In this document: piece after piece, positions 1 to 64,000 of the stretch | How the letters are laid out: every line of letters starts with the position of its first letter | Numbering within the stretch: position 1 is the stretch's first letter | IMG/VR virus record: IMGVR_UViG_3300023179_003795 | Coordinates: 1 to 64,000 of that record | Reading direction: 5' to 3' (one strand) | DNA: 64,000 bases | From: a virus | Taxonomy: Duplodnaviria; Heunggongvirae; Uroviricota; Caudoviricetes | The notes under the pieces: generated by a model | Seen by the model: the letters and a program-made list of their open reading frames with translations, nothing else | Database searches by the model: none | Told to the model about the DNA's origin: nothing | Position numbers and translations under genes: made by a program

Positions 1-1178
1 CCAACTGATAATCTAAACCAACCTTTATTTTCTGTTGAACCGAAGTATTCAAATGGAACTAACCCAACTTTACATTCATCAATCAAGAAATCTAACATTC
101 CCTCTAAACTGTTAAACTTATCCATATAATCCAAATAAACTGATATATAGATAGCACCATCAGGTTTTTTATAATCAACCTTACAACCATTAGATTTCAT
201 TTTTTCCAATACATCACAAATACTATCACATATTTGTCCAAATGTATTATTTCTTGTTAATAAAAAAGTATCAATACCTGAATAAGGGTTATCAACATTG
301 GTTGCTAAGTATTGTCCCACCCCAATTTGTTCAGGTTTATTAGCCCAAGCCCCAATATGACTGAATATTTCACCCGCTTTCTTAATTAAATGTTCAGGTC
401 CAAACATCCATCCAACCCTAACACCTGTCGCAGCCAATGATTTTGAAATGCCATCAACACATACCAAAAAATCTTTAATTTGAGGGGTTAAATTAATCGG
501 ATGATGTGTTTGTATTCTTGATAAATCTGAATAAATCTGATCAAAGAAAAGATATACTGGTTGGTATTCATTATTCGTTTCCAACCTTCTTTTATTTTCA
601 TCTACTATGATTTGACAAATATCTTTAAGAACATCAGGATTAATTATTTTCCCTGTTGGATTTTGTGGGGAACAAAGACATACCATCCTCGCTGTTTGAA
701 TATTATCTTTAATTTGTTTTGCTGTTGGAAAGAAATCATTCTCAGGGGAACATTCAATTTTAATTGGTTTCCCATCGTGTAAGAATGTATAGTGATTATT
801 ATTCCAACTTGGAACTGGAAATATAATTTCATCATCTTTATCAATTATTGTCTTAAATATTGTATAAATAAGAGGTCTAACACCAGCACCAATAAGTATT
901 TGACTTGGTGAGTAATCTATAAAATGTTTTCTTTTAAGATGTGATGAAACTGCTTCCCTAAGTGATAATTCACCAACAGGTGTTGGGTAATTTGTATTAG
1001 AAATATTAAAGTTCCATTGTATGTAATCATTTAATTTTTCAGGTATAGGATACAATTGAGAATCGAAATCCCCAATTGTATAATTATATACCTTTTCAGT
1101 CTTGGATTTTATTTTACTTGATATTTTTAATATCTCGGATCCAATAATGTTTTCACCATAATTTGATAATTCACCCAT
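1..1178 (-). CDS. Class I/II PLP-dependent aminotransferase (AspAT-like), partial (C-terminus lies beyond window start)
   Basis: Manual translation of the minus strand from the ATG at 1178 gives MGELSNYGEN...; it contains the aminotransferase hallmarks SPQNPTGK and the PLP-lysine motif ISKSLAATGVRVGWMFGP, and is colinear with AspAT blocks (GDFD, IYSDL). It is absent from the ORF track because it runs off the window edge. Track ORFs 561..782(+) and 644..844(-) lie inside it and are spurious. Confidence 0.75.
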   Translation of the reverse strand, partial: MGELSNYGENIIGSEILKISSKIKSKTEKVYNYTIGDFDSQLYPIPEKLNDYIQWNFNISNTNYPTPVGELSLREAVSSHLKRKHFIDYSPSQILIGAGVRPLIYTIFKTIIDKDDEIIFPVPSWNNNHYTFLHDGKPIKIECSPENDFFPTAKQIKDNIQTARMVCLCSPQNPTGKIINPDVLKDICQIIVDENKRRLETNNEYQPVYLFFDQIYSDLSRIQTHHPINLTPQIKDFLVCVDGISKSLAATGVRVGWMFGPEHLIKKAGEIFSHIGAWANKPEQIGVGQYLATNVDNPYSGIDTFLLTRNNTFGQICDSICDVLEKMKSNGCKVDYKKPDGAIYISVYLDYMDKFNSLEGMLDFLIDECKVGLVPFEYFGSTENKGWFRLSV

Positions 1179-1180
1179 TT

Positions 1181-2173
1181 TTAAAATTCGTAATTTTCAC
1201 CAACATTATTTTCATATACCTCACCCTGAATTGTTTCCATTGGTGACATTCCACCTTCTATATCCATTATCATTTCTTCCATTGGTGGCATTCGTTCCGG
1301 TTCTCTATCATCGTGACCAAATTCATTTTTTCTACCTTCATATTGTTTGATAAGATTATCAGTTTCAGTTTCATCCAATAAAGAAGCGTTTTGAATATTA
1401 TTTTCTTTACAGTAGTTGATGAATAATTCTTTAATGTTTAAAGGTATTGGAACAAACATCATTTCCATTTTAACATCCCAATCAGTCCAACAAGAGAACT
1501 TGTTTGAAAAATTAAACATTTCCATCATTTCACTATCATATTTAACTTCTTCTTCATCGTTATTTATAATAGATTTACTTTTTAACCCACTTAATTGGAA
1601 TTCGTTTGGATTTTTGGTTTTTAATACAGAATGATAATACGATTCATTCATATCGTAATATAAACCAATCTTTCTATTTATATTTTTTTCAACGAAATAA
1701 GCGAGAATACCTTTATCAGTATATCTATAATAATATTCAGATTGAGTTACACACCATTTAGTTCCTCTACCATAAACAGAGGCTGCGTCATATGATAACG
1801 GTAAGAATAACATATACTTATCATCTTCATAAAGGACTTTAATTTCTTTTTTTGCTTTACCAACTGATTTTGTTAAAGTCGCTTCTTTAATTGATTGTTT
1901 AACAGTTGATAGACTTTTATATTGATTTAAGTCAGGTTTTTCAATTAAACCGTTTGTTGCCAATTCATCAAATTTATTTAGGATTTCTAAAATGTATTCC
2001 ATTTCATTTATTGCGGTAATTTCAAAATCACTTGATAGATTTTTTGTAAATCTAACTAAATGTTCTGTATATTTTTTTGTTTTAGAATTGTCAATATTAT
2101 TTGCCAATTCAATAAAATCAATAGGTTTGATTTTATTTTTAAATCTTTCTCTAATTGTGTCAATTTTAGCCAT
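1181..2173 (-). CDS. Hypothetical protein; member 1 of a 7-paralog family with a C-x-YG-x-G-T-K-W-C core
   Basis: 330 aa ORF. Core is LPLSYDAASVYGRGTKWCVTQSEYYYRYTDKGILAYF, preceded by a basic stretch and followed by an acidic C-terminal region. Same architecture as members 2-7. Confidence 0.7.
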   Translation of the reverse strand: MAKIDTIRERFKNKIKPIDFIELANNIDNSKTKKYTEHLVRFTKNLSSDFEITAINEMEYILEILNKFDELATNGLIEKPDLNQYKSLSTVKQSIKEATLTKSVGKAKKEIKVLYEDDKYMLFLPLSYDAASVYGRGTKWCVTQSEYYYRYTDKGILAYFVEKNINRKIGLYYDMNESYYHSVLKTKNPNEFQLSGLKSKSIINNDEEEVKYDSEMMEMFNFSNKFSCWTDWDVKMEMMFVPIPLNIKELFINYCKENNIQNASLLDETETDNLIKQYEGRKNEFGHDDREPERMPPMEEMIMDIEGGMSPMETIQGEVYENNVGENYEF

Positions 2174-2444
2174 TTGTATCTAAATTATATTGTGTTTTAA
2201 TATTTATTTTATTATCGTTGAAATCTTTAATAAGTGAGTCTCCAAACTCATCTACCCATTTATCATAATCGGTAATTTTTTCTTGTTCTTTAAACAAAAC
2301 TTTTAATTTACCATTATCACCAAGTATTGTTATCTTTTCTTCACCTTCAATAATATCTATTGGTGAGAAGTTAATCATTTGAGCCATTATAGCAAAAAAC
2401 TCAAATCTTGCTTTATTTTTTAATGTTTCCCTTAAATCACTCAT
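2166..2444 (-). CDS. Hypothetical protein
   Basis: 92 aa ORF overlapping the downstream gene by 8 nt, in an operon-like run of small minus-strand genes. Confidence 0.45.
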   Translation of the reverse strand: MSDLRETLKNKARFEFFAIMAQMINFSPIDIIEGEEKITILGDNGKLKVLFKEQEKITDYDKWVDEFGDSLIKDFNDNKINIKTQYNLDTNG

Positions 2445-2656
2445 TGTTCAATTCTATATTCATTATGTTTTATAATCCATTTAATTTCACCATCTTTGTA
2501 TAATAATAATTGACCTTCATCGGTTATTATTACTTTATCACAAACATAAGTTGTATCTGTAATAACTTTGGTTTGTTTAGTTGTTTCAATATCACAAGAT
2601 AAGATATTAAATATCAATATCACTCCAATTATACGGAATACCATTGTCATAATCAA
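2441..2656 (-). CDS. Hypothetical small protein with an N-terminal hydrophobic segment
   Basis: 71 aa ORF with an ATGA start/stop overlap to the downstream gene. Begins with a hydrophobic stretch (VFRIIGVILIFNILSC). Confidence 0.4.
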   Translation of the reverse strand: MIMTMVFRIIGVILIFNILSCDIETTKQTKVITDTTYVCDKVIITDEGQLLLYKDGEIKWIIKHNEYRIEQ

Positions 2657-2981
2657 TTGTCTTAAATGAATTTATTAAATTATCTATTTTAGTTAAATCT
2701 TTATTTTTTGAATCAAATTTTAATAGATGTTTTTGATAGTTTTTGACTAATAGTATCATTTCATCAAAATTATTCACAGCGTTTAAAATAAACACAGTGT
2801 CTTTTCTCGTATCAATAATATTTTGTTCATTCCTATTTTCCTCATCTTCTGCGGTTATTGTACCCACAAATAAACCATTTTGATCAACCAAATCAATTGA
2901 CCCGAATGTTTCCGAATCATTCTCATCATTTCTTTCTTCCATTGTTAAAGGAAGTTTCATATTTCTATCAAACATTACCAT
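2607..2981 (-). CDS. Hypothetical acidic protein
   Basis: 124 aa ORF. It overlaps the downstream ORF by 50 nt, so the true start may be an internal Met. Confidence 0.4.
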   Translation of the reverse strand: MVMFDRNMKLPLTMEERNDENDSETFGSIDLVDQNGLFVGTITAEDEENRNEQNIIDTRKDTVFILNAVNNFDEMILLVKNYQKHLLKFDSKNKDLTKIDNLINSFKTIDYDNGIPYNWSDIDI

Positions 2982-3247
2982 TTTTCAGGAACTCCATTTC
3001 CTATATCATTTTTTTTAAATCCAAATAAAACCCATCTATAATAAACCAATAAAATCACATTTACTGATATATTAAACCACGAAGCAATACCCATAGTTCC
3101 AATACCAAATAAAGGTAATAAACCTATTGTTATTGAAAATAACGTAAATGACAAACCAATAAAAATTAATCCTTTACTATTTTTAAAACAAATGGTTTGA
3201 TTATTAATCTCCCTTTCAGGAAACCATTCAACAATATAATTTCTCAT
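2975..3247 (-). CDS. Hypothetical membrane protein
   Basis: 90 aa with two or three hydrophobic helices (LIFIGLSFTLFSITIGLLPLFGIGTMGIASWF...). Confidence 0.45.
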   Translation of the reverse strand: MRNYIVEWFPEREINNQTICFKNSKGLIFIGLSFTLFSITIGLLPLFGIGTMGIASWFNISVNVILLVYYRWVLFGFKKNDIGNGVPEKW

Positions 3248-3297
3248 ATTTTTATATATAATAAATTAAAACCAAAAAAGGAAATATTTATAAAAAA

Positions 3298-5610
3298 ATG
3301 AGCGATATAAACAAAAATAAATTATTCATACCAATAACTGAATCGGAACAATCTAAGAAAGGTAAATTATTTATCCCTAGAAGATTATCAGGTGAAAATT
3401 CTAGATTTATCCAATGGAATAAGGAACAACCCATCGTAGATGGTGTTCAAATTAATCAATATACACATGATGGTAAAAAAGAAGGTATTTGGGAATTTTA
3501 TTACCCCAATGGACAATTAGATACAAAGGGTTCATTTAAAAATGATAATTATGATGGTATTTGGGAATATTATTATAGTGATGGTAAATTAGCTTCTAAG
3601 GGTTCTTATGAAAATAATAAAAAAACAGGTGTTTGGGAAGATTATTATAAAAATGGACAATTAGATTTTAAAGGTTCATTTAAAGATGGTAAAAAAAATG
3701 GTATATGGGAAAGTTATCACGATAATGGACAATTAAGGTACAAGGGTTCATATAAAAATGATAAACTAGATGGTATATGGGAAAGGTATTATAGTAATGG
3801 ACAATTAATGTTTAAAGGTTTATATAGAGATGATGAATTAATTAAATCATTACCATTAACCGAATCTGAACAACCAAAGAAAGGTAAATTATTCATACCT
3901 CGTAGATTATCAGGAGAGAATTCTAGATTTATCCAATGGAATAAGGAACAACCGATAGTTGATGGGGAACGTATTAATCAATATACACATGATGGTAAGA
4001 AAGAAGGATATTGGGAAGAAGTAGATGAAAATAATTTTTTTAGAGAAAACGGTTATTATAAAAATGGTAAAAAGGATGGTGTGTGGAAATATTTAGATTT
4101 TGATTTTATGTTATTAAGTGAAGGAACATTTAAAGATGGTAAAAAAAATGGTATATGGGAATATTATTGGAGATTTGATGGTTCATTAAAGTTAAAAGGT
4201 TTATATAAAGATGATATAAAAACAGGTATTTGGGAGTTTTATTATTATGATGAACAATTAGATAGTAAAGGTCAATTTAAGAATGATAGAAAAGATGGTA
4301 TATGGGAAGAATATTTTCCTAATGGGGGATTAAAAAGTAAGAAATTATTTGATGATGGTAAATTAATTAAAGAATTACCAATAACTGAATCAGAACAATC
4401 TAAAAAAGGTAAATTATTTATTCCTAGAAGATTATCAGGAGAGAATTCCCGATTTATCCAATGGAATAAGGAACAACCCATCGTAGATGGGAAACATATT
4501 AATCAATATACACATGATGGTAAGAAAATTGGTATATGGGAAAGGTATCATAAAAATGGACAATTATGGTCTAAAGGTTTATTTAAAGATGATAAAAAAG
4601 AAGGTATATGGGAATATTATCATTATGATGGACAATTAAGTTCTAAGGGTTTATATAAAGATGGTAAATATGATGGTATTTGGGAAAGTTATTATAGTAA
4701 TGGACAATTAGAATCTAAGGGTTTATATGAAGATGATTTAAAAAATGGTATATGGGAAGAATATAATATACGTGGTAATTTAGTGTTTAAAGGTTTATAT
4801 AGAGATGATGAATTAGTTAAAATATTACCAATAACTGAATCAAAAACCCCATCATTCTTATTAAAAGAAGAAATGGGTTTAATAAGGGAAGGGAATGTTC
4901 AGGATTATATCAATAACGTAATATCAAAAATTAAAAACTTATCTTATGAAACAAAAAAGAAATATATTTTAATAGCAATCTCAACCCTTTTAGGTTACAC
5001 ATCTTACCCTGTCATTCAATCAATGTTTGATAAATCACCAGATAAAGAAACAAAAGAAATTGTTCATAGAGTAATGAACAAAAAAAATAATTTTTCTATG
5101 TTTAAAGATGGAACAAAATTCCGTTTATCTAAAAAAGGTTTTCAACACATTATGGATGAAGAAAAACCAAAACTTATAACATACGCATTAGGTGATGGTA
5201 AAATTACTGTTGGTTATGGACACGCTGAACCGGTTGAAACAACCAAACTTAAAGTAGGTCAAAAAATAACTAAAGAACAAGCAAAATTATACCTTAAACA
5301 AGACCTTAAAATAGCCGCAGATGGTGTTAGAAGAATGTTTAATGATTGGAAAAAACAAGATAAAAACTATAAAGTTACTCAAGATATGTTTGATGCTTTA
5401 GTTTCAATGGCTTTTAATATGGGAGTATCAGGTCTTAGAAATACTAATTTAGTTGATTATCTTAGAGATGGTGATTATAAAACCGCAGGACAACTTATTA
5501 AACAAACAAATATTGATAATGATTCATTTCCAGGTCTTGAAAAAAGAAGAAATAAAGAATCCAATATGTTTTTATCGTATTTGTTACAAAAAAATAAAAT
5601 AAATGCTTAA
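3298..5610 (+). CDS. Modular MORN-repeat protein with a C-terminal GH24 (T4-type) lysozyme domain
   Basis: 770 aa. Three modules each begin with [IL]P[IL]TESEQ.KKGKLFIPRRLSGENSRFIQWNKEQPIVDG and are followed by about 6 MORN repeats (G.WE.YY.NGQL..KG.YK.G...G). The last about 150 aa (about 5155..5610) match T4 lysozyme blocks (TVGYGH ... RR.KESNMF versus T4 TIGIGH ... RAKRVITTF). The start is preceded by atatttataaaaaaATG. Confidence 0.85.
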   Translation: MSDINKNKLFIPITESEQSKKGKLFIPRRLSGENSRFIQWNKEQPIVDGVQINQYTHDGKKEGIWEFYYPNGQLDTKGSFKNDNYDGIWEYYYSDGKLASKGSYENNKKTGVWEDYYKNGQLDFKGSFKDGKKNGIWESYHDNGQLRYKGSYKNDKLDGIWERYYSNGQLMFKGLYRDDELIKSLPLTESEQPKKGKLFIPRRLSGENSRFIQWNKEQPIVDGERINQYTHDGKKEGYWEEVDENNFFRENGYYKNGKKDGVWKYLDFDFMLLSEGTFKDGKKNGIWEYYWRFDGSLKLKGLYKDDIKTGIWEFYYYDEQLDSKGQFKNDRKDGIWEEYFPNGGLKSKKLFDDGKLIKELPITESEQSKKGKLFIPRRLSGENSRFIQWNKEQPIVDGKHINQYTHDGKKIGIWERYHKNGQLWSKGLFKDDKKEGIWEYYHYDGQLSSKGLYKDGKYDGIWESYYSNGQLESKGLYEDDLKNGIWEEYNIRGNLVFKGLYRDDELVKILPITESKTPSFLLKEEMGLIREGNVQDYINNVISKIKNLSYETKKKYILIAISTLLGYTSYPVIQSMFDKSPDKETKEIVHRVMNKKNNFSMFKDGTKFRLSKKGFQHIMDEEKPKLITYALGDGKITVGYGHAEPVETTKLKVGQKITKEQAKLYLKQDLKIAADGVRRMFNDWKKQDKNYKVTQDMFDALVSMAFNMGVSGLRNTNLVDYLRDGDYKTAGQLIKQTNIDNDSFPGLEKRRNKESNMFLSYLLQKNKINA
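4377..4639 (+). repeat. About 263-bp segment identical (inverted) to 31083..31345
   Basis: Spot-checked nucleotide identity over the leader + first MORN repeats (KKGKLFIPRR ... EGIWEYYHYDGQL). A second about 85-bp identical block lies at about 4726..4812 / 30893..30979. Confidence 0.8.
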
Positions 5611-5630
5611 TATTGTATATTTATATAGAT

Positions 5631-7472
5631 ATGGGATTTTTACAATTTTTATTCGAAGGTAGGGTTGATGATTTTAAAAAATTATTTAAGGACAAATATA
5701 CAACCCCTGAACAAATAGACGCTATTATCAAAGTTTCATCTGAAGTAGATGATAAACACAAATATTTAATTTGGTTAGCAAAAACACTTACCAAACCAGT
5801 ATTCAATAATGAAATTGCTTTCGGTGAAGAATTAGCGGAAGCACAAGAACTTCTAATGAAGTTTAAAACAATTGGTCCTAATCTACCAATTAAAGATATT
5901 TCACAATATAAAAACATATCTGAATTAGCAGACGCGATTAAAACTTACGAAAATAGACAAAGAAGAACAATTAAAAAGGTTGATGGTGCTGATATAATCT
6001 ATGATGACGATGATTATACAATTGTCCACCCAAAAGAATATTTCGCATCTTGTTATTACGGTGAAGGTTCTAAATGGTGTACATCATCTAAAAATACTGA
6101 TAGTCATTGGTATTCATATAATAAAGAAGCGAAATTGTTTTATTTTTTATCAAAGAAATTACCTACAAGTAATGACTTTTATAAAGTAGCGTTAGAACAA
6201 AAGTATGATGGAAAAAGAATTTTTTGGAATGCACCTGATAAACCTTTTGCTTCTGGTTGGATATTAGGGACTGATTATATGAACGATTTACTCGAAGTTG
6301 TAGATCAATATATGAAAGACAATTATTCAAGAGAAATTGGTATATTCTCAGACGAACAAAAAGCAAAAATTGAAGCAGAAATTGAAAGACAAAGATTACA
6401 AAGGATTGAAACCCAACGAATAATTAATCAAAAAAGAAGAGATGCTGAAAGTAGAAGGGAAACCGATGAATGGAATCCTGAAGAAGTTACTCACGGTGAA
6501 GTTGGATCACACGCTTGGGCTTTATTCACTTATTTAACCAGATATGAAAATCTTGTACCGAAAGAACCGGGAGATACCGAAAGACTTGAATTTATTAATT
6601 CTGAATTAGATAGGTTAGGTGAATTACAAAGTCAATATGAGGTTGAGGGTAGGGATTTAACTGGTATTGATGCTGAGATTTCAGCATTAGAAGAAGAAAA
6701 AGATGAGTTAGAAAAAAGAGTTGATGTATATGATATGATACCTGAAGGTGGTGATTATACTAATATGTCAAGATTTAGTGTGACAAATCCTGACTATGAT
6801 GGATATGAATGGACTGTCGGTGATGATGATCAAATTAAACAAGCCGCTTTTGATAGTGCTGAATCCTTAATTGACGACATAGGGTATGAAGGATTTAACA
6901 GTTATTTGGTTGAACGACATATTGATGCTGACGCTGTGGCTAGTGAGGCGAGAGATAGTTATGAATATTGGGTTCGTGATAATCCTGAGTCGTATTTAGA
7001 TGAAACAGATAGAGATTTAAGCAAATCACAACAAAAAGAGATTGGTGAATATCAAGAAAAGATTGATAAATACACTTCTTTCCGTGAAAAAGCAACTGAA
7101 CGTCAGGAAAATTATGATTCGGATAGTAGAGAATGGAAAGCACTTGAAAAGGGTATTGATAAACTAACGGATTTAATATCTGACCTTGAATATGATATTG
7201 AAAACATTAAAGAAGAACCGGATGGTGATTGGGATGAAGATAAAATTGAGGAAAAGATTGATGATTTGGTTGATGATGTAAAACGTAATCCATTAGATTG
7301 GTTAAAAGAAATGGGTATTGAAAAATATGATGATTATATAAATAAATATGAGTTTATTGAGGATATAATTGATTCTGATGGGTATTATCAAACATTAAAT
7401 AGTTATAATGGTGATGGTGATACTGTTGAATGGGATGGTGAGACATATCATATAATGAATACAGATAGATAA
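5631..7472 (+). CDS. Hypothetical protein; member 2 of the C-x-YG-x-G-T-K-W-C paralog family with a long acidic C-terminal extension
   Basis: Core is VHPKEYFASCYYGEGSKWCTSSKNTDSHWYSYNKEAKLFYFL. The track start at 5613 lies inside the gtatatttatatagat promoter-like motif. A start at 5631 (MGFLQ...) reproduces the gtatttatatagatATG arrangement seen at 23410 and 31389. The C-terminal about 350 aa are D/E-rich and coiled-coil-like. Confidence 0.65.
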   Translation: MGFLQFLFEGRVDDFKKLFKDKYTTPEQIDAIIKVSSEVDDKHKYLIWLAKTLTKPVFNNEIAFGEELAEAQELLMKFKTIGPNLPIKDISQYKNISELADAIKTYENRQRRTIKKVDGADIIYDDDDYTIVHPKEYFASCYYGEGSKWCTSSKNTDSHWYSYNKEAKLFYFLSKKLPTSNDFYKVALEQKYDGKRIFWNAPDKPFASGWILGTDYMNDLLEVVDQYMKDNYSREIGIFSDEQKAKIEAEIERQRLQRIETQRIINQKRRDAESRRETDEWNPEEVTHGEVGSHAWALFTYLTRYENLVPKEPGDTERLEFINSELDRLGELQSQYEVEGRDLTGIDAEISALEEEKDELEKRVDVYDMIPEGGDYTNMSRFSVTNPDYDGYEWTVGDDDQIKQAAFDSAESLIDDIGYEGFNSYLVERHIDADAVASEARDSYEYWVRDNPESYLDETDRDLSKSQQKEIGEYQEKIDKYTSFREKATERQENYDSDSREWKALEKGIDKLTDLISDLEYDIENIKEEPDGDWDEDKIEEKIDDLVDDVKRNPLDWLKEMGIEKYDDYINKYEFIEDIIDSDGYYQTLNSYNGDGDTVEWDGETYHIMNTDR

Positions 7473-7494
7473 TAAAAATAATATATTTATATAT

Positions 7495-8478
7495 ATGACA
7501 AAAAATGAAGCAAAAAGAGCCTTTTTGGATAAAGGTATATTGAAAAAAGATGCGTTTGATAGATTTTTAAATGAAGATCCAACAACACAAAAGAAATATG
7601 TGTTTTATATGATTAAACAATATTTAAAACAATCTGATGAAGAGGGTATTCAAGTATCTGATTTATCAGCAGATGATTTAAGTATGGGTATTTTATCACC
7701 TATATTTTCATATGTGACAGAATACAACACATTATTAAATAGAGTCCCACAAGATAAAAGAGATATATATAAATTATCTTATAATGAATTGGTTAGTATT
7801 GTTGATGAATTGAACACTTCTAGTGGTGAAACTGATAGATCGTCATTAAGGAAAAGAGCACGTGAAAATTCTGATAATTTTAATGAATTAGGTATTGTAG
7901 AGATTCCAGGTGTATTAGTTGTTGCACCATATAATCACGACGCTATTTGTTGGTATGGTCAAGGAACAAGATGGTGTGTGGCTATGGATTCCGCTCCAAA
8001 CCATTGGGTGAATTATTACACCACACAAAAAAATACTTTTTATATTATAAGTGCTACAAATGATGCCGTTAGAAACAAAATTAAAGAACATTATAAAAAT
8101 AAATGGGAACGAATGGGTTTAGGTAGACCAACAGGGAGTCCACCAAAAATAAAATGGGTGTTAGTTAAAAACGATAAAGACGTGTCTGAAATATCAACCG
8201 AAAATAAAAATGAAGCGGCTGAACTATTCAAAGAAAGATTAAATTTACCATCATTAAAAGGATATGATATTGAAAACTATGGTTATAGAAACCTATATAA
8301 AGTAGCGTTTTTAGTTCCACCAACAAGAGATAGTATGGGTGACGAAATAAAGAATGAAAAAGGTGAATATATACCTAATATGAAAAATGCACAGATTTTT
8401 TCTTCTGACGATATTTCATTTAATAATGGATGGGAAGAATACTTTAAAGTAATTGGTTTATATGATGTTTTTATTTAA
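7495..8478 (+). CDS. Hypothetical protein; member 3 of the C-x-YG-x-G-T-R-W-C paralog family
   Basis: 327 aa. Core is VVAPYNHDAICWYGQGTRWCVAMDSAPNHWVNYYTTQKNTFYII, with an N-terminal DPTTQKKY motif shared with other members. The start follows tatatttatatatATG. Confidence 0.7.
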   Translation: MTKNEAKRAFLDKGILKKDAFDRFLNEDPTTQKKYVFYMIKQYLKQSDEEGIQVSDLSADDLSMGILSPIFSYVTEYNTLLNRVPQDKRDIYKLSYNELVSIVDELNTSSGETDRSSLRKRARENSDNFNELGIVEIPGVLVVAPYNHDAICWYGQGTRWCVAMDSAPNHWVNYYTTQKNTFYIISATNDAVRNKIKEHYKNKWERMGLGRPTGSPPKIKWVLVKNDKDVSEISTENKNEAAELFKERLNLPSLKGYDIENYGYRNLYKVAFLVPPTRDSMGDEIKNEKGEYIPNMKNAQIFSSDDISFNNGWEEYFKVIGLYDVFI

Positions 8479-8485
8479 TAAAATT

Positions 8486-8511
8486 AAAACCCCTTTCATT
8501 GGGGTTTTTTT
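8486..8511 (+). terminator. Rho-independent terminator (aaaacccc-tttcatt-ggggtttt + T-run)
   Basis: Perfect 8-bp GC-centred stem with a 7-nt loop followed by TTTTTTT, directly after the stop of 7495..8478. Confidence 0.6.
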
Positions 8512-8534
8512 ATGTTTTAAACTATTTATATTCG

Positions 8535-8975
8535 ATGAAAAAGATTAAATTAACTGAACAAGATTTAACAAATATAGTTAAAAGAGTAATATCGGAGGAT
8601 GAAAATTCAAAAAAAGGTAAACTATTTATTCCAAGAAAAATTGATGAAAGAAAGATTGAACATCAAAAAATAATCGCTGGTGAAGTAGAAAAGATTAAAA
8701 AAAGTCCTTTTGGTTCAATATCAAAAAAATTTTTATTTGAGTGGTTACAGGAAAATAATTTAGAACAAGAACTAAAACTTTCTTACAAAGGTTCATCTTT
8801 AGGTGAAGTAGGTATGACATCATATGATAATTCAAAAGGTGAAGTTACCCTATATTTAGAATCAAAAGTAACATCTTTAGGTAATGTAGGGATACGTTTT
8901 AAAATATCCGACATTCAAATAGGGTATGTTGAACCAAATGTAATGGAAGATGATAAATTTTATCCAATAGATTAA
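8535..8975 (+). CDS. Hypothetical protein carrying the N-terminal leader (MKKIKLTEQDL ... KKGKLFIPRKIDERK)
   Basis: The track ORF starts at 8499, but that Met lies inside the terminator hairpin. The ATG at 8535 follows actatttatattcg and gives the conserved MK.I.LTE leader. Confidence 0.6.
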   Translation: MKKIKLTEQDLTNIVKRVISEDENSKKGKLFIPRKIDERKIEHQKIIAGEVEKIKKSPFGSISKKFLFEWLQENNLEQELKLSYKGSSLGEVGMTSYDNSKGEVTLYLESKVTSLGNVGIRFKISDIQIGYVEPNVMEDDKFYPID

Positions 8976-8977
8976 TT

Positions 8978-9451
8978 ATGAAAATACTTATAACTGAAGA
9001 ACAAAAAAAGAAGTTATTCATCCCAAGAAGGATTGATGAAAGAAAAGAACAATTTAAAAAAGAATTTTCTGAAAAAACCAAAGAATTATTATCTCATTTT
9101 AATATAACTGAAATAGTAAATCATGGTCGTATTGATGATTATGAAAATGAAATATCTGGTGAAGATATTGAAGAAGGTTATAGTAAAATTGTTATTGATG
9201 GTAAAAATTATTATGGATTTCCAAATTGGGAATTGGTTGAAGATTTAATCAATAACTGGGAAGAAATGTTAGCAGGATATTTAAATATGATTATACCACA
9301 ACCATCGGATGAAAGTATAAGTAAATCACAACCAAATATTGTTGGTAGAATGTTTAGGGTAGATATTACCCCATCAAAAATAGATATTAGTTTTTCTTGC
9401 TCAATTGTAGATTACATAAATAAAAAAGGTAATGAAACCATTACCCTTTAA
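8978..9451 (+). CDS. Hypothetical protein carrying the N-terminal leader (MKILITEEQKKKLFIPRRIDERK)
   Basis: 157 aa, starting 2 nt after the previous stop. The leader is identical in type to those at 23018..23410 and 30520..31389. Confidence 0.6.
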   Translation: MKILITEEQKKKLFIPRRIDERKEQFKKEFSEKTKELLSHFNITEIVNHGRIDDYENEISGEDIEEGYSKIVIDGKNYYGFPNWELVEDLINNWEEMLAGYLNMIIPQPSDESISKSQPNIVGRMFRVDITPSKIDISFSCSIVDYINKKGNETITL

Positions 9452-9683
9452 TATCATCAACCCAAATAGGGGTTTTTTCTCCAACGTAAGCACCTGAAAC
9501 ATTAAAATCAAAGTATTCAATAGCCTCCACCTCATTCATTTCCCTACAAAGAATTTCAATACATTTAGATACCGAATAAACCAATCTCATAGATTTAATA
9601 TCAATACCAATGAGAGCCTCATCAAAACCATCGGCTTTAAGGAAATTCTCATCAGGGTATTTTTCAATAATACTATCAATCAT
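9441..9683 (-). CDS. Hypothetical protein
   Basis: 80 aa ORF convergent with the plus-strand block; its ATGA start overlaps the stop of the next gene. Confidence 0.4.
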   Translation of the reverse strand: MIDSIIEKYPDENFLKADGFDEALIGIDIKSMRLVYSVSKCIEILCREMNEVEAIEYFDFNVSGAYVGEKTPIWVDDIKG

Positions 9684-10462
9684 TAGGATTTAGCCTTTAC
9701 ATTAGGTCTATCCTCAATGTGTTTGATAATCGAATCGTATACGTTAATAAACATTTCTTTGGTTCTAACACCAAATACAACGTCTTTTACTTCAGTTTTG
9801 GTATCCTGAACATTCCAAAATTCAATGTGTTTTTGAATCGCTGTAAACTTCTTACCTTTAGTATCTAATTGATTAAAATCAGAACTCAATTTATCGGATT
9901 GTAAATAAACACCAAAGGTTTCTTTCTGATGATTCTTCTTAGAGATAAAGTAAATCAATACATTCTTTGAGTAATTATAAAAGTGATTTGACGTATCTTT
10001 TGAAGCCGTACACCATTTGGTATTAGAACCATAGGTTAATGAAGCCTCATACGTTAAAGGTGTTCCAATCATATAATCATCATCTTCAAAATATTTATGG
10101 AATTCTTTCTCCCTACGTTTTAACTCACGTTGTTGTTTAGCAACTTCCAATACTTTATTGAAATCTTCAACAGATTTAAACTTAAAAATGTCCGAATCAG
10201 AACCCTTAATAAAGCCTTCTTTTACCAATTCATCAAAAGCAGCACAATCTTTGTTAAAATCGTTTTCCAACCAATCGGTAAATTCATCAAGAATTGATTT
10301 TTTAAGGTTTTCAATTTCATCAGTACAAGACACTAACCATTTAGTGTATTTAAACTGACTTGATTTGTTTTGAGAAGACGGATCATACTTTTTTAGTAAG
10401 TCCAAAAGATTGATGTTTAACTGATCTTTGTATTTTTCTTTGATTTCTGTTATACTAATCAT
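9683..10462 (-). CDS. Hypothetical protein; member 4 of the C-x-YG-x-x-T-K-W-C paralog family
   Basis: 259 aa. Core is GTPLTYEASLTYGSNTKWCTASKDTSNHFYNYSKNVLIYFI, with an N-terminal DPSSQNKSSQFKY motif and a basic RELKRREKE stretch before the core. Confidence 0.7.
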   Translation of the reverse strand: MISITEIKEKYKDQLNINLLDLLKKYDPSSQNKSSQFKYTKWLVSCTDEIENLKKSILDEFTDWLENDFNKDCAAFDELVKEGFIKGSDSDIFKFKSVEDFNKVLEVAKQQRELKRREKEFHKYFEDDDYMIGTPLTYEASLTYGSNTKWCTASKDTSNHFYNYSKNVLIYFISKKNHQKETFGVYLQSDKLSSDFNQLDTKGKKFTAIQKHIEFWNVQDTKTEVKDVVFGVRTKEMFINVYDSIIKHIEDRPNVKAKS

Positions 10463-10522
10463 ATTTTTTATTTTAATTATAATACAAATGTAATTTTTAA
10501 TTTTTTATTATCCAAATTTTTT

Positions 10523-11221
10523 TTAAATTTCTTTTAAAATTTCTAAAACCTCATATTTCATATAGGGTAAAGGAACTCTATCAAAATCCATAGTTTCCCT
10601 ATTCCACCACAAAATCTTCAACTCCCTTAGTTTTTTACCAGTCCTTAATTGATACATATATGCGTAAAAACTTAATTGAATCGCATAAGCGTTATATGAA
10701 CAATCTGATAAATGTGATAAACAACCCTTCATCCAATTCCCATAATCATTCTTATATGTTAATTTTTTATTAGATTTATAGTCATTAATATCAAAGAAAT
10801 CACCATAATCCAACACCAAATCGGATGTTCCAGCAACTTTATATTCATCAATCCATAAACACTCCTCAGCCATTATAGTTTCAGCCTTTAATAAATCCAA
10901 TCTTTTAAAAGCATCTACCACCTGTTTCTCATATTCATCGGTTGGGAAATAAAATCCCTTAGCCTTAATATAATCTTCAATCGGATTATGAACTTTATAA
11001 GTACCAAAATCAGTAGCCTCCTTATTAATAGCCCTCCACTCAGCAATTATATCATCTTTCTTCCTACCATCACGCCTTGCAATCGCCGAAGCAATCTTAT
11101 CCTCCTCAAACTTAACCTTATATTTTCCTAAAATTGCAGATATTGACGTGTATTGTTCACCTGTCTCCCTATTGAAATACTTATGTTGAACCGGTTCTAA
11201 ATATATTTTATTCATTATCAA
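10523..11221 (-). CDS. Putative PD-(D/E)XK-family nuclease (YqaJ/Cas4-like)
   Basis: 232 aa with a D...D/E.K arrangement (AGTSDLVLDYGD ... INDYKS) and a Cys pair in the C-terminal region. The assignment is weak and motif-level only. Confidence 0.4.
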   Translation of the reverse strand: MIMNKIYLEPVQHKYFNRETGEQYTSISAILGKYKVKFEEDKIASAIARRDGRKKDDIIAEWRAINKEATDFGTYKVHNPIEDYIKAKGFYFPTDEYEKQVVDAFKRLDLLKAETIMAEECLWIDEYKVAGTSDLVLDYGDFFDINDYKSNKKLTYKNDYGNWMKGCLSHLSDCSYNAYAIQLSFYAYMYQLRTGKKLRELKILWWNRETMDFDRVPLPYMKYEVLEILKEI

Positions 11222-12373
11222 TTAGTTAAGGTAAAAAGGTGTGTCTTTATATTCTTCCATTACTTCAGTAATACTATTATTACCGGTAAAATCGTCAATA
11301 TAATAATGAAGTCCATCAAAAATGAATGAGAATTCATCATCGCTCATATTGAATTTGGTTTTGTAATATTTTTTAATTTTTTCTTTGATTTCAGCCTGTG
11401 AAACATATTTTTTACCATTATTCCAACCATAGTTAGAACTCCCACTATAACCATAAGCGTATGCGTTATTGTAATTATTTCCAGAACCATAAGTGTATGT
11501 CGATTCTTGTTGTTCGAATACTTGTTTTTCATTACCCAATCTTTCAATAATAGCCACCGATAAATCATAAGCGATTTCAATACCATCAATTAAAACACAT
11601 TCGTTAGATGTGTGATATTGGTAATAAGCCGCAGGTAAATTAATACACTCAAAGTCAAATTTCTTAGTTAATTGACTAACATCGGTAAATGGATGACGAG
11701 CAAATATTCTTACACCATAATCGTATAATAAATCACCAATCTTACCCTCAAATCTTTCTCTACCTGTTTCTTCATCAATAACTACACCAGGTTTAGCCCA
11801 TTCACTACTGAATAACTGATAACCTGAACAATACCAAGAAATCGTATCATTTTCAGGTGAATCGTGTTGAATTGTGTAAGCAACATCGTTAAAGAATTCA
11901 GGATCAGCCTCTCTTGAACCGATACATCCAATTTCTTCTGAAATAAAGAAAGCACATTTCATAACGTCAAACTTATCCATTACCTCAAGAGCCAAGAAAA
12001 TACCCGCTTTATCATCACCCCCACAACCTGTTCTATTAGTTTTGGTGTGTGTTTTTCCTTTAACATAACCACGAAGAACTTGTTGTCCATCACATACACT
12101 TGAATAGTCATATTGACTCTTAATATAAGTTTCTTCAACAATTTCAATACCGTAAGAATCAATCTTATGAACCGTATCCATATGTGCAACCATACAAGGG
12201 TAATATTCAGATCTACCTTTTGTTAGGTAAATATTACCAATTTTGTCAGTATAATGTGGAATGTTACGAATTGTTGCCCAATCAGCAATGTATTTACGAA
12301 CCTTTTCTTCCCTACCAGATACCGATGGGATTGAAAGGATTTCTTTTAATCTTTCTAATTTATTATTATCCAT
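11222..12373 (-). CDS. M20/M28-type zinc metallopeptidase (peptidase T-like) with a low-complexity Y/G/N/S insert
   Basis: N-terminal LKEILSIPSVSGREEKVRKYI and GCGGDDKAGIFLALEVM plus FFISEEIGCIGS resemble the PepT motifs (GADDKAG, DEEIG). The C-terminal part contains YTYGSGNNYNNAYAYGYSGSSNYGWNNG. Confidence 0.55.
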   Translation of the reverse strand: MDNNKLERLKEILSIPSVSGREEKVRKYIADWATIRNIPHYTDKIGNIYLTKGRSEYYPCMVAHMDTVHKIDSYGIEIVEETYIKSQYDYSSVCDGQQVLRGYVKGKTHTKTNRTGCGGDDKAGIFLALEVMDKFDVMKCAFFISEEIGCIGSREADPEFFNDVAYTIQHDSPENDTISWYCSGYQLFSSEWAKPGVVIDEETGRERFEGKIGDLLYDYGVRIFARHPFTDVSQLTKKFDFECINLPAAYYQYHTSNECVLIDGIEIAYDLSVAIIERLGNEKQVFEQQESTYTYGSGNNYNNAYAYGYSGSSNYGWNNGKKYVSQAEIKEKIKKYYKTKFNMSDDEFSFIFDGLHYYIDDFTGNNSITEVMEEYKDTPFYLN

Positions 12374-12396
12374 ACCACAAATGTAATACTATTTTT

Positions 12397-12651
12397 TTAA
12401 TTTCCAAAATATTTTTCCCATAAATCAAAAACTTTATAATTATTTTTCATAACTGATTGAAGTTCATTATTCCTTATGTATTTATAATTGAATTTTGAGT
12501 AGTGTCTAAAATAATATTTTTCAATATCAGTATATAAACCTATACTGTCAGTATAATAAGCAACAAATTCATCTTCATTTATTTTTTTATATATAACTTC
12601 TTCATTACCAGTAAATATCAGATATTTATTTATATGTTTTAATGATTTCAT
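12397..12651 (-). CDS. Hypothetical protein
   Basis: 84 aa ORF, followed on its 3' side by a hairpin. Confidence 0.4.
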   Translation of the reverse strand: MKSLKHINKYLIFTGNEEVIYKKINEDEFVAYYTDSIGLYTDIEKYYFRHYSKFNYKYIRNNELQSVMKNNYKVFDLWEKYFGN

Positions 12652-12683
12652 TTGGCAAATATATGTAAAATAATTTAAAATGA

Positions 12684-12719
12684 AAAACCCACAACTAAAA
12701 AAATTTAGAGTGGGTTTTT
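12684..12719. terminator. Hairpin (aaaacccac ... gtgggtttt) between two minus-strand genes
   Basis: 9-bp stem and a 17-nt loop, flanked by A/T runs on both sides. The long loop lowers confidence. Confidence 0.35.
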
Positions 12720-12750
12720 ACCTGTTTAACTTCGGGAAAAGTCAATATGT

Positions 12751-13494
12751 TTAGATTGTTTCCAAATCTGATTTTAACTTGATTAATTTAATAATACTAT
12801 CTTTTTTATCTTCCGATGAATAAAATTCCAATTTTAATTTAACTTTTGAAAGTTTTTCTTTTAATTCTGTATCACCAATATTAATTTTAGAATCAACTAA
12901 TTCTAAGTTTTCTTTAATTATACTTTCTTCAATTGAAGATAATTTGTTTTCATCGTTACCAATCATTGTTTTAACTAAATCTTTTTCCCATTCAGTTAAA
13001 TGTTCATATTTTTTATTGAACTTCTTAGCAATTAAATTAGTATAAACTTTTATTGGTAGTGTTCCCTCAACTACATTATCCGATACAAATTTTTGTGTTA
13101 ATAAATGTGATACCAAATATTTTTTAGCATTCATTTTACCTTCAATTAAATTAGATTTAGTATCCCTAATTAAAATATCAATATTCTCTAATAATGTTTC
13201 TTTCGTATATACCTTATCTGATTTATATTTTAAAATAAAATCGTGTGCAATTGAAAAGTCATTTTCTAACGATTTAAGATAATCTATACTTTCATTCAAA
13301 TAAGTAGTCGCATCCGACACATCATCAAATTTCTTATTTTCAATATTAGAATATGTTATGTAATATTCTTTAATTGTTTTATTGTTTTTAAGTATGTTAT
13401 AAAACTCCTTAAATAGTCTTTTAAACTTATCTTTATCTGAATACGATTCAAATAAAATGTTATTTATATCTTGTTTAATTTTACCAAATGTCAT
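12751..13494 (-). CDS. Hypothetical helical charged protein (possible scaffold or head-assembly protein by position)
   Basis: 247 aa, K/E-rich and predicted helical, immediately downstream of the portal gene. The functional call is positional only. Confidence 0.45.
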   Translation of the reverse strand: MTFGKIKQDINNILFESYSDKDKFKRLFKEFYNILKNNKTIKEYYITYSNIENKKFDDVSDATTYLNESIDYLKSLENDFSIAHDFILKYKSDKVYTKETLLENIDILIRDTKSNLIEGKMNAKKYLVSHLLTQKFVSDNVVEGTLPIKVYTNLIAKKFNKKYEHLTEWEKDLVKTMIGNDENKLSSIEESIIKENLELVDSKINIGDTELKEKLSKVKLKLEFYSSEDKKDSIIKLIKLKSDLETI

Positions 13495-13533
13495 AGTTGT
13501 ATTTTTTATACCAATAAATATATGATAATTAAA

Positions 13534-15363
13534 TTATAGAATACTTTTGTCAATTTTTTCTATCATTTCTTTTATATCCCTATTATAACTATCTGTTTTA
13601 CTTATCAACTTTTCAGTTATTAAAGGTTTATGTTTTCCGGGTATAAATGATTCTTGTGGTGCTCCCTCAGGTCCACCAACAGGAGGTGCTCCAGCACCAA
13701 CTTCAGGTGTTCCACCACCACCTTCAGTTTCACCACCAATAGGAGTTGCACCAGGTGCTTCACCACCAAATTCATTACCCCCACCACCAAATTCATTACC
13801 CGCCTCAGGAGCACCCTCAGCGGGAACAGGACCACCTTCATCAGGTTTAACACCATAAATTTTATCAACCTTATCAAATACACCTGTTTTTGGTATAACC
13901 GATGCAGTATTAGCCAATTCAGCCGCTGCGGCTTTTTCAATTCTTTGTTGTTGTAAATCTAACGCAATTTCTTCGTCTGACATACCTAATATTTCTTTTT
14001 TACCCCTTACCATAGATATAGCAGAAAAACCATTACCCGCATCAGCCATTGCTTTAGAATATACATCTAATTTTTGTGACCATAATTCAATCTTTAATAA
14101 TTCAGCCTGAGTTGAAGGGTTTGTTAACGCTAATGTAAAGTTATCTAACTCTTCTTCATGTCCCAACATAAATAAATGAATAATAGCAATCTTATTCAAT
14201 TCTTGAATCATCGCTTTTTGTATTCTATTTACTGTCCTTGAGAATCTAATATCTAATAATGATAAGTTTTTACCATCACCCACAGCCTCACCAAAACCTA
14301 AGAAAGGTGCTGGAACTCTAATCGCTGCAAATAATTTCTTTTGTAAGTATTCAATATCATCAATTGGTAATGGTGCCGCTCCCGGTAATGTATCAATAGG
14401 ACTTGCAGCATTTTCAGTTCTAACAGGAACAAACCAATCTTGATCAATACCCGCTTGATTATATCTTAAATCAATTTGTCCTGTTTTACTATCAACAATA
14501 GGTGTTCTTTTAAACTTATTTGCTATTTTTTGAATGTATGCTTCAATATCACTATCTTCCATATTACCAACAAACACCTTGAATATTCTTCTTTCAGGTG
14601 CTCTTACAACCCTATAAATTAACATAGCATCTTCCGACATTACTAATTGTCTATAAATCCTTCTTGCTTTTTCAAGAATACTAGTGCCATAAGGAAGTTT
14701 TCTATCATCACCTAATAATCTAAAATGAGCAATCTGAAATGGTTCAAATTGTAAATCTTTTGTTTTATATTGAAATCTAATTTTCTTTTTCTTAGCAATT
14801 AAATCAGTATCCTCAAATCTTTCAATTTCAATTGTAGGTAATTGAGTACATCCAACAACCCCTTCACCGTGTTCTAAATGTAAATAAACAAAATTATCAC
14901 CATATTTAATTGTCGATCTAGTCCAAGCCTGTAAGTTAGTTTCAATATCTAATGTCTTATTAAAAAGGTCTTGAAGTATAGATCTAACCCTTTCTGATTC
15001 TGAAAATATTGTTAATACTTTACCCTGTTCAGAAGGCACACAAGCCTCTTCCGACATGATATCGAGTGCCGCTGCAATCTCAGGGAAAAATTCCATTGAT
15101 TCAAAATCATAATATGCCGCCATCCTTGTTGGTTCATTGTGAATTGAACGAGCGTACATATCATTTTCAACTTTACCCCATAAATCATTTACATATTTTT
15201 GTTGTTGAAGTTCGGTTTTTGTCACCTTAAACTCTTCAGGGCTTGTTGTCACTAATAAAGGATCAACAGGTCTCTGAGGTTTACTTATTCTTCTTTTATT
15301 TTCATTATTGGGTCCTAATAATATACCCATTCTCTGAAATATCGTTAAATTTTGTTCTGCCAT
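13534..15363 (-). CDS. Portal vertex protein, T4 gp20-like
   Basis: 609 aa. Blocks MLIYRVVRAPERRIFKVFVGNM ... VDTLPGAAPLP ... AIRVPAPFLGF align with T4 gp20 ([22 protein letters not shown] ... VDTLPGADNTG ... ALRVPLSRI). It has a G/P/E-rich C-terminal tail and sits adjacent to TerL. The start follows aaatatttatataATG. Confidence 0.9.
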   Translation of the reverse strand: MAEQNLTIFQRMGILLGPNNENKRRISKPQRPVDPLLVTTSPEEFKVTKTELQQQKYVNDLWGKVENDMYARSIHNEPTRMAAYYDFESMEFFPEIAAALDIMSEEACVPSEQGKVLTIFSESERVRSILQDLFNKTLDIETNLQAWTRSTIKYGDNFVYLHLEHGEGVVGCTQLPTIEIERFEDTDLIAKKKKIRFQYKTKDLQFEPFQIAHFRLLGDDRKLPYGTSILEKARRIYRQLVMSEDAMLIYRVVRAPERRIFKVFVGNMEDSDIEAYIQKIANKFKRTPIVDSKTGQIDLRYNQAGIDQDWFVPVRTENAASPIDTLPGAAPLPIDDIEYLQKKLFAAIRVPAPFLGFGEAVGDGKNLSLLDIRFSRTVNRIQKAMIQELNKIAIIHLFMLGHEEELDNFTLALTNPSTQAELLKIELWSQKLDVYSKAMADAGNGFSAISMVRGKKEILGMSDEEIALDLQQQRIEKAAAAELANTASVIPKTGVFDKVDKIYGVKPDEGGPVPAEGAPEAGNEFGGGGNEFGGEAPGATPIGGETEGGGGTPEVGAGAPPVGGPEGAPQESFIPGKHKPLITEKLISKTDSYNRDIKEMIEKIDKSIL

Positions 15364-15385
15364 ATTATATAAATATTTATCTTTT

Positions 15386-17074
15386 TTATTTCATCCCAAA
15401 TAACCAACCAAATTCACTTTGAGATTGCCTTTGATTTGTTTGTCCCCCCAAAGGATTTATTTTATCTTGCATATTATATGTTGGAATACCTGTCGTGGTT
15501 GTTTCAACAGTCCAAGAATTTAATAATGATTTTATTTGTGATTCATTTTTTGTAAGTTCCTTAAATCTTACCTCACATAAGTATAACGCCAAAGCTAAAG
15601 AAAATAAACAGTCGTCATTACATCCTTTCATATGATCAGGTCTTCCAGAAACTGTCACAATAAATGTTCTCATTTCAGATAATGTTCTTTGACTTCTTAC
15701 TTTGAAGCCTTGTCTTACATTCCTTTCAAATGAGTCTAATACATTCATTCTTGTTATTGATGAACCTATCACTAAACCAGCGGGTAATTCATCTTTATTG
15801 ACATAACCATACATATCCTTCCCTTTATAGTCATAAAAGAAGTTTTTATATCCGTATTCTTTTAACTTATTTACACAAATTAAACCTAACCCACCTGTTA
15901 AATCAGTTATTAACATAGGATTACCATACATTTCCAAATATTTCAATATAAACTCAGCAACCACATCAGGAGCCATCTTACCTCTCCACTCAAATACTTG
16001 TTCCCAAGTTTCAAAATCAACAATGGTTAAAACACTCCAATCATCAGATTGTCCCAATGAAATATCCAATCCTGCGGCATATCTATGTTCTTTTTCGGGT
16101 TCTTTAAATATCCATACCGATTTATCAAATCCCTCAACCCTAATTGGGTCAATTACATTTTCTAATTTTTGTTTATCAATATCTTCACCAGTAACAAATG
16201 TATTACCTGAACCAACAAAATTACCATCAATCTCTTGACTTACTTTTCTTGGTGAATCCATATCGGCTTTCATTCCCTCATACCAGGGTGAAGTTGGTTT
16301 CCAACCATTCCTAATCAATTCTTTCCATTCATCTTCATTCCAATTCTCAATGGTTTGATCATCCTTCAACCACGTCAATTTAACGTTATATCTTGGATCT
16401 TGATACCATTTGATTTCATTTATGACAAATGTATTTTTACCTAATGTGGAATTATTATATGTCTTCCAGTACAATAAATCGTTTCCATTAGGCGTTGAAA
16501 TTAGTATTGCTCTACCTCCTGTTGATAAGGCTGCCATTGATGCTGTCCAAAATTCCTCAACATCAATACTATCAATATGAGCCGCTTCGTCAATAATCAT
16601 TAAAGTAGGTGTATAACCCCTTAAAGCATCCATTGATGTTGCAACGGATTTAACTTCAGATTTGTTATATAATATCTTGTGATACTCCGTTGTTTTATCA
16701 TACATATCTTTTTTATCAACATCAAACATCCAATTAGGACATTGATTGATAAACTCATTAACTTTTTTTAACATTAAGGCGGCAGTATCCCTTTTGTTCG
16801 CAACAATAAGAACCTTCTCAGGTGATTCTTCATCGGCGAATAATAATAACCAACAAACGTAGGCTGCTGTAATAGTAGATAATCCGGCTTGTCTATATTT
16901 CAAAGCCAGATTATATCTTTCGTTTTTAAAATTGTGTAGTATTTTTTTTTGTATGTCAAACAATTTAAAAGGGACATTACCTTTTTGTGTTTGATCGTAA
17001 GTTGTTAAGTAATTTTCAATAAAATAAACATAATCTATACTACACTTTAAATATTCACTTGTAATATCATTCAT
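15386..17074 (-). CDS. Terminase large subunit (T4 gp17-like ATPase/nuclease)
   Basis: 562 aa with a Walker A-like LKYRQAGLSTITAAY (T4: LSRQLGKTTVVA), Walker B LMIIDEAAH and a C-terminal RNase H-like nuclease block AAGLDISLGQSDDWSVLTIVDF. Adjacent to the portal. Confidence 0.9.
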   Translation of the reverse strand: MNDITSEYLKCSIDYVYFIENYLTTYDQTQKGNVPFKLFDIQKKILHNFKNERYNLALKYRQAGLSTITAAYVCWLLLFADEESPEKVLIVANKRDTAALMLKKVNEFINQCPNWMFDVDKKDMYDKTTEYHKILYNKSEVKSVATSMDALRGYTPTLMIIDEAAHIDSIDVEEFWTASMAALSTGGRAILISTPNGNDLLYWKTYNNSTLGKNTFVINEIKWYQDPRYNVKLTWLKDDQTIENWNEDEWKELIRNGWKPTSPWYEGMKADMDSPRKVSQEIDGNFVGSGNTFVTGEDIDKQKLENVIDPIRVEGFDKSVWIFKEPEKEHRYAAGLDISLGQSDDWSVLTIVDFETWEQVFEWRGKMAPDVVAEFILKYLEMYGNPMLITDLTGGLGLICVNKLKEYGYKNFFYDYKGKDMYGYVNKDELPAGLVIGSSITRMNVLDSFERNVRQGFKVRSQRTLSEMRTFIVTVSGRPDHMKGCNDDCLFSLALALYLCEVRFKELTKNESQIKSLLNSWTVETTTTGIPTYNMQDKINPLGGQTNQRQSQSEFGWLFGMK

Positions 17075-17088
17075 ATTACAATAAATAG

Positions 17089-17565
17089 TTAGGATAGTTT
17101 ATTTTCTAAGTTATTCCTTAATACATCGTAAATAATTTTCATATTATCCAAGTCACTCATAGTTTTTTCTTTGGTAATATCTAATACAGATCTAAAGAAC
17201 TCCTTCATACCAATAACTATTTTATCTTTATCTTTAGTAACATAAAAGTTTTCGTGTAAGAAATACCAGAAGTAATCTTTATGATACCCTTCCTCCTTAA
17301 ACTTAATTTTTTCTTTTTTGTATTGACTTATAGTTTGTTTCCATATCCAATTAAAATGACTATATCTATCAGTATCATTCGTAATTGTATCATCACCTAA
17401 ATAACTATCGTGTAATATAGATAATAACGTAATTGTAAAATCAATAAACAAATCTGTTTGTTCAACTTTTACATTTTGTTGGTTGAAAAAATCTTTTGTT
17501 TTTTCTTTAGGTAAAAACTTTCCAATATATTCTATAAAGTTTTTAGGGTTATCCATTTTAGTCAT
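17089..17565 (-). CDS. Hypothetical protein (candidate small terminase subunit by position only)
   Basis: 158 aa, immediately upstream of TerL and in the same orientation, with a size similar to T4 gp16. I see no recognisable motif. Confidence 0.45.
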   Translation of the reverse strand: MTKMDNPKNFIEYIGKFLPKEKTKDFFNQQNVKVEQTDLFIDFTITLLSILHDSYLGDDTITNDTDRYSHFNWIWKQTISQYKKEKIKFKEEGYHKDYFWYFLHENFYVTKDKDKIVIGMKEFFRSVLDITKEKTMSDLDNMKIIYDVLRNNLENKLS

Positions 17566-18244
17566 TGAATTCTTTATAAATATTTAATACCTCAGCAACT
17601 ATTGGATGTCTATGGTTTTCTTTTAAAGTGATTACTTTAAACCCTTTAACTTTACCATCTAAACTAGTTAAAAATGAAAGTCCTGATTCTTTTTTATTCC
17701 TTAAATCCACTTGTGATGTATCACCACATAATACCATTTTACTTCTCATACCCAATCTACCAATAACTAATTCTGTTTGACTATGAATAAGATTTTGGGT
17801 TTCATCAACTATAATAAATGAATCTTGAAATGTATGACCTCTCATATAAGCCAATGGTATCATTTGAATAACACCCTCTTTAATCATCTCATCTACCTTT
17901 TGTTTGTTAAATAACTTATAGAAGTTATTATGTATTGGTTGAATGTATGGCTGTAATTTATCATCAGCTCCACCAGGTAAGAATCCTATTTCTTCTTTAG
18001 ATACCGCTGGACGACAAATAATTATTTTTTCAATTTCCCTTCTATTGTATAAATCTAACGCTATTAAACACGCTAAAAGAGTTTTACCCGAACCCGCTTG
18101 TCCTTTAAGAACCGTTATATCGTTCTCCATTATTAACCGTTTAGCCTCTTTTTGTTCAGCATTAAGGTTGATATTATACCTAATATCACCTTTAGGTTTT
18201 CTTTTTTGGGTGTTAGTTGTTTTACCTGTATATTCCATATTCAT
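17558..18244 (-). CDS. phoH: PhoH-like ATPase
   Basis: 228 aa with Walker A GQAGSGKT, IIICRP, a Walker B IIVDETQN and CGDTSQVDL, the typical PhoH signature order. Confidence 0.85.
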   Translation of the reverse strand: MNMEYTGKTTNTQKRKPKGDIRYNINLNAEQKEAKRLIMENDITVLKGQAGSGKTLLACLIALDLYNRREIEKIIICRPAVSKEEIGFLPGGADDKLQPYIQPIHNNFYKLFNKQKVDEMIKEGVIQMIPLAYMRGHTFQDSFIIVDETQNLIHSQTELVIGRLGMRSKMVLCGDTSQVDLRNKKESGLSFLTSLDGKVKGFKVITLKENHRHPIVAEVLNIYKEFND

Positions 18245-18294
18245 AAATATTTGTTTTATATCTTTATTTTAATTAAAATGATTTGAAAATAAAG

Positions 18295-18336
18295 CATAAA
18301 AAAAGCCACAAGAAATTATTGCATTCTTCGTGGCTC
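18295..18336 (-). terminator. Hairpin + U-tract after the 18369..20072 gene
   Basis: Stem gccacaag/cttcgtggc with one mismatch; the minus-strand reading is followed by TTTTTTT. Confidence 0.45.
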
Positions 18337-18368
18337 TTAAATTAATTATTATCATTCAGTTAGAGATA

Positions 18369-20072
18369 TTATTGTTTTGTTAAACCTTTTACTTCGTTTA
18401 ACATTTTCTTTAGAGTAGCATTTACATCTTCTTTCATAACACTTTTAGCGGCTGGCTTTGTGTTATAGTTGTAATTCATCAACTTCATTATTTTAGAAGT
18501 TTCTTCATTAATCATCTTCTTATTTTTATCAGCCAATACGATTAATTCACCTTCTTCAAATCTAACTTTAGCGGTTCTATTCTTATCAGCGATTTCAAAT
18601 ACTAAACCATTTACTTGGTATTCACTTGGAATAACAACTTTGTCTAAATTCTCAGCATTTTCAACTCTTAATGTTCCCAAATTAATTGAAGCAAACCCTG
18701 ATGAAATACTCATATTTGCTGATGGTCTTTCAACTTTTGGTTGTGAAGTTGAATTAATTTCTTTCATATCGTCATTATTTAAGATTGTCATCCAACCTTC
18801 AGATTCTTTAACTTCTTTCTTTTTGAAGATTTTTGATTTAAATTTTTTCATTTTAGCATCTTTCGCTGCTTTTTTCATTGGTTCTTTTTTATTACCATCT
18901 TTATCTAAATCTAAAAAATCTGGTTTTGATTTTTTACCTTCCTTCATTTTAATTGCTTCTTCTATTATTCTATCTACGATAGATTCTACTGATTCTTTCA
19001 TTCCTTTTTCTCTGTTTAATTTCTCAACATTTTTATTTTTACCCATACCATTGAAAACATTAACTTGATCTCCAATTTTACCATCTTTAGGGAAGATATT
19101 ATATACAGGTGAGTTTAATTTAATTTCTTTTCTTTTTTTAGTTAGTTTAGACATAAAACTTTCATCACCATTTAAGTTCTTTTTAAACTTTGCTTTCCAT
19201 TCATCTGATGGATCAGTATCATAATCTAAACTTTCCATTCCACTACCATTTCTCGCTAATTGATCGTAATACGCTTCTTCATCTTTAACAGGGAATTTTT
19301 TTGTATATTTATCATCACCACTTGTAGCAGTTTTAATATAACCCTCATTATCAATCATAGGTTGTTTTAATTTTATATCGTTATATTTAGAAACTTTTTT
19401 CATACTTTCTTCGTAAGCAGATTTATTTTCTTTAGCGTTATCTTTTGATATTTTGTTATACATACCAACACCAGGTGCTGCTCCACCAATACCAGGTAAA
19501 CTTCTTCTACCCATTATATCAGCCTCTCTCAAGGTTTTCTTTCCACCACAACCACATCCACCTTCTCTAAGTGTTTTCTTTCCACCACAACCACATCCAC
19601 CTTCATTCATCTTATATGTTTTAATATTAGATACCGTTACTTTTTCATTATTATAATCACTTTTCAATACATTTTTATAACCTATTTTACCATTACCTTT
19701 TAATGATTTTTCTAAAAAGGTTTTAGCGTCTTTATGGTTTTTTGATATATTCTTAACACCACCTTTGTTATCCATAGTATAAAATAATTCAATTGTATTA
19801 TCCTCACCTTCATTTACATTATCAACTACAATAGCGGAAATATTTTTCTTTTTTAAATCATCAACTGTTTTAGTGATATCTTTATTTTTAGATTTTGAAA
19901 CGTAAGCAACCTTTTCATTTGACGCAATTTCTTCATCAACAATAAAATTGTCACTATCATCAAATAAATCTTCCATAGTAACTCTTCTTCTTGGTTTCAT
20001 ACTTTTACCCTTACTTTTTCTTTCAACGAATCTGTAATCATCTACATTTTCATATTTTTCGTTAATATTCAT
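18369..20072 (-). CDS. Hypothetical Lys-rich protein with a tandem GGCGCGGKKTLRE repeat
   Basis: 567 aa, very K/E/N-rich. It carries two exact tandem copies of EGGCGCGGKKTLR (a 39-nt unit x2 at about 19533..19611), giving two CGCG cysteine clusters. Confidence 0.6.
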   Translation of the reverse strand: MNINEKYENVDDYRFVERKSKGKSMKPRRRVTMEDLFDDSDNFIVDEEIASNEKVAYVSKSKNKDITKTVDDLKKKNISAIVVDNVNEGEDNTIELFYTMDNKGGVKNISKNHKDAKTFLEKSLKGNGKIGYKNVLKSDYNNEKVTVSNIKTYKMNEGGCGCGGKKTLREGGCGCGGKKTLREADIMGRRSLPGIGGAAPGVGMYNKISKDNAKENKSAYEESMKKVSKYNDIKLKQPMIDNEGYIKTATSGDDKYTKKFPVKDEEAYYDQLARNGSGMESLDYDTDPSDEWKAKFKKNLNGDESFMSKLTKKRKEIKLNSPVYNIFPKDGKIGDQVNVFNGMGKNKNVEKLNREKGMKESVESIVDRIIEEAIKMKEGKKSKPDFLDLDKDGNKKEPMKKAAKDAKMKKFKSKIFKKKEVKESEGWMTILNNDDMKEINSTSQPKVERPSANMSISSGFASINLGTLRVENAENLDKVVIPSEYQVNGLVFEIADKNRTAKVRFEEGELIVLADKNKKMINEETSKIMKLMNYNYNTKPAAKSVMKEDVNATLKKMLNEVKGLTKQ

Positions 20073-20085
20073 ACCTATAAATATA

Positions 20086-21042
20086 TTACTTTTCTATTTT
20101 TGATAATTTTTTGTAATAATAAATATCTTCATATAAATGATCTTTAGCAATTTCTCTAGCAATTCTATTTTTATTGGTGTGTTCCATTTCAACTTTAATA
20201 CCCTTTAACCATTCTTTCATCGCTATTTGTGGTAATATTTTATGTTTTTTAGCGATTTCAATAATTGTCATACCACTTGATTTACCACCAGATATTACTT
20301 CTTCATTAACCCATTTTGTCTTTGTTAAATGAATATTTCCTTTATACCCCTTCGGATATGTTGGCGTTAATTTCATTTCACCTGATAATGAACTTTCACC
20401 CCTATATTTATTACTTAATTCCAAAGGAGAGTCAACAGCTCCTTGAGAACAATAAGGGAATTTTCTACACTTACTCTTTATTTTAACAAATTTACCACCT
20501 TTTCCACCATAAGTTGTCTTAGCACCTTGTCTCATATTTGGAATATTCTTAGCCAAGAAACCAGGGGTTTCATATGACCCAGTTGATGCTGAACCTGTTT
20601 CTTCTTTAATAATTTTTTCTATTAAAGAAATTAACTCACTTTCTGTTATTGTTAAAGTTTTTTTTATACTCTCTTTTCTTGGTTTATATGAAGCCATTGC
20701 TGGTTTATTACCTTTACCTACTTTACTATGTGTTTTTTCAACCCTTCTTTTCTGAGCACAAGCAGCCCTTTTTTGTTCATCAGTCATCTTAGATGCGACA
20801 CTAGCAGCCCTACATTTAGGGTATGATTTATCGGTAGCCTTTTCTCTACCACAAGGAGGATGTTTCCCATCTTCCTTACGACATATATTAACCCAAGGTC
20901 CTTTAGGTTGCTTACTACCTTTTGGCTTCTTCTTAGTTCCAAACCAAACAGCCAAATCCTCATTGGTTAAATCTTCCCTTATTTTCTTCCTAATATTTTC
21001 CATAACATTAACAATATGATCCTGAACATTTTTTCTGTCCAT
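20086..21042 (-). CDS. Hypothetical basic Cys-containing protein with an internal TITESELISLIEKIIKEETGSAS segment
   Basis: 318 aa. It overlaps the upstream ORF by 35 nt, so an alternative start at 21003 (MENIRKK) is possible. It shares the ITESELISLIE + KEETG.AS.G block with 21008..21676. Confidence 0.5.
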   Translation of the reverse strand: MDRKNVQDHIVNVMENIRKKIREDLTNEDLAVWFGTKKKPKGSKQPKGPWVNICRKEDGKHPPCGREKATDKSYPKCRAASVASKMTDEQKRAACAQKRRVEKTHSKVGKGNKPAMASYKPRKESIKKTLTITESELISLIEKIIKEETGSASTGSYETPGFLAKNIPNMRQGAKTTYGGKGGKFVKIKSKCRKFPYCSQGAVDSPLELSNKYRGESSLSGEMKLTPTYPKGYKGNIHLTKTKWVNEEVISGGKSSGMTIIEIAKKHKILPQIAMKEWLKGIKVEMEHTNKNRIAREIAKDHLYEDIYYYKKLSKIEK

Positions 21043-21676
21043 CCAAACCTTTCATTCTTCCCTTACATACTTGAACAGCAAAGCCATTTGCATAAGCACT
21101 AGGGTAAACTTTAAACTTTGATTTAGCAGCGGCTTTACCTCTAGCACATAATTTAGTTCCGGTTTTCTTTTTACCCTCAGATAAACTTTCATCCATCTCC
21201 ATATATTCTTTAAGTTTAATAAACTCTTCTTTAGTTAAACCTGTCCTTATTTTTTTTCTGATTGGTTGATCCAATGCTGTTGAGAATGCTCCTGATGACG
21301 CTGTTCCGGTTTCTTCTTTAATATTTTTCTTATCTCTAACATCCTTAATGTTATAATATAATGTATCCCACCAATCATCATCCTTCATATATTTATTAGC
21401 CATTTGAATATTGATTGAGGCATTTTCAATATAATTATCCACAGCTTTTTCAACGTCTGTATCAATATATTTTTCAGGTAATACTTCTTCAATTTCAATA
21501 GCCACATTCATAGGAGACATCATTCTAAAATCTATTGATTGACCTAAACCTTTATTATCTCTTTTATAGATTCCGTAAGTCATATCTTGACCACCAGAAT
21601 CTTCACCATATTCTTTAATCATTCTTTCAATTAAAGAAATTAATTCACTTTCTTTTAATGTTATTGTTTTTTTCAT
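21008..21676 (-). CDS. Hypothetical protein starting MKKTITLKESELISLIERMIKEYGED (leader-type N-terminus)
   Basis: 222 aa. The C-terminus is KVYPSAYANGFAVQVCKGRMKG ... CSGSYC. Paralogous in part to 20086..21042. Confidence 0.5.
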   Translation of the reverse strand: MKKTITLKESELISLIERMIKEYGEDSGGQDMTYGIYKRDNKGLGQSIDFRMMSPMNVAIEIEEVLPEKYIDTDVEKAVDNYIENASINIQMANKYMKDDDWWDTLYYNIKDVRDKKNIKEETGTASSGAFSTALDQPIRKKIRTGLTKEEFIKLKEYMEMDESLSEGKKKTGTKLCARGKAAAKSKFKVYPSAYANGFAVQVCKGRMKGLDGQKKCSGSYC

Positions 21677-22752
21677 ATAATTGTTTTTAATATTTTATGT
21701 ACAGATTCCTCTACACTATATTTAAGATTAATATTAGGGTTTGTTGATGTTGAATAATAATTATAACGATCCCTACTCTTTACTATATTTTTTTTAGTTT
21801 TGTTTGTCCTTTTTTCTTTATAAGTTCTTTCTAATTGTTTCATAACTTTTTCTCTTACTTCGTTAGGTATCCGATTATACACACTAGGACTTTTAGTTAT
21901 AAATTCATTTTTTGTTTTATAATCCATAGATTTAATATAATCTAATACTTGTTCAAATGTAGCCGTTTCAAGATTAAATCCATATTTATAATTATAATTC
22001 CTTTCTTTCTTTTCTAAGTGTTTCATAACTTTTTCTCTTACTTCGTTAGGTATCTGACTATACACATTTTTACTTTTACTTCTAAATTCATCTTTTGTTT
22101 TATAACCCATAGATTCAATATAATCTAATACTTGTTCAAATGTAGCCGTTTCAAGATTAAATCCATATTTATAATTTCCTTTATAAGTTCTTTCTTTCTT
22201 TTCTAAGTGTTTCATAACTTTCCCTCTAACTTCGTTAGACATCTTAGTATACACAGTAGGACTTTTAGTTGTAAATTCATTTTTTGTTTTATAACCCATA
22301 GATTCAATATATTCTAATACTTGTTCAAATGTGGCTGTTTTAGGATTAAATCCATATTTATTTGGGAATGTTTGAGTTAAAATATCATCAACATTTTTAG
22401 TTAAATTATATTTTTTAGATATCTTACGTGATAAATCATATAATCTCCGATTTTTTACCCTTAAATCTTCTCTACCTTTATATTTAACCAATTTTCCATT
22501 TTCATCTATATAACCATCCAATATTTCTTGTTTGATTTGTTCTGGTGTCATTTTATCATAAAACAATCTTTTAACATACCAAACTAAACCTTGCTTTCTA
22601 GCACTATCATATAATTGATTAAATTTAATTTCAAATTCATCAATATTATTAACTAATTTAACGGCTTGCTTAATTTCTCTCCACCATAAACTCTTAGCTC
22701 CTTCATTTAATAAAAGTGAATTAAATTGTTGTTCTGTTATTAAAATCTTCAT
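21673..22752 (-). CDS. Tandem-repeat protein (3 x about 47 aa repeats) with a shared 125-aa N-terminal domain (MKILITEQQFNSLLLNEGA...)
   Basis: 359 aa. Repeats are ...KYGFNLETATFEQVLDYIESMGYKTKDEF..S.SVY..IPNEVREKVMKHLE x3. The N-terminal about 125 aa are about 90% identical to those of 51886..53019. Confidence 0.65.
   Translation of the reverse strand: MKILITEQQFNSLLLNEGAKSLWWREIKQAVKLVNNIDEFEIKFNQLYDSARKQGLVWYVKRLFYDKMTPEQIKQEILDGYIDENGKLVKYKGREDLRVKNRRLYDLSRKISKKYNLTKNVDDILTQTFPNKYGFNPKTATFEQVLEYIESMGYKTKNEFTTKSPTVYTKMSNEVRGKVMKHLEKKERTYKGNYKYGFNLETATFEQVLDYIESMGYKTKDEFRSKSKNVYSQIPNEVREKVMKHLEKKERNYNYKYGFNLETATFEQVLDYIKSMDYKTKNEFITKSPSVYNRIPNEVREKVMKQLERTYKEKRTNKTKKNIVKSRDRYNYYSTSTNPNINLKYSVEESVHKILKTII
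22465..22752 (-). repeat. About 280-bp direct repeat, about 93% identical to 52745..53019 (shared N-terminal domain DNA)
   Basis: Nucleotide alignment by eye gives long identical runs (ttcatctatataaccatccaatatttcttgttt ... ataaaagtgaattaaattgttgttctgttat). Confidence 0.75.
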
Positions 22753-22754
22753 AC

Positions 22755-23003
22755 TTATTTACCTAAATTAGTTACCCAAAAGTTTCTTCTCATCCATAAT
22801 GTTTTATATAGAGATACCAACACTTCTTTTGATATATCAGTCATTATTTTTTCAGTATCTTTACCCTTTAACTCTTTCTTTAATAAATCAAGAACAGTTT
22901 TTTCCAAATCCTTATCAATTAAATCCTTTATTTGTGATTTAATCATCTTTTCAATTTGATTTTTTTCTGTCTTATTTAATTCTTCAAATAATATTTTTCT
23001 CAT
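22755..23003 (-). CDS. Hypothetical small helical protein
   Basis: 82 aa, K/E-rich. The start follows ctatttatacatatATG. Confidence 0.45.
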   Translation of the reverse strand: MRKILFEELNKTEKNQIEKMIKSQIKDLIDKDLEKTVLDLLKKELKGKDTEKIMTDISKEVLVSLYKTLWMRRNFWVTNLGK

Positions 23004-23017
23004 ATATGTATAAATAG

Positions 23018-23410
23018 TTATAGTTTATATGTTTTACTATCATTCCTTAATTCACTTACTTCGTAATCAAAAGACACTAATAATTTATTTTCTTCAGTTA
23101 TATCTATATCACCCCATATGTGGAATATACCATCAATTCGATCAGCAATCCCTTCAATTAATTTATAAACCGGAGTTTCAAACTCATATAATTCACGGTG
23201 ATTATTACCCCCATCAAAGACACCATGCATATACCAATTCCATTCGTCAGGAGTTGTACTCATATCAAATCGAACACTTGTTTCATTATCTTTTATATAT
23301 TGAAGAACAGGATTCATTCCAATTTCAGATAAATATTGTCTATCCCTTTCATCAATTCTCCTGGGGATAAATAACTTCTTTTTTTGATCTTCACTAATAA
23401 TAATTTTCAT
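23018..23410 (-). CDS. Hypothetical protein carrying the N-terminal leader (MKIIISEDQKKKLFIPRRIDERDRQ)
   Basis: 130 aa. The start is embedded in the reiterated terminator-promoter cassette; the first codons are near-identical at the DNA level to the start of 30520..31389. Confidence 0.6.
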   Translation of the reverse strand: MKIIISEDQKKKLFIPRRIDERDRQYLSEIGMNPVLQYIKDNETSVRFDMSTTPDEWNWYMHGVFDGGNNHRELYEFETPVYKLIEGIADRIDGIFHIWGDIDITEENKLLVSFDYEVSELRNDSKTYKL

Positions 23411-23467
23411 ATCTATATAAATACTTCAGAACATAAAAAAACCCCAATAAAGGGGTTTTAATTTTTT
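23411..23467 (-). promoter_or_regulatory. Terminator-promoter cassette (hairpin aaaacccc-aataaa-ggggtttt, then T-tract, then gtatttatatagatATG)
   Basis: About 68 nt identical to 31374..31442. Read on the minus strand it is a GC-centred hairpin, a U-tract, a TATTTATAT motif, then ATG 4 nt later. Confidence 0.55.
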
Positions 23468-24184
23468 TTATATTAACATTTTCAATCCATCCTTTTCACA
23501 TATATACCCATCCGTATTATTAAGTATCATTTTATTATCAAAGATATGGACATTATTTTCAACCACACAAATCATATAGTCAATATTATGATACAATTTA
23601 TTTATACCATTATATTTAATCTCATATGAATTATCATCATTTAATACGATTGATGAACAAGTTTTAATTTGAGCCTTGAATTCTTTACCATTCTTAATAT
23701 TCTTAATGGTAATGTCATAACCACCAATCATATCATTCAAATCACCTAATTTACCAACACTAATTACTTCATAACCACCTTTAGATTCGAAATGTTTTTT
23801 TAATTTGACTACAACTAAATCTTCTTTTTTACCACCTTTAGATGACGTGTATTGGATTTTATCAGTTATTTTAGGTAACATACCAATCCAATGCCATTTA
23901 TCACTTAATACGTAATCCATCATAGTTTCATACCCTTCTTTAGTTGATGGGTTGAAATTAATCTTAGTGAGGGTTTCATCGACTATTATACCATAAGCCA
24001 AAAAATTAGTATTGATATAATTTAATATACTTTCCTCCTCACATTTATTTGTTTTAAATATTCTTGGTTGTCTATACCCTCCCACTTCTTTTAATAGTTG
24101 TGGATGGTGAGCTTCAAATATCCTTATGTAGTCGTTTTTGAATATCTTAAAACCAATGGTTTCTTTTAATTCTTTCCAGTTCAT
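23468..24184 (-). CDS. Hypothetical protein
   Basis: The track ORF (to 24274) begins inside a palindromic terminator hairpin. The start at 24184 (MNWKELKETIG...) follows tgtataaatattaaatatATG (TATAAATA). Confidence 0.5.
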   Translation of the reverse strand: MNWKELKETIGFKIFKNDYIRIFEAHHPQLLKEVGGYRQPRIFKTNKCEEESILNYINTNFLAYGIIVDETLTKINFNPSTKEGYETMMDYVLSDKWHWIGMLPKITDKIQYTSSKGGKKEDLVVVKLKKHFESKGGYEVISVGKLGDLNDMIGGYDITIKNIKNGKEFKAQIKTCSSIVLNDDNSYEIKYNGINKLYHNIDYMICVVENNVHIFDNKMILNNTDGYICEKDGLKMLI

Positions 24185-24228
24185 ATATTTAATATTTATA
24201 CAAATATATAGTAATAATTTAATAAAAA

Positions 24229-24259
24229 CAAAAAAAGGGGTGAAAACCCCCTTTTTTTT
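24229..24259. terminator. Palindromic bidirectional terminator (aaaaaaagggg-tgaaaac-ccccttttttt)
   Basis: Perfect inverted repeat with A/T runs on both sides, lying between the stop of 24316..25539 and the start region of the next gene. Confidence 0.55.
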
Positions 24260-24315
24260 ACAATTTTTCACCAATATAACATTCAGGTGATAAACTTAAA
24301 CTATTACTATCCATA

Positions 24316-25539
24316 CTACTTATTCTTTAAATCTAAGGTTAAATCTCTTGCGGCTTTTGCTCCCATAAGTTCCATAAAATTCAAAGCCCCATTACCATTA
24401 CCACCACCTGATTGAATTTGTGGAACTACATTACCTTGATATTTACCGAAAGCGTCCGCCCAATATCTTTGAACTTCTTTATAAGCCGCTAACTTTTGTT
24501 CCAAAGCCCCATTCGCTTGAATTTCAGTTCGTTTAGCGTATGCTTGAGCGTCTGCCAATGTCTTAATCTTCTTGGCTTCTAATTCAGCGGCTTGAGCTTG
24601 AATCCTTTGTTGTTCCATATCTTGTTTAGCCACTTCAACCTTTGTTTCAGCCGCTACAACTTGTTTGGTTTGTTCTTGTTTTTGTTGGTATTCAATCTCA
24701 ACCAATCGTTGTTCACCTTTAGCCTTAGCAGTTAATTGTTGTTGTTGTGCGGTTAATAATTCTTGTTTAGATACTGAAGCCTTTGTTGATGCGTCAATTT
24801 TCTTACCTAACATATCATCCACTCTTTTTTCATAATCCACATCGGTAATCTGAGCATCTGCCACCTGAATACCATATTCTTTGATTGATGAAAACTTACG
24901 TTTAGAATTACCTAATTTATCTGTAACTTGATTAGTTTCATATACCCTTTTAGTTTCTTTCGCTAAACTATCATATACGACTCTATCACTTGTTTTAAGA
25001 ATGAATACACCATTTTTTAACTGATCTAAATAATCCTGAGCCATCTGTGCTCTACCACCAGAATAATGAGCCTCTGAATTCATTAACTGAGCTGATGATT
25101 GGAGACATTCTTTAGTATAAGGAGCCAATCGTTTAGATACCAATGATTGTGGTGTTCGGTGTGTATTGTGCATTATAATCATTTCTTTTTCATCCATAGG
25201 TAGGATATATTGTGTGATACCACTTACAAGTGCTGTGGTAGCATCTCCACCAAAACGAATTAAGATTTTACCAATTTCAATAGTCCCATCATTTAAATCC
25301 ATATCAGGTTGATCGGCTTGATAACTTACTGAAATCTGATTAGGCCATTCTTTATGCTTGGATAAAAATCCTGCGTAATATACACCAGGTGTGAATTGAA
25401 CGAATTGTTTACCATCCATCTGTTCCACTACGGTTCGTTCACCCGCATGGTTATAAGAAAATGGATTGAAAGATAGAAGAGCGATAGTAGCGATAACTCC
25501 AACTACTAATTTTACGATTGTTGATTTTTGGATTTCCAT
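24316..25539 (-). CDS. SPFH/band-7 (prohibitin/HflKC/stomatin-like) membrane protein
   Basis: 407 aa with an N-terminal TM (IVKLVVGVIATIALL), an SPFH-like core and a long Q/A/E/K-rich coiled coil (QAQAAELEAKKIKTLADAQAYAKRTEIQANG) typical of HflK/C. Confidence 0.75.
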   Translation of the reverse strand: MEIQKSTIVKLVVGVIATIALLSFNPFSYNHAGERTVVEQMDGKQFVQFTPGVYYAGFLSKHKEWPNQISVSYQADQPDMDLNDGTIEIGKILIRFGGDATTALVSGITQYILPMDEKEMIIMHNTHRTPQSLVSKRLAPYTKECLQSSAQLMNSEAHYSGGRAQMAQDYLDQLKNGVFILKTSDRVVYDSLAKETKRVYETNQVTDKLGNSKRKFSSIKEYGIQVADAQITDVDYEKRVDDMLGKKIDASTKASVSKQELLTAQQQQLTAKAKGEQRLVEIEYQQKQEQTKQVVAAETKVEVAKQDMEQQRIQAQAAELEAKKIKTLADAQAYAKRTEIQANGALEQKLAAYKEVQRYWADAFGKYQGNVVPQIQSGGGNGNGALNFMELMGAKAARDLTLDLKNK

Positions 25540-25596
25540 ATTTATTTACTTTTAATTTTTTTACAAAAATAATACTTTTTTTTAAACTGCCAAATT

Positions 25597-25842
25597 TTAT
25601 TTTTTAATTTCAGTTTTTTTACGAATCTCTTTTACTTTTTTTTCGGTTTCATTAACCTTTTCCACTACTTCTTGATAATCACCAGTCTTTTCTTCAACTT
25701 CCTTTTCAAGGTCATCTAACTCTTTTGGGTTATCACTTTCTTTACTTTTTTTATTTTTACTAAGGTAATTGACTAACCAATCACCACCAAAATAACTTAT
25801 AACCAACACCGCGATTATAATTACAAACATTATTACTCTCAT
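25597..25842 (-). CDS. Small membrane protein with an N-terminal TM and a charged coiled-coil tail
   Basis: 81 aa (MRVIMFVIIIAVLVISYFGG...). Its role is unknown. Confidence 0.4.
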   Translation of the reverse strand: MRVIMFVIIIAVLVISYFGGDWLVNYLSKNKKSKESDNPKELDDLEKEVEEKTGDYQEVVEKVNETEKKVKEIRKKTEIKK

Positions 25843-25868
25843 ACTTCAAATATATTATTTTTTTTATA

Positions 25869-26036
25869 CTAATCAAATTTTTTTAATACTTTTTTTACAA
25901 TTTCGTGAATTTTAAATATTTCACCATTCGATGAATTTTTCGTTAATAACTCAATACTTTCCAATGCCGATTTATATTCGTCATGCCTCATTTGAAAATC
26001 AATAGTTTCTTCAAAAGAATCTTTTTTATTTTTCAT
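25869..26036 (-). CDS. Small hypothetical ORF (55 aa), not in the track
   Basis: Manual translation gives MKNKKDSFEETIDFQMRHDEYKSALESIELLTKNSSNGEIFKIHEIVKKVLKKFD, filling an otherwise uncoded gap. Below the track's length threshold. Confidence 0.3.
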   Translation of the reverse strand: MKNKKDSFEETIDFQMRHDEYKSALESIELLTKNSSNGEIFKIHEIVKKVLKKFD

Positions 26037-26037
26037 A

Positions 26038-26499
26038 TTATATACTTCTTAATTTAGAATACATCCCAATTTTTTTTTCAGTATTTTCACTCGGAACAAT
26101 AGTAATTTCATTCCAAAATAACTCACCCTTCTCTAATTCAGACACAAAATTATCTTTCAATTTGTCTATGTTATAGATAGATGTATTTTTTAATGACGTT
26201 ATAAACTTATTTTTAATGTCCTCCAATAAAAAATCATTTTTTTCAGTTTTTATACTACAAATTACAAAAAACTCCATCCCAACCCCTTCTTCCGTTACAC
26301 CACTAATATTAAAATTAAATTTATTATTTTCATTATTTATAATAGCCTCTATCTTAGATTTATATGATATATGTTTATTATAAAATGTATATGCTAAACC
26401 TGACGATATTAAACACACAACCAATAATAATGTAATTATGTCATTTTTCATGCTACAAAAATTATCCTTCATCATCATCCCAAATAACAGGAACACCAT
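26038..26499 (-). CDS. Hypothetical protein with an N-terminal signal/anchor
   Basis: 153 aa with the hydrophobic stretch ITLLLVVCLISSGLAYTF near the N-terminus. Confidence 0.45.
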   Translation of the reverse strand: MVFLLFGMMMKDNFCSMKNDIITLLLVVCLISSGLAYTFYNKHISYKSKIEAIINNENNKFNFNISGVTEEGVGMEFFVICSIKTEKNDFLLEDIKNKFITSLKNTSIYNIDKLKDNFVSELEKGELFWNEITIVPSENTEKKIGMYSKLRSI

Positions 26500-26788
26500 T
26501 ACTCATTATTTTATCATCCATAACTAAATGTTCGTAGAATATAACACTAATTACTTCGTTATCGTATTCAACCAATATCATCATTATTTCAGATATTTGA
26601 TTTAAAACAGTCCTTACTTTACACATAAAAGGTTCTGATACAATAAGACATATTTTAGCGTCAGTATTATATGTTCCGGCTAAATATTTTTGTTCGTTAT
26701 TGTATGGATATTGTGTTGATGTTGTTAGATTTACCGAATATGAATTATCGTTAGGTATGTAATATTTTCCAATTAAACTTTCTTTCAT
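26462..26788 (-). CDS. Hypothetical protein
   Basis: 108 aa ORF overlapping the next gene by 38 nt; an internal start is possible. Confidence 0.4.
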   Translation of the reverse strand: MKESLIGKYYIPNDNSYSVNLTTSTQYPYNNEQKYLAGTYNTDAKICLIVSEPFMCKVRTVLNQISEIMMILVEYDNEVISVIFYEHLVMDDKIMSNGVPVIWDDDEG

Positions 26789-26964
26789 TATTTAGCCCTT
26801 TCCAAAATAAAACAAAACTTACCATAGTTAGTTGTAGTTGAATAGTTTTGACCACCCCCTCCATTCGTTACGTGTTGAGCCGTCACAGAAACTACTTTCC
26901 ATCCTTTATCTAAAAGGTTTTGAACGTCATATTGACTATCCGTTATTATTACTTTTTGTTCCAT
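26788..26964 (-). CDS. Small hypothetical ORF (58 aa), not in the track
   Basis: Manual translation gives MEQKVIITDSQYDVQNLLDKGWKVVSVTAQHVTNGGGGQNYSTTTNYGKFCFILERAK, filling the gap between track ORFs. Confidence 0.3.
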   Translation of the reverse strand: MEQKVIITDSQYDVQNLLDKGWKVVSVTAQHVTNGGGGQNYSTTTNYGKFCFILERAK

Positions 26965-26970
26965 ATTATT

Positions 26971-27186
26971 TTAATATATTTTTTTACCACATCTAAGTGG
27001 TGTTCCATCTGAATTAAATACTTGCATAGCCGCTCTGTGTTTTATTTTATACACAAACCCATTTTCACACTCAATTGAGTAATCCCAATGAGCACCAATT
27101 TCATATGGATCTTTCTTAGATTCACAATGTTGACATCCTATTGATATTAATAAAAATATCAAGAAAATAATTAAAATTTCTTTCAT
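26971..27186 (-). CDS. Small secreted Cys-rich protein
   Basis: 71 aa with the signal peptide MKEILIIFLIFLLISIGC followed by a domain with 5 Cys. Confidence 0.4.
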   Translation of the reverse strand: MKEILIIFLIFLLISIGCQHCESKKDPYEIGAHWDYSIECENGFVYKIKHRAAMQVFNSDGTPLRCGKKIY

Positions 27187-27203
27187 ACTACAAAGATATT
27201 AAA

Positions 27204-27461
27204 TTAAACCTTAGAAACCAAATTTTCTTTTCTTTTTTTATACCACACAGTTCCCGCAGTTCCAATAAACGAACCAATAACCGCAGGTATTATAAGATAA
27301 TGATTGGTTGAATATGATAACACAACCAAAGCACCTATTAAATAAATCACCACAGCCCAAAATCCTGATTGGAATGGTTTTCTTTCTTCAACTTTAATCA
27401 AATATAAAGTCCAAGCAATATCAACAATAATTGTCGCAATAAAAATTAAAATATATTCCAT
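27204..27461 (-). CDS. Small membrane protein with 2-3 TM helices (holin-like topology)
   Basis: 85 aa of hydrophobic helices ending in the basic tail YKKRKENLVSKV. No lysin is adjacent, so holin status is uncertain. Confidence 0.35.
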   Translation of the reverse strand: MEYILIFIATIIVDIAWTLYLIKVEERKPFQSGFWAVVIYLIGALVVLSYSTNHYLIIPAVIGSFIGTAGTVWYKKRKENLVSKV

Positions 27462-27517
27462 AGTACAAATATACTACTTTTTTATATATATCCAAAAAAA
27501 TTTTTTACTTTATGTTT

Positions 27518-28693
27518 TTATCTAACCATATCAATACCACCCTTTTCAATCCTATCCAAAGTGTAAATCTCCAACTCAGTTCTTAACCTATCTTCACTTT
27601 TTATTTTTTCATACCTGTGTTGTGATTTGTTTTTCCACCATTCAATCATATTTGACAAATGGTATCTATCCCAATTTTCTTTTTTCTCTAAAGGTATACT
27701 CCCACCACTTTTAATATATTCAAAAACATTTTCATAACCATATGTGGAGTAATAATACCTCTTTTTGGTTTTAGATTTCATATTGGTATTTGTGAATTTA
27801 TTAAATGTAACATATAATTCATTATCATAAACTTTTAAATGGTTTTTAATGATGGAAATCATTTTGTTAAATTCTCTGAGTTTAGGACCCGAACCTTTTG
27901 GATCTACCAATGAACCACCCCACTCCGATTTACCAAAATGTTGTCTTAAAAAATCCCTTATTTCCATATATATGTTTTCATTTGGAAATAAAAATAAATC
28001 AGAATCAGTCATACTACCATACCTCATGAAAGGTCTTAGACCATCATATTGACTAACACCCTTTATATCACCATACAATGACGTTGTTTCCATGAATAAA
28101 GTTTCTATTTTATCCCCATATTTTTCATTTAAAATATTTCTAACTTCGTGTGATGAACATATTAACGCTAATAACTTTCCACCCAAATAATTATAACCAA
28201 ACGGTTGTACTGGTACAATGATAGATCCATTTATCATATATCTATTCACCTCATTAGCTGTTAGTCTAAAATCATCAAAAAGGATATTTCTCGGTTTTAT
28301 TGATATAACCGGTGATGATAATCTAATAAATCCAACATATTTATTGGTTGTTGTTTCTTTAACACCCAACATAATTTGTCTACCAATCTGAGATTCCAAA
28401 GGTAGTGAAATTATAATTTGAGTCATAGGGTTAAATAATTTACCATCAATAACCTCAAGTTTAAAATTCATATCTTTTGGTTCTATTGTGTAATCATCAA
28501 ACATTAAATCAACCCATTTAGTGTAGTCAATATCAACAATCTTTTCTTTCTTTCTTTCCAAAAAATAATCCTGTATACCAGTCAATTTTTCGTAAAATGA
28601 TGTTAATTTATTCGCCAAACCAATTGTTTCTTCTTGAGTTAATTTAATATTGTTATTTCCTATTGTTTCTGTATGTTCCATAATGAAAAACAT
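27518..28693 (-). CDS. Hypothetical protein
   Basis: 391 aa. I recognise no domain; the block VPVQPFGYNYLGGKLLALICSSHEV is unassigned. Confidence 0.5.
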   Translation of the reverse strand: MFFIMEHTETIGNNNIKLTQEETIGLANKLTSFYEKLTGIQDYFLERKKEKIVDIDYTKWVDLMFDDYTIEPKDMNFKLEVIDGKLFNPMTQIIISLPLESQIGRQIMLGVKETTTNKYVGFIRLSSPVISIKPRNILFDDFRLTANEVNRYMINGSIIVPVQPFGYNYLGGKLLALICSSHEVRNILNEKYGDKIETLFMETTSLYGDIKGVSQYDGLRPFMRYGSMTDSDLFLFPNENIYMEIRDFLRQHFGKSEWGGSLVDPKGSGPKLREFNKMISIIKNHLKVYDNELYVTFNKFTNTNMKSKTKKRYYYSTYGYENVFEYIKSGGSIPLEKKENWDRYHLSNMIEWWKNKSQHRYEKIKSEDRLRTELEIYTLDRIEKGGIDMVR

Positions 28694-28719
28694 AACAAAA
28701 AATAACTTTTTTGTAAATG

Positions 28720-29646
28720 TTATTTAGCTGATACGGTTTTTTCATTCATACAAAAATCTTTTCTATATTTCAATAAACTTTTTTCTTTCATCTTACTTTC
28801 AATGGTAATCCACACATCTTTACCACAAGAATCAAATGGTTCGTATAACCAATCAGCGTGGGTTTTAATTGTTTTTGTCGGATCTTCGTGTAGTTTCCTA
28901 CTGCTTGAATGATGAACTTCAGGTATTATATTACCCCAAGTCCCATAAGCCAAATTAAATGTTTCCTGATAATCAAACCCACCATTATTACAATAGAAAT
29001 GTAAACTATCAAATACAATTGGTATTCCTATTTCCTGATGTAATTTATATAAATCCTGTGTCATATAGTTATTCTTACCATCATCATTCTCAACGGTTAA
29101 TCTTTTTCTTAACCCTGATGATAATAATTTAAAGTTATCAGCAAATCTTAAAGTCGTTCCTTCTTTATCGTTATATACACCCCCAACGTGAATATTGATA
29201 TTATAAAATGGGGTTTCATCCAATTCCATTAAATCTATCAATTTAGAATGTTGTTCCAACTCATATATGGTTTTTCTAACCACATCTTCATTGGGTGAAG
29301 CCAAACAATTAAAAGGACCTGGATGTAATGAAACCTTATGTCCGTATGATTTAACAAGAGTTCCAGCACCTTTCATAAGGTTTTTAATTGTATTGTAATT
29401 GGGTAAATCCTCAATCTTATACTCTGAGAACCAGGGAAACATATCTGAACTCATTCGGTAGTTCTTAATATTATTCTTTTCATTCCATTTAATAATTTCA
29501 ATCATATCTTTTATGTTGAGAATTATAAGTTCAGAAACATAGGTAAGTCCCTTTGTTTTGAAGGTTTTATTCACCATTCCACGATTGACTGTAATATTAT
29601 TATCAGCCAATGTCATATTTATACAAGCATATCCTAGTTTATCCAT
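28720..29646 (-). CDS. uvdE: UV-damage endonuclease UvdE (TIM-barrel)
   Basis: 308 aa colinear with Bacillus UvdE: GYACINMTL, YRMSSDMFPW, SLHPGPF, INIHVGGVY, TVENDD, FDSLHFY, THADW, ITIESKMKEKSLL. Confidence 0.85.
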   Translation of the reverse strand: MDKLGYACINMTLADNNITVNRGMVNKTFKTKGLTYVSELIILNIKDMIEIIKWNEKNNIKNYRMSSDMFPWFSEYKIEDLPNYNTIKNLMKGAGTLVKSYGHKVSLHPGPFNCLASPNEDVVRKTIYELEQHSKLIDLMELDETPFYNINIHVGGVYNDKEGTTLRFADNFKLLSSGLRKRLTVENDDGKNNYMTQDLYKLHQEIGIPIVFDSLHFYCNNGGFDYQETFNLAYGTWGNIIPEVHHSSSRKLHEDPTKTIKTHADWLYEPFDSCGKDVWITIESKMKEKSLLKYRKDFCMNEKTVSAK

Positions 29647-29918
29647 TTTGTATCGTCAAATTTTTGTGTTAATAAATCATAATGTTCAAAGAAACTTTCC
29701 AATGGCATTGATTTATCACCATTATCAATAATAGATTTAAATCTAATAATTAAAAAGTTATCACCCTTTTCTTTAGCCCAGTCTTTAGTTGCTTCACTAT
29801 GAGTAATACTATTCATACAAAAGGCGTAATTTAATATACCATAGACAATTACCTTATCACCTTTATCTTTGGATTTAAAGATAAGTCCTATTATTTCTTT
29901 CGATACAATATTTTTCAT
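29634..29918 (-). CDS. Hypothetical protein
   Basis: 94 aa ORF overlapping uvdE by 13 nt. Confidence 0.4.
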   Translation of the reverse strand: MKNIVSKEIIGLIFKSKDKGDKVIVYGILNYAFCMNSITHSEATKDWAKEKGDNFLIIRFKSIIDNGDKSMPLESFFEHYDLLTQKFDDTKWIN

Positions 29919-29939
29919 ACGACAAAACTATAATATAAT

Positions 29940-29970
29940 TTTGACAATACCAAATATTTTTTTATCTTTG
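29940..29970 (+). promoter_or_regulatory. Bacteroidetes-type sigma-A promoter (TTTG-N19-TATCTTTG)
   Basis: TTTG at 29940..29943, a 19-nt spacer, then TAtcTTTG at 29963..29970, with the ATG of 29975..30301 4 nt downstream. This would give a nearly leaderless transcript. Confidence 0.4.
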
Positions 29971-29974
29971 TGAA

Positions 29975-30301
29975 ATGAGAACGTTAAAAAAACAATATTT
30001 CATATCAGATATTGATATGTGGTCTTCCGTACGTGGTGAAAATCTACATAAAATAAGATATAATGGAGTAAAATGTTCTTTTGATGGGTATGATTTTTTG
30101 AATAATCAAGGTAAGATAATATTTTCTTATCATAGTTGTTACCATAGTACCCCTATTCAAAGGATACGTATTATAAAAAAAGGTATAAGGTTTAAATTAC
30201 TATCTATTGTTGAAAACGATGGTATAAAAAATTATTTAGGTAAAAATATTAAAACCGGAGAATTAATAACATTTAGTTGGGAACAAATAACTTTTATATA
30301 A
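29975..30301 (+). CDS. Hypothetical protein
   Basis: 108 aa plus-strand ORF in a short plus-strand island. Confidence 0.45.
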   Translation: MRTLKKQYFISDIDMWSSVRGENLHKIRYNGVKCSFDGYDFLNNQGKIIFSYHSCYHSTPIQRIRIIKKGIRFKLLSIVENDGIKNYLGKNIKTGELITFSWEQITFI

Positions 30302-30304
30302 AAA

Positions 30305-30523
30305 ATGAAAAATCAATATAAACAAAGACAGAGACAGATTGAAAAATCAATTAAAGGTGATCATATTCAAAATCAAGACTATTTCTTAGATTTAATGATT
30401 TTACAAGAAAAACGTAAGAAAAAAGAAAGTAAACCCAGATTGGTTTTAAAAAATGGTCAATTAAACATTAAAAGATTGTTTAATAATGGGGTTCCTTTTA
30501 GTTGGGAAGATAACCCCCTTTAA
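30305..30523 (+). CDS. Hypothetical basic small protein
   Basis: 72 aa, starting 4 nt after the previous stop. Confidence 0.4.
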   Translation: MKNQYKQRQRQIEKSIKGDHIQNQDYFLDLMILQEKRKKKESKPRLVLKNGQLNIKRLFNNGVPFSWEDNPL

Positions 30524-31389
30524 TGGGAGTTGTAGGTTTCTAATAATTCCCTTATTTCAATTAATTGTTCTAATTTAAGTTCTTCGTATTTAACCGGAAA
30601 AGATGTTTCTTCTGTATTGTATTTATACCCACCATATACTACAACTTCAACATGATCAGAATAAAATTGTTCAATTAAGGCAACTTCATTTTCTTCATCT
30701 TCAGGACTATACCCATAAACAATTGAATTACCACCCAATTCACCCATACTTATAAAACCTTCTTCTTCTTCAATTATTTCTTTAATCTCAGAAATATATT
30801 TTTGTTTTAGTTCTTCAGCCTCAATCTTTCGTTGATCAATTCTTCTAGGGATAAATAATTTACCTTTTTTAGATTGTTCCGATTCAGTTAGTGACATCAT
30901 TTTAATTAATTCATCATCTCTATATAAACCTTTAAACACTAAATTACCACGTATATTATATTCTTCCCATATACCATTTTTTAAATCATCTTTAAATGAA
31001 CCCCTTTCATATAATTTCCCATTTCCATAATATTCTTCCCATACACCATCTCTTTTACCATTAATATAACTTCCTTTATATTTTAATTGTCCATCATAAT
31101 GATAATATTCCCATATACCTTCTTTTTTATCATCTTTAAATAAACCTTTAGACCATAATTGTCCATTTTTATGATACCTTTCCCATATACCAATTTTCTT
31201 ACCATCATGTGTATATTGATTAATATGTTTCCCATCTACGATGGGTTGTTCCTTATTCCATTGGATAAATCGGGAATTCTCTCCTGATAATCTTCTAGGA
31301 ATAAATAATTTACCTTTTTTAGATTGTTCTGATTCAGTTATTGGTATGAATAATTTCTTTTTTTGTTCTTCAGTTATAATAATTTTCAT
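30520..31389 (-). CDS. MORN-repeat protein with N-terminal leader and an internal second leader copy
   Basis: 289 aa starting MKIIITEEQKKKLFIPITESEQSKKGKLFIPRRLSGENSRFIQWNKEQPIVDG, followed by 5-6 MORN repeats, a second LTESEQSKKGKLFIPRRIDQRK and an acidic C-terminal domain. About 90 aa are identical to part of 3298..5610. Confidence 0.75.
   Translation of the reverse strand: MKIIITEEQKKKLFIPITESEQSKKGKLFIPRRLSGENSRFIQWNKEQPIVDGKHINQYTHDGKKIGIWERYHKNGQLWSKGLFKDDKKEGIWEYYHYDGQLKYKGSYINGKRDGVWEEYYGNGKLYERGSFKDDLKNGIWEEYNIRGNLVFKGLYRDDELIKMMSLTESEQSKKGKLFIPRRIDQRKIEAEELKQKYISEIKEIIEEEEGFISMGELGGNSIVYGYSPEDEENEVALIEQFYSDHVEVVVYGGYKYNTEETSFPVKYEELKLEQLIEIRELLETYNSH
31083..31345 (-). repeat. Inverted copy of 4377..4639
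   Basis: See the paired feature. Confidence 0.8.
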
Positions 31390-31442
31390 ATCTATATAAA
31401 TACTTCAGAACATAAAAAAACCCCAATAAAGGGGTTTTAATT
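31390..31442 (-). promoter_or_regulatory. Terminator-promoter cassette, second copy
   Basis: Identical over about 68 nt to 23395..23462, including the hairpin aaaacccc-aataaa-ggggtttt and gtatttatatagatATG. Confidence 0.55.
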
Positions 31443-32387
31443 CTATTTAGATTTTTTTAACATCATTTTCTTATATCTTTGTCCTTTAACAGCCAAAGTG
31501 TGTGTATCTTTTATGTTAGTATCACTATATTTTTTAAATAATTGAATGGTTTTATTAAACATTCCAATCATTAATTTAATATCAGCCAAAGCGTTATGCC
31601 ATTCATCAATGTTTATTTTAAAGGCTGGTACCACAACACCCATAGAAGTTGAATAATACTTCTTTTCTTTCATTCTTGGAGTTCCATCAGGATTTAACTT
31701 AGGTTGTTTTGTTTTCCAATCCAAATCAGGTTCCATTACATTCCCATCAGGTCCTTTAACAGGTGTTAATAACTTACCTAAAAATTCACCAGCCAATTGA
31801 TTTCCACCTTTTTTTAATGACTTTAACATTGGTAAAAAGAATAATTTTAATATGTTATTTGTATCTAATACTGAAACATTTAATGGTTTTAATCCATATA
31901 GTTTCATTCGTGTATTAACCATTTTCATATCAAATGGTGCGTTATGAGCAATTAATATTGGTTTATCATATGAATTAACAAAGTTTGAAAAGTTTTCCAA
32001 TAAACTTTTTTCATCATAATAACTTCTTGTTCCGGGTGTTTCACCAAACCTTGTCATTTTAAGAACATCTCTTGGATCTTGAAACCTCTCACTAACCTTA
32101 ATCTTAGACCTCCAATTTTCATATTCAGAAGTTCCAGGTTTCATTCTTTTTTCAATATTGGGTAATAACTTAACTTTTTCGTAAAACTTGTCTAATACGT
32201 TAAAATTATTAAACTCACAAACCAAAGCCGCTATTTCTGTTAATTGTTCTGTTCTTGGTGAAAACCCTGTTGTTTCCGTATCAAAAAAGATAAGTGTATT
32301 ATCATTTAACCCTTCAATATAAACCAATACATCTTCAATTGACATACCGAAAAATCTACCTTTTTTTAATGATTTTTTCATAACCAC
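31443..32387 (-). CDS. DEDDh 3'-5' exonuclease (DnaQ/epsilon-like)
   Basis: 314 aa with Exo I IFFDTETTG, Exo II IAHNAPFDMKM and Exo III HNALADIKLM. Confidence 0.8.
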   Translation of the reverse strand: MVMKKSLKKGRFFGMSIEDVLVYIEGLNDNTLIFFDTETTGFSPRTEQLTEIAALVCEFNNFNVLDKFYEKVKLLPNIEKRMKPGTSEYENWRSKIKVSERFQDPRDVLKMTRFGETPGTRSYYDEKSLLENFSNFVNSYDKPILIAHNAPFDMKMVNTRMKLYGLKPLNVSVLDTNNILKLFFLPMLKSLKKGGNQLAGEFLGKLLTPVKGPDGNVMEPDLDWKTKQPKLNPDGTPRMKEKKYYSTSMGVVVPAFKINIDEWHNALADIKLMIGMFNKTIQLFKKYSDTNIKDTHTLAVKGQRYKKMMLKKSK

Positions 32388-32430
32388 AAAGATAATAATA
32401 ATTTTTTAATTACCAAACATTTTATTTTTT

Positions 32431-32691
32431 TTAATATTTGGTTATTTTTAATGTTAACTTACCATTACCTTTTATTGCTCTATGCCATTGATGTTTTGGT
32501 ATTTCTATCTTACCTTCCATTTTAATTGGTAATTCATTATCTCTTTGAAACATCCAATCTGTTTCACCAATTACCTCAACAATCCTATCTTCATTATCCC
32601 GATGCCAAGAAAGTTCTTGACTATCTAACTCAGCATCAAACTCTCTTATAACAACATTTGTATCAATTTCTTTATCTAAATATGGTTTCAT
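32431..32691 (-). CDS. Hypothetical protein
   Basis: 86 aa ORF. Confidence 0.4.
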   Translation of the reverse strand: MKPYLDKEIDTNVVIREFDAELDSQELSWHRDNEDRIVEVIGETDWMFQRDNELPIKMEGKIEIPKHQWHRAIKGNGKLTLKITKY

Positions 32692-32694
32692 AAC

Positions 32695-33216
32695 TTATTT
32701 GTATCCAATATAAACTTGTGGATAGATATATCCTTCAGGGTATTTATTTAATAATTGTATTGTTCTATGCCATCCTTCCAATAATTCATATTTTTCACCT
32801 TTCTTTAAAAGAATTATAGGTTCTGTTGGCATATTACCTTGTATTTTTTTTGCTTGGTATTGATGTCTTTTTAAATCATTTGGAACATTAAAAGGATTTT
32901 TTAAACCACCTTCACGTTGTTTCATATATTGAATTGTTGACGCACCAAAAATATCCAATGAAATAGGGAAATCCTTTTTAAGTTTCCATTTATAATCACC
33001 GTATTCTTTAACCAAAATCTTCATTTCTTCATAGGTGTATGGTCTTTCATTCTTCTTAGCAAATATATCCATTATAATATAATTGGGCATATTTGGAAAT
33101 GTTTCCCTAAACCAATTCAATTGATCTAATTTCCAACCTTGTTTTGTTCTTGGATAATCTTTAAACTCCAAATCATCAACAACCTCTTTTAATATTTTTC
33201 TTATTAAATGTTTCAT
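32695..33216 (-). CDS. Hypothetical protein (weak ParB/Srx-like [LI]-x-[DE]-G-x-H-R motif: YELLEGWHRT)
   Basis: 173 aa. The single motif is suggestive only. Confidence 0.4.
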   Translation of the reverse strand: MKHLIRKILKEVVDDLEFKDYPRTKQGWKLDQLNWFRETFPNMPNYIIMDIFAKKNERPYTYEEMKILVKEYGDYKWKLKKDFPISLDIFGASTIQYMKQREGGLKNPFNVPNDLKRHQYQAKKIQGNMPTEPIILLKKGEKYELLEGWHRTIQLLNKYPEGYIYPQVYIGYK

Positions 33217-33235
33217 ACGTTATTATTTTTTTATT

Positions 33236-33904
33236 TTAAGAAATTGGGTTAAGTTTTAGTAATCTCGTTCTATCCCAATCATTAAATTTAGTTAAATGTT
33301 TTTTTGTTACATAAATAGGTTCTTTATCATTAACATTTATTTCACCATTTTTAAAAGATAATTTTAAATCCTTTTTGGTTTTTTGATTAAAACCAACAAC
33401 ATTATCCGGATAGTTTTTAATCAGTTTTTGCCAAATACCAAATCTACTTAATTCCGTTTGTGTGGAGTCACTATATATCGGTTTTTTAAATTTTTTGCTT
33501 AACCCAACATATATTTTATATCCTAATTCTTTTCCCCTGCTTTCTAATGTAGATGATATTATTCCTACTTTGAAACCATCTAAATAATCATAAAACCCTA
33601 AATATAATATAGGTGTTAGTTTTTCGTTTAAAATAAACAATTTATAATTATCTTGTAGGTTCGGTCTATTAGTATCGTAAATGTGATTATTAAAACCGAT
33701 GTCTATTGACGTTATTTTTTTTCCATTATTTTTCGCATCTTCAAAAGAATAATTAATAAATTTTTCAAAGGAATCCATATTCGGAGCTGCATGATTTGGT
33801 TCAAATGGTGGTCTCATAATTATTTCATTTAAACATTTGTTTAATTCTTGTTCATTCAAAAACTCTCGTATTGTTGTTTTAATAAATTGTTTCAAATCTT
33901 TCAT
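33236..33904 (-). CDS. Hypothetical protein
   Basis: 222 aa ORF. Confidence 0.45.
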   Translation of the reverse strand: MKDLKQFIKTTIREFLNEQELNKCLNEIIMRPPFEPNHAAPNMDSFEKFINYSFEDAKNNGKKITSIDIGFNNHIYDTNRPNLQDNYKLFILNEKLTPILYLGFYDYLDGFKVGIISSTLESRGKELGYKIYVGLSKKFKKPIYSDSTQTELSRFGIWQKLIKNYPDNVVGFNQKTKKDLKLSFKNGEINVNDKEPIYVTKKHLTKFNDWDRTRLLKLNPIS

Positions 33905-33906
33905 AT

Positions 33907-35085
33907 TTACTTACTAAATTTAATAGCTCTATTAACCATTACTATATTTTCTTTAATCATATTTTCAATTGTTTCTTCATCAACATTCTTTTTAACAAAG
34001 AATACAATATTAGGATGTCTATCCGGTATTACTTCATAATTATCACCCACATAATGTTTAAACAAATCAATAAAATTATTTGATTTATAAATTCTCGCCA
34101 TTTGACTTTTAACTGTTGATATTGATATAACGTCAGGGTGGTATTTATCAATATACATTTCTAAAATAATTGGACACATACTAACCAATTTAAGCCATGC
34201 AGATACTGAACTATTAACATTATTATCTGTAAAATTAAAACCAATATTTACAACGCCACCTCTACCTTCATTAGCAACAATTTCACCTTCAATATCTAAA
34301 CCATTACCAACTATCGCAGTTATTGATTTATATTTTTCTTTAATATCTAAAATTTCTAAAGTTTGTTTTTTATCAAAACTTTCTTTTATTGAATCATAGG
34401 TTATTTGTTTAATGATATTTTTATTTTTATCATATATATTCCAAACACCAACCTTTTTACTACCTTTATAATGACCTGAAGCTAATAAATAACCTTGTTT
34501 TGTGTATAGTAACCACTCACCTTCTTTTTTACCATCCACATATTCACCAGACTTTTCAATCCTACCATTATCCCAATATTCTTCCCAATAACCATTCTTT
34601 TCAAGGTTATCATTATACTGATTTATGGATTTATCACCACTATTTAATTGATTGGTATTATGTTTTTTAATATAATCTTTTATATAGGTATCCACTAAAT
34701 TCATAATATTACTTGGTATATTAAATGGGTTTTTTTCTTTAATTGGAATACCTGTATTATTATTATCTGTTTTATCATACCAACCATTTAACTTTTTATA
34801 ATGATTGTCACTTAAACTAAAAAAATAACTATATTTTTTATCTTGTTCTTTTTTATTTATAAAATAAATCAAAATACCATTTTTAGAATATCTACTAAAA
34901 TGACTTTCATTGGACTTTACAGACACACACCACGAAGTAAATGCACCATACTTACAAGACGCATTATGAGTTAATGGTTTTACTACAACCCATTCATCAT
35001 TTTCATATATTTTATCACGCTCATTGGGTTTTACTTTACCTTCAATAAGAAAATCTTTTAATATTTTTACTATTAAATCTTTCAT
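33907..35085 (-). CDS. Hypothetical protein; member 5 of the C-x-YG-x-x-T-S-W-C paralog family with C-terminal MORN-like repeats
   Basis: 392 aa. Core is VVKPLTHNASCKYGAFTSWCVSVKSNESHFSRYSKNGILIYFI; later NGYWEEYWDNGRIEKSGEYVDGKKEGEWLLYTKQGYL is MORN-like. Confidence 0.7.
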   Translation of the reverse strand: MKDLIVKILKDFLIEGKVKPNERDKIYENDEWVVVKPLTHNASCKYGAFTSWCVSVKSNESHFSRYSKNGILIYFINKKEQDKKYSYFFSLSDNHYKKLNGWYDKTDNNNTGIPIKEKNPFNIPSNIMNLVDTYIKDYIKKHNTNQLNSGDKSINQYNDNLEKNGYWEEYWDNGRIEKSGEYVDGKKEGEWLLYTKQGYLLASGHYKGSKKVGVWNIYDKNKNIIKQITYDSIKESFDKKQTLEILDIKEKYKSITAIVGNGLDIEGEIVANEGRGGVVNIGFNFTDNNVNSSVSAWLKLVSMCPIILEMYIDKYHPDVISISTVKSQMARIYKSNNFIDLFKHYVGDNYEVIPDRHPNIVFFVKKNVDEETIENMIKENIVMVNRAIKFSK

Positions 35086-35204
35086 TTTATACTATAAATA
35101 CTAGTAATCTCGATATTTTTCATTACCTAACCTATATCTCATTATTTCTCTTTTAATATTTTTCTTATTAAATGTTTCATAATATATTGATTTACAAGTA
35201 GTTA

Positions 35205-36233
35205 TCACCAGTAACCTGAGGTGCTACCCTTAACAAGACCCGATTTATTTAATCTACACGCCCAATACCCTGCGGTCATTCTATCTTTCTTTTTAGGACA
35301 ATTGTGTCTTGCTGAAAAACTCTTTCTTGCTTTAGAATTACCTGTTTTCGCTTTTAAACCACCTTTTTTATCACCAAATGTAATCTTTTTTATATTACCT
35401 GTTGATGGGTTTTTAACATATACAACATACTTCTTACCTGAACCAGAGTTTCTTTTAATCTTACCCAATGGTGGATGTTTCTTTTCCTTTTCTTCAATGA
35501 TACTTTCAACTAATCCTTGTGATAAATCTGTCATATATTCATTCATTTCATTAGCATAAGTTTTACTATTTAATGTTCCTGTATAATAATCAGATTTTTC
35601 AAAATCAATAAAGTTTTCATAAGACAAATCACCCCAACCTTTTTCTTTAAGATATTCTTCAATTTCATCAACATCTACCTCACCACTAATATCATCATCA
35701 TCATACTCCCCACCATCATATTCAATTAAAAATACATCTAATGGAACTACCTCACCTCTAAACTTACCAAATCTACCAATATCAGTAGTTTCAAATAATT
35801 CTTCATCGTAATCATTTAATTCAATTGAACCATTATCATATAATCTTCTTGTTTCAGATAATAAATCAATATGGGCTTCACTACCTGATCTGTATATACT
35901 TTCATTAACAGATATACCATTTATTAAATGATATTTTAATTCTTCACTTATTACTTTTTTCATACCTATACTTTCATTTATATTTTTATTCCTTAATTCA
36001 TCCAAATATTTTTCAATACCATCACTATCTTCACGATCAAATACTTTTAATAATTTAACATTTTTAGTTGATATGGATTTACGATCCCCACCTTTTTTAA
36101 TATAAACCAATCTTTCATCCAATGCGTGTAATGGCACATCTTGGTATCTATATTTTTCATTGAAGTATCTCAATGGAATCATTATTTCTATTACCGCCGT
36201 TTTATTAGTCATATATGTCTTTATTATCTGCAC
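35205..36233 (-). CDS. Hypothetical protein with an acidic low-complexity core and a basic Cys-containing C-terminus
   Basis: 342 aa with EYDGGEYDDDDISGEVDVDEIEEYL and a C-terminal ...SFSARHNCPKKKDRMTAGYWACR. It overlaps the upstream gene by 29 nt; alternative starts are at 36212 and 36182. Confidence 0.5.
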   Translation of the reverse strand: MQIIKTYMTNKTAVIEIMIPLRYFNEKYRYQDVPLHALDERLVYIKKGGDRKSISTKNVKLLKVFDREDSDGIEKYLDELRNKNINESIGMKKVISEELKYHLINGISVNESIYRSGSEAHIDLLSETRRLYDNGSIELNDYDEELFETTDIGRFGKFRGEVVPLDVFLIEYDGGEYDDDDISGEVDVDEIEEYLKEKGWGDLSYENFIDFEKSDYYTGTLNSKTYANEMNEYMTDLSQGLVESIIEEKEKKHPPLGKIKRNSGSGKKYVVYVKNPSTGNIKKITFGDKKGGLKAKTGNSKARKSFSARHNCPKKKDRMTAGYWACRLNKSGLVKGSTSGYW

Positions 36234-37596
36234 TCATATTTATTATATAATATTTTTGACCTTTATATGTCCAAGTTATTGGTTCCGCTTTAGCGTCAAT
36301 ACAATATGTTGGATAATCTTTTACTAATCTATCTATATCAAAATAATTATCATAGATAAATAACATCCCAAGTAAACCATCAATATTACTATATTTTGGT
36401 GGTTGATTACCTGTTCCTTTATATTTATTTTTGTCATAAAACCCAACCGGATCTTCCATAAATTCTTTTTTTAAGTCATTAATTTCAGGTGATTTTTCAA
36501 TTTCAGCGTCGGTAAGATTATCAATATCGTATTCATTAAAAAATCTAAAACGACTACTATCCATCAATATATCATTAAATAAATCATCCCAAGAAAAATA
36601 TCTTAAAATTTTATTTTCACCAACAAATTTAATTAAATTATTTGTTTTGGTTTTACTTGAATTTAAAATATCGTATTTATCCATATCCTCTATAACATCA
36701 CCTATTGTTTCATCATTAACAACAATATATTCCCCAATAGTTCTTTGACCCCTATTAAGTTTTTTACGTAAATAAAATTTTGAGTCTTCAATAAACATAA
36801 TTTCAGGAAAATAATTATCACCAAGAGATTTAGTCCAATTATCAAATGCTTTAGCCATTAATTGTTTAGGTTTATCAATTATATTAGTTTTCCAATAGTT
36901 TTTTATACTACTACTAACTTTTTTTGGGTATATAATACTACCAGCATAATCATCATATTCAATTTTATCCACATCACCAAATTTAACCGTTAATCTATCA
37001 TCTATAGCATTATATCCTTGAACCTGACCAAAAGCATCAACAAATAACGCTGTTTTATAGTCATTACCATTACTAACTTTATTTAAGATAAAAAACAAAT
37101 TACCTTTTTCCATATAATCTTCGTATGTTGATTCATCTGTAACACACCATCTCGTTCCTTTACCATAAAAACAAGAAGCCTCCGCTGTTGATGGATATAA
37201 TATGACAATACCATCAAACTCATCAACCATATCGATATCATTCTTTAATTGTATCTTTTTGTTCGACCTTTGAAAAGCCTTTTCAGCCGCCATTAAAAAT
37301 GAATCTATATCATTATATGAATACAAATCAGTTGATAACTCAGTATTTTTAAATCTTTGTGGATAGTTATCTAATACTAGTAAAGCATCTCCAACCTTAT
37401 CCCAATATTCGTTATCAAAATATCTAACATTTCTAATACCAAACTCTTCAACAAATCTCTGATATAACCAATAGAGATATTTTTTATTTGGTGAAGGATC
37501 ATAGGGATATAACTCAGATATTAGTTTTGATTCTAATGTGGTTGATTCTGGTATATTATACTTTTTTAAAAATTTTTCTAAAAAATTTTCTTCCAT
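36205..37596 (-). CDS. Hypothetical protein; member 6 of the C-x-YG-x-G-T-R-W-C paralog family
   Basis: 463 aa. Core is VILYPSTAEASCFYGKGTRWCVTDESTYEDYMEKGNLFFIL, with an N-terminal DPSPNKKYLYW motif. Confidence 0.7.
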   Translation of the reverse strand: MEENFLEKFLKKYNIPESTTLESKLISELYPYDPSPNKKYLYWLYQRFVEEFGIRNVRYFDNEYWDKVGDALLVLDNYPQRFKNTELSTDLYSYNDIDSFLMAAEKAFQRSNKKIQLKNDIDMVDEFDGIVILYPSTAEASCFYGKGTRWCVTDESTYEDYMEKGNLFFILNKVSNGNDYKTALFVDAFGQVQGYNAIDDRLTVKFGDVDKIEYDDYAGSIIYPKKVSSSIKNYWKTNIIDKPKQLMAKAFDNWTKSLGDNYFPEIMFIEDSKFYLRKKLNRGQRTIGEYIVVNDETIGDVIEDMDKYDILNSSKTKTNNLIKFVGENKILRYFSWDDLFNDILMDSSRFRFFNEYDIDNLTDAEIEKSPEINDLKKEFMEDPVGFYDKNKYKGTGNQPPKYSNIDGLLGMLFIYDNYFDIDRLVKDYPTYCIDAKAEPITWTYKGQKYYIINMSADNKDIYD

Positions 37597-38048
37597 TACA
37601 TATTTTTAATTTCATCAACAAGTTTTTTATTTAAACCAACTTTCTTAGATGTTTTATCGTCCAACCAATATACGTCAGCATATTTACCACTTTTAGGGTG
37701 TTTTAAATAAGGTCCAAGTTCAAACTTACCACCTTCAAGTTTTCTTTTACCCCAATCACTAATAAGACTTTTCGCTTCATTATGTACCTCACTTTCTAAC
37801 TCTTTGTTTTCCTCATCCTTAGCACCTTGCTTACCTTTAAACCTTATAGATAATACAGCACCAGATGGTTCACCCAATTCAACATTAACGTGATCTCCGT
37901 GTCTTTTTGATAAGTCTTTGAAGTCACCGTATAAATCTTTAATGTGTGATTTTAATTTGTCGAACGTTACTTCATTAAACGCCCATCCTTCATTCATTAA
38001 TTCATTTGCCAATCTATCAATTTGGCTTTCTGTTAATCTTATTTTCAT
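37596..38048 (-). CDS. Hypothetical protein with a leader-like N-terminus (MKIRLTESQIDRLANELMNEGWAF)
   Basis: 150 aa. The start follows ctatttatatataaataaaaaaaacatacaaatATG. Confidence 0.5.
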   Translation of the reverse strand: MKIRLTESQIDRLANELMNEGWAFNEVTFDKLKSHIKDLYGDFKDLSKRHGDHVNVELGEPSGAVLSIRFKGKQGAKDEENKELESEVHNEAKSLISDWGKRKLEGGKFELGPYLKHPKSGKYADVYWLDDKTSKKVGLNKKLVDEIKNM

Positions 38049-38082
38049 ATTTGTATGTTTTTTTTATTTATATATAAATAGT

Positions 38083-40290
38083 TTATTTACTTTTAAAGTG
38101 ACTTAACATTGTATAAACTCCAGCACTTTTTATAATTGTCATAAATGCTTCCATAAAATCAACATTTCCTAACAAACTATTTATTAAGTCTGAATAAGCC
38201 GGTATTAATGTAGCGAAAGCCGTAATTGATAACATTTCATTTTTAAAATCTTTCAATGATTTATTTTTTCTTAAATAAACAACAATCATAGCAATTACTA
38301 AATTAGTTAATTCAAACGAATTTAATGGTTGAACAGTGTATTGTTTAATAAGTGATGTTAAATTTCTTATTAAAGCATTTATCCCACCACCAAATGTCAT
38401 TAAAAATCCAATATCCAATCCAAAAGTTTTTTTAAAATTTTTTAATATATCATCTATATTATCATTTATCTTACCTTCATTAATATTTTTAGTTAATGGT
38501 AATTCTTCATTATATAATTTTTTAAACTCTTCCCACACTTCTTTACCTTTTAAAGGTATTGTTAAATCAAAATACATTAGATTTAAAGGTCCATATTCTG
38601 ATATATCATCAGGGAAACTATCCTTTATTCTTAAAATCATATTATCGTAAATATTTTGCATATTGTCACTATCACTAAAATCAAATTCTTCCGAATCATT
38701 AAATACATCCCAATAAGTAACAAACAAATTAATTGTATTACCAGCATTTATATCACCTTCACCCCACCTACCAATCATATTACGGGTAGTTAAATCATAT
38801 TGATTTATTTTTTTACCATCAATAATAGGTTGCATTTCATTCCATTCTTTTAATCTTTCGTCAATTCTTCTCGGTATAAAAAGTTTACCTTTTTTAGGGT
38901 GTTCAGATTCATCTATGGTTTCAATGGTATATTCCTTATCAGTTGTTTCAAGTCCCAATTTATATATTTTTTCAATTAAACCACTTCTTCTCATAGTTTT
39001 AAAAACAAGATTTTCAGTCGCCATTTCACCACCTTTATCCAAACCAGCCTTCCTATATTTCTTTATCTTATCCTTTAACTTATCCAAAGCCTTTCTGGTT
39101 TCCTCATATTTTTCCTCTTTATATGACTCAACAATTCTATTATATTCACTTTCAAATTGTCTTACCTTTTTCTTAATAGTTTCTCTATCAATTTTTACAT
39201 CTTGAGGTTTTGGTTTCTTAACCCACTCATCATTCATAACGGAATATATACCAGTACTTTCGTGTGGTTCATCTTTATCCTGAGCATATAATTCAACATC
39301 ATATCCTTTTATCTTAATATTATGATTGTCATTCCAAACCGCTTTTTTAGCGTCAAAATACTTCTTAATTAATTCCTTATCATCAAACTCATTAAAGTCT
39401 ATAAGAACGTGTAAATCCACATCCGAATATTGACTCCAATTATAATTAGCCAAAGAACCTGTAAATATAATATCTTCAATAGGTGCTTCCACCTCCAATG
39501 ACTTATGAAATTCTTGTCCGATAGCAACTAATGTGTCTTTTATCTTATTTTTTAATTTACCATCTTCATCCCATACTTTAGGGTTTAATTCCTTTTTAGG
39601 TTCAAATGATTTTAATATATTATCTTTATCTTCCATTTGTTCTTTTATTACCATATTATCGTATTCATCTTTCCAATTCATACTTTCACTAACACCACCA
39701 TCCTTATTATAAAAAATATGAGCAATTTTTTTAGACATATCATAAATAGTTTTACCCGCTACCTTACCATTCATAAAATAATCAACCCATAAACCATCAA
39801 CTTTACCATTAATATAATTACCAATACTACTTAATAAATTATTGTTTTCAAATTGGTTATTAAATGGGTAATACGTTTTCCATATACCAACAGGGCTACT
39901 ATCAACATAACTACCAATTTCTTTTAAATTACCATTTTGATGATACATTTTCCATAAACCATCAAGCTCACCATCTTTTGTTTGTCCATCATATTGGATT
40001 TGACCATTAAGGTAAAATGTTTGATACACACCTCCCCATAAACCATTTTTATATTCTATTCTAGACGTTATTTTATTTTTTTCAAACTCAACCCATAAAC
40101 CATCTTTTTTACCATTAAGTGTATATTGATTTATCTGAACACCATCTACGATGGGTTGTTCCTTATTCCATTGGTTGAATCTACTATTTTCACCGGATAA
40201 TCTACGAGGAATGAATAATTTACCTTTTTTAGATTGTTCCAATTCAGTTAGAGGTAACTTTTTAAATAATTTTTTTTTTACATCACTCAT
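38083..40290 (-). CDS. Multidomain protein: leader + MORN repeats + minimal nucleotidyltransferase (GS-x-SDVDL) domain + second internal leader + C-terminal hydrophobic region
   Basis: 735 aa. N-terminus is LPLTELEQSKKGKLFIPRRLSGENSRFNQWNKEQPIVDG followed by MORN repeats. Mid-protein FTGSLANYNWSQYSDVDLHVLIDFNEFDD matches the pol-beta-type NTase motif G[SG]-x9-13-D-x-D. Later comes HPKKGKLFIPRRIDERLKEWNEMQPIIDG, and the C-terminal about 100 aa are hydrophobic (FLMTFGGGINALIRNLT ... LVIAMIVVYL). Confidence 0.75.
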   Translation of the reverse strand: MSDVKKKLFKKLPLTELEQSKKGKLFIPRRLSGENSRFNQWNKEQPIVDGVQINQYTLNGKKDGLWVEFEKNKITSRIEYKNGLWGGVYQTFYLNGQIQYDGQTKDGELDGLWKMYHQNGNLKEIGSYVDSSPVGIWKTYYPFNNQFENNNLLSSIGNYINGKVDGLWVDYFMNGKVAGKTIYDMSKKIAHIFYNKDGGVSESMNWKDEYDNMVIKEQMEDKDNILKSFEPKKELNPKVWDEDGKLKNKIKDTLVAIGQEFHKSLEVEAPIEDIIFTGSLANYNWSQYSDVDLHVLIDFNEFDDKELIKKYFDAKKAVWNDNHNIKIKGYDVELYAQDKDEPHESTGIYSVMNDEWVKKPKPQDVKIDRETIKKKVRQFESEYNRIVESYKEEKYEETRKALDKLKDKIKKYRKAGLDKGGEMATENLVFKTMRRSGLIEKIYKLGLETTDKEYTIETIDESEHPKKGKLFIPRRIDERLKEWNEMQPIIDGKKINQYDLTTRNMIGRWGEGDINAGNTINLFVTYWDVFNDSEEFDFSDSDNMQNIYDNMILRIKDSFPDDISEYGPLNLMYFDLTIPLKGKEVWEEFKKLYNEELPLTKNINEGKINDNIDDILKNFKKTFGLDIGFLMTFGGGINALIRNLTSLIKQYTVQPLNSFELTNLVIAMIVVYLRKNKSLKDFKNEMLSITAFATLIPAYSDLINSLLGNVDFMEAFMTIIKSAGVYTMLSHFKSK

Positions 40291-40446
40291 ATAATGTATA
40301 AATATGTTGAATATCTATTTATTTTAAAGTTTAGGTTGAATATATTTCCACTATGAACACAATTAGTTAGAATAATTGGACTTCAAGTGTTTCAAAAAAA
40401 ATCCCAATTAAAAACACAAGAATTAATTATAATGAATTATTAGAAT

Positions 40447-40617
40447 ATGAAAATTACATACTTAGAATTATTACAATTATCATTTGGTAATGATATACTT
40501 AAAACAATTGATTATATTAAAGAAACCGGTATAGAAACCGTTATAATCAAAGATGAAGAGATATCGTCAGATAAGTTTTGTAATAACATTAAAGAATATT
40601 ACGACATGACCCGATAA
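40447..40617 (+). CDS. Small hypothetical ORF (56 aa), not in the track
   Basis: MKITYLELLQLSFGNDILKTIDYIKETGIETVIIKDEEISSDKFCNNIKEYYDMTR. First plus-strand gene after a 155-bp divergent intergenic region. Confidence 0.3.
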   Translation: MKITYLELLQLSFGNDILKTIDYIKETGIETVIIKDEEISSDKFCNNIKEYYDMTR

Positions 40618-40618
40618 T

Positions 40619-40843
40619 ATGAAAACAATTAATGACTATAATAACTATAAAAAATTATCATTATTATATGAAAAGTTAAAAAAACAAAATAACTTTTATT
40701 ATATACTAATATTTTATTACCTAAAAAAAGATGATGGGTTATCGGTAGAGTGTAAACCAATTAATCTTAGGAATGAATTACTATCAATCGATACTTTAAG
40801 ATTAATAAAATCAAACCCTAATTTTGAACGATTTATTTTATAA
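40619..40843 (+). CDS. Hypothetical protein
   Basis: 74 aa ORF, starting 2 nt after the previous stop. Confidence 0.4.
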   Translation: MKTINDYNNYKKLSLLYEKLKKQNNFYYILIFYYLKKDDGLSVECKPINLRNELLSIDTLRLIKSNPNFERFIL

Positions 40844-40846
40844 AAA

Positions 40847-41095
40847 ATGAAAAAAAAAGAATATAACTTTATTAAAATTGAAAGGCCTAAGTTTGAAGAA
40901 AAACCAGCCCAAATAATACAAGATATTAAATCAATTGATGGTGAAATTGAATTGGAAGAAAAAAGAACCAATAAATATAAACAGGAGTTGATTAAAGAAT
41001 TACAAAAAATAAAAAAAGATGAAATTCCTGTTATCCCTAATAAAATAACATTATGGATGAAAATAAAGTTTTTATTTACCGGTAAATGGCATTAA
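40847..41095 (+). CDS. Hypothetical charged protein
   Basis: 82 aa, K/E-rich. Confidence 0.4.
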   Translation: MKKKEYNFIKIERPKFEEKPAQIIQDIKSIDGEIELEEKRTNKYKQELIKELQKIKKDEIPVIPNKITLWMKIKFLFTGKWH

Positions 41096-41892
41096 AAAGA
41101 CTTACAAAACAACAACGCTATTATAGGAAAAATAAAGCGAAGTATAAGAAGTGGAGAAAAAAAAGAGTTAAAAAGTTAGTTGAAAATGTTGAGGTGACTA
41201 ATGTTAAAAAACTCAAAAAGAAAATACACAATAAGAAAAAACTAAACAAAAAAAGAAATAAAAATAAAGTTGTTAGGAAAAAAAACGCCACTTATTTTAT
41301 TGCAACAATCATGAATAATAAACCATTCAAAATAATTAATAGATATGTCGACTACTCTTGGGCTTCTAAAAAATGGGATCAAGTATTGGAAGAACAAAAA
41401 AACCTATTCTATCCCGGACTTAAATACCCCTTAATGTTTTTATATAAGGTAAAACCGGGTGAAGAAAATACAATCACCCAAAGAAATAGTATTGGTAAAA
41501 TTATTGAAACCAAAATACCTGGATATAAAATTATATTCCAAGACACATATTATAACGAAAGAAAAATATACTTTAAAAACAAATTAGTTAGAGTTCCAGC
41601 ATACTTCATACTTCAACTATTAAATGTAAATAATAATATTAAACAATGTTTTCTTATTAAGAATAAAATCTGTGTGGAAGATGAAGGTAAGTATTTTGTA
41701 TTCTCTTGTAAAGATGCCGATGAAGCATCATCAATTAAAAATAGACTAAGAGAAAAATATATGGAATTAGGTAAAACTAATGTCCTATTCTTTAATGATG
41801 TAAATACTATATCAATGAAAGAAGAAATCTTTGATAGTATAGTTAAACAAGGAATATGTAATATAGAATATCTTTATAGGGGTGATAATTAA
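41086..41892 (+). CDS. Hypothetical protein with an extremely basic N-terminal 90 aa (K/R-rich)
   Basis: 268 aa beginning KQQRYYRKNKAKYKKWRKKRVKKL ... KKKLNKKRNKNKVVRKKNA, which suggests nucleic-acid binding. Confidence 0.5.
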   Translation: MALKRLTKQQRYYRKNKAKYKKWRKKRVKKLVENVEVTNVKKLKKKIHNKKKLNKKRNKNKVVRKKNATYFIATIMNNKPFKIINRYVDYSWASKKWDQVLEEQKNLFYPGLKYPLMFLYKVKPGEENTITQRNSIGKIIETKIPGYKIIFQDTYYNERKIYFKNKLVRVPAYFILQLLNVNNNIKQCFLIKNKICVEDEGKYFVFSCKDADEASSIKNRLREKYMELGKTNVLFFNDVNTISMKEEIFDSIVKQGICNIEYLYRGDN

Positions 41893-43673
41893 TTATCGTC
41901 AAATAACTTATAGTTATATAATAAACTATAAAACTCATCAACATTATTTAAAATATAATGACTATAACCATTTTCAGTACTTAATGTGACAGATGTTGTT
42001 AAATCATCCATATCAATACCATTTATTCTAAAACTAATATCTTTGTTTCTTGGTAATTTATACCACTTATCAATTCGATATTTTTCAGTTATCTTATCAA
42101 ACATTTCCTTATATTGTGAGAAATTTTCATTTTCCTCAATCTTATCTTTTATTTTTTCCAAGTTTCGTTCCACTTCACGTTGAAATCCTTCTTCGTCAAA
42201 AGCATTCCAATCAATCATTTCGTATGAATTTTCAGACCAACCACCAACACTATCATATTCAGTTATTCTATATAGTAAAGACTCAATTGTACTCTTCTCC
42301 GGTTGGTGTTCTTCAAATAATTTAATTAAATTATTTATGGTTGTTTGATACTCACCAAAACATTTTTTACTTGATTTTTTAAAACCATATTTTTCAAAAT
42401 AATTACATAATTCACTTTCAACAGTATCTCTAACCCCTATCTCAGCCGCTCTATCCATTTCCGATTGGTATTCATATGATATATCACTAGTTTCCCTATC
42501 AAACATTTTTTGTAAGGTTTTAGCAATATTACTTTTTACTTCATCATCACTTAAATCTGCGTTGACATATGTGGGTAAAATATATTTAAGTATTTCTCTT
42601 AATAATTTAGTATTCTCATCATTAAACTTATCTATTATATAACCTTCATCCCACTCTGAATCAATATCCATAGGGTAAAAATGATAATCATTATAAGAAC
42701 TATCAAGTATACTTAAAAACCATTTATCGTCATCAGATAAATCAAATACTTTTTTATAATCATCTAACCCATCAAAACTAATTTCCACTATGGATTCACC
42801 CCTATTCTCTTCATTTTTTTCAAAATCAATAACAATATCTGAAGATAGTATCTGACTTGACGTATCTTCACCTGATATATACCCCCTTAATAAATCAATA
42901 ATAGGTAATTGCTCAGTAAGTTTATTTATTACATTTGTTAATTTAGGGAACTTCTCATATAAAAAATCAATACCCCTTTCTTTATCGAGTGAATCAAATA
43001 CATATTTATTTAGTTTTTTACCATCTTTTTCTAAATATAACGCAACTTTATTTCCCTTGTTTTTTTTATCAATAAAATAATATAAAATACCGTCCCTTGT
43101 ATGTTTATCATAATGATAACGATCATTTTTCATTGAAGTACACCATTTGGTTTCAAAACCATAAAAACAAGATGATTCCCATGTTAAAGGTCTAACAACC
43201 AAATAATTTGAATCTCCAAATATTTTATAAGCACCTTTTTTAGCGATTCTTTCTTCTTCAGATTTTGATTTAGTTTTTTCTAATACTTGTAACATAGCAA
43301 GAAGATAAAAAGGTATTGAATATGAATTAATGTCTTTAGGGGTTTTCTTTATCTTTTCAACGTCAATAAGATTTTTACCTTCCAAATTAACACCACTATC
43401 AATAAGTTTTTCTTCAAATTGTTTTACAATATCATCATCAATTCTTTTATAATTATTTTCAAAAGGTATAATAATTTTAGTTATCATATCTTCAATCTTA
43501 TCATAATCTTTAAACTTTAAAGAAGAATCTAAATAATTACTAATCCATTCAGCGTATTTACCTTGTGATGTTGGATCAATAGAAAACATTCTATCAATGA
43601 ATTCACCATTGGTAGAATGTTTCTTTTTTGTTTTTTCAATAATTTCTTTTTTACCCTCTAATAAAATATCCAT
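41889..43673 (-). CDS. Hypothetical protein; member 7 of the C-x-YG-x-x-T-K-W-C paralog family (long form)
   Basis: 594 aa. Core is VVRPLTWESSCFYGFETKWCTSMKNDRYHYDKHTRDGILYYFI, with an N-terminal DPTSQGKYAEW motif and a long acidic/aromatic C-terminal extension. Confidence 0.7.
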   Translation of the reverse strand: MDILLEGKKEIIEKTKKKHSTNGEFIDRMFSIDPTSQGKYAEWISNYLDSSLKFKDYDKIEDMITKIIIPFENNYKRIDDDIVKQFEEKLIDSGVNLEGKNLIDVEKIKKTPKDINSYSIPFYLLAMLQVLEKTKSKSEEERIAKKGAYKIFGDSNYLVVRPLTWESSCFYGFETKWCTSMKNDRYHYDKHTRDGILYYFIDKKNKGNKVALYLEKDGKKLNKYVFDSLDKERGIDFLYEKFPKLTNVINKLTEQLPIIDLLRGYISGEDTSSQILSSDIVIDFEKNEENRGESIVEISFDGLDDYKKVFDLSDDDKWFLSILDSSYNDYHFYPMDIDSEWDEGYIIDKFNDENTKLLREILKYILPTYVNADLSDDEVKSNIAKTLQKMFDRETSDISYEYQSEMDRAAEIGVRDTVESELCNYFEKYGFKKSSKKCFGEYQTTINNLIKLFEEHQPEKSTIESLLYRITEYDSVGGWSENSYEMIDWNAFDEEGFQREVERNLEKIKDKIEENENFSQYKEMFDKITEKYRIDKWYKLPRNKDISFRINGIDMDDLTTSVTLSTENGYSHYILNNVDEFYSLLYNYKLFDDN

Positions 43674-43859
43674 TTACTTTAATACTTTAGTTTCTTTATA
43701 TACGGCCTTTTTAATCTGTTCCCTTTTTTTAACACATTCTTTAGTGAATACTTGTCTTTCCCTAAGTTCTTTTACAACACCAGTTTTCTCAAACTTCCAC
43801 TTAAACTTCTTTAAAGCCCTATCTAACCCACCTTCTTTTCTTACATCTATTATTATCAT
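43674..43859 (-). CDS. rpsU: 30S ribosomal protein bS21 homolog (phage-encoded)
   Basis: 61 aa MIIIDVRKEGGLDRALKKFKWKFEKTGVVKELRERQVFTKECVKKREQIKKAVYK, aligning with bacterial bS21 ([42 protein letters not shown]...). Confidence 0.85.
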   Translation of the reverse strand: MIIIDVRKEGGLDRALKKFKWKFEKTGVVKELRERQVFTKECVKKREQIKKAVYKETKVLK

Positions 43860-43860
43860 A

Positions 43861-44235
43861 TTATCTCATTAATAACACACCTATAATTATTCCAGGTAAT
43901 ATACCATAAGTAAAATATAAAGTTTTTTTCATTACACCCATAGTTTTATAATCTGTTATAATACCCTTATAGTTTTCTTCGTTTTCTTTAAACTTATCAA
44001 TCACCTCTTCATGTCCGGTAATTATTATACTATCCTTTGTAATTACATCTTTATAATCCATAATTACAGAATCTTGTTGTTTAATAATTTCAGTTTTAGT
44101 TGAATCCTGATACTTTAATTGTTTTATGTTGTGAGCAATATTAATTAATTCAGGTCTTGTAAAACACGTATCCACCTTTTGTGAATAAACATTTATCGTA
44201 ATAAATGTAAATAATAACATTAATAATTTTCTCAT
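43861..44235 (-). CDS. Secreted/membrane protein with signal peptide and C-terminal TM (o-spanin-like position)
   Basis: 124 aa with a signal peptide LLMLLFTFITINVYSQ and a C-terminal LYFTYGILPGIIIGVLLMR. It overlaps the upstream gene by ATGA. There is no clear lipobox. Confidence 0.35.
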   Translation of the reverse strand: MRKLLMLLFTFITINVYSQKVDTCFTRPELINIAHNIKQLKYQDSTKTEIIKQQDSVIMDYKDVITKDSIIITGHEEVIDKFKENEENYKGIITDYKTMGVMKKTLYFTYGILPGIIIGVLLMR

Positions 44236-44543
44236 TTAGCGAAGTCGTGTAAGAAGTTTATTGAGTTATGGATATTTGTATCCTTTGGTAAAGGTTTTTT
44301 CAAATCTTCTTTTTGTTGATTGATTACAGTAGTTCTCTTATCAATATTATTGATTACTTGAGCCCTTTGGGCTTTAATTGAATCAACGACAGTTAAAATA
44401 GAATCTATTTGATTTGAGTTGGCTTCAATTTTATCCAATTTATCTTGAATGGATTTTGTTTTATCATTCATTACTTGTGTGACAATAATATACATACCTA
44501 TTAGTAATGCCACAATTTTAATTATTTCTAATGTTCCCTTCAT
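44232..44543 (-). CDS. Type-II membrane protein with periplasmic coiled coil (i-spanin-like architecture)
   Basis: 103 aa with an N-terminal TM IIKIVALLIGMYIIVTQV followed by a coiled coil (QDKLDKIEANSNQIDSILTVVDSIKAQRAQVINNID). Confidence 0.35.
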   Translation of the reverse strand: MKGTLEIIKIVALLIGMYIIVTQVMNDKTKSIQDKLDKIEANSNQIDSILTVVDSIKAQRAQVINNIDKRTTVINQQKEDLKKPLPKDTNIHNSINFLHDFAK

Positions 44544-45067
44544 ATTCTACGTGTTTCTTTTTTACCTGTTTTTTTTCTTCTTTCTATTCTTCTTTCCGAT
44601 AAGATACCACCCCAAGTTGAAGCCCATTCTTTATAGTTTTGTTTAAGTTTGCCTATCATCTCAAGAGTTTCATCTGTTAATTGTAACATATTTGCAGATA
44701 TATAACAACCATTTTGTTCATCCAATGAATAAACCCATTCAATATTTTCTTGGGTTAAATCACCAACCCATTCAATATTTGATGATGACATATTTAATAT
44801 CTTAAATTCAACTAAATCGGTAATGTTATCTATAAAACCTTGCATTGATGATCTAAAAGCCTCTTTTTCATTTTCCGTAAATTCCAGTTCTGTGGAATCT
44901 AAACCTGACACTTGAACGATGGATCCGTCAATCAAAAATTTCCTAAATTGTTCTTCAGGTTTATCTAAAACCTCTTCATCTTTACTAAATGTAATTTCCT
45001 CTTCATCTTGTTCCACCAATCTTATTCTTTTAAGAATTGATTTAGTTATATCGTGTTTTGTTTTCAT
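44540..45067 (-). CDS. Hypothetical acidic protein
   Basis: 175 aa ORF. Confidence 0.45.
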   Translation of the reverse strand: MKTKHDITKSILKRIRLVEQDEEEITFSKDEEVLDKPEEQFRKFLIDGSIVQVSGLDSTELEFTENEKEAFRSSMQGFIDNITDLVEFKILNMSSSNIEWVGDLTQENIEWVYSLDEQNGCYISANMLQLTDETLEMIGKLKQNYKEWASTWGGILSERRIERRKKTGKKETRRI

Positions 45068-45083
45068 ACATATAAATATGATA

Positions 45084-45659
45084 TTATTTCTTTTTTATCT
45101 TATTTTTTATTTTGGAAAAATCAAAAGCCGGACTTAAATCAGTATATTCTTCATAGTAATTACTTCTACATAAAATACCCTTAACAATTGTAGGGTCCAA
45201 TAATTTTGTGTTATGTCCAACAGTATTCCTTGAAATGGTATATTTAACACATAATTCATCTACCAATTCTTTTAACGATTTTACTTGTTCATCACTATAT
45301 TTAGACCAATAATTATACCCACGCCATTCTTGTTCGTGTACATCACCTTTATAAACCTCACCAATCCAATTATAAAAAAATTTTTTCTTTTTTACTAACC
45401 AACCATCATTCTCTAAAAATATCGTTATCGTCTTATCATTAGGGACAACAAACGAATAATTATCAGGTGTGAAATGATTATACACCTTACCCCCCTTATC
45501 TATCGTATAGTTAGGTATTTTTATACTCTTCCTTAACTTAACCCCATCTAAATAAGACTTTATATTTCTTGATGTATGTCCTAATACAATTTGTTCTTTG
45601 TTATTTGGTATTAAAGAATAATTGCTTTCTAATGTTTTAAAATCATAAATTATATTCAT
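45084..45659 (-). CDS. N-acetylmuramoyl-L-alanine amidase (Amidase_2/PGRP, T7-lysozyme-like); endolysin candidate
   Basis: 191 aa with IVLGHTSRN (T7: IFVHCSAT), a Y/H-containing middle block and VGHNTKLLDPTIVKGILCRSNY (T7: AHHEVAPKACPSF). Confidence 0.55.
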   Translation of the reverse strand: MNIIYDFKTLESNYSLIPNNKEQIVLGHTSRNIKSYLDGVKLRKSIKIPNYTIDKGGKVYNHFTPDNYSFVVPNDKTITIFLENDGWLVKKKKFFYNWIGEVYKGDVHEQEWRGYNYWSKYSDEQVKSLKELVDELCVKYTISRNTVGHNTKLLDPTIVKGILCRSNYYEEYTDLSPAFDFSKIKNKIKKK

Positions 45660-45689
45660 ATATTAATATATAAATAGAAACCCCAATAA

Positions 45690-45727
45690 AATAAAGCAAA
45701 AAAAATGGTGAGATCACTCCCACCATT
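45690..45727 (-). terminator. Hairpin (aatggtg...caccatt) + U-tract overlapping the stop of 45714..46304, followed by tctatttatatattaatatATG
   Basis: 7-9 bp stem; the minus-strand reading gives TTTTTTT downstream. A degenerate copy of the cassette (shares atagaaaccccaataaa). Confidence 0.45.
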
Positions 45728-46304
45728 TTTCAATTTCATCACCCATAATATTAAACAACAACTTACGAGCCCTATTGTGATTTATTTGTGCCATATTCAT
45801 AGCAATTCTTTTCTTATTTACTTCACCAGTATCTTCATCAATTATTGATAACCAACCCTCACCATTCAACACCCTTTTATGTATTAAAGGGTATTTTTTA
45901 AAGTACTCATCAGCATTTTCACTTATTTCAGTAAATTCCATTTGTTTATACCCTGGAGTATCACAATCAACAAAATCGTATTTTGTTTCAAAATAATCAA
46001 GGTATTCCATATTGTAATACTCATCTTTAACCTTTTCAATTAAATTAACACAAAGATTCATTACTTCAGAATCTCTTTTTGCTCTGGTATGATAATCCCT
46101 TTCACCAATGTATTTGGATTGAAACTTTAATTTGGTTTGTAAGATTGTGAAAATATACCAATCACCCCAATCCCTATCTTTCCAAATAATAGGAAACCAT
46201 CTAATTACACTATTAATTGATCGATAAAAATCCCTGATTTTCCAACCAATATTATCCCACCACCAATCGGTGATTTTTTCTAATAAAGTTTCTTTTTCTT
46301 CCAT
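45714..46304 (-). CDS. Hypothetical Trp-rich protein
   Basis: 196 aa (ITDWWWDNIGWKIRDFY ...). Confidence 0.45.
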   Translation of the reverse strand: MEEKETLLEKITDWWWDNIGWKIRDFYRSINSVIRWFPIIWKDRDWGDWYIFTILQTKLKFQSKYIGERDYHTRAKRDSEVMNLCVNLIEKVKDEYYNMEYLDYFETKYDFVDCDTPGYKQMEFTEISENADEYFKKYPLIHKRVLNGEGWLSIIDEDTGEVNKKRIAMNMAQINHNRARKLLFNIMGDEIEKWWE

Positions 46305-46597
46305 TATATTACTTTTTCATACCACCCTTTTTTGGATAGTTTAATTAAAAATACCTTATCTTCATTCGTTAAAGAATTACGATTTTCATAAATCTTATTA
46401 CAAATATCAAACAATCCCTGTTCGGTTGTAGTTCCGACTATTACTTCATCACCATTAACCATATCTTCAACACCTAAATCTTCTTTAAGTGTGTCAAATA
46501 ACTCCCTTTTTTCACTCCTACTTAATTCGTATAGGATATCATCAATATCCACATCCACATTTACTGAAACACTTCCCATATGTCTATATTTTTTCAT
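46304..46597 (-). CDS. Hypothetical protein
   Basis: 97 aa; its stop overlaps the start of the next gene. Confidence 0.4.
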   Translation of the reverse strand: MKKYRHMGSVSVNVDVDIDDILYELSRSEKRELFDTLKEDLGVEDMVNGDEVIVGTTTEQGLFDICNKIYENRNSLTNEDKVFLIKLSKKGWYEKVI

Positions 46598-46628
46598 TTT
46601 ATTACCTCAAAAATTAATGAAATTATTG

Positions 46629-46663
46629 TCCATATCATCACAATAAATGCAATGATATGGACT
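46629..46663. other. Perfect 11-bp hairpin (gtccatatcat-N13-atgatatggac) in the intergenic region
   Basis: Lies between the ClpA-like gene's stop and the start of 46304..46597, with no strong U-tract. Could be a regulatory or RNA-processing site. Confidence 0.3.
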
Positions 46664-46673
46664 ATTTTCTTTC

Positions 46674-48680
46674 TCATTTAACTATTTCTTCTTGCTCTTT
46701 TTTTTTTATTGATACAACAATCTTTTCATCAACATAATTAACAAAAAGTGTTTCACCTTCTTTTATTTCACCCCTTAAAATTTCTTCCGAAATAGTATCT
46801 TCAATATGTTTTTCAATACTACGTTTCAACGGTCTTGCCCCATTTTCAGAATCAAACCCTTCATTCACAACATACTCTTTCATCTTTTCAGATATTTCAA
46901 GTGTATATCCTAATCCAGATATTCTATTCTTCAATCCCATAATTTCCACATCAAAAATTTGGAAGATATGTTCTTTCTCTAATGGATTGAATACAATCAC
47001 ATCATCTAATCTGTTTAAGAATTCAGGTTTAAAGAACTTCTTCAATTCTTTCATTAAAGTAGAATCAATCTTTTCCTTAGAAACACTCTTTTCGTTAGAG
47101 AATCCAATACCCATACCTTGTTCTCTAACTTCCCTTGTTCCCAAGTTAGAAGTCATAATAATAATAGTATTACGAAAATCAATTTTTCTACCAGAAGCAT
47201 CTGTCATAAAACCCTCATCAAATGTTCTTAATAACAAGTTGAAAATATCAGGATGAGCCTTTTCTACCTCATCAAACAATACAACCGAATATGGTTTTCT
47301 TCTAACTTTTTCAGTTAATTCACCACCCTCATCATAACCAACATAACCTGGAGGTGATCCAATTAAACGTGATTGGTTAAACTTCTCAGCGTATTCATTC
47401 ATATCTACACGGATAAGATTATCTCTACCCTCAAATAAATACTCATTTACCGCCTTAGTTAATTGAGATTTACCCACACCTGTCGGTCCTAAAAAAAGGA
47501 ATACACCTGATGGTTTATTTGGATTTTTAACACCCGCTCTTGTTCTTTTAATTGCTTTTGACAATTTAGAAATTGCTTCAGGTTGTCCAATAATCTTTTT
47601 ACCTAACTCAACTTCAATGTTTAATAATTTTTGACCTTCGTTAGTTGTAATCTTAGATAACGGAATGTCAGTCATAATTGAAATGATGTCAGCAATGTCC
47701 GTGTCATTTACAATCGTTTTATTCAATTTCATTGAATCTTGCCAAATCTTACGTTTTAACCCCAATTCTTGATTAACAACATCTTCTTCTTTCTTGATTT
47801 TAGCCGCCAATTCAAATTCTTGAGTTTTAACAACTCTCATCTTTTCCTTTTTAATATCTTCCAATTCTTTTTCAAGTTTGGTAATATCTTCAGGGATAAC
47901 AATATCTTTAATCTGAGTTCTTGAACCTGATTCATCTAACAAATCAATTGCTTTGTCTGGAAGAAATCTATCCGACATATAACGAACTGACAAATTAACA
48001 CAAGCCTTAATTGCTTCATCAGTATATTTTACATTGTGATAATCTTCATAGATACCACGAATGTTATTTAGGATTTGAAGGGTTTCTTCAGGGGTTGGTT
48101 CATTTACCACCACTTTTTGAAATCTACGTTCCATAGCCCCATCTTTTTCAATAGACTCACGATACTCATCAAGAGTGGTAGCACCTATACATTGCATCTC
48201 ACCACGAGCCAACGCTGGTTTAAACATATTAGCGACATCCAATCCTTGCCCACCTGCACCCATAATAGTATGGACTTCATCAATGAAAAGAATAATGTCT
48301 TTACTCTTAGACAATTCAGCCAAAAGAACCTTAACCCTTTCTTCTAATTGACCACGATACTTAGTTCCCGCAACCAAAGCACCGGGTTCAAGTTCAATAA
48401 CCCTTTTGTTTAATAAAGTTCTTGGGGCTTTCTTTTCGTAAATTCTCATAGCCAAACCAGCAACGATTTGTGATTTACCAATACCCGGATCTCCAATAAG
48501 TACTGGATTGTTTTTTTTACGTCTTGTAAGAATTTGAGCAATACGTTCAATTTCTTTGTCACGTCCAATAACCGGATCTAATTTACCCTGTTGAGCCAAA
48601 GCGGTTAAATCCTTACCAAAAGTATCCAATATTGGAGTTTTGTCTGACTTCTTTTCTGAACCATCCATTGTTTCAATCAT
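46674..48680 (-). CDS. ClpA/ClpC-type double-AAA+ ATPase (no N-domain)
   Basis: 668 aa with two P-loops (GDPGIGKSQIV; GPTGVGKSQLTKA), two Walker B motifs (ILFIDEVH; VVLFDEVEKAH), sensor/arginine blocks and a ClpB_D2-small-like C-terminus (GARPLKRSIEKHIED). Confidence 0.85.
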   Translation of the reverse strand: MIETMDGSEKKSDKTPILDTFGKDLTALAQQGKLDPVIGRDKEIERIAQILTRRKKNNPVLIGDPGIGKSQIVAGLAMRIYEKKAPRTLLNKRVIELEPGALVAGTKYRGQLEERVKVLLAELSKSKDIILFIDEVHTIMGAGGQGLDVANMFKPALARGEMQCIGATTLDEYRESIEKDGAMERRFQKVVVNEPTPEETLQILNNIRGIYEDYHNVKYTDEAIKACVNLSVRYMSDRFLPDKAIDLLDESGSRTQIKDIVIPEDITKLEKELEDIKKEKMRVVKTQEFELAAKIKKEEDVVNQELGLKRKIWQDSMKLNKTIVNDTDIADIISIMTDIPLSKITTNEGQKLLNIEVELGKKIIGQPEAISKLSKAIKRTRAGVKNPNKPSGVFLFLGPTGVGKSQLTKAVNEYLFEGRDNLIRVDMNEYAEKFNQSRLIGSPPGYVGYDEGGELTEKVRRKPYSVVLFDEVEKAHPDIFNLLLRTFDEGFMTDASGRKIDFRNTIIIMTSNLGTREVREQGMGIGFSNEKSVSKEKIDSTLMKELKKFFKPEFLNRLDDVIVFNPLEKEHIFQIFDVEIMGLKNRISGLGYTLEISEKMKEYVVNEGFDSENGARPLKRSIEKHIEDTISEEILRGEIKEGETLFVNYVDEKIVVSIKKKEQEEIVK

Positions 48681-48749
48681 AATTTATAATTTTAATGTTG
48701 TTTTTTTTAATAATACAAAGATAGGTAATTATTTTGATAATACCAAATA

Positions 48750-49109
48750 TTAAAATATTTTAATTTTAGCATCAACTTCCTTTAATTCACCCCAATTACC
48801 CATATAGGTGACACCCCTCACTTTTCTATTGTCAATCCAAATGTATTCATCACCATCTTTACATCTTGGTTTATCCGTAATCAATTGGTGGTATTTGAAG
48901 TTGTGTTCATTCAACCAATCCAAAGTTATTTGTCTATCTTTAGTTTCTCGAGCAGTAAAGAATACTATTGTATTTCCCTCACTATACCACTTATTTGTGG
49001 TTTCCTTAGCATTTAAAAATGGTTTAGCGGTAGCGAATAAATGACTTTGTTCGTTTGGAATATCATCACAGATAGTTCCATCAATATCTATAAGAATAAC
49101 TCTACTCAT
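48750..49109 (-). CDS. HAD-superfamily phosphatase (small, DxDGT type)
   Basis: 119 aa with motif I ILIDIDGTICDD, FFTARE and a C-terminal D-containing block. Size and motifs resemble polynucleotide 3'-phosphatase-like HADs. Confidence 0.55.
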   Translation of the reverse strand: MSRVILIDIDGTICDDIPNEQSHLFATAKPFLNAKETTNKWYSEGNTIVFFTARETKDRQITLDWLNEHNFKYHQLITDKPRCKDGDEYIWIDNRKVRGVTYMGNWGELKEVDAKIKIF

Positions 49110-49891
49110 TACCCAAAATATTTAAATAAATCAATTGCGTTTGAACGTATCTTATTAAGACTTTTTTGTTTAATCTGACGAATACGTTCTTTTGTCAAAT
49201 CAAACTCATCTCCAATCGCTTCTAATGTCATTGGTTCTCCATCTATCCCAAAATACATTTTAATAATGGCTTTTTCTTTATCATCCAATTTAGATAATAG
49301 TTTTTCCAACTCTCCTTTGAGATTATCTTGTCCGTTATTTAATTGATGATCCGGCATTAAAGCGTCATCATCTTCAATTATATCCAATAGTTCATCACCA
49401 TCTTCATTGATAATATCAAATATAGATTGTGTTGTTGGAAACATTTCAACCATTTCTTCATCAGAATCTTTGTTTTCTTTCTTAGCCTTTAAATAGTCAT
49501 TTATCTGATTAACAGGGATACGAATATTTCTTGAATGTTCGTTGATAGATTCAATGATAGATTGTTTAATCCACCATACAGCGTATGATATAAATCTATA
49601 ACCTTTAGTTCTATCAAACTTTTCAATCGCTTTTAATAAACCTAAATTACCTTCCGCAATAAGATCGGATAAAGGTATTCCGTTATTTTGATATGTTTTA
49701 GCGATTGATATAACAAATCTTAGATTTGCTTTAATCAATTCTTCACGGGCTTTATTATCCCCACTTAGAACTCTTTCAGTTAGTTCGGCTTCTTCTTCCT
49801 TTGAAATAACGTCAGCGTATTTTCTTATTTCCTTTAAATAAGAACTAATTTGAGATTGATCAATAAAAAAAGTATTGGCAGTATTTGTCAT
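49109..49891 (-). CDS. Sigma-70 family RNA polymerase sigma factor (regions 2-4; RpoS/SigF-like size)
   Basis: 260 aa with region 2 (LRFVISIAKTYQNNGIPLSDLIAEGNLGLLKAIEKFD), region 3 and a region 4 HTH (MTLEAIGDEFDLTKERIRQIKQKSLNKIR). Has an acidic linker insert. Confidence 0.85.
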   Translation of the reverse strand: MTNTANTFFIDQSQISSYLKEIRKYADVISKEEEAELTERVLSGDNKAREELIKANLRFVISIAKTYQNNGIPLSDLIAEGNLGLLKAIEKFDRTKGYRFISYAVWWIKQSIIESINEHSRNIRIPVNQINDYLKAKKENKDSDEEMVEMFPTTQSIFDIINEDGDELLDIIEDDDALMPDHQLNNGQDNLKGELEKLLSKLDDKEKAIIKMYFGIDGEPMTLEAIGDEFDLTKERIRQIKQKSLNKIRSNAIDLFKYFG

Positions 49892-49943
49892 AAAATGTTG
49901 TTTAATTGTTTAATTGTTTAAATACAAATATAGTAAAAAAAGT

Positions 49944-50378
49944 TTAATAAATCAAATTTTTAATTTTTTCTACGTTTTGGTACTGAGCATAATGGACATA
50001 ATTCTTTAAAGAATCTACTTTAATCCATTTATAAGTGTCAAATTCAGGGGTTTTTACACTACCCTCATAAAAATATGAATTACATTTAATATGTAATTTT
50101 TCAATTGGTGTGTCTGTTATAATTAAAAAAGTTTTAATCTTTTTTTTAGAACTTCTATACATTGTAAAATCAAATTCGTGTTTTTCCAATATATTAAGGT
50201 TTGAAAGGGAAATATTGGTTTCTTCCCATAATTCACGAATAGCACAATCAAAATAACTACTATCACTATCATCTAAATGTCCTTTCGGTATAGACCAAGC
50301 GTTTTGATTTGTTACATGACCAACTAAAACCCTATCAATTTCAGTTGAATATAAAAAAATACCACAAGTAATTACCAT
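49944..50378 (-). CDS. NUDIX hydrolase
   Basis: 144 aa with a Nudix-box-like GHLDDSDSSYFDCAIRELWEETNI (G-x5-[ED]-x7-REUxEE). Confidence 0.6.
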   Translation of the reverse strand: MVITCGIFLYSTEIDRVLVGHVTNQNAWSIPKGHLDDSDSSYFDCAIRELWEETNISLSNLNILEKHEFDFTMYRSSKKKIKTFLIITDTPIEKLHIKCNSYFYEGSVKTPEFDTYKWIKVDSLKNYVHYAQYQNVEKIKNLIY

Positions 50379-50782
50379 TAGTTGAATTTTTTTAAGAATT
50401 CCTTTTCTTCTTTCTTTAGGGAATCCATACCTGTCTTACTAATCTTATCTAAAATTGTATTTAAATCTAAAACAACAGATTCTTCTTTTTGTTTTTTAGG
50501 TGTTTTAGTCTTGGTGTTAAACAAATACTTTAATGTTTCTTCGTCAATTTGTAAAGCAATTTCTTTAAACTGCTCTTTTGGGATAAGAATAAACGGAGAA
50601 TCCGCCTCTTTAATCTTTATTTTAAGGTTATCTATGTTGTCTGTTGATTTAAGGGTTAGTAATATAACACTATCACCCTCAGCCATTTTAACAATTTCAT
50701 CACCCAAAAGAATCGTTAGATCTTCACAAATCTGACGATTATTACCGAATATTATCAAGAAATAATTTATCATATTTTTCAT
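50378..50782 (-). CDS. Hypothetical protein
   Basis: 134 aa ORF; its stop overlaps the NUDIX start. Confidence 0.4.
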   Translation of the reverse strand: MKNMINYFLIIFGNNRQICEDLTILLGDEIVKMAEGDSVILLTLKSTDNIDNLKIKIKEADSPFILIPKEQFKEIALQIDEETLKYLFNTKTKTPKKQKEESVVLDLNTILDKISKTGMDSLKKEEKEFLKKFN

Positions 50783-50864
50783 TTTTAGTTTACAAATATA
50801 ATTATAAATATTTTCAATTCCAAAATTTATTTATTTTTTCCAAAATATTATTATTCTATCGGTT

Positions 50865-51236
50865 ATGAAGATAGGAAAAATATACATAAAATTCAACTTT
50901 TATAAAAAAGAAGATGAAATATCAACAAATGAAGTAATTAAATCCGATAAAACACAATACGGAACACTTACTTTTGACAATACCGGAAAACTTGTTGATT
51001 GGTCAGTAGATAAAGATTTACTTAAACAAATTTGTGATCAAGCAGATAGGGAAAGACACGGTGAAGAACAAGCGGATACATTTAATTTCTGTTGGGAACA
51101 TTCCATTAAAAATAAAACAGATTATTCTGACAATGGGGAAAGATTAGTTGGTAAAATGACAGAATCTTGGTTTAATGAATTAATTAAACTTTCAAATGAA
51201 AAAGACACATCACTTATTATATACTCTTGGGACTAA
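50865..51236 (+). CDS. Hypothetical protein
   Basis: 123 aa plus-strand ORF after a divergent intergenic region. Confidence 0.45.
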   Translation: MKIGKIYIKFNFYKKEDEISTNEVIKSDKTQYGTLTFDNTGKLVDWSVDKDLLKQICDQADRERHGEEQADTFNFCWEHSIKNKTDYSDNGERLVGKMTESWFNELIKLSNEKDTSLIIYSWD

Positions 51237-51523
51237 TGAAATTAGAAATTAAAATTGATAAAGAAATTGTGGATTTCTGTAAATTAAACGAGTTGGATTT
51301 ACCTACCTTTATTTACGATTGTCTTGAAAAGGGGTATATCCAAAATAAATGGGGTAGATCCCCTATGGATTCCATTAAAAAGGATACAAGTGAAATCATC
51401 CAAACACCTAAAAAGAAAGGTGGTAGGAAGAAAAAAGAAGAAACTATATCAGAAATAATTGAACAAAAAAAATCGGAGTCTGTTAAACAAACTCCGATAA
51501 ATGATTTATATGGTGAAGATTAA
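51227..51523 (+). CDS. Hypothetical protein
   Basis: 98 aa, overlapping the previous gene by 10 nt. Confidence 0.4.
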   Translation: MGLMKLEIKIDKEIVDFCKLNELDLPTFIYDCLEKGYIQNKWGRSPMDSIKKDTSEIIQTPKKKGGRKKKEETISEIIEQKKSESVKQTPINDLYGED

Positions 51524-51816
51524 TATTGTTCGTAACGATCTTTTTTAATTGGAAAATCACTATTTATTTTATCCAATTCAAATAAATATTTATTACCATA
51601 TTTTATAATACGATCAATGACATTTTGAGCCACTTCTTTTCTTATTTGAAAATTATCCGGTTTTTTTGGTGGCAAGTTTGATATAGAAAAGTTATTTTTA
51701 CCAATATTTCTTTCAGGTGGCTCAACCGTACTTTTAATTCTTGGGTTTGAGACTTCATTCACTATTTTCTTAACAATATTTGTTAAATCCGATTCTTTTA
51801 GTTTAATTGTTTTCAT
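51520..51816 (-). CDS. Hypothetical protein with a leader-like N-terminus (MKTIKLKESDLTNIVKKIVNEV)
   Basis: 98 aa. The N-terminus is near-identical to that of 8535..8975 (MKKIKLTEQDLTNIVKRVISED). Confidence 0.45.
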   Translation of the reverse strand: MKTIKLKESDLTNIVKKIVNEVSNPRIKSTVEPPERNIGKNNFSISNLPPKKPDNFQIRKEVAQNVIDRIIKYGNKYLFELDKINSDFPIKKDRYEQY

Positions 51817-51885
51817 ATCTTCTTTTTTATTATAAATAGTTACTTTTTCAGTTTCTTTAAAATTATGTTTTATTTTTATAAATAC

Positions 51886-53019
51886 TTAATTTTTAGGGAA
51901 TAATTCATCCAACATACCACGTTTTTTAGCCGCATTATACAATTTACTATTTTTAATTCGTAAATCAGGTATACTTTTATAATCACCTTTTTTAAATTCT
52001 TGTCTTACTAATTCTGGTGTCCAGGATATTATGAGTTTATAAGGGATTAATTCATCCAACATACCACGTTTTTTAGCCACATCATATAAGGCAAAATTTT
52101 TAATTTGTAAATCACCTCTACCTTTATAATCACCTTTTTTAAATTCTTGTCTTATCAATTCAGGTGTCCAAGATTTTATGAGTTTATCAGGTATTAATTC
52201 ATCTAACATATTACGTCTTTTAGCTGCAAGATACAAAGCAATATTTTTAATTTGAAAATCAAGTCTACCTTTATAATCACCTTTTTTAAATTCTTGTCTT
52301 ATCAATTCAGGTGTCCAGTCCGTAGTGAGTTTATTGGGTATTAATTCATCTAACATATCATGTCTTTTAGCTGCATGAAATAATTTATTATTTTTTTCCT
52401 CTAAATCACTTCTACCTTTATAATCACCTTTTTTAAATTCTTGTCTTATCAATTCAGGTGTCCAAGATGTTTGTAAGGTATCAGGAATTAATTCATCTAC
52501 CATACCACGTTTTTTAGCCGCCTGATATAAATTACCATTTTTAATTTTTAAATCACTTCTACTTTTATAATCACCTTTTTTAAATTCTTGTCTTATTAAT
52601 TCTGGTGTCCAATATCTTTGTAAGGTATCAGGAAATACTTGTGTTAATATATCATCAACTTTTTTAGTTAAATTATATTTCTTAGATATCTTACCAGCTA
52701 ATTTATATAATTTTTGATTTTTTTCCTTTAAATCGTTTCTACCTTTATATTTAACCAATTTTCCATTTTCATCTATATAACCATCCAATATTTCTTGTTT
52801 AACTTGTTCCGGTGTCATTTTATCATAAAACAATCTTTTAACATACCAAACTAAACCTTGTTTTCTAGCACTATCATATAATTGACTAAATTTAATTTCA
52901 AATTCATCAATATTATTAACTAATTTAACCGCTTGTTTAATTTCTTTCCACCATAGACTAGGAGCACCTTCATTTAATAAAAGTGAATTAAATTGTTGTT
53001 CTGTTATTATTATTCTCAT
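51886..53019 (-). CDS. Tandem-repeat protein (5 x about 49 aa repeats) sharing the 125-aa N-terminal domain with 21673..22752
   Basis: 377 aa. N-terminus is MRIIITEQQFNSLLLNEGA.... Repeats are IPD.L..SWTPELIRQEFKKGDYKGR.DL.IKN..LY.AAKRRGMLDEL x5. Confidence 0.65.
   Translation of the reverse strand: MRIIITEQQFNSLLLNEGAPSLWWKEIKQAVKLVNNIDEFEIKFSQLYDSARKQGLVWYVKRLFYDKMTPEQVKQEILDGYIDENGKLVKYKGRNDLKEKNQKLYKLAGKISKKYNLTKKVDDILTQVFPDTLQRYWTPELIRQEFKKGDYKSRSDLKIKNGNLYQAAKKRGMVDELIPDTLQTSWTPELIRQEFKKGDYKGRSDLEEKNNKLFHAAKRHDMLDELIPNKLTTDWTPELIRQEFKKGDYKGRLDFQIKNIALYLAAKRRNMLDELIPDKLIKSWTPELIRQEFKKGDYKGRGDLQIKNFALYDVAKKRGMLDELIPYKLIISWTPELVRQEFKKGDYKSIPDLRIKNSKLYNAAKKRGMLDELFPKN
52745..53019 (-). repeat. 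Direct-repeat partner of 22465..22752
   Basis: See the paired feature. Confidence 0.75.
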
Positions 53020-53068
53020 ATTTTTATAAATACTTACTTTTTACTTAGAAATTAGTATTATTTAACTT

Positions 53069-55834
53069 ATGGAAAATAAATATAAATCACCAACAATACG
53101 AGTAGAATGGGAAGATTACCCAGAAAACTTTACAAAGGAAAGAAAACTTAGAGTTAAATCATATTTCCAAAAGAAATATAATACCCCAAAAATATCTATA
53201 ATACTTAAACCAAAAAAAGTTAAACAATCAGAACAAACTGAAATTATATCTGAAAACTTATTTGACCTTAACTACCAAAAGAAACTTATTAAAGAATATG
53301 TTTTACTTAATGGTAATAACATCGATTCGGATTTTATTGAACGATTAGATGATAAAGTAAATGAAAGATTAGTCACCAAAAAAGACCTTTCATTCAAAAT
53401 AAATGAATGTAAAATTAAATCAATTCATTTTTCTAATTTCCTTTCATATGGAGATAATAACCAAATAAACTTTGAGAAAATACCAGGTATTACCATTATT
53501 AATTCAAACCCAGGAAATGCCGCAGGTAAAACTACGTTATTAAATGCTATAGTATTCCTCCTATTTGGTTCAACATTCTCCACTAAAAAGAATGAAGAAA
53601 TATTTAACCTATACACAGATAAAAATGAAGTAAAAGTATCAGGTGTAATTCAAATTGACGATCACGATTTTAGATTGGATAGAACACTCACTAGAAAACC
53701 TAAAAAGAAAGGTTCTGCTGAATGGTCTTATTCATCTGTATTTAATTTCTTTAAACTAAATCCTGATGGAACAGAAGTGAATGAAACTGAAGAACAAAGA
53801 AAAGAAACTGAAAAAGTCCTTAAACAAAATATTGGGGATATTGATGATTTTCTTTTAACAATTATCGCTACTTCAGATAACTTAGAAGATTTAATCCACG
53901 CAGGTGCTACTGATAGAGGTAAGATATTTTCAAGATTTATGGGTTTAGATATTTTACAAGAAAAAGGTGATATCGGTAAAACACTTTATACCGAATACCA
54001 AAAAGGTCTTAAATCTAATCAATATAATACTGAACAACTCAAAGGTGAAATTGATTTACATAAAGAAGAAATAACCAAAATAAGGGAAGATATTTTAGAT
54101 AGACAAACCAAAATTGATACAATTAAATTAGATATAATTGATTTAAATACCCAAAAGGATAATTTACTTAAAGATATAATTAAAATCGATCCAGAGGTGG
54201 TTAAATTGTCTTATACAGCACTTTTAGGTGATAAATCTTTATCCGAAACAACATTATTAGAAAAGGAAACACAATATTTAAATCTTAAAACTAATATTGA
54301 TGGATTAGAACACCATTATGAAGAAACCAAATATAATTTTTTATTAGAAAAGGAAAAAGAACTACTATCTATCCTTTCAAAATATAAATCTAACTTAGAT
54401 ACAATTAAGGAAGAAAATACAAAATTAGAACTTAAATTATCTGAAAAGGATTTAATTGATAAAACAATTATTGATTTAGAAAATCAGATTAAAGAAAAAG
54501 AAAGTTCAATTTTAGAACATATGTTTAATCAGGATGTGTTAGATAACATTATAACTGAACTTGGTGTTATTACCAATGAAAGGGCTAATAATAATAAAGA
54601 TATTCTATCCACATTAGATTTAATTAAACAATTAGAAGAAGGTGAATTTTGTCCAACCTGTAAAAGAAAATTAGAAGATGTAGATCATACAGATGAAATC
54701 AACCAATTAAAACAAAAAGTAAAAGATTTAAAGGTGAAAAATGAAACAAATATGTTACTTTTAACCGAACTAAATGGTAAGATTGATATTCAAAAAGGTG
54801 AAAAACTTAAATTGGATAATAACTTATTAATTGAAAGGGGTATTGAAAAATTAAAGTCGTCTATTGATATTAATAAAACCAAATTGGAATCAATGACTGA
54901 AGCTCAAAATACTATTGAAACAAATAAAGGTAGAATAAATAAAGGTGAAGAATTAATTAAAACCAAACAATCTGAATTAGATATCATATTAGAAGATATT
55001 AAATACCAGAAAGAACAAAAAGATATATTGGACACCAAATTAAATAATGAGATTTTACTTTCAAGGATTGAGTTAGATGTAGAAAGATTAAAGAATAAGT
55101 TAAATACAATATTATCAAACATTCAAAAGTACGAAGATAATGTGGTGAATATTGAAAATAACAAAACAATTGAAACAAAGACAAATGTATTACAATTTGA
55201 CATTAATACTAAGTCAGATGAAATGAATGGTTATAATGAAGATGTTGTGGTATTCCAAGTTAATATTGAGAATATTGATAAAACTATTTTGGATAAGGAA
55301 AACACAATTAAAACAATTACTATTGAAGAAAAATATATTAAAACATTTGATTTCTATATTGAAATGTTCGGTAAGAATGGTATTGTTAAATTGATTTTAA
55401 GAGATAAAATACCTTATATCAATGATAGGTTAAATGATTTATTGGGTGATTTAACAGATTTCTCAGTTAATATCCAATTAAACGACAAAAAAGAGTTGGA
55501 TTTTGTTATGACTGAAAATAACACCGGTTTGAATAAGTTTTTATACACCGGTTCAGGGTTTGAAAGGACAATGGGGTCGTTAGCGTTAAGACATATATTA
55601 GTGGAAATAAATTGTTTACCAAAATTCAATATGTTATTTTTGGATGAGATTTTGGGTAAGGTATCACATAATAATTACGATAAAGTGGAAATGTTATTGA
55701 GTAAAATTAAAGATACTTATGATAATGTATTATTTATAACTCACATTGAAGAAACTCGTAATTGGGGTGAATTTGTAATTCAAGTTCTTAAAGAAGATAA
55801 CATATCAAGGATTGATTTAGTGGGGATGAATTAA
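53069..55834 (+). CDS. SbcC/Rad50-family ATPase (T4 gp46-like) with a CxxC zinc hook
   Basis: 921 aa with a Walker A NPGNAAGKTTLLNAIVFLLFG (after a roughly 130-aa N-terminal extension), a long coiled coil, a central EGEFCPTCKRKLE hook, a signature/Q-loop region and a Walker B/D-loop MLFLDEILGKV ... LFITH. Confidence 0.85.
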   Translation: MENKYKSPTIRVEWEDYPENFTKERKLRVKSYFQKKYNTPKISIILKPKKVKQSEQTEIISENLFDLNYQKKLIKEYVLLNGNNIDSDFIERLDDKVNERLVTKKDLSFKINECKIKSIHFSNFLSYGDNNQINFEKIPGITIINSNPGNAAGKTTLLNAIVFLLFGSTFSTKKNEEIFNLYTDKNEVKVSGVIQIDDHDFRLDRTLTRKPKKKGSAEWSYSSVFNFFKLNPDGTEVNETEEQRKETEKVLKQNIGDIDDFLLTIIATSDNLEDLIHAGATDRGKIFSRFMGLDILQEKGDIGKTLYTEYQKGLKSNQYNTEQLKGEIDLHKEEITKIREDILDRQTKIDTIKLDIIDLNTQKDNLLKDIIKIDPEVVKLSYTALLGDKSLSETTLLEKETQYLNLKTNIDGLEHHYEETKYNFLLEKEKELLSILSKYKSNLDTIKEENTKLELKLSEKDLIDKTIIDLENQIKEKESSILEHMFNQDVLDNIITELGVITNERANNNKDILSTLDLIKQLEEGEFCPTCKRKLEDVDHTDEINQLKQKVKDLKVKNETNMLLLTELNGKIDIQKGEKLKLDNNLLIERGIEKLKSSIDINKTKLESMTEAQNTIETNKGRINKGEELIKTKQSELDIILEDIKYQKEQKDILDTKLNNEILLSRIELDVERLKNKLNTILSNIQKYEDNVVNIENNKTIETKTNVLQFDINTKSDEMNGYNEDVVVFQVNIENIDKTILDKENTIKTITIEEKYIKTFDFYIEMFGKNGIVKLILRDKIPYINDRLNDLLGDLTDFSVNIQLNDKKELDFVMTENNTGLNKFLYTGSGFERTMGSLALRHILVEINCLPKFNMLFLDEILGKVSHNNYDKVEMLLSKIKDTYDNVLFITHIEETRNWGEFVIQVLKEDNISRIDLVGMN

Positions 55835-55835
55835 A

Positions 55836-55868
55836 AAGGAAAAGGGACTTAAAGTCCCTTTTTTTATT
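55836..55868. terminator. Bidirectional terminator (aaagggact-taa-agtcccttt + T-run)
   Basis: 9-bp stem and 3-nt loop between convergent genes 53069..55834(+) and 55870..56388(-). Confidence 0.6.
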
Positions 55869-55869
55869 T

Positions 55870-56388
55870 TTATATATTGGATGACAAAATAATATTATCA
55901 GACTTATAACTTATATCATATGTTAAATTGTATTTCTTAATTAGATTAAAATTAATCAGAACACTATCTCTAGTTTGTTTATTATTGGACATTTTATCCC
56001 TTTTTAGTGACTGTTCATTACTATACATAGTTTCAAAATTATCGTCATAATATATCGTTACCGACAATAATAACAATCCATCACAACTAAATAATGAACA
56101 ACACGTATTTTTTTTATCATATGTCATGTCTTTATCAACCCTACCAAAAGTACCTATTGGTGTAGATGAATTAACTTTATATTTACCACCCTTATTAATT
56201 TTTAAAGTACTACTTTTCAACGAGAATTCATTACTATCAGGTCCATGAATCCTATGACCCCAACTATTAGATAAACCCAACCTCTCCAATTGAATCTTTT
56301 CCCTCCATTTATAATTGTGGAAATCGGTTTGAGGTATAATACTAAACACGTGTTTTATTTTTTCTTCGTATGATAAGTTATCTGTCAT
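55870..56388 (-). CDS. Hypothetical protein
   Basis: 172 aa ORF. Confidence 0.45.
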   Translation of the reverse strand: MTDNLSYEEKIKHVFSIIPQTDFHNYKWREKIQLERLGLSNSWGHRIHGPDSNEFSLKSSTLKINKGGKYKVNSSTPIGTFGRVDKDMTYDKKNTCCSLFSCDGLLLLSVTIYYDDNFETMYSNEQSLKRDKMSNNKQTRDSVLINFNLIKKYNLTYDISYKSDNIILSSNI

Positions 56389-56496
56389 ATTTAATTTATG
56401 TATTTTTATTGTTAAATAGTAAACATTTTTTCCCGATAAAACAAAAAAAAGAATAATTTCTTACTCTTTTTTTTAAATTATTTAACAATCAATTAA

Positions 56497-57783
56497 TTAT
56501 TTCTTTTCATCGTATTTAGGATTCATATACTTGCAGCTAATCCTATTATTATTCTTAGTTCTTATAACCACCCCTTCAATTATTCTACCAACAGATTCTT
56601 CTTTAATGAAGATTTCTTTACAAGTATTTTCCAATTCTTCAATTGAGTTTGGTTTAATCCATACAGATTTGGTATATGGTAATCCTGTTTCTATACCCAC
56701 AGATTCTAAGTTATGAAATTGTCTGTAATGATTTCTTACTGAAAATCCGGTTTCCAATCCATCCACACCAAACAAAACAATTGTTTGTTTTTGTTTAGCA
56801 TCAGAATTTAATTTATTACCAGAACCTTTCAATCCTTCACCCATTAATTCACCCCTGAAAGCCAATTCAACATCGTATTTCTTACAATATTCAACCAACT
56901 TTTCAACATAACCTTTATCGTTAGCAACATCAATCCAACTATCCCTTACTTCAGTTGTAATAGGGGTTAAATTTTCTTTAGCCCATTCATCGGTAATAAA
57001 TGTTCTACTATCATCATTAAACCAACCTTTTTCTTTTGTTTCAGGGTGAATGTATTTGTGAAACTCACTTCCAAGATGATCAACATAAAGTGAAGTATAT
57101 GCTTGCTCAAGTTTCTTTTCTTGGCTTCTTGAACAAATTCCGTGATAAAACTCACCATCAGCATTTTTCTTTACATACATAGTCCAACTCGATCCATCAC
57201 CTTTTAAACATAAACCAAATTCTTCACCATCTTCAATAGCACCTTTCACATAACCAACTTTATTAAAAAAATTTTCTTCATCTGTGCGATACATAAATGA
57301 AGGGAAATCACCAGCAACCATACCTGAAGCACCTGTTTCAGGTTCTTCATATTTTACAATACCCAATACTTCAGATAAATCACTTACCTTATCAATTGTG
57401 GTATGTAAAAAAGTCTCTACTTCACTTACAGGTAATAAAATACCGAATGAATAAATTGGATCTGAAGTATTATCAAAGCTAAAGTTAAACTTAACCGCTC
57501 TAATACGACTATTCTTACCCAATTTAGATTTCTTAGGATCACCATTTGGTTTGGTAAAACTATCAAATAAAGCAATATCACTAACACAATAATCCGGTTG
57601 AATATAACAGGCTTTATCCCCTATCTTATATAGATCTTTTTGTGATATTAAATGATATCCACAAGGACTACCATCGTCATACTTAAAATGAACCACTTCA
57701 ATTGCATTTGCTGGCTCACCATTCTTATAGATTACAATTTTTTCAGTAATCTCTACAATTTCTACACTTTTTATTTCTTTCAT
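56497..57783 (-). CDS. Putative ATP-dependent polynucleotide ligase (Rnl-like nucleotidyltransferase) with an N-terminal extension
   Basis: 428 aa. Candidate motif I is LCLKGDGSSW (KxDG), motif III AFRGELMGEG, motif IV IIEGVVIR and motif V ISCKYMNPKY, in ligase order. Confidence 0.5.
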   Translation of the reverse strand: MKEIKSVEIVEITEKIVIYKNGEPANAIEVVHFKYDDGSPCGYHLISQKDLYKIGDKACYIQPDYCVSDIALFDSFTKPNGDPKKSKLGKNSRIRAVKFNFSFDNTSDPIYSFGILLPVSEVETFLHTTIDKVSDLSEVLGIVKYEEPETGASGMVAGDFPSFMYRTDEENFFNKVGYVKGAIEDGEEFGLCLKGDGSSWTMYVKKNADGEFYHGICSRSQEKKLEQAYTSLYVDHLGSEFHKYIHPETKEKGWFNDDSRTFITDEWAKENLTPITTEVRDSWIDVANDKGYVEKLVEYCKKYDVELAFRGELMGEGLKGSGNKLNSDAKQKQTIVLFGVDGLETGFSVRNHYRQFHNLESVGIETGLPYTKSVWIKPNSIEELENTCKEIFIKEESVGRIIEGVVIRTKNNNRISCKYMNPKYDEKK

Positions 57784-58526
57784 TATTTTATTTCTTTTAA
57801 TCTTTCTTCACTATATTTTACTTGTTCTAAACTTATCTCAGAACCAATGTAATTCATATTAAGGTTTTTACAAGCCAAAGCCGTTGTTCCTGTCCCCATA
57901 AATGGATCATACACCAAATTACCTTCCTTTGAATAGATTGATAATAACTTCTCACATAGTTCAGTTGAATATGTTGCTTTATTTAAGTTATTACTACCAT
58001 CATTATTCTTTGCGGTTATAAAATTATCAATTATTTCATAATATTTTTGTCCTTTTGGTGATGTTTTAACCACTTTCTTATAACAATTAAAGGTTTTTAA
58101 CTCATCCTTCCTACAAAAAATATAAATAAACTCAACAATCCTATTTAATCTATTATAAGATGCTGGATGTGGAATACTATTGGATTTTTTCCAAATAATA
58201 GTATCGGCAACCATAAAACTAGTGTTTTGTATAATCGCCGATACCAATAAATAAGGTAGTGATGGGGTTTCAATTGAATATGAAAAGTTATATATTACCA
58301 CACCATTAGGTTTCAATACCTTATCAAATGAATTAAATATATTTAATGACCATTTGATGTATTCATCTTCACTTTTCCAATCATTGTACGTGTCATACCT
58401 CATCTGTTTATCCGCATAACCACCCTTCCTTTTTGTCATATTATATGGTGGTGATGTTAATATCACATCTATTGGATTAATTTTACTCATAGTCAATAAA
58501 CAATCCTCATTATAAATCTTATTCAT
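57783..58526 (-). CDS. DNA methyltransferase, beta-class (SPPY ... DPFMGTGTT; N4-C or N6-A)
   Basis: Motif IV ILTSPPY lies near the N-terminus and motif I VYDPFMGTGTTALA near the C-terminus. The track ORF extends to 58610, but the start at 58526 (MNKIYNEDCLLTMSKI) fits the conserved DCL...L N-terminal MTase block. Confidence 0.7.
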   Translation of the reverse strand: MNKIYNEDCLLTMSKINPIDVILTSPPYNMTKRKGGYADKQMRYDTYNDWKSEDEYIKWSLNIFNSFDKVLKPNGVVIYNFSYSIETPSLPYLLVSAIIQNTSFMVADTIIWKKSNSIPHPASYNRLNRIVEFIYIFCRKDELKTFNCYKKVVKTSPKGQKYYEIIDNFITAKNNDGSNNLNKATYSTELCEKLLSIYSKEGNLVYDPFMGTGTTALACKNLNMNYIGSEISLEQVKYSEERLKEIK

Positions 58527-59199
58527 TAAAAAAATCAAATTTACCGTCAATATATTGAACAACCACAGGTTTATTAACTGGTTCATATTCCTCATTACAA
58601 GTGCTCGCATTTACGAATAATATACCTTCATATTCTTTATAACCGTACCCACAATGAATGTGACCAAAAACGTGGAGTTTAGGTTTTACAACCATAACCC
58701 TATTAAGTAAATCCTGACATCCAATATTAGTTAAATCCCAAGGCATATAATCACACATATATTTTGGAGGTCCGTGACTTAATAAAACATCAGTATCTTC
58801 AGGGATTAAAGCCCACTTTTCAGCACATTCAACACCTCTTTTCAAATTAAACGCCCAATTATAAAACTCAGGTTGATACGGAGTTCCATAAAACTTCATA
58901 CCATCAATCACTACTTCACTATCTTCTAAATAATGAACATTCTTCGGTAATCCTTCAATTAATTCATCAACCCAAGATGCTTTATCTTCAAATGATAATT
59001 CGTGATTACCCGCAATGAATATAATATGTTCAAAAATCTCCGATTGTTTGGTTATCCATTTAAAAAAGTTCTTCACCTCACTTTGTTTGCCCATACCTGA
59101 AAAATCACCTGAATGAACAAGAATATTACCTTCAGGTAATACAATCTTATTATGCTTATTATGTGTATCAGATATCAACACAATTTTTTTGTTTTCCAT
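58519..59199 (-). CDS. Calcineurin-like metallophosphoesterase
   Basis: 226 aa with ISDTHNKH, HSGDF, GNHE, SHGPP and GHIHCGYG, the canonical MPP motif order. Confidence 0.75.
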   Translation of the reverse strand: MENKKIVLISDTHNKHNKIVLPEGNILVHSGDFSGMGKQSEVKNFFKWITKQSEIFEHIIFIAGNHELSFEDKASWVDELIEGLPKNVHYLEDSEVVIDGMKFYGTPYQPEFYNWAFNLKRGVECAEKWALIPEDTDVLLSHGPPKYMCDYMPWDLTNIGCQDLLNRVMVVKPKLHVFGHIHCGYGYKEYEGILFVNASTCNEEYEPVNKPVVVQYIDGKFDFFNE

Positions 59200-59201
59200 T
59201 T

Positions 59202-59501
59202 TTATTCCACCCTCAATTTTTTAATATATTTCCAATACTTTCTAACAGGATCTCTTGTTAGTTCGTGTAAAAAAGTAAGGTATTTAATATGATGTGTTGA
59301 AAATAATTCCTCCCTTGTTGGGTTATTATTCCACCTCATATATTCTTCTTTTGTCGCTGGTTCAATCTTTGATAAAACCATTTCTTTTAATTTGTAATAA
59401 CCAGAACATTGTTCATCAATTGGGAGTTTTGAACAGTATAAACCATCCAAATACTTTTCACAAAACGCATCAAATGGTGTTGGTTTCCAAAGAGTTCTCA
59501 T
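59202..59501 (-). CDS. Hypothetical protein
   Basis: 99 aa ORF. Confidence 0.4.
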   Translation of the reverse strand: MRTLWKPTPFDAFCEKYLDGLYCSKLPIDEQCSGYYKLKEMVLSKIEPATKEEYMRWNNNPTREELFSTHHIKYLTFLHELTRDPVRKYWKYIKKLRVE

Positions 59502-59503
59502 TT

Positions 59504-59704
59504 TTATTTCTTATTAAAAGGGTTATTTTTTCTAAGGTTATAAATTATGTATTGATTATAAAGCCAAGGTCCAACCCACATTGATCCAACAATACCACAT
59601 AGAAAAATCAACCATATTGGATAAATAAATAATCCAATAAAATGAGGGATTGTCAAAAGAACATACCCCAATAATCCAAATAAAACTTTATATAGTAAAT
59701 TCAT
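59504..59704 (-). CDS. Small membrane protein (2 TM)
   Basis: 66 aa of hydrophobic helices. Confidence 0.35.
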   Translation of the reverse strand: MNLLYKVLFGLLGYVLLTIPHFIGLFIYPIWLIFLCGIVGSMWVGPWLYNQYIIYNLRKNNPFNKK

Positions 59705-59739
59705 AATACAAAAATAATAAAAAAATGGAATAAAACAAA

Positions 59740-60795
59740 TTATTCCACTTCTTTACCCCAAAAAGGTTTTTGATATGTTGGTCTTAACATTCTCCAAATG
59801 GTATCAGAGTAATCTTTTCCATCATACAATAAAAACAATATTGGTTGATATTGTCTTGGTTGTTCTTTAACCCACATAGCGAATTCTTTCTTACCCATAT
59901 CATCAAAAGTAAATCCAGGTCTTTTATCCTTAAAATCTTCAAATAATAAATGAACAGTTTCTTCTATTTTATGGTATTCATCAACTAAACCATTCTTAAT
60001 ACCCTTAACCCAAGAATCAAATTCGTCAGGTGTCCTATCTAAAAAATAATTAAAGTTTGTTTTAGACTTTAAACACTTCCAAATATCCAAATTAGAGAAA
60101 TTAGTTAATAAACGATGCAACCTAACATACTCATCACCCTTAATTTTTACTCTAACACCTGAATTACGAAACTTAATTACAAAACCTTCTTGATTATCAC
60201 CAATCATAGATTTCATTTCTTTAATATTGGTTAAACCATCATATTTTTTAACCCTTGTTAAACCATCAAAAAAATAGTAATCAATATTCAATTCAGTTGT
60301 TCCCACAAAAGCACCGGTTAATACAACATCTTCTTCAGAGTAATGACATACGATCCTATTTTCAGGATATATGATTTCAAATATATAAGTAATTGTATGG
60401 TATAATGTTATATGTCCATATTTCCTATCAAATATTTCTTTTCCTTTTATTGCTTGTTCTGAAATAAATGAACCCTTAGATGCAAATATCCATTCACCTT
60501 TATAGTTGAATAGAATACCTAATGAACCGTCCAATTTTTCATACACATCAAACTCTTCATTCGGTATGTCTTGTAATTCATCAAGGTTAAAAAACTTATT
60601 GAATGATTTAGCGATTAATACACCCCTATCATCTAATACAGTTCCACGCATAGCAAGAGTAATATCATCCCACTTCTTTTCAAACTGACAATCACGAGAG
60701 TAGTTATATATTTTCAATGGCAGAGTTGGATGTGATTGACATTCTAACAACCCATCTTTAATATACATATTTAATATGTCTAAATTATATTTCAT
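59740..60795 (-). CDS. RNA ligase (Rnl2-like, PF09414-type)
   Basis: 351 aa with motif I VYEKLDGSLGILF (KxDGS), motif IV EGFVIKF, motif V VRVKIKGDEY and a C-terminal helical domain. Confidence 0.6.
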   Translation of the reverse strand: MKYNLDILNMYIKDGLLECQSHPTLPLKIYNYSRDCQFEKKWDDITLAMRGTVLDDRGVLIAKSFNKFFNLDELQDIPNEEFDVYEKLDGSLGILFNYKGEWIFASKGSFISEQAIKGKEIFDRKYGHITLYHTITYIFEIIYPENRIVCHYSEEDVVLTGAFVGTTELNIDYYFFDGLTRVKKYDGLTNIKEMKSMIGDNQEGFVIKFRNSGVRVKIKGDEYVRLHRLLTNFSNLDIWKCLKSKTNFNYFLDRTPDEFDSWVKGIKNGLVDEYHKIEETVHLLFEDFKDKRPGFTFDDMGKKEFAMWVKEQPRQYQPILFLLYDGKDYSDTIWRMLRPTYQKPFWGKEVE

Positions 60796-60800
60796 TTTTT

Positions 60801-61025
60801 TTAATCTAATCTTTCACACCAATCAACCGTTTTACTTTTTAAGTTATGAACAATATACACACCTCTACGATGCTTACATAACTTATATATCGTTTCTTCT
60901 TCATTTGATTTTCTCGGCATCCTATATAAATTAAATCTACTAATATTCAAATCAGTTAATCTCAATCCTTTAATATAAGCCCCATCCATTCCACCCCTAA
61001 AATCACCCTGTTTAACATCTATCAT
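60801..61025 (-). CDS. Hypothetical protein
   Basis: 74 aa ORF. Confidence 0.4.
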   Translation of the reverse strand: MIDVKQGDFRGGMDGAYIKGLRLTDLNISRFNLYRMPRKSNEEETIYKLCKHRRGVYIVHNLKSKTVDWCERLD

Positions 61026-61028
61026 TTT

Positions 61029-61640
61029 CTATTCCTCACTAAATAATTTTCCCAAATAATCAACCATAGGTTGTAAATAATTTACATCCTCAACCCCATC
61101 CCAATCAATAGGAACACCATTCCCTAATTCAACTTTAAACCCAAGTCTTGATATAAACTCAGGGTTTTCTTCTTTATATTTCTTAAACATTGATGATTTT
61201 GTCATCTTTGAATATTGAACATTTGCTATCCTATCACATAATTTAACAAATACAGCACCTTTAGTGTTTCTAATACCTTCATAGTATTTGTCATTAGCCC
61301 TTTCTTTACGTGTTTTACCCTTTTCATTGGAAACCGCATAAACAATATCAGCAACAAATACACCAAGTCTATTTCTAACATCATTATACGATGTTCTGGT
61401 GTCCTCAATCAAATCGTGGGCTGCCGTAGCGCAAAGACAAGTTTGTAGTGTAATATCAACCACCTCCCAACAATTTTTATATTCTTCTTTTTCCTCAGTT
61501 ATTAAATTTTTAGGTAAAAGATGTTTAAAATCTTCATACACCTGTAATGTCATTTTTAAGTGAAATTTGTAGGGGATATATCCATCATAATAATGATTAG
61601 TATCACTATGTTGTTTAAAAATCCATTCTAAGTTATTCAT
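61029..61640 (-). CDS. HD-domain phosphohydrolase
   Basis: 203 aa with ...CATAAHDLIEDT... (HD motif) and an upstream His. Confidence 0.5.
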   Translation of the reverse strand: MNNLEWIFKQHSDTNHYYDGYIPYKFHLKMTLQVYEDFKHLLPKNLITEEKEEYKNCWEVVDITLQTCLCATAAHDLIEDTRTSYNDVRNRLGVFVADIVYAVSNEKGKTRKERANDKYYEGIRNTKGAVFVKLCDRIANVQYSKMTKSSMFKKYKEENPEFISRLGFKVELGNGVPIDWDGVEDVNYLQPMVDYLGKLFSEE

Positions 61641-61671
61641 AATTTTTATATTAGATTAATACAAACCTTTT

Positions 61672-62235
61672 TTAAGTTTTACCATATGTATAATCAGATA
61701 CAGCCTTTTTAACTGTTCTAATAACTCTATCTTTATCTTTACCAAAAATAAGAGTAAATAATTTATCACCTGAAATGTATAATATCTCCTGATCATTGTG
61801 ATTAATTTTAACACATCTACCTTCAGGATTCTTATCATTAATCACACCATAAACACATTTATAGTCAGGATTACTCTCTTTGAATGTTGAAAGTTCATCA
61901 TACTTTTTGCTTTTTGATGACGAATTATCTGTATTGTATCTATTCTTTAATTCAATAATTATTTTTCTTCTATTATTCATTAAATCAAATCCAAATTCAT
62001 ACCCTTCTTTTAACCTTATAAAGTTTTTGTATTCCCCAATGACAGATTCCCATATTTTACCATATTTCATCTGTCTTTGTTTAACTTTTAAAACATTAAA
62101 ATGAAGTTCATTCTCCAAGAATGGATCCAAAATGTCATAAGTAATGTCTGACTTTTCTGGTGTATCAAGGATTTCAAGTGTGATTTCCTTAATCCTATTA
62201 AAAAAATCTTTATTTTCATATTTTTTTCTTATCAT
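61672..62235 (-). CDS. Hypothetical protein
   Basis: 187 aa ORF. Confidence 0.45.
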   Translation of the reverse strand: MIRKKYENKDFFNRIKEITLEILDTPEKSDITYDILDPFLENELHFNVLKVKQRQMKYGKIWESVIGEYKNFIRLKEGYEFGFDLMNNRRKIIIELKNRYNTDNSSSKSKKYDELSTFKESNPDYKCVYGVINDKNPEGRCVKINHNDQEILYISGDKLFTLIFGKDKDRVIRTVKKAVSDYTYGKT

Positions 62236-62271
62236 ATTACAAAGGTAATATATTTTAATTAAACCACCAAA

Positions 62272-62721
62272 TTAAATTAATTTTAATTCAAATCTATTTT
62301 TCATTATTTCCAACTTATCATCAGGAACTCCGTGAATATTCTTACCTCCGTGGCGATTTTCCACAATTATAGAGAATACTTGGTAGTCGTGTTCTTTAGC
62401 CATATCATAATAATCCTTCATTTCCCATTCTTGAGTAAAGGTATTGGATACTACAATAGGTGAATGTTCGTATTTCATAAGAAATTCAACTTCTTCCTTA
62501 CACCAAATATGAGCCTCTTTTATTTTTGAAGGTTCAAACTTATAATTACCATCCCCATCAACAAAATACATATCAGCCTCTTTGTGACAATAATCCTTAT
62601 TGACTAATAATTTAGCAAATGTCGATTTACCATTCCCCGGCAATCCTCTGATTAAAAATAGTTTTTTCATAATGATACAAAGATAATAAAAAAATTTATA
62701 AAAAAAAACTTGTATTGTCAA
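62272..62721 (-). CDS. P-loop kinase resembling the T4 polynucleotide kinase (Pnk) 5'-kinase domain
   Basis: 149 aa. MKKLFLIRGLPGNGKSTFAKLL aligns with T4 Pnkp [22 protein letters not shown], and it has a downstream VVSNTF block (T4: IISDTNL). There is no fused phosphatase domain. Confidence 0.6.
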   Translation of the reverse strand: MTIQVFFYKFFYYLCIIMKKLFLIRGLPGNGKSTFAKLLVNKDYCHKEADMYFVDGDGNYKFEPSKIKEAHIWCKEEVEFLMKYEHSPIVVSNTFTQEWEMKDYYDMAKEHDYQVFSIIVENRHGGKNIHGVPDDKLEIMKNRFELKLI

Positions 62722-62739
62722 ATTAAAGTATTATATTTG
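62710..62739 (+). promoter_or_regulatory. Bacteroidetes-type promoter (cTTG-N19-TATATTTG) upstream of 62765..63340
   Basis: TTG at 62710..62712, a 19-nt spacer, then TAtaTTTG at 62732..62739, with the ATG 25 nt downstream. Confidence 0.35.
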
Positions 62740-62764
62740 TTCCACAATTATAAACAATACCACT

Positions 62765-63340
62765 ATGACTAAGAAAAAAGAAGTAATCATCCCTGAAATT
62801 ATTAACAATGTAATCAGTAAATGTGATGATTTAATTAATCAAGCAATGGAACGTGAAAACAAAAGATTCCAATCTTTAATTACAAGATTTCAAGAATGGC
62901 ACTCTAAACAAGAACCAAACACTAAATTTATGTATGGTCCAATTATACCATTTTTACAACAAATATCCGGTAAATATAAAGTTGGTGGGACTGTTGAGTA
63001 TTATTCAATAAGTTATTCATTCCCTGAAAATAGAAAAAGTAGTGTGTTAGTTTATAGTCAAGAATCATTTGATAAATGGTTTAATAACTACAAAGAAGAT
63101 TATAAAATCAATCAGATTTGGAAACTTACCCAATCAATGATGAAACACCTAACCGATAAGGATAGTTTAAGTTCTGACGTAAGAATTAGTAAAACACCAA
63201 AAGGTTTTTGTGTTGATTTCCAATACTTAAATGATGGACAATTATTCAATTACCAAACAGACGCAATTGAAGCGGGTGGTCATAATATTCAATGTTTCCA
63301 TTACCGATACATAACCAAAATAAAAAAAGTGATTAATTAG
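62765..63340 (+). CDS. Hypothetical protein
   Basis: 191 aa plus-strand ORF. Confidence 0.45.
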   Translation: MTKKKEVIIPEIINNVISKCDDLINQAMERENKRFQSLITRFQEWHSKQEPNTKFMYGPIIPFLQQISGKYKVGGTVEYYSISYSFPENRKSSVLVYSQESFDKWFNNYKEDYKINQIWKLTQSMMKHLTDKDSLSSDVRISKTPKGFCVDFQYLNDGQLFNYQTDAIEAGGHNIQCFHYRYITKIKKVIN

Positions 63341-63374
63341 TCACTTTTTTTATTTTCATAACTATTTATATGGT

Positions 63375-64000
63375 ATGGAAAAAGTTTTATTAAAAGAAAT
63401 AAATAAAATGAGGAGATTAATGAATCTTATGGAGGTTGAAGATATTGAAACCGAAGATACATTAAATAACGATCCTCTCAAAGATACTATCATTAAATCA
63501 TTAAAAAAACAACTTGGTGGTGATAAAGAAATATACGTTAGATTAGTTGATAACAGACCCGGTAAAGAAGGTAAATCAAATATTGTGAAAATGATAAATG
63601 GTGAGGTTATTGATATTGATGACGATCAACCAGAACCAGTTAGTGAGAGTATTAAAGACACACTTAAAATAGGTGCAGTATGTCTTATATTAGCCTCAGG
63701 TATGATTAGTTGTACAAAAGAAGGTTCCGGATATGGATATAATTTAGGTGCTAGCGGTTTTAAATATAATATAAATCCTGCTGGAAATAAAAACATTTCG
63801 GTATTCTCAAATAATGGGGTACAACAATATAAAGTTGATTCAATGTCAAAAACTGACTTAGGTGGTGAATCAAGTGAAGGATCAATTTTTACAAGAAAAA
63901 TAACACCAACAGAAGCAATAATACTTTCTTTAGGTATGGAAAAATATGCTGAAGAATTAGCGAATAAAAATGCATCTAAAAATGTGGTATATGATTTAAT
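63375..64000 (+). CDS. Hypothetical protein, partial (runs off the window end)
   Basis: Manual translation from the ATG at 63375 (MEKVLLKEINKMRRLMNL...) stays open to the end of the window. The start follows actatttatatggtATG. Confidence 0.45.
   Translation, partial: MEKVLLKEINKMRRLMNLMEVEDIETEDTLNNDPLKDTIIKSLKKQLGGDKEIYVRLVDNRPGKEGKSNIVKMINGEVIDIDDDQPEPVSESIKDTLKIGAVCLILASGMISCTKEGSGYGYNLGASGFKYNINPAGNKNISVFSNNGVQQYKVDSMSKTDLGGESSEGSIFTRKITPTEAIILSLGMEKYAEELANKNASKNVVYDL

Follow-up and report, generated by a model that had tools for sequence, protein, structure and literature searches.

Recent recombination between in-frame MORN cassettes as the probable source of a 264-bp inverted repeat in an uncultivated T4-like phage

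The window, i.e. the whole 64,000-nucleotide stretch analysed here (positions 1 to 64,000 of IMG/VR record IMGVR_UViG_3300023179_003795), belongs to a phage genome of 162 kb whose terminase is <30% identical to that of any deposited phage. Two opposed genes, A and B, share a MORN-coding unit, and a perfect inverted repeat lies inside both of them. The features of the two genes are as follows:

3298..5610, + strand: gene A, 770 aa, with leader MSDINKNKLFIP, three tandem MORN modules, a hydrophobic helix and a GH24 phage-lysozyme domain
3334-3855, 3856-4380 and 4381-4830, + strand: tandem MORN modules A1, A2 and A3 of gene A
4376..4639, + strand: arm A of the 264-bp repeat, comprising linker repeat, N-terminal mini-domain and MORN units 1-2 of lysozyme module 3 (residues 360-447)
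4640..4729, + strand: divergent patch, lysozyme version, one MORN unit
4730..4815, + strand: second perfect block of arm A, 86 bp
4963-5028, + strand: hydrophobic helix of gene A (residues 556-577), preceding the catalytic domain
5176-5559, + strand: GH24 domain of gene A (residues 627-754; Phage_lysozyme, PF00959)
30520..31389, - strand: gene B, 289 aa, with leader MKIIITEEQKKKLFIP, then a single MORN cassette, the second linker LTESEQSKKGKLFIPRR and, at the C-terminus, a unique acidic domain
30841..30893, - strand: downstream 53-bp direct repeat of the cassette, matching the repeat that leads lysozyme module A1 (3332-3384) at 96% identity
30894..31343, - strand: 450-bp cassette of gene B, present here and missing from relative L005
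30907..30992, - strand: second perfect block of arm B, 86 bp
30993..31082, - strand: divergent patch, gene B version, best match within the window <=80%
31083..31346, - strand: arm B of the 264-bp repeat, inside gene B (residues 15-102)
31291..31343, - strand: upstream 53-bp direct repeat of the cassette, encoding P-ITESEQSKKGKLFIPRR

Gene A scores well above the gathering cut-offs (29.6 and 22.3, respectively) of both Pfam MORN_2 (PF07661; 132.9 bits, 1.5e-40, seven stretches) and Phage_lysozyme (PF00959; 80.5 bits, 1.8e-22), and it is a putative membrane-anchored lysozyme. By BLASTN, the lysozyme gene had no match among 50,697 phage records. Gene B also scores against MORN_2 (53.1 bits, three stretches; cut-off 29.6), so that the description of two MORN genes about 26.5 kb apart, given in an earlier note on this DNA, is borne out; the arm-to-arm distance is 26,443 bp. 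Portal and large terminase genes lie within the interval, placing the packaging module there as that note had proposed. The shared unit is an in-frame MORN cassette of ~450 bp, edged by ~50-bp repeats encoding (I/L)TESEQSKKGKLFIPRR, and is found twice, as module 3 of gene A and as an insertion in gene B. In an AF2 model of gene B, residues 40-165 consist entirely of beta-hairpins (pLDDT 86-97), the linkers at residues 14-33 and 173-191 have pLDDT <50, and the Foldseek matches include MORN1 (6t6q, 6t69, 6t4d), MORN4 (6jle) and the N-terminal domain of SET7/9. The gene B cassette is thereby predicted to form an elongated MORN beta-hairpin array.

The perfect inverted repeat pairs 4376-4639 with the reverse complement of 31083-31346 and is maximal at 264 bp; the identity first reported between 4377-4639 and 31083-31345 holds with 0 mismatches. 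The two arms are collinear (x <-> 35722 - x) and continue, beyond a patch in which 58 of 90 bases (64%) are shared (4640-4729 / 30993-31082), into the second perfect block of 86 bp (4730-4815 / 30907-30992). Near-identity of this second block had been noticed, but at 4726-4812 versus 30893-30979, a placement in which arm 2 is ~14-17 nt off and 55 of 87 positions therefore mismatch. Nucleotide identity of the remaining MORN modules to these two copies is 72-79%, rather than the 85-90% that had been estimated for the flanking units. Chance origin of the 264-bp identity is excluded: with 38 mismatches over 466 aligned bases, a run of >=264 arose in 0 of 200,000 random placements, and 264 straight matches at 78% background identity have a probability of ~3e-29. 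Within the first 50 module codons the two copies show no synonymous difference, whereas every other module pair shows 9-15 such differences over the same stretch with the protein nearly unchanged. As synonymous sites are identical solely in these two copies, the identity reflects recent DNA exchange and not protein constraint; a tract reaching far beyond background divergence, synonymous sites included, is what ectopic gene conversion or a recent paralogous copy leaves. Outside its own position, the lysozyme version of the patch finds its best in-window match at 84.5% (3742-3825), and neither patch version, nor the variant 5' segment of L014, has a donor of >85% identity in the window or the fetched loci. 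Exact-pattern scans gave 0 matches for the repeat in IMG/VR and 0 for the gene B patch in IMG/VR and the JGI metagenomes, so that these collections yielded no additional contig of this strain.

The KLFIPR motif of the linker is not confined to genes A and B, as several small genes, unrelated to one another, also have an N-terminal leader that ends in it, and three composite cassettes of a stem-loop terminator with a promoter-like part lie in the window:

8473-8531, + strand: copy of the terminator/promoter-like cassette
8535-8975 and 8978-9451, + strand: two small genes with N-terminal leader KLFIPR(K/R)IDERK
23018..23410, - strand: third small leader gene, leader MKIIISEDQKKKLFIPRRIDER, preceded by a terminator/promoter-like cassette
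23415-23476, - strand: copy of the terminator/promoter-like cassette
31394..31452, - strand: composite stem-loop terminator and promoter-like cassette just upstream of gene B
38083..40290, - strand: gene C, 735 aa, with a diverged copy of the module at its N-terminus (61-64% nucleotide identity) and a second KLFIPRR motif in mid-protein

PHROGs and Pfam returned no function for the leader-bearing small proteins. The stem-loop with its T-run occurs in three near-identical copies (three matches against 0 expected), and the promoter-like part amounts only to a conserved TATTTATAT box; sigma-70-like matches are not clearly enriched (87 found, 68.7 +/- 7.3 expected).

The cassette is gained, lost and multiplied among relatives. 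L005, 98.1-98.7% identical across ~14.5 kb, is without exactly the 450-bp cassette and retains one 53-bp flanking repeat; the two parts of the alignment, broken at 31291 and 30893, overlap by 53 bp. Both indels that separate the window from L005 are edged by coding repeats, one by the 53-bp linker repeat and the other by 34 bp of leader codons. Among the 37 database proteins with the gene B C-terminal domain, 28 have no cassette, two have a solo repeat and seven have one to three cassettes, while one of the 37 carries a different leader joined at KLFIPR. A search of JGI metagenomes for related loci, using the same domain, yielded just one further cassette-free allele. Variation in cassette number extends to at least five host genes: lysozyme homologues carry one to five modules, in an order that varies even among close relatives, gene C homologues carry two to six, and in L021 the homologue of gene 8978-9451 bears a MORN cassette between two KLFIPR motifs, which is an independent insertion. 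These comparisons give good support to the view that the gene B copy is a derived, polymorphic 450-bp insertion between 53-bp direct repeats. Together with the identical synonymous sites, they support well the earlier proposal that a gene conversion or duplication recently took place between genes 3298-5610 and 30520-31389.

We therefore read the inverted repeat, with a probability of about three in four, as the footprint of recent ectopic homologous recombination between in-frame MORN cassettes that are paralogues within a single phage genome. The exchange would have taken the form of a cassette copy or a gene conversion between lysozyme module 3 and the gene B cassette. Each cassette would encode an autonomously folding beta-hairpin (MORN) domain with the flexible linker (I/L)TESEQSKKGKLFIPRR at both ends, and the shared linker sequences may serve as portable homology for recombination, by which the T4-like recombination machinery could insert, delete, duplicate or overwrite cassettes with the frame kept. 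Homologous recombination is the probable agent, and the 90-bp patch probably records a second, unit-sized exchange. The inverted orientation would follow from the positions of the host genes and does not point to a designed switch.

The strongest alternative is that the cassette family is real but that the perfect 264 bp and the mosaic arose when an assembler ran one consensus path across a repeat collapsed from a mixture of strains. The phage is represented by three assemblies that agree to 99.8-100% outside the cassette; their differences are limited to blocks within it, and they give three versions of the gene B cassette. One MEGAHIT contig (k=141) spans exactly 4499-31223, which takes in the inner segment and 141 nt from either arm, so that the contigs of this assembly stop exactly k nucleotides inside the repeat; this bears out directly the earlier point that such repeats can cause assembly collapse. 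The outer contig k141_448715 (ERZ27247967) differs at 20 sites in arm B (31193-31303). In SPAdes contig NODE_135 gene B carries the lysozyme version of the patch, the 32 mismatches being confined to 30993-31082, which extends the identity to 440 bp. These two versions could each be a real allele or a path choice of the assembler. Logan contigs end within the 53-bp repeat and within the terminator cassette, no retrieved record is identical to the window, and short-read assembly is reported to under-recover MORN-repeat proteins strongly (PMC9238414). However, the inner 141 nt of both arms recur independently in the inner k=141 contig, which also joins the gene B patch to lysozyme-type sequence (31193-31222) on one side and to the downstream flank of gene B on the other, so that 141-mers of an independent assembly tie the patch to its gene. 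The window and NODE_135 further concur on the entire 264 bp, and a de Bruijn contig needs k-mers linking the gene B leader to the first variant sites, which are 44 nt off. An assembly product is thus unlikely; disagreement inside the cassette and contigs that stop 141 nt into the arms indicate that the repeat is real and that the exact extent of its perfect part is sensitive to assembly. Clusters of SNPs between the assemblies (1817-1883 and 8693-8735) were also considered as conversions from in-window paralogues and set aside, no donor being found.

Recombination between the arms might, alternatively, invert the 26.4-kb interval regularly and swap the 5' parts of genes A and B. Both arms begin at codon position 2, so a crossover yields two intact ORFs: a 425-aa one-module lysozyme with the leader MKIIITEEQ and a 634-aa three-module protein with the gene B C-terminal domain. 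T4-like phages recombine efficiently, and one database lysozyme (P0043, locus L007) does combine the gene B leader with one module. However, the P0043 contig begins exactly at its ATG and P0063, another lysozyme with the gene B leader, stands in parental synteny; P0043/L007 is consequently not taken as an inversion product. Parental junctions are seen in the window, in NODE_135 and in all relatives crossing either arm position, the MEGAHIT contigs stop inside the arms, and the lysozyme-type leader is found on 0 of the 37 proteins with the gene B C-terminal domain. Most relatives, moreover, have no cassette in gene B and thus no inverted repeat there, which also argues against a regular switch. 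Of the inversion of about 26 kb envisaged in the earlier note, the in-frame feasibility stands, while the contigs contain no evidence that it occurs; it is only a possibility, and as a regular process very unlikely.

Phage site-specific invertible segments such as Mu G and P1 C, inverted by Gin and Cin, offer a formal parallel, in that inverted repeats in two opposed genes could swap gene parts. The locus does not belong with the Gin/Cin/Hin type or with shufflons, as its arms are 264-bp coding repeats instead of short recombinase sites and neither an invertase nor any other adjacent recombinase was found; among the called genes from window position 1 to ~43,000, no match to a recombinase family (resolvase/integrase) is on record. 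It differs further in that the interval spans 26 kb with core genes and only one orientation is observed in contigs. Readings in which selection on protein or codons held the identity, or a diversity-generating retroelement made the patch, are highly improbable and were rejected: the N-terminal mini-domain protein is nearly invariant across all modules, but 9-15 synonymous codons still separate other module pairs with the same protein, the 32 patch mismatches are mixed and not adenine-specific (T>A 9, A>G 6, G>A 5, A>T 5, C>A 3, others), and no reverse-transcriptase match is on record among the called genes (window 1 to ~43,000).

Recombination between paralogous cassettes has close precedents. 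Its general class is concerted evolution by ectopic gene conversion, with which the locus shares patchy identity that includes synonymous sites and sharp boundaries at repeat units, and from which it does not differ in any essential way. Modular shuffling by recombination at short conserved motifs is a documented route in T4-type phages (Arbiol et al., 2010, PMC2839356; Comeau et al., 2014, PMC4122927). As in this PeSL shuffling, homologous exchange here probably takes place at short conserved sequences scattered over a T4-like genome, these sequences edge the indels that separate close relatives, and a putative stem-loop terminator with promoter-like cassette is present in three copies, one directly upstream of gene B. 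However, the exchange points at the ends of both L005 indels lie in linker repeats and in N-terminal leader codons, within coding sequence and not in regulatory cassettes, so that protein domains are shuffled in frame, as opposed to whole genes between regulatory cassettes. The gp38 tail-fibre adhesins of T-even phages, in which glycine-rich motifs lie between hypervariable segments (Trojet et al., 2011, PMC3157838), likewise have short conserved motifs within the gene that part interchangeable segments and ease their exchange. Here, in contrast, MORN arrays are carried by a lysozyme and small proteins instead of adhesins, and the modules are whole domains of ~150-175 aa, whose copy number varies and which pass from one host gene to another, unrelated one.

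A more speculative extension, which we consider quite unlikely, would make the KLFIPR linker/leader a dedicated signal and an in-frame docking junction, and the 26-kb flip a bet-hedging switch. The sequence (I/L)TE resembles the L/I-x-E site of the T4 prohead protease. If this extension were true, KLFIPR would be, for example, a virion-targeting or protease-processing site, MORN cassettes could be plugged into any leader-bearing gene, and the flip would provide a population with alternative lysozyme isoforms of three modules and one module.

The locus also holds a warning for users of metagenomes, since different programs assemble it differently and short-read assemblers cannot resolve the region. 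The recombination itself is ordinary, yet through it an unusually active system of in-frame domain shuffling comes to light in an uncultivated T4-like phage. Domain shuffling is caught in progress, as genomes that are 98-100% identical elsewhere differ in the presence, number and mosaic make-up of the cassette, and the cassette junctions are resolved to a single base. Motif-mediated shuffling in T4-like phages is thereby extended from gene-sized to domain-sized units, which are exchanged between linker-coding repeats within a putative lysis enzyme.

Two of the MORN genes, gene A and gene B, are built from the same in-frame unit.

3298-5610, plus strand: gene A, 770 aa
30520-31389, minus strand: gene B, 289 aa

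In gene A, a short leader (MSDINKNKLFIP) precedes three tandem modules of ~150-175 aa (A1, A2 and A3), a hydrophobic helix and a GH24 phage-lysozyme domain. Each module starts with (I/L)TESEQSKKGKLFIPRR, followed by a conserved mini-domain (LSGENSRFIQWNKEQPIVDG..INQYTHDGKK) and then by four to six MORN_2 units. Gene B consists of a leader (MKIIITEEQKKKLFIP), one module, a second LTESEQSKKGKLFIPRR and a unique acidic C-terminal domain, and gene C (38083-40290) opens with a more diverged module. The helix upstream of the lysozyme domain (4963-5028, YILIAISTLLGYTSYPVIQSMF, GRAVY 1.22) has a KKK cluster on its N-terminal side, which suggests that the gene A product may be a membrane-anchored enzyme with cytoplasmic MORN modules. 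In the AlphaFold model of gene B, residues 40-165 form a confident beta-hairpin array (pLDDT 86-97) whose fold matches solved MORN domains, and both linkers have a pLDDT below 50. Judging from this model, the cassette (the ~450-bp MORN unit bounded by repeats coding for the KLFIPR linker) seems to be an autonomous domain with a flexible linker on either side.

The inverted repeat pairs module A3 with that of gene B. Compared with A1 and A2, the two are missing the same MORN unit, which makes them sister copies. Exact comparison confirmed the earlier note's claim that 4377-4639 matches 31083-31345 base for base in reverse complement, the longest perfect match being 264 bp (4376-4639 / 31083-31346). 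The second perfect block that it described also exists (86 bp, 4730-4815 / 30907-30992), but its second arm had been placed ~14-17 nt off, such that 55 of 87 positions mismatched. In the patch separating the two blocks (4640-4729 / 30993-31082), 58 of 90 bases are common to both arms, and past block 2 similarity falls off within 25 nt. Other copies of the unit are 72-79% identical, lower than the 85-90% claimed for the flanks. As a run of 264 was seen in none of 200,000 random placements of 38 mismatches, chance is excluded. Over the first 50 codons, which encode nearly the same protein in all modules, A3 and gene B show no synonymous codon differences, versus 9-15 for all other module pairs; by this codon comparison, their identity reflects DNA exchange, not protein constraint. 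The earlier proposal of gene conversion or duplication between genes A and B is thereby supported, and refined by the polymorphism of the 450-bp cassette.

This polymorphism emerges from relatives of gene B. Its C-terminal 123 aa retrieved 32 proteins of 116-160 aa each, and the full-length query seven more, all cassette-bearing. The 37 proteins with the C-terminal signature motif of gene B fall into three states:

28 proteins: leader directly on the C-terminal domain (MKIIITEEQKKKLFIPRRID.RK)
2 proteins: one extra solo linker (…KLFIP-ITESEQSKKGKLFIPRR-IDQRK)
7 proteins: 1, 2 or 3 cassettes

In one cassette-free homologue, another leader is joined on at the KLFIPR junction. The solo-linker allele of locus L005, which is 98.1-98.7% identical to window positions 28488-43057, lacks exactly 450 bp (30894-31343), a segment bordered in the window by 53-bp direct repeats (31291-31343 and 30841-30893). 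The gene B cassette is a derived, polymorphic insertion. A second indel of 1,964 bp, comprising two genes (33236-33904 and 33907-35085; window 33184-35181), is also absent from L005. On either side of it lies a copy of a 34-bp direct repeat, ATGAAACATTTAATAAGAAAAATATTAAAAGAG, which duplicates codons 1-11 of the neighbouring gene 32695-33216; the upstream copy persists as a 12-codon stub. Module number varies among lysozyme homologues (1 to 5, in an order that differs between close relatives) and gene C homologues (2 to 6), and a zinc-ribbon protein has 5. In relative L021, the homologue of window gene 8978-9451 contains a cassette between two KLFIPR motifs, which is an independent insertion into another leader-bearing gene. 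At 12977-14999 of L021 (ENA ERZ28593580 scaffold_105), the portal product (1,400 aa) has Intein_splicing, LAGLIDADG and Portal_T4 matches, suggesting an intein in the portal gene.

Seven window genes together contain 12 KLFIPR motifs, among them those at the N-termini of three unrelated small genes. At the protein level the linker is conserved, and synonymous sites vary among its copies (TTT/TTC, ATT/ATC/ATA, CCT/CCA/CCC, AGA/CGT), so the DNA homology looks like a by-product of a conserved putative protein function. An N-terminal leader is shared by otherwise unrelated small proteins:

8535-8975: small protein with shared leader
8978-9451: small protein with shared leader
23018-23410: small protein with shared leader
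30520-31389: gene B, shared leader

This leader, MKI(I/L)I(T/S)E(E/D)QKKKLFIPRRIDER or MKKIKLTEQDLTNIVKRVISEDENSKKGKLFIPRKIDERK, is conserved at the protein level and not as DNA alone, and no family match was found for the small proteins that bear it. The leader may serve in targeting or processing; its (I/L)TE resembles the T4 prohead-protease site. The leader codons CAA AAA AAG hold the heptamer A_AAA_AAG in zero frame (31362-31356, minus strand, in the gene B leader; also ~9000-9006 and 23383-23377), known from dnaX as the classic slippery sequence for -1 frameshifting. A -1 shift at this position would lead to a stop within ~8 codons, and the heptamer probably arises incidentally from QKK codons in an AT-rich genome.

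No retrieved record is identical to the window, and assemblies disagree exactly at the cassette, as a warning of assembly collapse had anticipated. The SPAdes contig ENA ERZ3460577 NODE_135 (161,854 bp) contains gene A exactly; against the window, 5 sites near 128-1883 are different. In the 20,870 bp surrounding gene B, the two sequences diverge only at 2 SNPs (21679 and 21698) and at 32 mismatches, all within 30993-31082, where the contig has the patch in its lysozyme form. As a result, its inverted repeat is perfect over 440 bp. In ENA ERZ27247967 (MEGAHIT, k=141), the inner contig (26,725 bp) is as long as the span 4499-31223, and its two end portions align to 4499-17472 and 18720-31223; it therefore covers the inner segment and extends 141 nt into each arm. 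Its two ends are mutually reverse complement, and it joins the window's patch to the sequence downstream of gene B. Independent data thus confirm the inverted repeat for its inner 141 nt at least, and the divergent patch of gene B is real as well; the perfect arm's outer ~120 nt and the way in which the variant blocks are phased are provisional. The outer contig (L014, k141_448715) runs from 42381 to 31095, identical save 20 sites at 31193-31303. Its last 260 nt (window 31354-31095) are a variant 5' part of the gene B cassette mixing A2-like and gene-C-like variants, for which no donor was found; it stops 12 nt before the patch boundary, where a graph branch would be expected. Logan contigs from SRR7812697 match the window at 100% identity, and they break off within the 53-bp repeat and within the terminator cassette. 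In a published comparison, MORN-repeat proteins were reported to be 37 times commoner in long reads than in assemblies, which was put down to repeats fragmenting assemblies (PMC9238414). Differences between otherwise identical assemblies also cluster elsewhere (4 SNPs in 67 bp, 1817-1883; 7 SNPs in 43 bp, 8693-8735); these look like short recombination tracts between strains, with no paralogous donor within the window.

Recombination between the arms could invert the ~26.4-kb interval. Both arms begin at codon position 2, so a crossover would leave both chimeric ORFs intact, at 634 and 425 aa. However, inversion has no support so far: every contig crossing either arm position has parental junctions (de Bruijn assemblies cannot see orientation across repeats longer than k), and no protein with the gene B C-terminal domain has a lysozyme-type leader. 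Two lysozymes do carry the leader of gene B, but one (P0063) shows parental synteny and the contig of the other (P0043) begins at its ATG. The genes adjoining the arms have no recombinase family match on record. An adenine-specific retroelement does not fit the patch, as its mismatches are of all types.

Seven paralogous genes of the window (1181-2173, 5613-7472, 7495-8478, 9683-10462, 33907-35085, 36205-37596 and 41889-43673), a large multigene family within 44 kb, share the motif YG.G(T/S)(K/R)WC(V/T) after a variable N-terminal region; the two members scanned match no Pfam family. A 393-bp direct repeat (22364-22756 and 52631-53023; 90.6% identical, ~30 kb apart) involves the 5' part of gene 21673-22752, which contains three internal tandem ~63-aa units (21828-22361; 89% identical at the DNA level).

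The phage itself belongs to a distant T4-like lineage, with a Portal_T4 portal and a large terminase <30% identical to that of any deposited phage. Among described processes, modular shuffling at the PeSL cassettes of T4-type phages (PMC2839356, PMC4122927) comes closest, followed by the exchange of segments lying between conserved motifs of tail-fibre adhesins (PMC3157838). The window has three near-identical copies of a PeSL-like composite cassette, one directly upstream of gene B:

8473-8531, plus strand: PeSL-like terminator/promoter-like cassette
23415-23476, minus strand: PeSL-like terminator/promoter-like cassette
31394-31452, minus strand: PeSL-like terminator/promoter-like cassette

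It consists of a stem-loop (AAAACCCC-TTTATT-GGGGTTTT), a T-run and TATTTATAT ~5 nt before the ATG. The indels studied here, however, are bounded by coding repeats, so the locus resembles PeSL shuffling in its workings without being a case of it. The best-supported reading is ectopic homologous recombination between cassettes, in which the linker- and leader-coding repeats would serve as portable homology. The patch is roughly one MORN unit long, and would fit a second exchange of that size or a pair of separate conversion tracts; no donor of these 90 bp was found. Recombination between cassettes would account for in-frame gain and loss leaving a single repeat, copy-number variation, leader swaps and mosaic alleles.

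What the first reader, a model, noticed from the sequence alone, without database searches (positions are those of the whole stretch)
23391..31442. Reiterated terminator-promoter-leader cassette and a TATTTATA-N(2-9)-ATG motif at many gene starts
An about 68-nt block is identical at 23395..23462 and 31374..31442. It consists of the hairpin aaaacccc-aataaa-ggggtttt, a T-tract, gtatttatatagat, ATG and the first leader codons. The same core precedes 5631 as a literal gtatttatatagatATG. It recurs in degenerate form before at least 12 other starts. These include 7495 tatatttatatatATG, 15363 aaatatttatataATG, 20072 atatatttataggtATG, 23003 ctatttatacatatATG, 40290 catatttatacattatATG, 45659 tctatttatatattaatatATG, 53019 gtatttataaaaatATG, 51816 actatttataataaaa..ATG, 63375 actatttatatggtATG and 3298 atatttataaaaaaATG. 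At 24184 the motif reads TATAAATA, the T4 late-promoter sequence. TATTTATA is the reverse complement of the T4 late -10 element TATAAATA. The 2-9 nt spacing to the ATG leaves no room for a Shine-Dalgarno sequence, which implies either leaderless transcripts or that the motif is a translation-initiation element. Two candidate readers are encoded in this window, the phage sigma factor at 49109..49891 and phage bS21 at 43674..43859, which sits at the mRNA-entry and anti-SD region of the 30S subunit.
Basis: partly seen in the sequence, partly recalled or inferred. Interest (0 to 1): 0.7.

Follow-up and report, generated by a model that had tools for sequence, protein, structure and literature searches.

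The report
Phage late-promoter box abutting start codons
A nine-base box, [A/C]TATTTATA, sits just upstream of the late (virion, lysis, packaging) genes of this uncultured phage and its many relatives and is most likely a phage-specific promoter element; in this phage it, and the host-type early promoters too, lie so close to the ATG that many messages would have no leader.

Summary
TATTTATA, in the sense orientation, lies within 40 nt upstream of 17 of 82 gene starts. Dinucleotide shuffles of the same upstream 40-mers give 1.3 on average (maximum 6 in 2000). The reverse-complement word occurs upstream of one start only. The duplicated block is real: 67 nt are identical.

The box is best read as a promoter element, not a ribosome signal.
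- It is conserved upstream of orthologous late genes in hundreds of relatives.
- Its distance to the ATG varies from 3 to about 40 nt among them.
- An A is enriched at the fifth base after the box.
- There is no -33/-35 partner.

These points place the box at -12 to -5, the same geometry as the host (Bacteroidota) -7 element TAnnTTTG.

A second class, not in the finding, is the canonical host promoter TTTG-N18-20-TAHHTTTG. It has 14 full matches against 2.6 expected. Counting two more without a full match, 10 of 16 end 4-5 nt before the ATG.

Both classes therefore predict leaderless mRNAs, which are rare in the hosts (about 5%).

Neither proposed reader is general. Flavobacterium phage immuto and Microcystis phage Mel-JY01 keep the box and have no detectable sigma; immuto also lacks bS21. 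No gp55 homologue was found.

The parts
23397..23463 (-). Copy 1 of the 67-nt identical block: terminator hairpin, T-tract, TATTTATA, ATG and the first 5 codons of gene 23018..23410
31376..31442 (-). Copy 2 of the 67-nt identical block, upstream of gene 30520..31389
23438..23459 (-). Terminator-like hairpin AAAACCCC-TTTATT-GGGGTTTT followed by a T-tract
   Evidence: MFE -13.8 kcal/mol, z = -2.05
31417..31438 (-). Identical terminator-like hairpin in copy 2
23416..23423 (-). TATTTATA box, 5 nt before ATG 23410
31395..31402 (-). TATTTATA box, 5 nt before ATG 31389
3285..3292 (+). TATTTATA box, 5 nt before ATG 3298 (770-aa protein with a lysin domain)
5618..5625 (+). TATTTATA box, 5 nt before ATG 5631
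7484..7491 (+). TATTTATA box, 3 nt before ATG 7495
15368..15375 (-). TATTTATA box, 4 nt before ATG 15363 (gp20-type portal); conserved in relatives
17080..17087 (-). One-mismatch box TATTTATT, 5 nt before ATG 17074 (large terminase); conserved in L002, L003 and L011
17575..17582 (-). TATTTATA box, 9 nt before ATG 17565; lies inside the 3' end of the upstream gene
20076..20083 (-). TATTTATA box, 3 nt before ATG 20072
23009..23016 (-). TATTTATA box, 5 nt before ATG 23003
35093..35100 (-). TATTTATA box, 7 nt before ATG 35085
38073..38080 (-). TATTTATA box, 24 nt before ATG 38048
40297..40304 (-). TATTTATA box, 6 nt before ATG 40290
45071..45078 (-). TATTTATA box, 3 nt before ATG 45067; heads the gap-free operon 45067..41889 that contains bS21
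45669..45676 (-). TATTTATA box, 9 nt before ATG 45659 (amidase-type endolysin); preceded by a different hairpin and T-tract
51831..51838 (-). TATTTATA box, 14 nt before ATG 51816
53025..53032 (-). TATTTATA box, 5 nt before ATG 53019
63363..63370 (+). TATTTATA box, 4 nt before ATG 63375; the ORF is open to the end of the window
12378..12408 (-). Host-type promoter TTTG-N19-TAcaTTTG ending 4 nt before ATG 12373; the N4 spacing is kept in L003 and L011 while the spacer bases change
12656..12663 (-). -7 box TAtaTTTG ending 4 nt before ATG 12651, directly after a terminator hairpin
25847..25877 (-). Host-type promoter ending 4 nt before ATG 25842
27191..27222 (-). Host-type promoter ending 4 nt before ATG 27186
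27466..27496 (-). Host-type promoter ending 4 nt before ATG 27461
29919..29974 (.). 56-nt divergent intergenic region holding two overlapping host-type promoters, each ending 4 nt before its ATG (29918 on the - strand, 29975 on the + strand)
32387..32417 (-). Host-type promoter ending 5 nt before ATG 32381; this corrects the listed GTG start at 32387
59709..59739 (-). Host-type promoter ending 4 nt before ATG 59704
62240..62271 (-). Host-type promoter ending 4 nt before ATG 62235
49925..49956 (-). Host-type promoter of the sigma gene, with a 33-nt spacer to the ATG (leadered)
49109..49891 (-). Phage sigma-70-family factor (regions 1.2, 2 and 4); a candidate reader but not a general one
43674..43859 (-). 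Phage bS21, encoded inside an operon driven by a TATTTATA box

Best explanation
[A/C]TATTTATA is the core recognition element of a phage-lineage-specific late promoter. It occupies positions -12 to -5, the same place as the host -7 box TAnnTTTG. It has no -33/-35 partner. Transcription starts about 5 nt (range 4-6) after the box, usually at an A.

The host RNA polymerase is probably redirected to the box by a phage-encoded specificity factor that has not been identified. In this phage's clade the sigma-70-family protein at 49109..49891 is one candidate.

In this phage the box lies 3-9 nt from the ATG of most late genes or operons. The late mRNAs would therefore start on, or 1-4 nt before, the AUG. 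Ten of sixteen host-type early promoters are built the same way, with TAnnTTTG, 4-5 nt, then ATG.

Hairpin and T-tract terminators placed directly upstream insulate these compact units. The 67-nt identical block is one such unit together with the first codons of two paralogous genes, copied by duplication or gene conversion.

What is shown: enrichment, orientation, conservation, geometry, and the classes of genes served. What is inferred: promoter function, the transcription start site, leaderless translation, and a phage-encoded reader.
For: Enrichment is far above what AT-rich composition gives, and it is strictly sense-oriented.

The genes served are late genes. In the window they are the portal, the terminase (variant box), an amidase endolysin, a virion lysin-domain protein and the bS21 operon. 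In cultured phage immuto they are TerL, portal, sheath, tail completion protein, hub and tape measure. In Mel-JY01 they are TerL, portal and tail tube.

Conservation with a free distance to the ATG:
- The box is kept upstream of portal orthologues at 52-59% amino-acid identity, but mostly 25-30 nt from the ATG.
- In 737 kb around portal genes, 201 of 275 sense sites precede an ORF start within 60 nt, against 20 of 275 antisense sites.
- In 1.49 Mb around sigma genes the figures are 170 of 477 against 73 of 477.

Geometry:
- A logo of 191 non-redundant sites shows no upstream element and A at 76% at the fifth base after the box.
- The box-to-ATG distance has a sharp peak at 4 nt in relatives (21 and 27 cases). 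The host -7 box peaks at exactly the same distance (28 cases).
- In F. johnsoniae the -7 box spans -12 to -5, with 4-5 nt to the transcription start (PMC6847099).

Only about 30 nt separate the terminator T-tract from the ATG in the cassette, and the box is the only conserved element there.

Close relatives keep the box and keep it near the ATG while the spacer changes by small indels, from 3 to 7 nt.

The box is kept in phages of two host phyla whose own promoters differ, which argues for a phage-encoded reader.

A -10-like signal about 10 nt before start codons is an accepted in-silico marker of leaderless genes (PMC3160421).
Against: No transcript 5' ends were available, so promoter function and leaderless starts remain inferences.

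No reader was identified. Sigma-70 and gp55 profile searches are negative in immuto and Mel-JY01.

Spacings of 3 nt and of 6-9 nt require a flexible start site or very short leaders.

Leaderless mRNAs are rare in flavobacteria: 5.5% in F. psychrophilum (PMC9723704). Efficient translation of so many leaderless messages in such a host is unproven.

The relatives' loci were sampled around only two marker genes and are phylogenetically related, so the site counts are not independent events.
Confidence: 0.7

Rival explanations
1. The phage sigma-70-family factor (49109..49891) is the protein that reads TATTTATA. It would be made early from a host-type promoter, then replace host sigma-A and switch RNA polymerase to late genes. 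This is a more specific version of the best explanation.
For: The gene is a true sigma with regions 1.2, 2 and 4. It is transcribed from a host-type promoter with a 33-nt spacer to the ATG, so it would be made before the late genes. It is conserved across the jumbo clade, on contigs up to about 312 kb. The box sits in the register of a -10/-7 element. Sigma cascades are standard in phages such as SPO1 (own knowledge).
Against: Immuto and Mel-JY01 carry the same box upstream of the same late genes but have no detectable sigma-70-family protein. tblastn and an HMM built from 120 homologues give a best E of 0.2-0.6. The factor also keeps region 4, which normally reads a -35-type element, yet the box has no upstream partner; this point is an inference.
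Confidence: 0.25
2. The system is a T4-type late system. A gp55-like minimal sigma, too diverged to detect or encoded outside the window, reads an 8-bp box without a -35 element. The box is a variant of TATAAATA changed at positions 4 and 5.
For: The portal, capsid and terminase are T4-like: 2547 phage records match the portal, most of them T4-like phages. Mel-JY01 has a T4-type replication module with PolB, clamp loader and gp41-type helicase. The box is 8 bp, AT-only and lacks a -35 partner, as T4 late promoters do. In the same orientation TATTTATA differs from TATAAATA only at positions 4 and 5.
Against: An HMM of T4 gp55 plus 16 diverse homologues finds nothing in the window, the immuto genome, 98% of Mel-JY01 or 80 relatives' loci; the best E is 0.4. 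Immuto uses a family A polymerase and has no annotated clamp or clamp loader. The T4 orientation of the word is essentially absent upstream of genes.
Confidence: 0.12
3. The box is a translation-initiation element in the mRNA. It would be read by the ribosome, possibly one carrying phage bS21, and would replace a Shine-Dalgarno sequence.
For: In this window the box lies 3-9 nt from the ATG of many genes. The phage encodes bS21, which sits at the anti-SD pocket in Bacteroidia (PMC9976891 abstract). Bacteroidota lack SD sequences (PMC6847099).
Against: In relatives the distance to the ATG is mostly 13-40 nt. In Mel-JY01 a GGAG-type SD lies between the box and the ATG. Immuto has the box but no bS21. 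The bS21 gene is itself downstream of a box. The box sits directly after terminators, where a new promoter is needed. Its peak distance matches that of a known promoter element.
Confidence: 0.04
4. The box is the binding site of a phage DNA-binding regulator (activator or repressor), or the promoter of a phage-encoded RNA polymerase, and not a sigma-type -10/-7 element.
For: No reader is known. A 77-aa zinc-ribbon protein is shared by immuto, Mel-JY01 and 37 loci of the jumbo clade. Small zinc-finger late activators such as P2 Ogr exist (own knowledge).
Against: No RNA polymerase gene is annotated in the complete immuto genome or in the fetched 98% of Mel-JY01. The box has the same register relative to the ATG and the inferred start site as the host -7 element. 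No separate core promoter is visible between terminator and ATG. The zinc-ribbon protein gave no informative family match and was not found in this window.
Confidence: 0.1
5. The motif is a by-product of AT-rich intergenic composition.
For: The upstream 40-mers are 82% A+T.
Against: The count is 17 against 1.3 expected in dinucleotide shuffles of the same sequences, maximum 6 of 2000. The reverse complement, which has the same composition, occurs upstream of one start. The motif is conserved in relatives at 35% G+C.
Confidence: 0.01

Closest known systems
T4 late promoter TATAAATA read by gp55 (with gp33 and the gp45 clamp)
   Same: Both are 8-bp, A/T-only boxes in the -10 region with no -35 element. 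Both serve virion and lysis genes of phages with T4-type portal, capsid and terminase. Six of the eight positions are identical in the same orientation.
   Different: Positions 4 and 5 are TT, not AA. The T4 word is almost never found upstream of genes here. No gp55 homologue is detectable. The inferred register is -12 to -5. T4 late mRNAs have leaders with SD sequences, whereas here the box abuts the ATG.
Bacteroidota sigma-A promoter, -33 TTTG / -7 TAnnTTTG (PMC6847099, PMC9723704)
   Same: The position relative to the inferred start is the same, -12 to -5. The bases T-12, A-11, T-8 and T-6 are shared. The peak spacing of 4 nt to the ATG in the leaderless arrangement is the same. The window's early promoters are canonical members of this class.
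   Different: The late box has A where the host element has the nearly invariant T-7 and G-5. It has no -33 TTTG. It is also kept in a phage of a cyanobacterium.
Leaderless genes marked by a -10-like signal about 10 nt before the start codon (Actinobacteria, Deinococcus-Thermus; PMC3160421)
   Same: A promoter element lies at a fixed short distance from an ATG start, and the in-silico inference is the same.
   Different: Here the case is a phage of a phylum in which leaderless mRNAs are rare (5.5%, PMC9723704). Two different promoter classes, host-type early and phage-type late, show the arrangement. Only part of the clade does so.
Phage sigma cascades (for example SPO1 gp28 and gp33/34; own knowledge)
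   Same: An early-expressed phage sigma-70-family gene is present together with a distinct late promoter class.
   Different: The sigma factor is absent from two relatives that keep the box, so a sigma cascade cannot be the general mechanism.
The 'bS21 phages' of freshwater Bacteroidetes (PMC9723584)
   Same: The gene neighbourhood is of the same kind: bS21 among structural genes, and genomes up to about 330 kb. That paper reports late-stage co-expression of bS21 and structural genes, which fits bS21 lying in a box-driven operon.
   Different: That paper does not mention promoters, motifs, sigma factors or leaders.

Membership tests
T4-type (gp55-dependent) late promoter | TATAAATA on the non-template strand upstream of late genes | tested here: not met
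   The sense-strand word is TATTTATA at 17 starts. TATAAATA occurs at one start (24184), inside the leader of a sigma-A-type promoter. T4 strand assignment is taken from PMC7892883.
T4-type (gp55-dependent) late promoter | No -35 element | tested here: met
   The logo of 191 non-redundant sites shows no conserved upstream position beyond a weak T-rich patch.
T4-type (gp55-dependent) late promoter | The phage encodes a gp55 homologue | tested here: not met
   The gp55 HMM gives a best E of 0.4 in the window, the immuto genome (756 nt not fetched), 98% of Mel-JY01 and 80 loci. PHROGs scans of about 50 window proteins show none. The window covers only part of its genome.
T4-type (gp55-dependent) late promoter | Activation by a sliding clamp and gp33, coupled to replication | not testable with these tools
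   This needs biochemistry. Mel-JY01 has clamp-loader genes; none is annotated in immuto.
Bacteroidota sigma-A promoter (tested on the TATTTATA box) | -7 element with nearly invariant T-12, A-11, T-8, T-7, T-6 and G-5 | tested here: not met
   The box has A at the positions of T-7 and G-5 in every exact instance. Consensus positions are from PMC6847099.
Bacteroidota sigma-A promoter (tested on the TATTTATA box) | -33 TTTG about 19 nt upstream | tested here: not met
Bacteroidota sigma-A promoter (tested on the second, early class) | TTTG-N18-20-TAHHTTTG oriented towards a gene | tested here: met
   There are 14 matches against 2.56 +/- 1.67 expected, and all lie upstream of and point towards gene starts.
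Leaderless mRNA | Transcription starts at, or within a few nt of, the A of the AUG | not testable with these tools
   No transcript data were available. The spacing predicts it: the host -7 box ends 4-5 nt before the ATG at 10 of 16 early promoters, and the late box ends 3-5 nt before the ATG at 12 genes. The rule of 4-5 nt from box to start site is from PMC6847099.
Leaderless mRNA | The start codon is AUG | tested here: met
   All starts with a box within 9 nt are ATG. The one listed GTG (32387) is better read as ATG 32381, 5 nt after the box.
Ribosome-binding or translation element | A constrained distance to the start codon, kept in relatives | tested here: not met
   Distances range from 3 to about 40 nt upstream of orthologous genes.
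Intrinsic terminator | G+C-rich stem-loop followed by a T-run | tested here: met
   Sites at 23438..23459, 31417..31438 and 24230..24258. There are 10 terminator-like sites against 4.4 expected in 20000..39999. The fold has MFE -13.8 kcal/mol. Function was not tested.
Sigma-70 family (gene 49109..49891) | Regions 2 and 4 | tested here: met
   Pfam Sigma70_r2 at 3e-19, r4 at 4e-15 and r1_2 at 4e-5. The best solved relatives are primary sigma factors. No NCBIfam equivalog cut-off is reached.
Ribosomal protein bS21 (gene 43674..43859) | Ribosomal_S21 domain | tested here: met
   PF01165 at 2e-12, 46.9 bits against a cut-off of 27.

The most novel reading that the evidence does not exclude
A large, globally distributed lineage of phages with T4-type heads shares one late promoter, [A/C]TATTTATA. 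The lineage includes immuto-like phages, Mel-JY01-like phages and the 200-330 kb 'bS21 phages', and it infects at least Bacteroidota and, if the recorded host of Mel-JY01 is right, Cyanobacteria. The promoter would be read through a still unknown phage-encoded factor that is neither a recognisable sigma-70 protein nor gp55 and that works with RNA polymerases of different phyla. In part of the lineage both early and late promoters have moved onto the start codons, so the phage runs a largely leaderless translation programme in hosts that rarely use one. Phage bS21, made late, may help bias ribosomes towards such messages.
Probability: 0.3. Interest if true: 0.8.

Novelty: new variant of a known kind. 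Interest (0 to 1): 0.6.

Why it matters
- Annotation. The box gives a simple, testable marker for late genes and operon starts in a very large group of uncultured aquatic phages, many of them over 200 kb. It also corrects start codons, for example at 5631, 24184 and 32381.
- An unidentified late-transcription factor. The box is kept in phages with and without a sigma gene and across two host phyla.
- A translation question. Can Bacteroidota ribosomes, which ignore Shine-Dalgarno sequences, translate leaderless messages on a large scale? Does phage bS21 play any part? Two cultured relatives, immuto and Mel-JY01, make these questions experimentally accessible.

Tried and rejected
- Megablast of 12 kb of the window against GenBank phages: no match.
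- E. coli-type sigma-70 promoter scan: 145 sites against 144.7 expected, so no signal.
- gp55 search: T4 gp55 gave 120 homologues, from which an HMM of 17 diverse sequences was built. It hit nothing in the window, immuto, Mel-JY01 or the relatives' loci.
- Sigma HMM against immuto and Mel-JY01: no hit.
- Bacterial relatives of the phage sigma factor: the closest are 41-47% identical and come from Ignavibacteria, Calditrichota, Latescibacterota and Bacteroidetes MAGs. The factor is therefore not a recent copy of a flavobacterial sigma-A, and its specificity could not be read from sequence.
- Proteins shared by immuto and Mel-JY01 as candidate readers: a 77-aa zinc-ribbon protein and two proteins of 150-190 aa gave no informative Pfam or PHROGs match. 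A 196-aa W-rich protein at 45714..46304 is shared only with immuto.
- A third promoter class: word enrichment in upstream regions lacking both boxes returned only one-mismatch variants of the late box, TATTTAT[AT].
- Rfam and tRNA scans of the window: nothing.
- Literature: no paper was found that describes this box, or leaderless transcripts, in phages of Bacteroidota.
- The idea that the 67-nt block is a mobile cassette was dropped. The two genes share an N-terminal module (MKIII[ST]E[DE]QKKKLFIP) that recurs in several large paralogous proteins, so the block is a local duplication or gene conversion.

Full report
**The window.** It is 28% G+C and most genes lie on the minus strand. No GenBank phage is close at the DNA level.

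Gene content shows part of a large tailed phage:
- gp20-type portal (13534..15363)
- large terminase (15386..17074)
- PhoH (17558..18244)
- an amidase endolysin (45084..45659)
- a 770-aa protein with a lysin domain (3298..5610)
- RNA ligases, an SbcC-like protein and a ClpB-like ATPase
- a sigma-70-family protein (49109..49891) and ribosomal protein bS21 (43674..43859)

IMG/VR holds at least 588 portal relatives, on contigs up to 321 kb. The closest cultured relatives are Microcystis phage Mel-JY01 (portal 40% identical) and Flavobacterium phage vB_FspM_immuto (36%).

**The observation.** The two copies of the block share an exact run of 67 nt, 23397..23463 and 31376..31442. Identity is 92% over 111 nt. 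Read on the coding strand, the block is a terminator-like hairpin (AAAACCCC-TTTATT-GGGGTTTT) with a T-tract, then 11 nt, TATTTATA, 5 nt, the ATG and the first codons.

The two proteins are alike only in an N-terminal module, MKIII[ST]E[DE]QKKKLFIP. This module recurs inside several large repeat proteins of the window. The block is therefore a local duplication or gene conversion between paralogues, not a separate mobile unit.

The motif claim is strongly confirmed:
- In sense orientation, 17 of 38 TATTTATA sites lie within 30 nt of a same-strand start, 14 of them at 3-9 nt. One of 38 does so in the opposite orientation.
- It is the most enriched 8-mer upstream of starts: 15 against 0.44 expected, p = 2e-18.
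- Dinucleotide shuffles of the same 82% A+T upstream 40-mers give 1.30 +/- 1.12, with a maximum of 6 in 2000, against 17 observed.

**A second class the finding did not mention.** Many other starts are preceded by TTTG-N18-20-TAHHTTTG, the published -33/-7 promoter of the Bacteroidota primary sigma factor. There are 14 full matches against 2.6 expected, and all point at genes. Counting two more that lack a full match (29918, whose box reads TAgtTTTG, and 12651, which has no -33 TTTG), 10 of 16 end exactly 4 nt, or once 5 nt, before an ATG. The pattern TAHHTTTG-N4-start occurs 8 times against 0.08 in shuffles.

In F. johnsoniae the -7 box spans T-12 to G-5, with 4-5 nt between the box and the transcription start, and 87% of leaders exceed 10 nt (PMC6847099). 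In F. psychrophilum only 5.5% of mRNAs are leaderless (PMC9723704). The window's early promoters are thus placed to start transcription on the A of the ATG.

Close relatives keep the 4-nt spacing while the spacer bases change. One 56-nt intergenic region, 29919..29974, holds two overlapping divergent promoters of this kind. These promoters serve small unknown ORFs, the sigma gene, the ClpB-like gene and nuclease-type genes. That fits an early class and a Bacteroidota host.

**What the TATTTATA box is.** Four lines of evidence point to a promoter element and not a ribosome signal.

1. *Conservation with a free distance to the ATG.* Upstream of portal orthologues at 52-59% identity the string aaCTATTTATAtt is conserved, mostly 25-30 nt from the ATG.
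   - In 737 kb around portal genes, 201 of 275 sense sites precede an ORF start within 60 nt, against 20 of 275 antisense sites.
   - In 1.49 Mb around sigma genes the figures are 170 and 73 of 477.
   - In immuto the box precedes TerL, portal, sheath, tail completion protein, hub and tape measure at roughly 15-30 nt.
   - In Mel-JY01 it precedes TerL, portal and tail tube at 23-36 nt, with GGAG-type Shine-Dalgarno sequences in between.
2. *Geometry.* A logo of 191 non-redundant sites gives [A/C]TATTTATA with no -33/-35 partner and A at 76% at the fifth base after the box. Where the box abuts a start codon in relatives, the distance peaks sharply at 4 nt. This is the same distance as for the host -7 box. 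Both facts place the box at -12 to -5.
3. *Context.* In the cassette only about 30 nt separate the terminator T-tract from the ATG, and the box is the only conserved element there. At 45659 an unrelated hairpin and T-tract is followed by the box in the same way.
4. *The genes served are late genes.* The bS21 gene lies in a gap-free operon (45067 to 41889) headed by a box. This agrees with the reported late-stage expression of phage bS21 (PMC9723584).

**Leaderless messages.** In this window the box ends 3-5 nt before the ATG at 12 genes and 6-9 nt before it at 4 more. With a start about 5 nt after the box, these late mRNAs would be leaderless or would carry 1-4 nt. Close relatives show spacer indels from 3 to 7 nt upstream of the portal, and a 15-nt deletion that brings a leadered box to 3 nt. 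The arrangement is therefore evolving within the clade.

For the portal the start codon is secure. Distant orthologues align from residue 1 and begin with the same ATG GCA. A -10-like signal about 10 nt before start codons is the accepted in-silico mark of leaderless genes (PMC3160421). No transcript data were available, so this step remains an inference.

**Who reads the box.** But it is always TATTTATA on the non-template strand, whereas T4 has TATAAATA on that strand (PMC7892883). In the same orientation the two differ at positions 4 and 5.
- A gp55 HMM finds nothing in the window, the immuto genome, 98% of Mel-JY01 or 80 relatives' loci.
- The window's sigma factor resembles primary sigma factors, retains region 4, and is conserved in the jumbo clade.
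- Neither tblastn nor a sigma HMM finds any sigma-70-family protein in immuto or Mel-JY01.
- bS21 is absent from immuto and present in Mel-JY01.

All three lineages use the box, and they infect hosts of two phyla with very different housekeeping promoters. The simplest reading is a phage-encoded factor not yet recognised. The sigma factor remains a candidate for this clade only.

A 77-aa zinc-ribbon protein is shared by immuto, Mel-JY01 and 37 jumbo-clade loci. It was noted, could not be characterised, and was not found in this window.

**Comparison and novelty.** The box works like a T4-type late promoter: a single AT-only box, no -35 element, and late genes as targets. It fails the sequence test and the gp55 test for membership. 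It sits in the register of the host -7 element but lacks that element's invariant T-7 and G-5 and its -33 partner.

Searches of the literature found no description of this box, nor of leaderless transcription, in phages of Bacteroidota. The paper on bS21 phages does not mention promoters. I rate the finding a new variant of a known kind.

Two points are of real interest. One is an unidentified reader conserved across a very large phage lineage. The other is the probable large-scale use of leaderless messages, from both early and late promoters, in a host group where they are rare.

**Limits.**
- All functional statements rest on sequence statistics and comparison.
- The relatives are phylogenetically related and were sampled around two marker genes.
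- The window is only part of its genome.
- Negative HMM searches cannot exclude very diverged factors.

Noticed in passing
window 29919..29974: A 56-nt divergent intergenic region contains two complete, overlapping host-type promoters (TTTG-N19/20-TAnnTTTG). Each ends 4 nt before its ATG (29918 on the - strand, 29975 on the + strand), so neither side has room for a leader.
   Followed up: partly
window 41889..45078: bS21 (43674..43859) is the fourth gene of a gap-free five-gene operon headed by a TATTTATA box at 45071..45078.
   Followed up: partly
window 24184..24258: The ORF listed as 23468..24274 (TTG start) spans a terminator hairpin (24230..24258) and a host-type promoter (24201..24232). 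The real start is probably ATG 24184. Similar corrections apply at 5631 (not TTG 5613) and 32381 (not GTG 32387).
   Followed up: partly
window 3298..5610, 8499..9451, 23018..23410, 30520..31389, 38083..40290: A family of paralogous proteins shares a 'SEQSKKGKLFIPRR' module followed by 72-nt (24-residue, MORN-like GxWxxYY) repeats. There are 13 repeat copies in 3298..5610 alone.
   Followed up: no
window 51743..52630, 21809..22361, 22359..22658 and 52626..52925: A 147-nt unit is repeated five times in tandem, four of the copies inside gene 51886..53019. A 183-nt unit is repeated three times inside gene 21673..22752. A 300-nt segment is 91% identical between these two genes.
   Followed up: no
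window 27518..28693: A phage gene matches the Druantia protein DruA family (PF14236, E = 6e-13). It lies next to a UvdE UV-endonuclease gene (28720..29646).
   Followed up: no
window 56497..62721: A cluster looks like an RNA-repair set: two RNA ligases (56497..57783, 59740..60795), a polynucleotide-kinase-like ATPase (62272..62721), an HD phosphohydrolase (61029..61640) and a metallophosphoesterase (58519..59199). A DNA methyltransferase (57783..58610) and an Eco47II-like endonuclease (61672..62235) are interleaved.
   Followed up: no
window 45714..46304: A tryptophan-rich 196-aa protein has no Pfam, PHROGs or NCBIfam match. It is 47% identical to a hypothetical protein of Flavobacterium phage immuto (23399..24016 of MW353176) and has no other match among GenBank phages.
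   Followed up: partly
L082 43062..43295 (immuto); Mel-JY01 PP395634 77524..77769 (L247 41794..42039); 37 loci among L169..L237, 5-9 kb upstream of the sigma gene: A 77-aa zinc-ribbon protein (CxxC...CxxC) is conserved in all three lineages that use the TATTTATA box. In Mel-JY01 it lies between the clamp-loader genes. It is a speculative candidate for a late transcription factor and was not found in the window itself.
   Followed up: partly
window 17080..17087, 13516..13523, 3253..3260; relatives' loci L001-L080 and L166-L245: One-mismatch variants of the box occur in the same orientation upstream of gene starts: TATTTATT before TerL (5 nt from the ATG) and before 13494 (21 nt), and TATATATA before 3247 (5 nt). 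TATTTAT[AT] words are the most enriched in relatives' upstream regions that lack the exact 8-mer, so the regulon is larger than exact matches show.
   Followed up: partly
L246 21749..21976 (Mel-JY01): A phage recorded as infecting Microcystis carries bS21 between the prohead protease and capsid genes, as in the Bacteroidetes 'bS21 phages'. Its leaders carry GGAG-type Shine-Dalgarno sequences, unlike those of immuto and this window.
   Followed up: partly
window 46674..48680: A 668-aa ClpB/ClpA-like double AAA+ ATPase is encoded by the phage and transcribed from a host-type promoter lying 35 nt upstream of its ATG.
   Followed up: no

Follow-up and report, generated by a model that had tools for sequence, protein, structure and literature searches.

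In bacteriophage T4, it has been reported that gp21 cuts the Alt protein at ITE-6 and LTE-619 (PMC5694885), and the internal proteins of T-even phages have been described as diverse cargoes whose only common part is the capsid-targeting sequence (CTS) (PMC3012670). The polyvalent proteins combine many unrelated domains in one polypeptide, including peptidoglycan-breaching enzymes and protein- or nucleotide-modifying enzymes such as nucleotidyltransferases (NTases) and GNATs, and are predicted to be delivered together with the DNA and to release their modules by proteolysis (PMC5512222). MORN repeats have been reported in marine phages and endolysins (PMC9238414).

The locus analyzed here lies in a window of 64,000 nucleotides (the whole stretch of phage DNA under analysis) and encodes a 735-aa protein, a 100% identical copy of which (P0001) is carried by a 161,854-bp metagenomic contig. 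Translation of the ORF gives the module order tag, MORN, NT (the NTase module), tag, Cmid, linker and Chyd (Table 1), and both the ORF and the layout described in an earlier note on this DNA (leader, MORN repeats, GS...DxD module, second leader and C-terminus) proved to be real. In the reading that we favor, to which a probability of about 40% is assigned, the product would be a late-made, head-packaged and processed effector that delivers NMP-transferase activity. The NT module is the sole constant part of the mosaic protein; its accessory modules (MORN_2, Cmid and the helical C-terminal domain) have been gained, lost and reordered between close relatives. Comparison of such relatives identified the gene as a variation hotspot, the accessory modules being approximately 50-55% identical versus mostly 82-92% for the neighboring genes, and a local hotspot of module turnover in an otherwise conserved region is typical of host-interface genes. 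The novelty of the domain combination suggested in the earlier note holds in part: no published description was found, but about 35 relatives in public metagenomes have the same module set.

Table 1. Positions of the 735-aa gene, its parts and related tagged genes in the window
Feature	Position	Strand	Evidence
735-aa mosaic gene	38083..40290	minus	intact ATG ORF; stop codon 38083-38085
aa 1-56: truncated tag copy KKKLFKKLPLTE, then full long-form tag (LPLTE followed by LEQSKKGKLFIPRRLSGENSRFNQWNKEQPIVDGVQINQY)	40123..40290	minus	motif HMM E=3.8e-16
aa 57-206: MORN_2 (YwqK-type) repeat block, ~5-6 units	39673..40122	minus	PF07661 E=6.2e-10
aa 223-457: NT module, Pol-beta-type nucleotidyltransferase core and four-helix C-terminal bundle, PHROG 36119 (by profile and model)	38920..39624	minus	phrog_36119 2.2e-48
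aa 278-292: G278-S279...D290-V-D292, nucleotide/metal-binding signature	39415..39459	minus	alignments A1, A3; model
E333 (V-E-L-Y strand): candidate third catalytic carboxylate	39292..39294	minus	A1, A3, A4 conservation; model
aa 458-500: second tag, short-to-long form (TIDE followed by SEHPKKGKLFIPRRIDERLKEWNEMQPIIDGKKINQYD)	38791..38919	minus	motif HMM E=2.1e-15
aa 501-597: Cmid, small orphan alpha/beta module	38500..38790	minus	copies in relatives; model pLDDT 60-86
aa 598-635: predicted disordered linker	38386..38499	minus	C-terminal model residues 141-178, pLDDT <50
aa 636-735: Chyd, clade-restricted all-helical C-terminal domain	38086..38385	minus	relatives; hydropathy; model
TATTTATA element, -14..-7 from ATG of the 735-aa gene	40297..40304	minus	common to other window starts
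Sister gene: 3 x (tag + MORN_2 block) + GH24 phage lysozyme	3298..5610	plus	MORN_2 1.5e-40; Phage_lysozyme 1.8e-22
Small gene, internal tag (…VISEDENSKKGKLFIPRKIDERK…)	8499..8975	plus	motif HMM; similar genes L030, L033, L035
Small gene, tag at exact N-terminus (MKILITEEQKKKLFIPRRIDER...)	8978..9451	plus	motif HMM; orthologues L032/L033
Small gene, tag at exact N-terminus (MKIIISEDQKKKLFIPRRIDER...)	23018..23410	minus	motif HMM; orthologues L028/L034
Sister gene: tag + MORN block + tag + small module	30520..31389	minus	motif HMM; relatives

The signature pointed out in the earlier note is present within FTGSLANYNWSQYSDVDLHVLIDFNEFDD (aa 276-304), with 10 residues separating S279 from D290. When the 735-aa protein is shuffled, 26% of the shuffled versions contain the bare pattern G[SG]-x9-13-D-x-[DE]; the motif by itself is thus no better than chance, and the NTase assignment rests on profile and structure evidence. 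The AlphaFold (AF2) model of the module (pLDDT 91, pTM 0.80) has an alpha-beta-turn-beta-alpha-beta core and a helical bundle that are recognizable by structure comparison. In this model, the T-G278-S279 turn directly follows the first core strand (E57-63) and D290-V-D292-L stands at the start of strand E76-83, the signature occupying the turn that joins strands 1 and 2, and V-E333-L sits on strand E116-124. Nearly all of the top 50 Foldseek matches in the PDB are Pol-beta NTases, including AAD(9), LinB, AadA, ANT(4'), DrrA, the CCA enzyme, MNT and GlnE; TUTases are also among the structural matches, and family members in BFVD match the model at TM 0.80-0.89. An NTase fold was thus found around GS...DVD, the place where the earlier note had put its claim of a Pol-beta-type minimal NTase core at risk, and the claim is further backed by profiles and by the conserved GS/DxD/E residues.

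At the profile level, the best PDB match of the A1 alignment is the DrrA AMPylase (3nku, E=0.0047), with approximately 85 residues aligned across helix, strand, GS loop, DxD strand and helix. Pfam SidM_N matches the protein at E=4.5e-4 (20 bits versus a cutoff of 27 bits) and NTP_transf_2 (PF01909) at E=0.006 (17.3 bits versus a gathering cutoff of 21 bits); two relatives clear the latter cutoff (P0077, 25.2 bits; P0070, 22.3 bits), and 12 of 95 family members match NTP_transf_2 at E<=1e-4, the best at 4.4e-12. By structure, the module is nearest to the two-domain NTases of the ANT/Lnu type, and by sequence profile to the DrrA/SidM AMPylase. The ANT/Lnu resemblance is structural only, no such family being present among the Pfam or NCBIfam matches of the protein. 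Two cyanophage records name a homologue 'aminoglycoside nucleotidyltransferase' or 'nucleotidyl transferase domain containing protein', which are annotations only, for which no experimental backing was found.

Conservation was examined in A1 and in A3, the latter comprising 146 diverse family members that are mostly 25-57% identical. The Gly, the Ser and both Asp residues are invariant in both alignments, E333 is invariant in A1 and at least 90% conserved in A3 and A4, and the helical domain contains several basic residues that do not vary among the 146 members. The phage NT family has two motifs of its own, ANYNWS in a loop and GE.S.ENLVFK.LRR in the helical domain (A1, A3). Judging from the predicted fold and the conserved catalytic residues, the NT module is a Pol-beta-superfamily nucleotidyltransferase; it is probably an active enzyme on sequence grounds, and we infer both its catalytic activity and its substrate. 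It could also be a catalytically dead fold that serves as a scaffold or adaptor inside large virion or lysin proteins, as might be suggested by its fusion into very diverse large proteins and by the fact that activity has been shown for no family member. This is very improbable, because such conservation across 146 members is difficult to account for unless the domain catalyzes a reaction or binds nucleotides.

The link to CD-NTase/cGAS enzymes drawn in the earlier note was not supported. A cGAS/CD-NTase-like enzyme would make or mimic cyclic oligonucleotides and disturb host nucleotide signaling, and the superfamily signature GS...DxD is indeed common to both, with CdnG at Foldseek ranks 7 and 10. 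However, these CdnG matches (E=0.036-0.075, TM 0.23-0.24) fall behind the ANT/Lnu enzymes and DrrA and are no better than those of many unrelated NTases, neither PADLOC nor the Pfam list at E<=1 contains a CD-NTase family, the only PADLOC matches being weak ones to PDC-S09 (E=0.0046-0.022), and the 235-aa module with its four-helix bundle is nearer to the ANT/Lnu type than to the larger, bilobed CD-NTases. This already disfavored explanation is thus scarcely credible.

The NT family comprises 5,254 clusters at 50% identity and is listed in PHROG (36119) as 'unknown function', which makes it one of the larger uncharacterized enzyme families specific to tailed phages. It is phage-specific and almost absent from cellular genomes, with 18 loci among 185,579 species, mostly on MAG/SAG contigs, and it is found in Lak and other megaphages, cyanomyoviruses and flavobacterial phages. 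Peptidoglycan-binding and peptidoglycan-hydrolysing domains are its commonest recognizable partners (Peptidase_M23, PG_binding_1, tail lysozyme, Amidase_2, GH19, VanY and glucosaminidase), and approximately 15-20% of members carry wall domains. Other fusions include one PolyA_pol/CCA head with an RNA-binding domain, one NUDIX and three GNATs, and a few large fusions show sub-threshold hints of M91/DUF6782. Solo homologues sit in nucleotide-metabolism neighborhoods. The counterpart gene of the nearest outgroup phages, whose portal is 57% identical, is an NT-hydrolase-type fusion near TerL, portal and Peptidase_S77. The conserved catalytic residues, together with the repeated fusion to peptidoglycan hydrolases, probably point to a so far unstudied step of nucleotidylylation when the phage enters or lyses the cell. 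A ParB/HExxH reading of P0059, made by eye, was unsupported on checking.

The second recurrent element is a peptide tag of approximately 20 aa with the consensus (I/L)TE-x-EQ-KK(G)KLFIPRR, or more broadly (I/L)-(T/S/D)-E followed by x-(E/D)-(Q/H)-x-KK(G)KLFIPR(R/K), which recurs in this jumbo T4-like clade. The two copies in the 735-aa protein (motif HMM E=4e-16 and 2e-15) confirm the second internal leader that had been noticed earlier, with 55% identity between aa ~12-56 and aa ~458-500 in a segment BLAST. Synonymous differences between tag copies indicate selection at the peptide level, and residues 1-20 of the C-terminal model, which correspond to the second tag, are predicted to be disordered (pLDDT <50, block means 28 and 32). 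The notion of a leader in the sense of a secretion signal was not borne out, since the N-terminus is strongly hydrophilic (mean Kyte-Doolittle value -0.84 for aa 1-35 and -0.98 for aa 36-70), which argues that the tag is no signal peptide; it is instead a recurrent module-junction tag, detected by the motif HMM in six window genes.

Across the clade, the tag heads at least six unrelated cargo modules at the exact N-terminus, MK(I/L)(I/V)I(T/S)E... being the start of at least six cargo types, and it also stands at internal joints between modules. One and the same module can occur as a stand-alone tagged protein or as part of a fusion. For instance, the small module of the tag-MORN-tag sister gene is a stand-alone tagged gene in two relatives (L006/L007), the L006 'tag120' being 70% identical to its C-terminal part. 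The MORN-lysozyme gene contains three full tags and one truncated N-terminal tag, and the true start of the small gene with the internal tag is probably the ATG at 8565. An (I/L)-x-E tripeptide lies just upstream in 10/10 tag copies of the window, and [IL]-x-E closes the NT module in 76% of members versus a background of 21%, at one fixed position in 77 of 131. By analogy with the T4 CTS, we infer a head-loading or processing signal, and the tag may direct loading into the virus head.

With regard to the other modules, the MORN repeats proposed in the earlier note were confirmed (38.6 bits for PF07661 versus a cutoff of 29.6 bits, in two scoring stretches). The units were counted by eye in aa ~59-206, a regular expression finds three canonical G..G.W..Y...G units, and the block weakly matches the MORN-rich LIC20035 adhesin. 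The automatic JGI label of one relative, 'YwqK antitoxin / predicted nucleotidyltransferase', owes its antitoxin name to the MORN repeat only. Cmid, with the motif run GRWGEGD...WDVF...FDLTIPL, has no match in Pfam, PHROG or PDB; copies occur elsewhere in relatives at 42-57% identity, the N-terminal ones behind their own tag. The linker reads PLTKN here versus PLTES in relatives. Chyd is 75-100% identical in relatives and always C-terminal, its model is helical (pLDDT ~70-80), and a search for its distant homologues found none. It is missing from one orthologue (L007/P0032), in which it is, by sequence comparison, dispensable. The hydrophobic C-terminal helices of the earlier note are correct insofar as the last ~110 aa are helical and the sole net-hydrophobic part of the protein, but the hydrophobicity is moderate (best 19-residue Kyte-Doolittle mean 1.49; best 19-residue Hessa translocon-scale windows summing to +5.4 kcal/mol), and no classical transmembrane segment was found on either scale.

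The TATTTATA element upstream of the gene is common to the portal, TerL, MORN-lysozyme, Amidase_2 and tagged small genes, and is also found at -12..-14 upstream of the L006/L007 orthologues and of the NT-hydrolase genes of L003/L005. TATTTAT lies within 40 nt of 17 of 59 ORF starts (1.4 expected), 13 of them at -11..-17. A terminator hairpin followed by a TATTTATA cassette precedes the tagged gene at 23018..23410, and an identical cassette lies upstream of position 31389. Based on these sequence patterns, the element is a candidate late-class promoter or initiation element. The window encodes Portal_T4 and TerL; Peptidase_S77 was found only in relatives (L003/L005) and not in the window or the one flank searched. 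Two RNA-ligase-like genes lie at 56497-60795, approximately 17 kb from the gene.

In the favored reading, a mosaic effector would be expressed late in an uncultured jumbo T4-like phage, with the two-domain NT module as its functional core. This module would most likely bind an NTP with Mg2+ and attach the NMP, probably AMP, to a hydroxyl group; its target would be a protein or an envelope-related molecule of the host. Each accessory module would be introduced by the conserved disordered tag. As for packaging, cleavage and delivery, the precursor would be loaded into the prohead via the tag, an S77 (gp21-type) prohead protease would cut after the Glu of ITE/LTE/IDE tripeptides, and the pieces would be ejected with the DNA, so that the NT enzyme would act in the newly infected cell in the manner of T4 Alt and the polyvalent proteins. 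The earlier note had framed its candidate roles on the condition that the protein is injected, and this idea gains indirect support from the T4-type protease tripeptides at the joints, the shared late-class promoter and the fusion to wall-breaching enzymes in related phages. A broader proposal, which is possible but unlikely, is that this one peptide might be the universal 'load-and-cut' tag of the clade and NT the founding member of a phage-only class of injected NMP transferases, in which case cargo modules, alone or as polyproteins, would be loaded into the prohead, split by S77 at ITE/LTE and injected. If true, more than 5,000 clusters would form a class that acts as infection starts and modifies a protein or envelope component of the host, as a nucleotidylylating counterpart of T4 Alt, which would explain the frequent fusion of NT to wall-breaching enzymes.

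The same wall-breaching partners may also suggest a lysis or envelope factor that acts late inside the infected cell and is not packaged. The NT module would then nucleotidylate a cell-wall precursor or envelope component, much as ANT/Lnu enzymes adenylylate the hydroxyls of sugars or zeta toxin phosphorylates UDP-GlcNAc; wall synthesis would be weakened, and the MORN repeats and helical C-terminus would place the protein at the envelope in cooperation with phage lysins. This possibility draws on the prevalence of peptidoglycan-binding and -hydrolysing partners, the tag and MORN cassette joined to a GH24 lysozyme in the window, the MORN repeats reported in phage endolysins (PMC9238414), the promoter-like element common to the lysozyme and Amidase_2 genes, and the best full-length structural matches being antibiotic (amino-sugar) NTases (AAD(9), LinB and AadA). 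It is nonetheless doubtful: the protein itself contains no hydrolase, wall domains occur in just ~15-20% of the family, the envelope-facing C-terminus is dispensable in one orthologue, and the tag on many unrelated small proteins is left unexplained. Moreover, there is no export signal or transmembrane helix, so that a fused NTase would need cytoplasmic NTPs whereas hydrolases act in the periplasm.

The RNA-ligase-like genes of the window and the nucleotide-metabolism surroundings of the solo homologues bring up a cytoplasmic, non-packaged enzyme of counter-defence or RNA repair, which could AMPylate and silence host HEPN-type toxins like an MNT antitoxin, or mend tRNA ends alongside phage RNA ligases like a CCA/terminal transferase, the tags and MORN repeats being interaction or oligomerization elements. 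MNT antitoxins, the CCA-adding enzyme and TUTases are indeed among the structural matches, the family includes the PolyA_pol/CCA, NUDIX and GNAT fusions, and pairs of a Pol-beta NTase (RlaP) and an RNA ligase are known from jumbo phages (PMC7824862). However, the RlaP, PolyA_pol and MNT families are all absent from the Pfam list of the protein at E<=1, no meaningful PADLOC match was obtained, the protein contains no RNA-binding domain, the RNA ligases are distant from the gene, and the gene carries the late-class element and is not in an early or middle block. This explanation is quite unlikely.

Apart from the NT family, the recurring tag is of interest as a candidate for a portable signal that directs packaging or processing in these jumbo phages. 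Confirmation would reveal the way in which they shuffle diverse cargo and load it, and the tag could then be used for loading foreign proteins into capsids, as has been done with the T4 CTS.

Compared with known NTases, the NT module has the superfamily core and catalytic signature in common with MNT/HEPN systems and CD-NTases (MNT structures 8xeo, 7bxo and 7ae9 were matched), but MNTs are ~100-150 aa long and lack the helical domain, and no HEPN partner lies near the gene. AAD(9)/ANT(9), AadA ANT(3'')(9), LinB/Lnu and ANT(4') are like the module in size (~235-265 aa) and in having an N-terminal Pol-beta core (GS, DxD and a third carboxylate) and a helical C-terminal domain. Their structures (6xz0, 3jyy, 5g4a and 6un8) are the top full-length Foldseek PDB matches, although these matches are weak (E>=5.5e-3, TM ~0.25, 9-13% identity), and such enzymes occur in resistance cassettes whereas the NT family occurs in phages. 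Among proteins of solved structure, the N-terminal AMPylation domain of Legionella DrrA/SidM (GlnE-like) is the closest at the sequence level. It is an NTase that is brought into a target cell and there modifies a protein of the host, in keeping with the proposed logic, while its type IV secretion route and eukaryotic Rab1 target differ.

The protein resembles MORN_2/YwqK proteins in its above-cutoff PF07661 match, and the tag and MORN cassette on a GH24 lysozyme, in the window and in relatives, is akin to MORN-containing phage endolysins, whereas the repeats of the 735-aa protein flank an NTase and not a lysin. Similar to polyvalent proteins, it combines MORN repeats, an NTase and two orphan modules, and the wider NT family adds M23, amidase, lysozyme, VanY, GNAT and NUDIX domains; in contrast to them, it has no zincin-like processing peptidase, MuF or other hallmark domain in Pfam or PHROG searches, its partner modules being orphan domains and MORN repeats. 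Compared with the T4 CTS, the tag has no sequence similarity, also occurs internally and several times per protein, and has its most conserved, basic half after the putative cut. On the other hand, the portal is of the T4 type and relatives encode Peptidase_S77, a short conserved N-terminal peptide heads many unrelated and fast-evolving cargo proteins in the clade as the CTS does, and the ITE/LTE tripeptides at the joints are those that gp21 cuts in Alt, an ejected host-modifying enzyme.

The target ORF (38083..40290 on the minus strand) is uninterrupted and specifies a 735-aa protein, and the earlier note described it accurately: the nucleotidyltransferase peptide that it quoted occupies aa 276-304, with 10 residues between G278-S279 and D290-x-D292, and the MORN repeats are supported by Pfam (MORN_2, E=6.2e-10, above cutoff). 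The GS-x(9-13)-D-x-D/E pattern alone proves nothing, because 26% of shuffled versions of the target contain it. A hydrophobic C-terminus had also been proposed. The last ~110 residues are indeed the sole net-hydrophobic stretch on the Kyte-Doolittle scale, but a transmembrane C-terminus was ruled out by a 19-residue maximum of 1.49 and by +5.4 kcal/mol (summed, Hessa scale) for the best 19-residue windows, neither of which qualifies as a membrane segment.

The assignment of the central NT module (aa 223-457, PHROG 36119) to the nucleotidyltransferases was supported. In size and two-domain layout it is like the ANT/Lnu enzymes, and among proteins of solved structure a protein AMPylase is nearest to it in sequence. 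These traits favour attachment of NMP to a hydroxyl group on a protein or sugar-like small molecule over cyclic-oligonucleotide synthesis. No hit to the CD-NTase, RlaP, ANT or MNT families was obtained for the target in Pfam (to E<=1), NCBIfam or PADLOC, and membership in the CD-NTases, RlaP or a defence system was therefore dropped. The cGAS/CD-NTase-like role suggested previously did not hold up and is regarded as extremely improbable, since the match of CdnG to the module does not surpass those of many other NTases. A catalytically dead scaffold is very unlikely as well. The fold and chemistry of the module are of an already known kind.

An exhaustive profile search placed the NT module in a family with 5,254 representatives of clusters formed at 50% identity (E<=1e-30 for 2,796 of them), in which it lies N-terminally, centrally or C-terminally in proteins of 253-1,026 aa; a fold search of BFVD retrieved family members (TM 0.80-0.89). 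Only 18 loci, nearly all on MAG/SAG contigs, were detected among 185,579 prokaryotic species represented by one genome each. The module is also present in deposited phages, among them Lak and other megaphages, cyanomyoviruses, Maribacter phage Molly and Caulobacter phages; their records leave it unlabelled or name it hypothetical, 'nucleotidyl transferase domain' or 'aminoglycoside nucleotidyltransferase', and no experimental study of any member was found in the literature. In a set of 95 diverse members, the fusion partners recognised most often are PG_binding_1 (13), Peptidase_M23 (8), tail lysozyme (2), VanY and glucosaminidase; GNAT (3), NUDIX, ankyrin repeats and a PolyA_pol head are seen too, and most partner regions match no known domain. 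A ParB-like/HExxH (P1 DdrB-type) reading of one homologue, P0059, had been made by eye and was dropped for want of Pfam support. The nearest outgroup phages have a counterpart gene that encodes NT-M23-PG_binding_1 or NT-PG_binding_1-tail lysozyme; a ClpB-like gene lies upstream of it, and TerL, a T4-type portal and the S77 prohead protease follow a few genes downstream. What is new here is a large, phage-only, unannotated family that has repeatedly been joined to cell-wall enzymes.

The target itself is a mosaic. Relatives 65-99% identical to it range from 711 to 1,256 aa and contain the same modules (MORN blocks, NT, an alpha/beta module termed Cmid at aa 501-597 and a helical C-terminal domain termed Chyd at aa 636-735) in differing number and order. 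NT, at 87-97% identity, is the one constant module. Chyd is 75-100% identical and C-terminal in every case; the orthologue on the related contig L007 stops 7 residues past NT, with no Chyd coding sequence within 8 kb of it. Gene-by-gene comparison with another related contig, L006, revealed near-perfect synteny, with most neighbours 82-92% identical, whereas the target's accessory modules are rearranged and only ~50-55% identical, indicating that the gene is a local hotspot of change. Neither Cmid nor Chyd has relatives in Pfam, PHROG or PDB (including profile searches against PDB), and the target's C-terminal half retrieved close relatives only. An AF2 model of aa 458-735 is weak (pLDDT 62) and contains a small alpha/beta domain, a disordered linker of ~38 residues and a helical terminal domain.

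The stretch that the earlier note called a leader does recur internally, but it is a hydrophilic, basic module tag and not a secretion signal, so that a signal-peptide reading was ruled out. By six-frame scan and motif HMM, six window genes were found to carry the consensus (I/L)-(T/S/D)-E-x-(E/D)-(Q/H)-x-KK(G)KLFIPR(R/K). The long form leads into MORN or Cmid, and the short form (…PRRID(E/Q)R) heads other modules. Most copies differ at synonymous sites, which excludes a DNA-level cause (recent duplication only) for them and indicates that selection acts on the peptide. One pair, at 4414 (in 3298-5610) and 31308 (in 30520-31389), spans the tag and the start of the MORN block and is identical at 146/150 nt on opposite strands 26 kb apart, implying very recent duplication or gene conversion. 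Nested truncated copies at N-termini (KKKLFIP followed by ITESEQSKKGKLFIPRR) look, from their sequence, like recombination scars. Moreover, a terminator-like hairpin AAAACCCCTTTATTGGGGTTTTTTT, followed by ATGTTCTGAAGTATTTATATAGAT and ATG, forms a cassette that stands in identical form before two distinct tagged genes and as a variant before a third, so that both regulatory DNA and tag codons seem to belong to the shuffled unit. An IMG/VR DNA-pattern scan yielded 9 loci only, which were informative on cargo diversity. In related contigs the tag heads at least six unrelated cargo types, and one small module is a stand-alone tagged gene in L006 and L007 and lies behind a MORN block in the window. 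The 42-aa tag peptide retrieved only 4 fragments from a large protein database. The start of the target's second tag is predicted to be disordered, and the tag behaves like a short linear recognition motif. Its absence from distant NT fusions makes it clade-specific, and this tag system, which organises module shuffling, is likewise new here.

The source is an uncultured T4-like tailed phage, probably jumbo-sized. The window (G+C, 24-32%) codes for a T4-type portal (Portal_T4, 2.6e-67), TerL, a ClpB-like ATPase, UvdE, RNA-ligase-like proteins and a DruA-like protein, and a sigma-70-like factor was assigned via L006 orthology. By the same route the phage seems to have a ribosomal protein S21 homologue, because a 61-aa ORF is 82% identical to an L006 gene with a Ribosomal_S21 Pfam hit. 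The portal shares no more than 40% identity with those of deposited phages and 57% with portals encoded by metagenomic contigs of 62-329 kb. Scaffolds carrying close relatives of the target measure 287-312 kb, and an identical protein (P0001) lies on a metagenomic contig of 161,854 bp. Two of the four PHROG 17056 paralogues flank the target; these paralogues are 62-64% identical between relatives, and so more divergent than most other neighbours (82-92%).

Coordinates of tag copies, regulatory elements and other features in the window
Feature	Position	Strand	Remarks
Tag x3	3298-5610	+	MORN-lysozyme
Tag x2	30520-31389	-	
Tag x2	38083..40290	-	target; N-terminal copy and recurrence at aa ~458-500
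Tag x1	8499-8975		internal
Tag	8978-9451		exact N-terminus
Tag	23018-23410		exact N-terminus
Hairpin cassette	23411-23470, 31390-31450	-	identical copies
Hairpin cassette	8440-8565	+	similar
TATTTATA element	40297-40304	-	upstream of target
TATTTAT(A)	upstream of 45659	-	
PHROG 17056 paralogues	5613-7472(+), 9683-10462(-), 36205-37596(-), 41889-43673(-)		common motif like S-x-CFYG-x-x-T-x-WC
DUF5661-ending ORF	20086-21042	-	C-terminal DUF5661, 2.5e-11; same orphan domain as fused to NT in P0059
DruA-matching protein	27518-28693	-	391 aa; Pfam DruA (Druantia defence protein A) E=6e-13, above cutoff; host-defence-type domain, unusual in phage
ORF ending in DUF5754-like / PHROG 7595 segment	35205-36233	-	
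S21 homologue	43677-43865	-	61-aa ORF
ClpB/ClpA-type double-AAA+ chaperone	46674-48680	-	full-length; kept in the phage lineage (51-93% identity), near the NT gene in L003, L005, L006 and L007
Sigma-70-like factor	49109-49891		
RE_Eco47II product (restriction endonuclease family)	61672-62235	-	187 aa; precomputed Pfam annotation; counterpart on contig L026 adjoins an AAA_33 kinase-like gene

A start-proximal TATTTATA element precedes the target. In the window, TATTTAT occurs within 40 nt upstream of 17/59 ORF starts (1.4 expected), and in 13 of those 17 TATTTAT(A) starts at -11 to -17, leaving ~4-8 nt before ATG. The gene set includes portal (15363(-)), TerL (17074(-)), MORN-lysozyme (3298(+)), Amidase_2 and tagged genes, and the TATTTATA element also lies at -12 to -14 before the L006/L007 orthologues and the L003/L005 NT-hydrolase genes. 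It could act as a late promoter specific to the lineage, giving near-leaderless mRNAs, or as a translation-initiation element. It replaced the T4 late promoter TATAAATA as the candidate element, the latter lying upstream of 3 ORFs only and matching at 7/8 positions before the target. A late-class element is as compatible with late action in lysis as with packaging. A late-acting role at the envelope or in lysis is judged rather unlikely.

The preferred reading, given a probability of about 0.4, is that the target would be a multidomain effector delivered with DNA, the tag (MKIIITEEQKKKLFIPRRIDER) acting as a putative head-loading and processing signal at which an S77-type prohead protease would cut after the Glu of (I/L)-x-E. 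This motif lies four to five residues ahead of the basic block in 10/10 window tag copies, mostly as ITE or LTE, and relatives of the phage encode S77 beside the portal. In a set comprising L003-L005 and 131 diverse family members (proteins P0126-P0271 and others), [IL]-x-E is the terminus of NT in 76% of members, compared with a 21% background; [ST]-[IL]-x-E closes it at one fixed position in 77/131, usually right before the next fused domain, and further domains follow NT in 99/131. This terminus could be a family-wide processing site or a mere helix cap. The probability was held at this level by the latter alternative and the lysis role, by failure to find S77 in the window or beside it, by the layout of the tag, by bare I/L-x-E sites in the target at about chance frequency (10, with ~10 expected by our own composition estimate), and by solo homologues in S-CRM01 and Molly, whose non-structural neighbourhoods lend the packaging model no help. 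A counter-defence or RNA-repair role without packaging is considered unlikely. Injection into the host, as envisaged in the earlier note, is plausible but unproven.

Several known systems offer parallels. T4 gp21 is an S77 prohead protease that cuts after Glu, and the ejected enzyme Alt is cut at ITE-6 and LTE-619 (PMC5694885). The internal proteins of T-even phages are highly diverse cargoes with only a capsid-targeting sequence in common (PMC3012670); unlike the T4 sequence, the tag has its best-conserved half after the proposed cut. The 'polyvalent protein' concept describes multidomain effectors delivered with DNA (PMC5512222), and the combination of tag sites, a late-class element and wall-breaching fusions would fit this idea.
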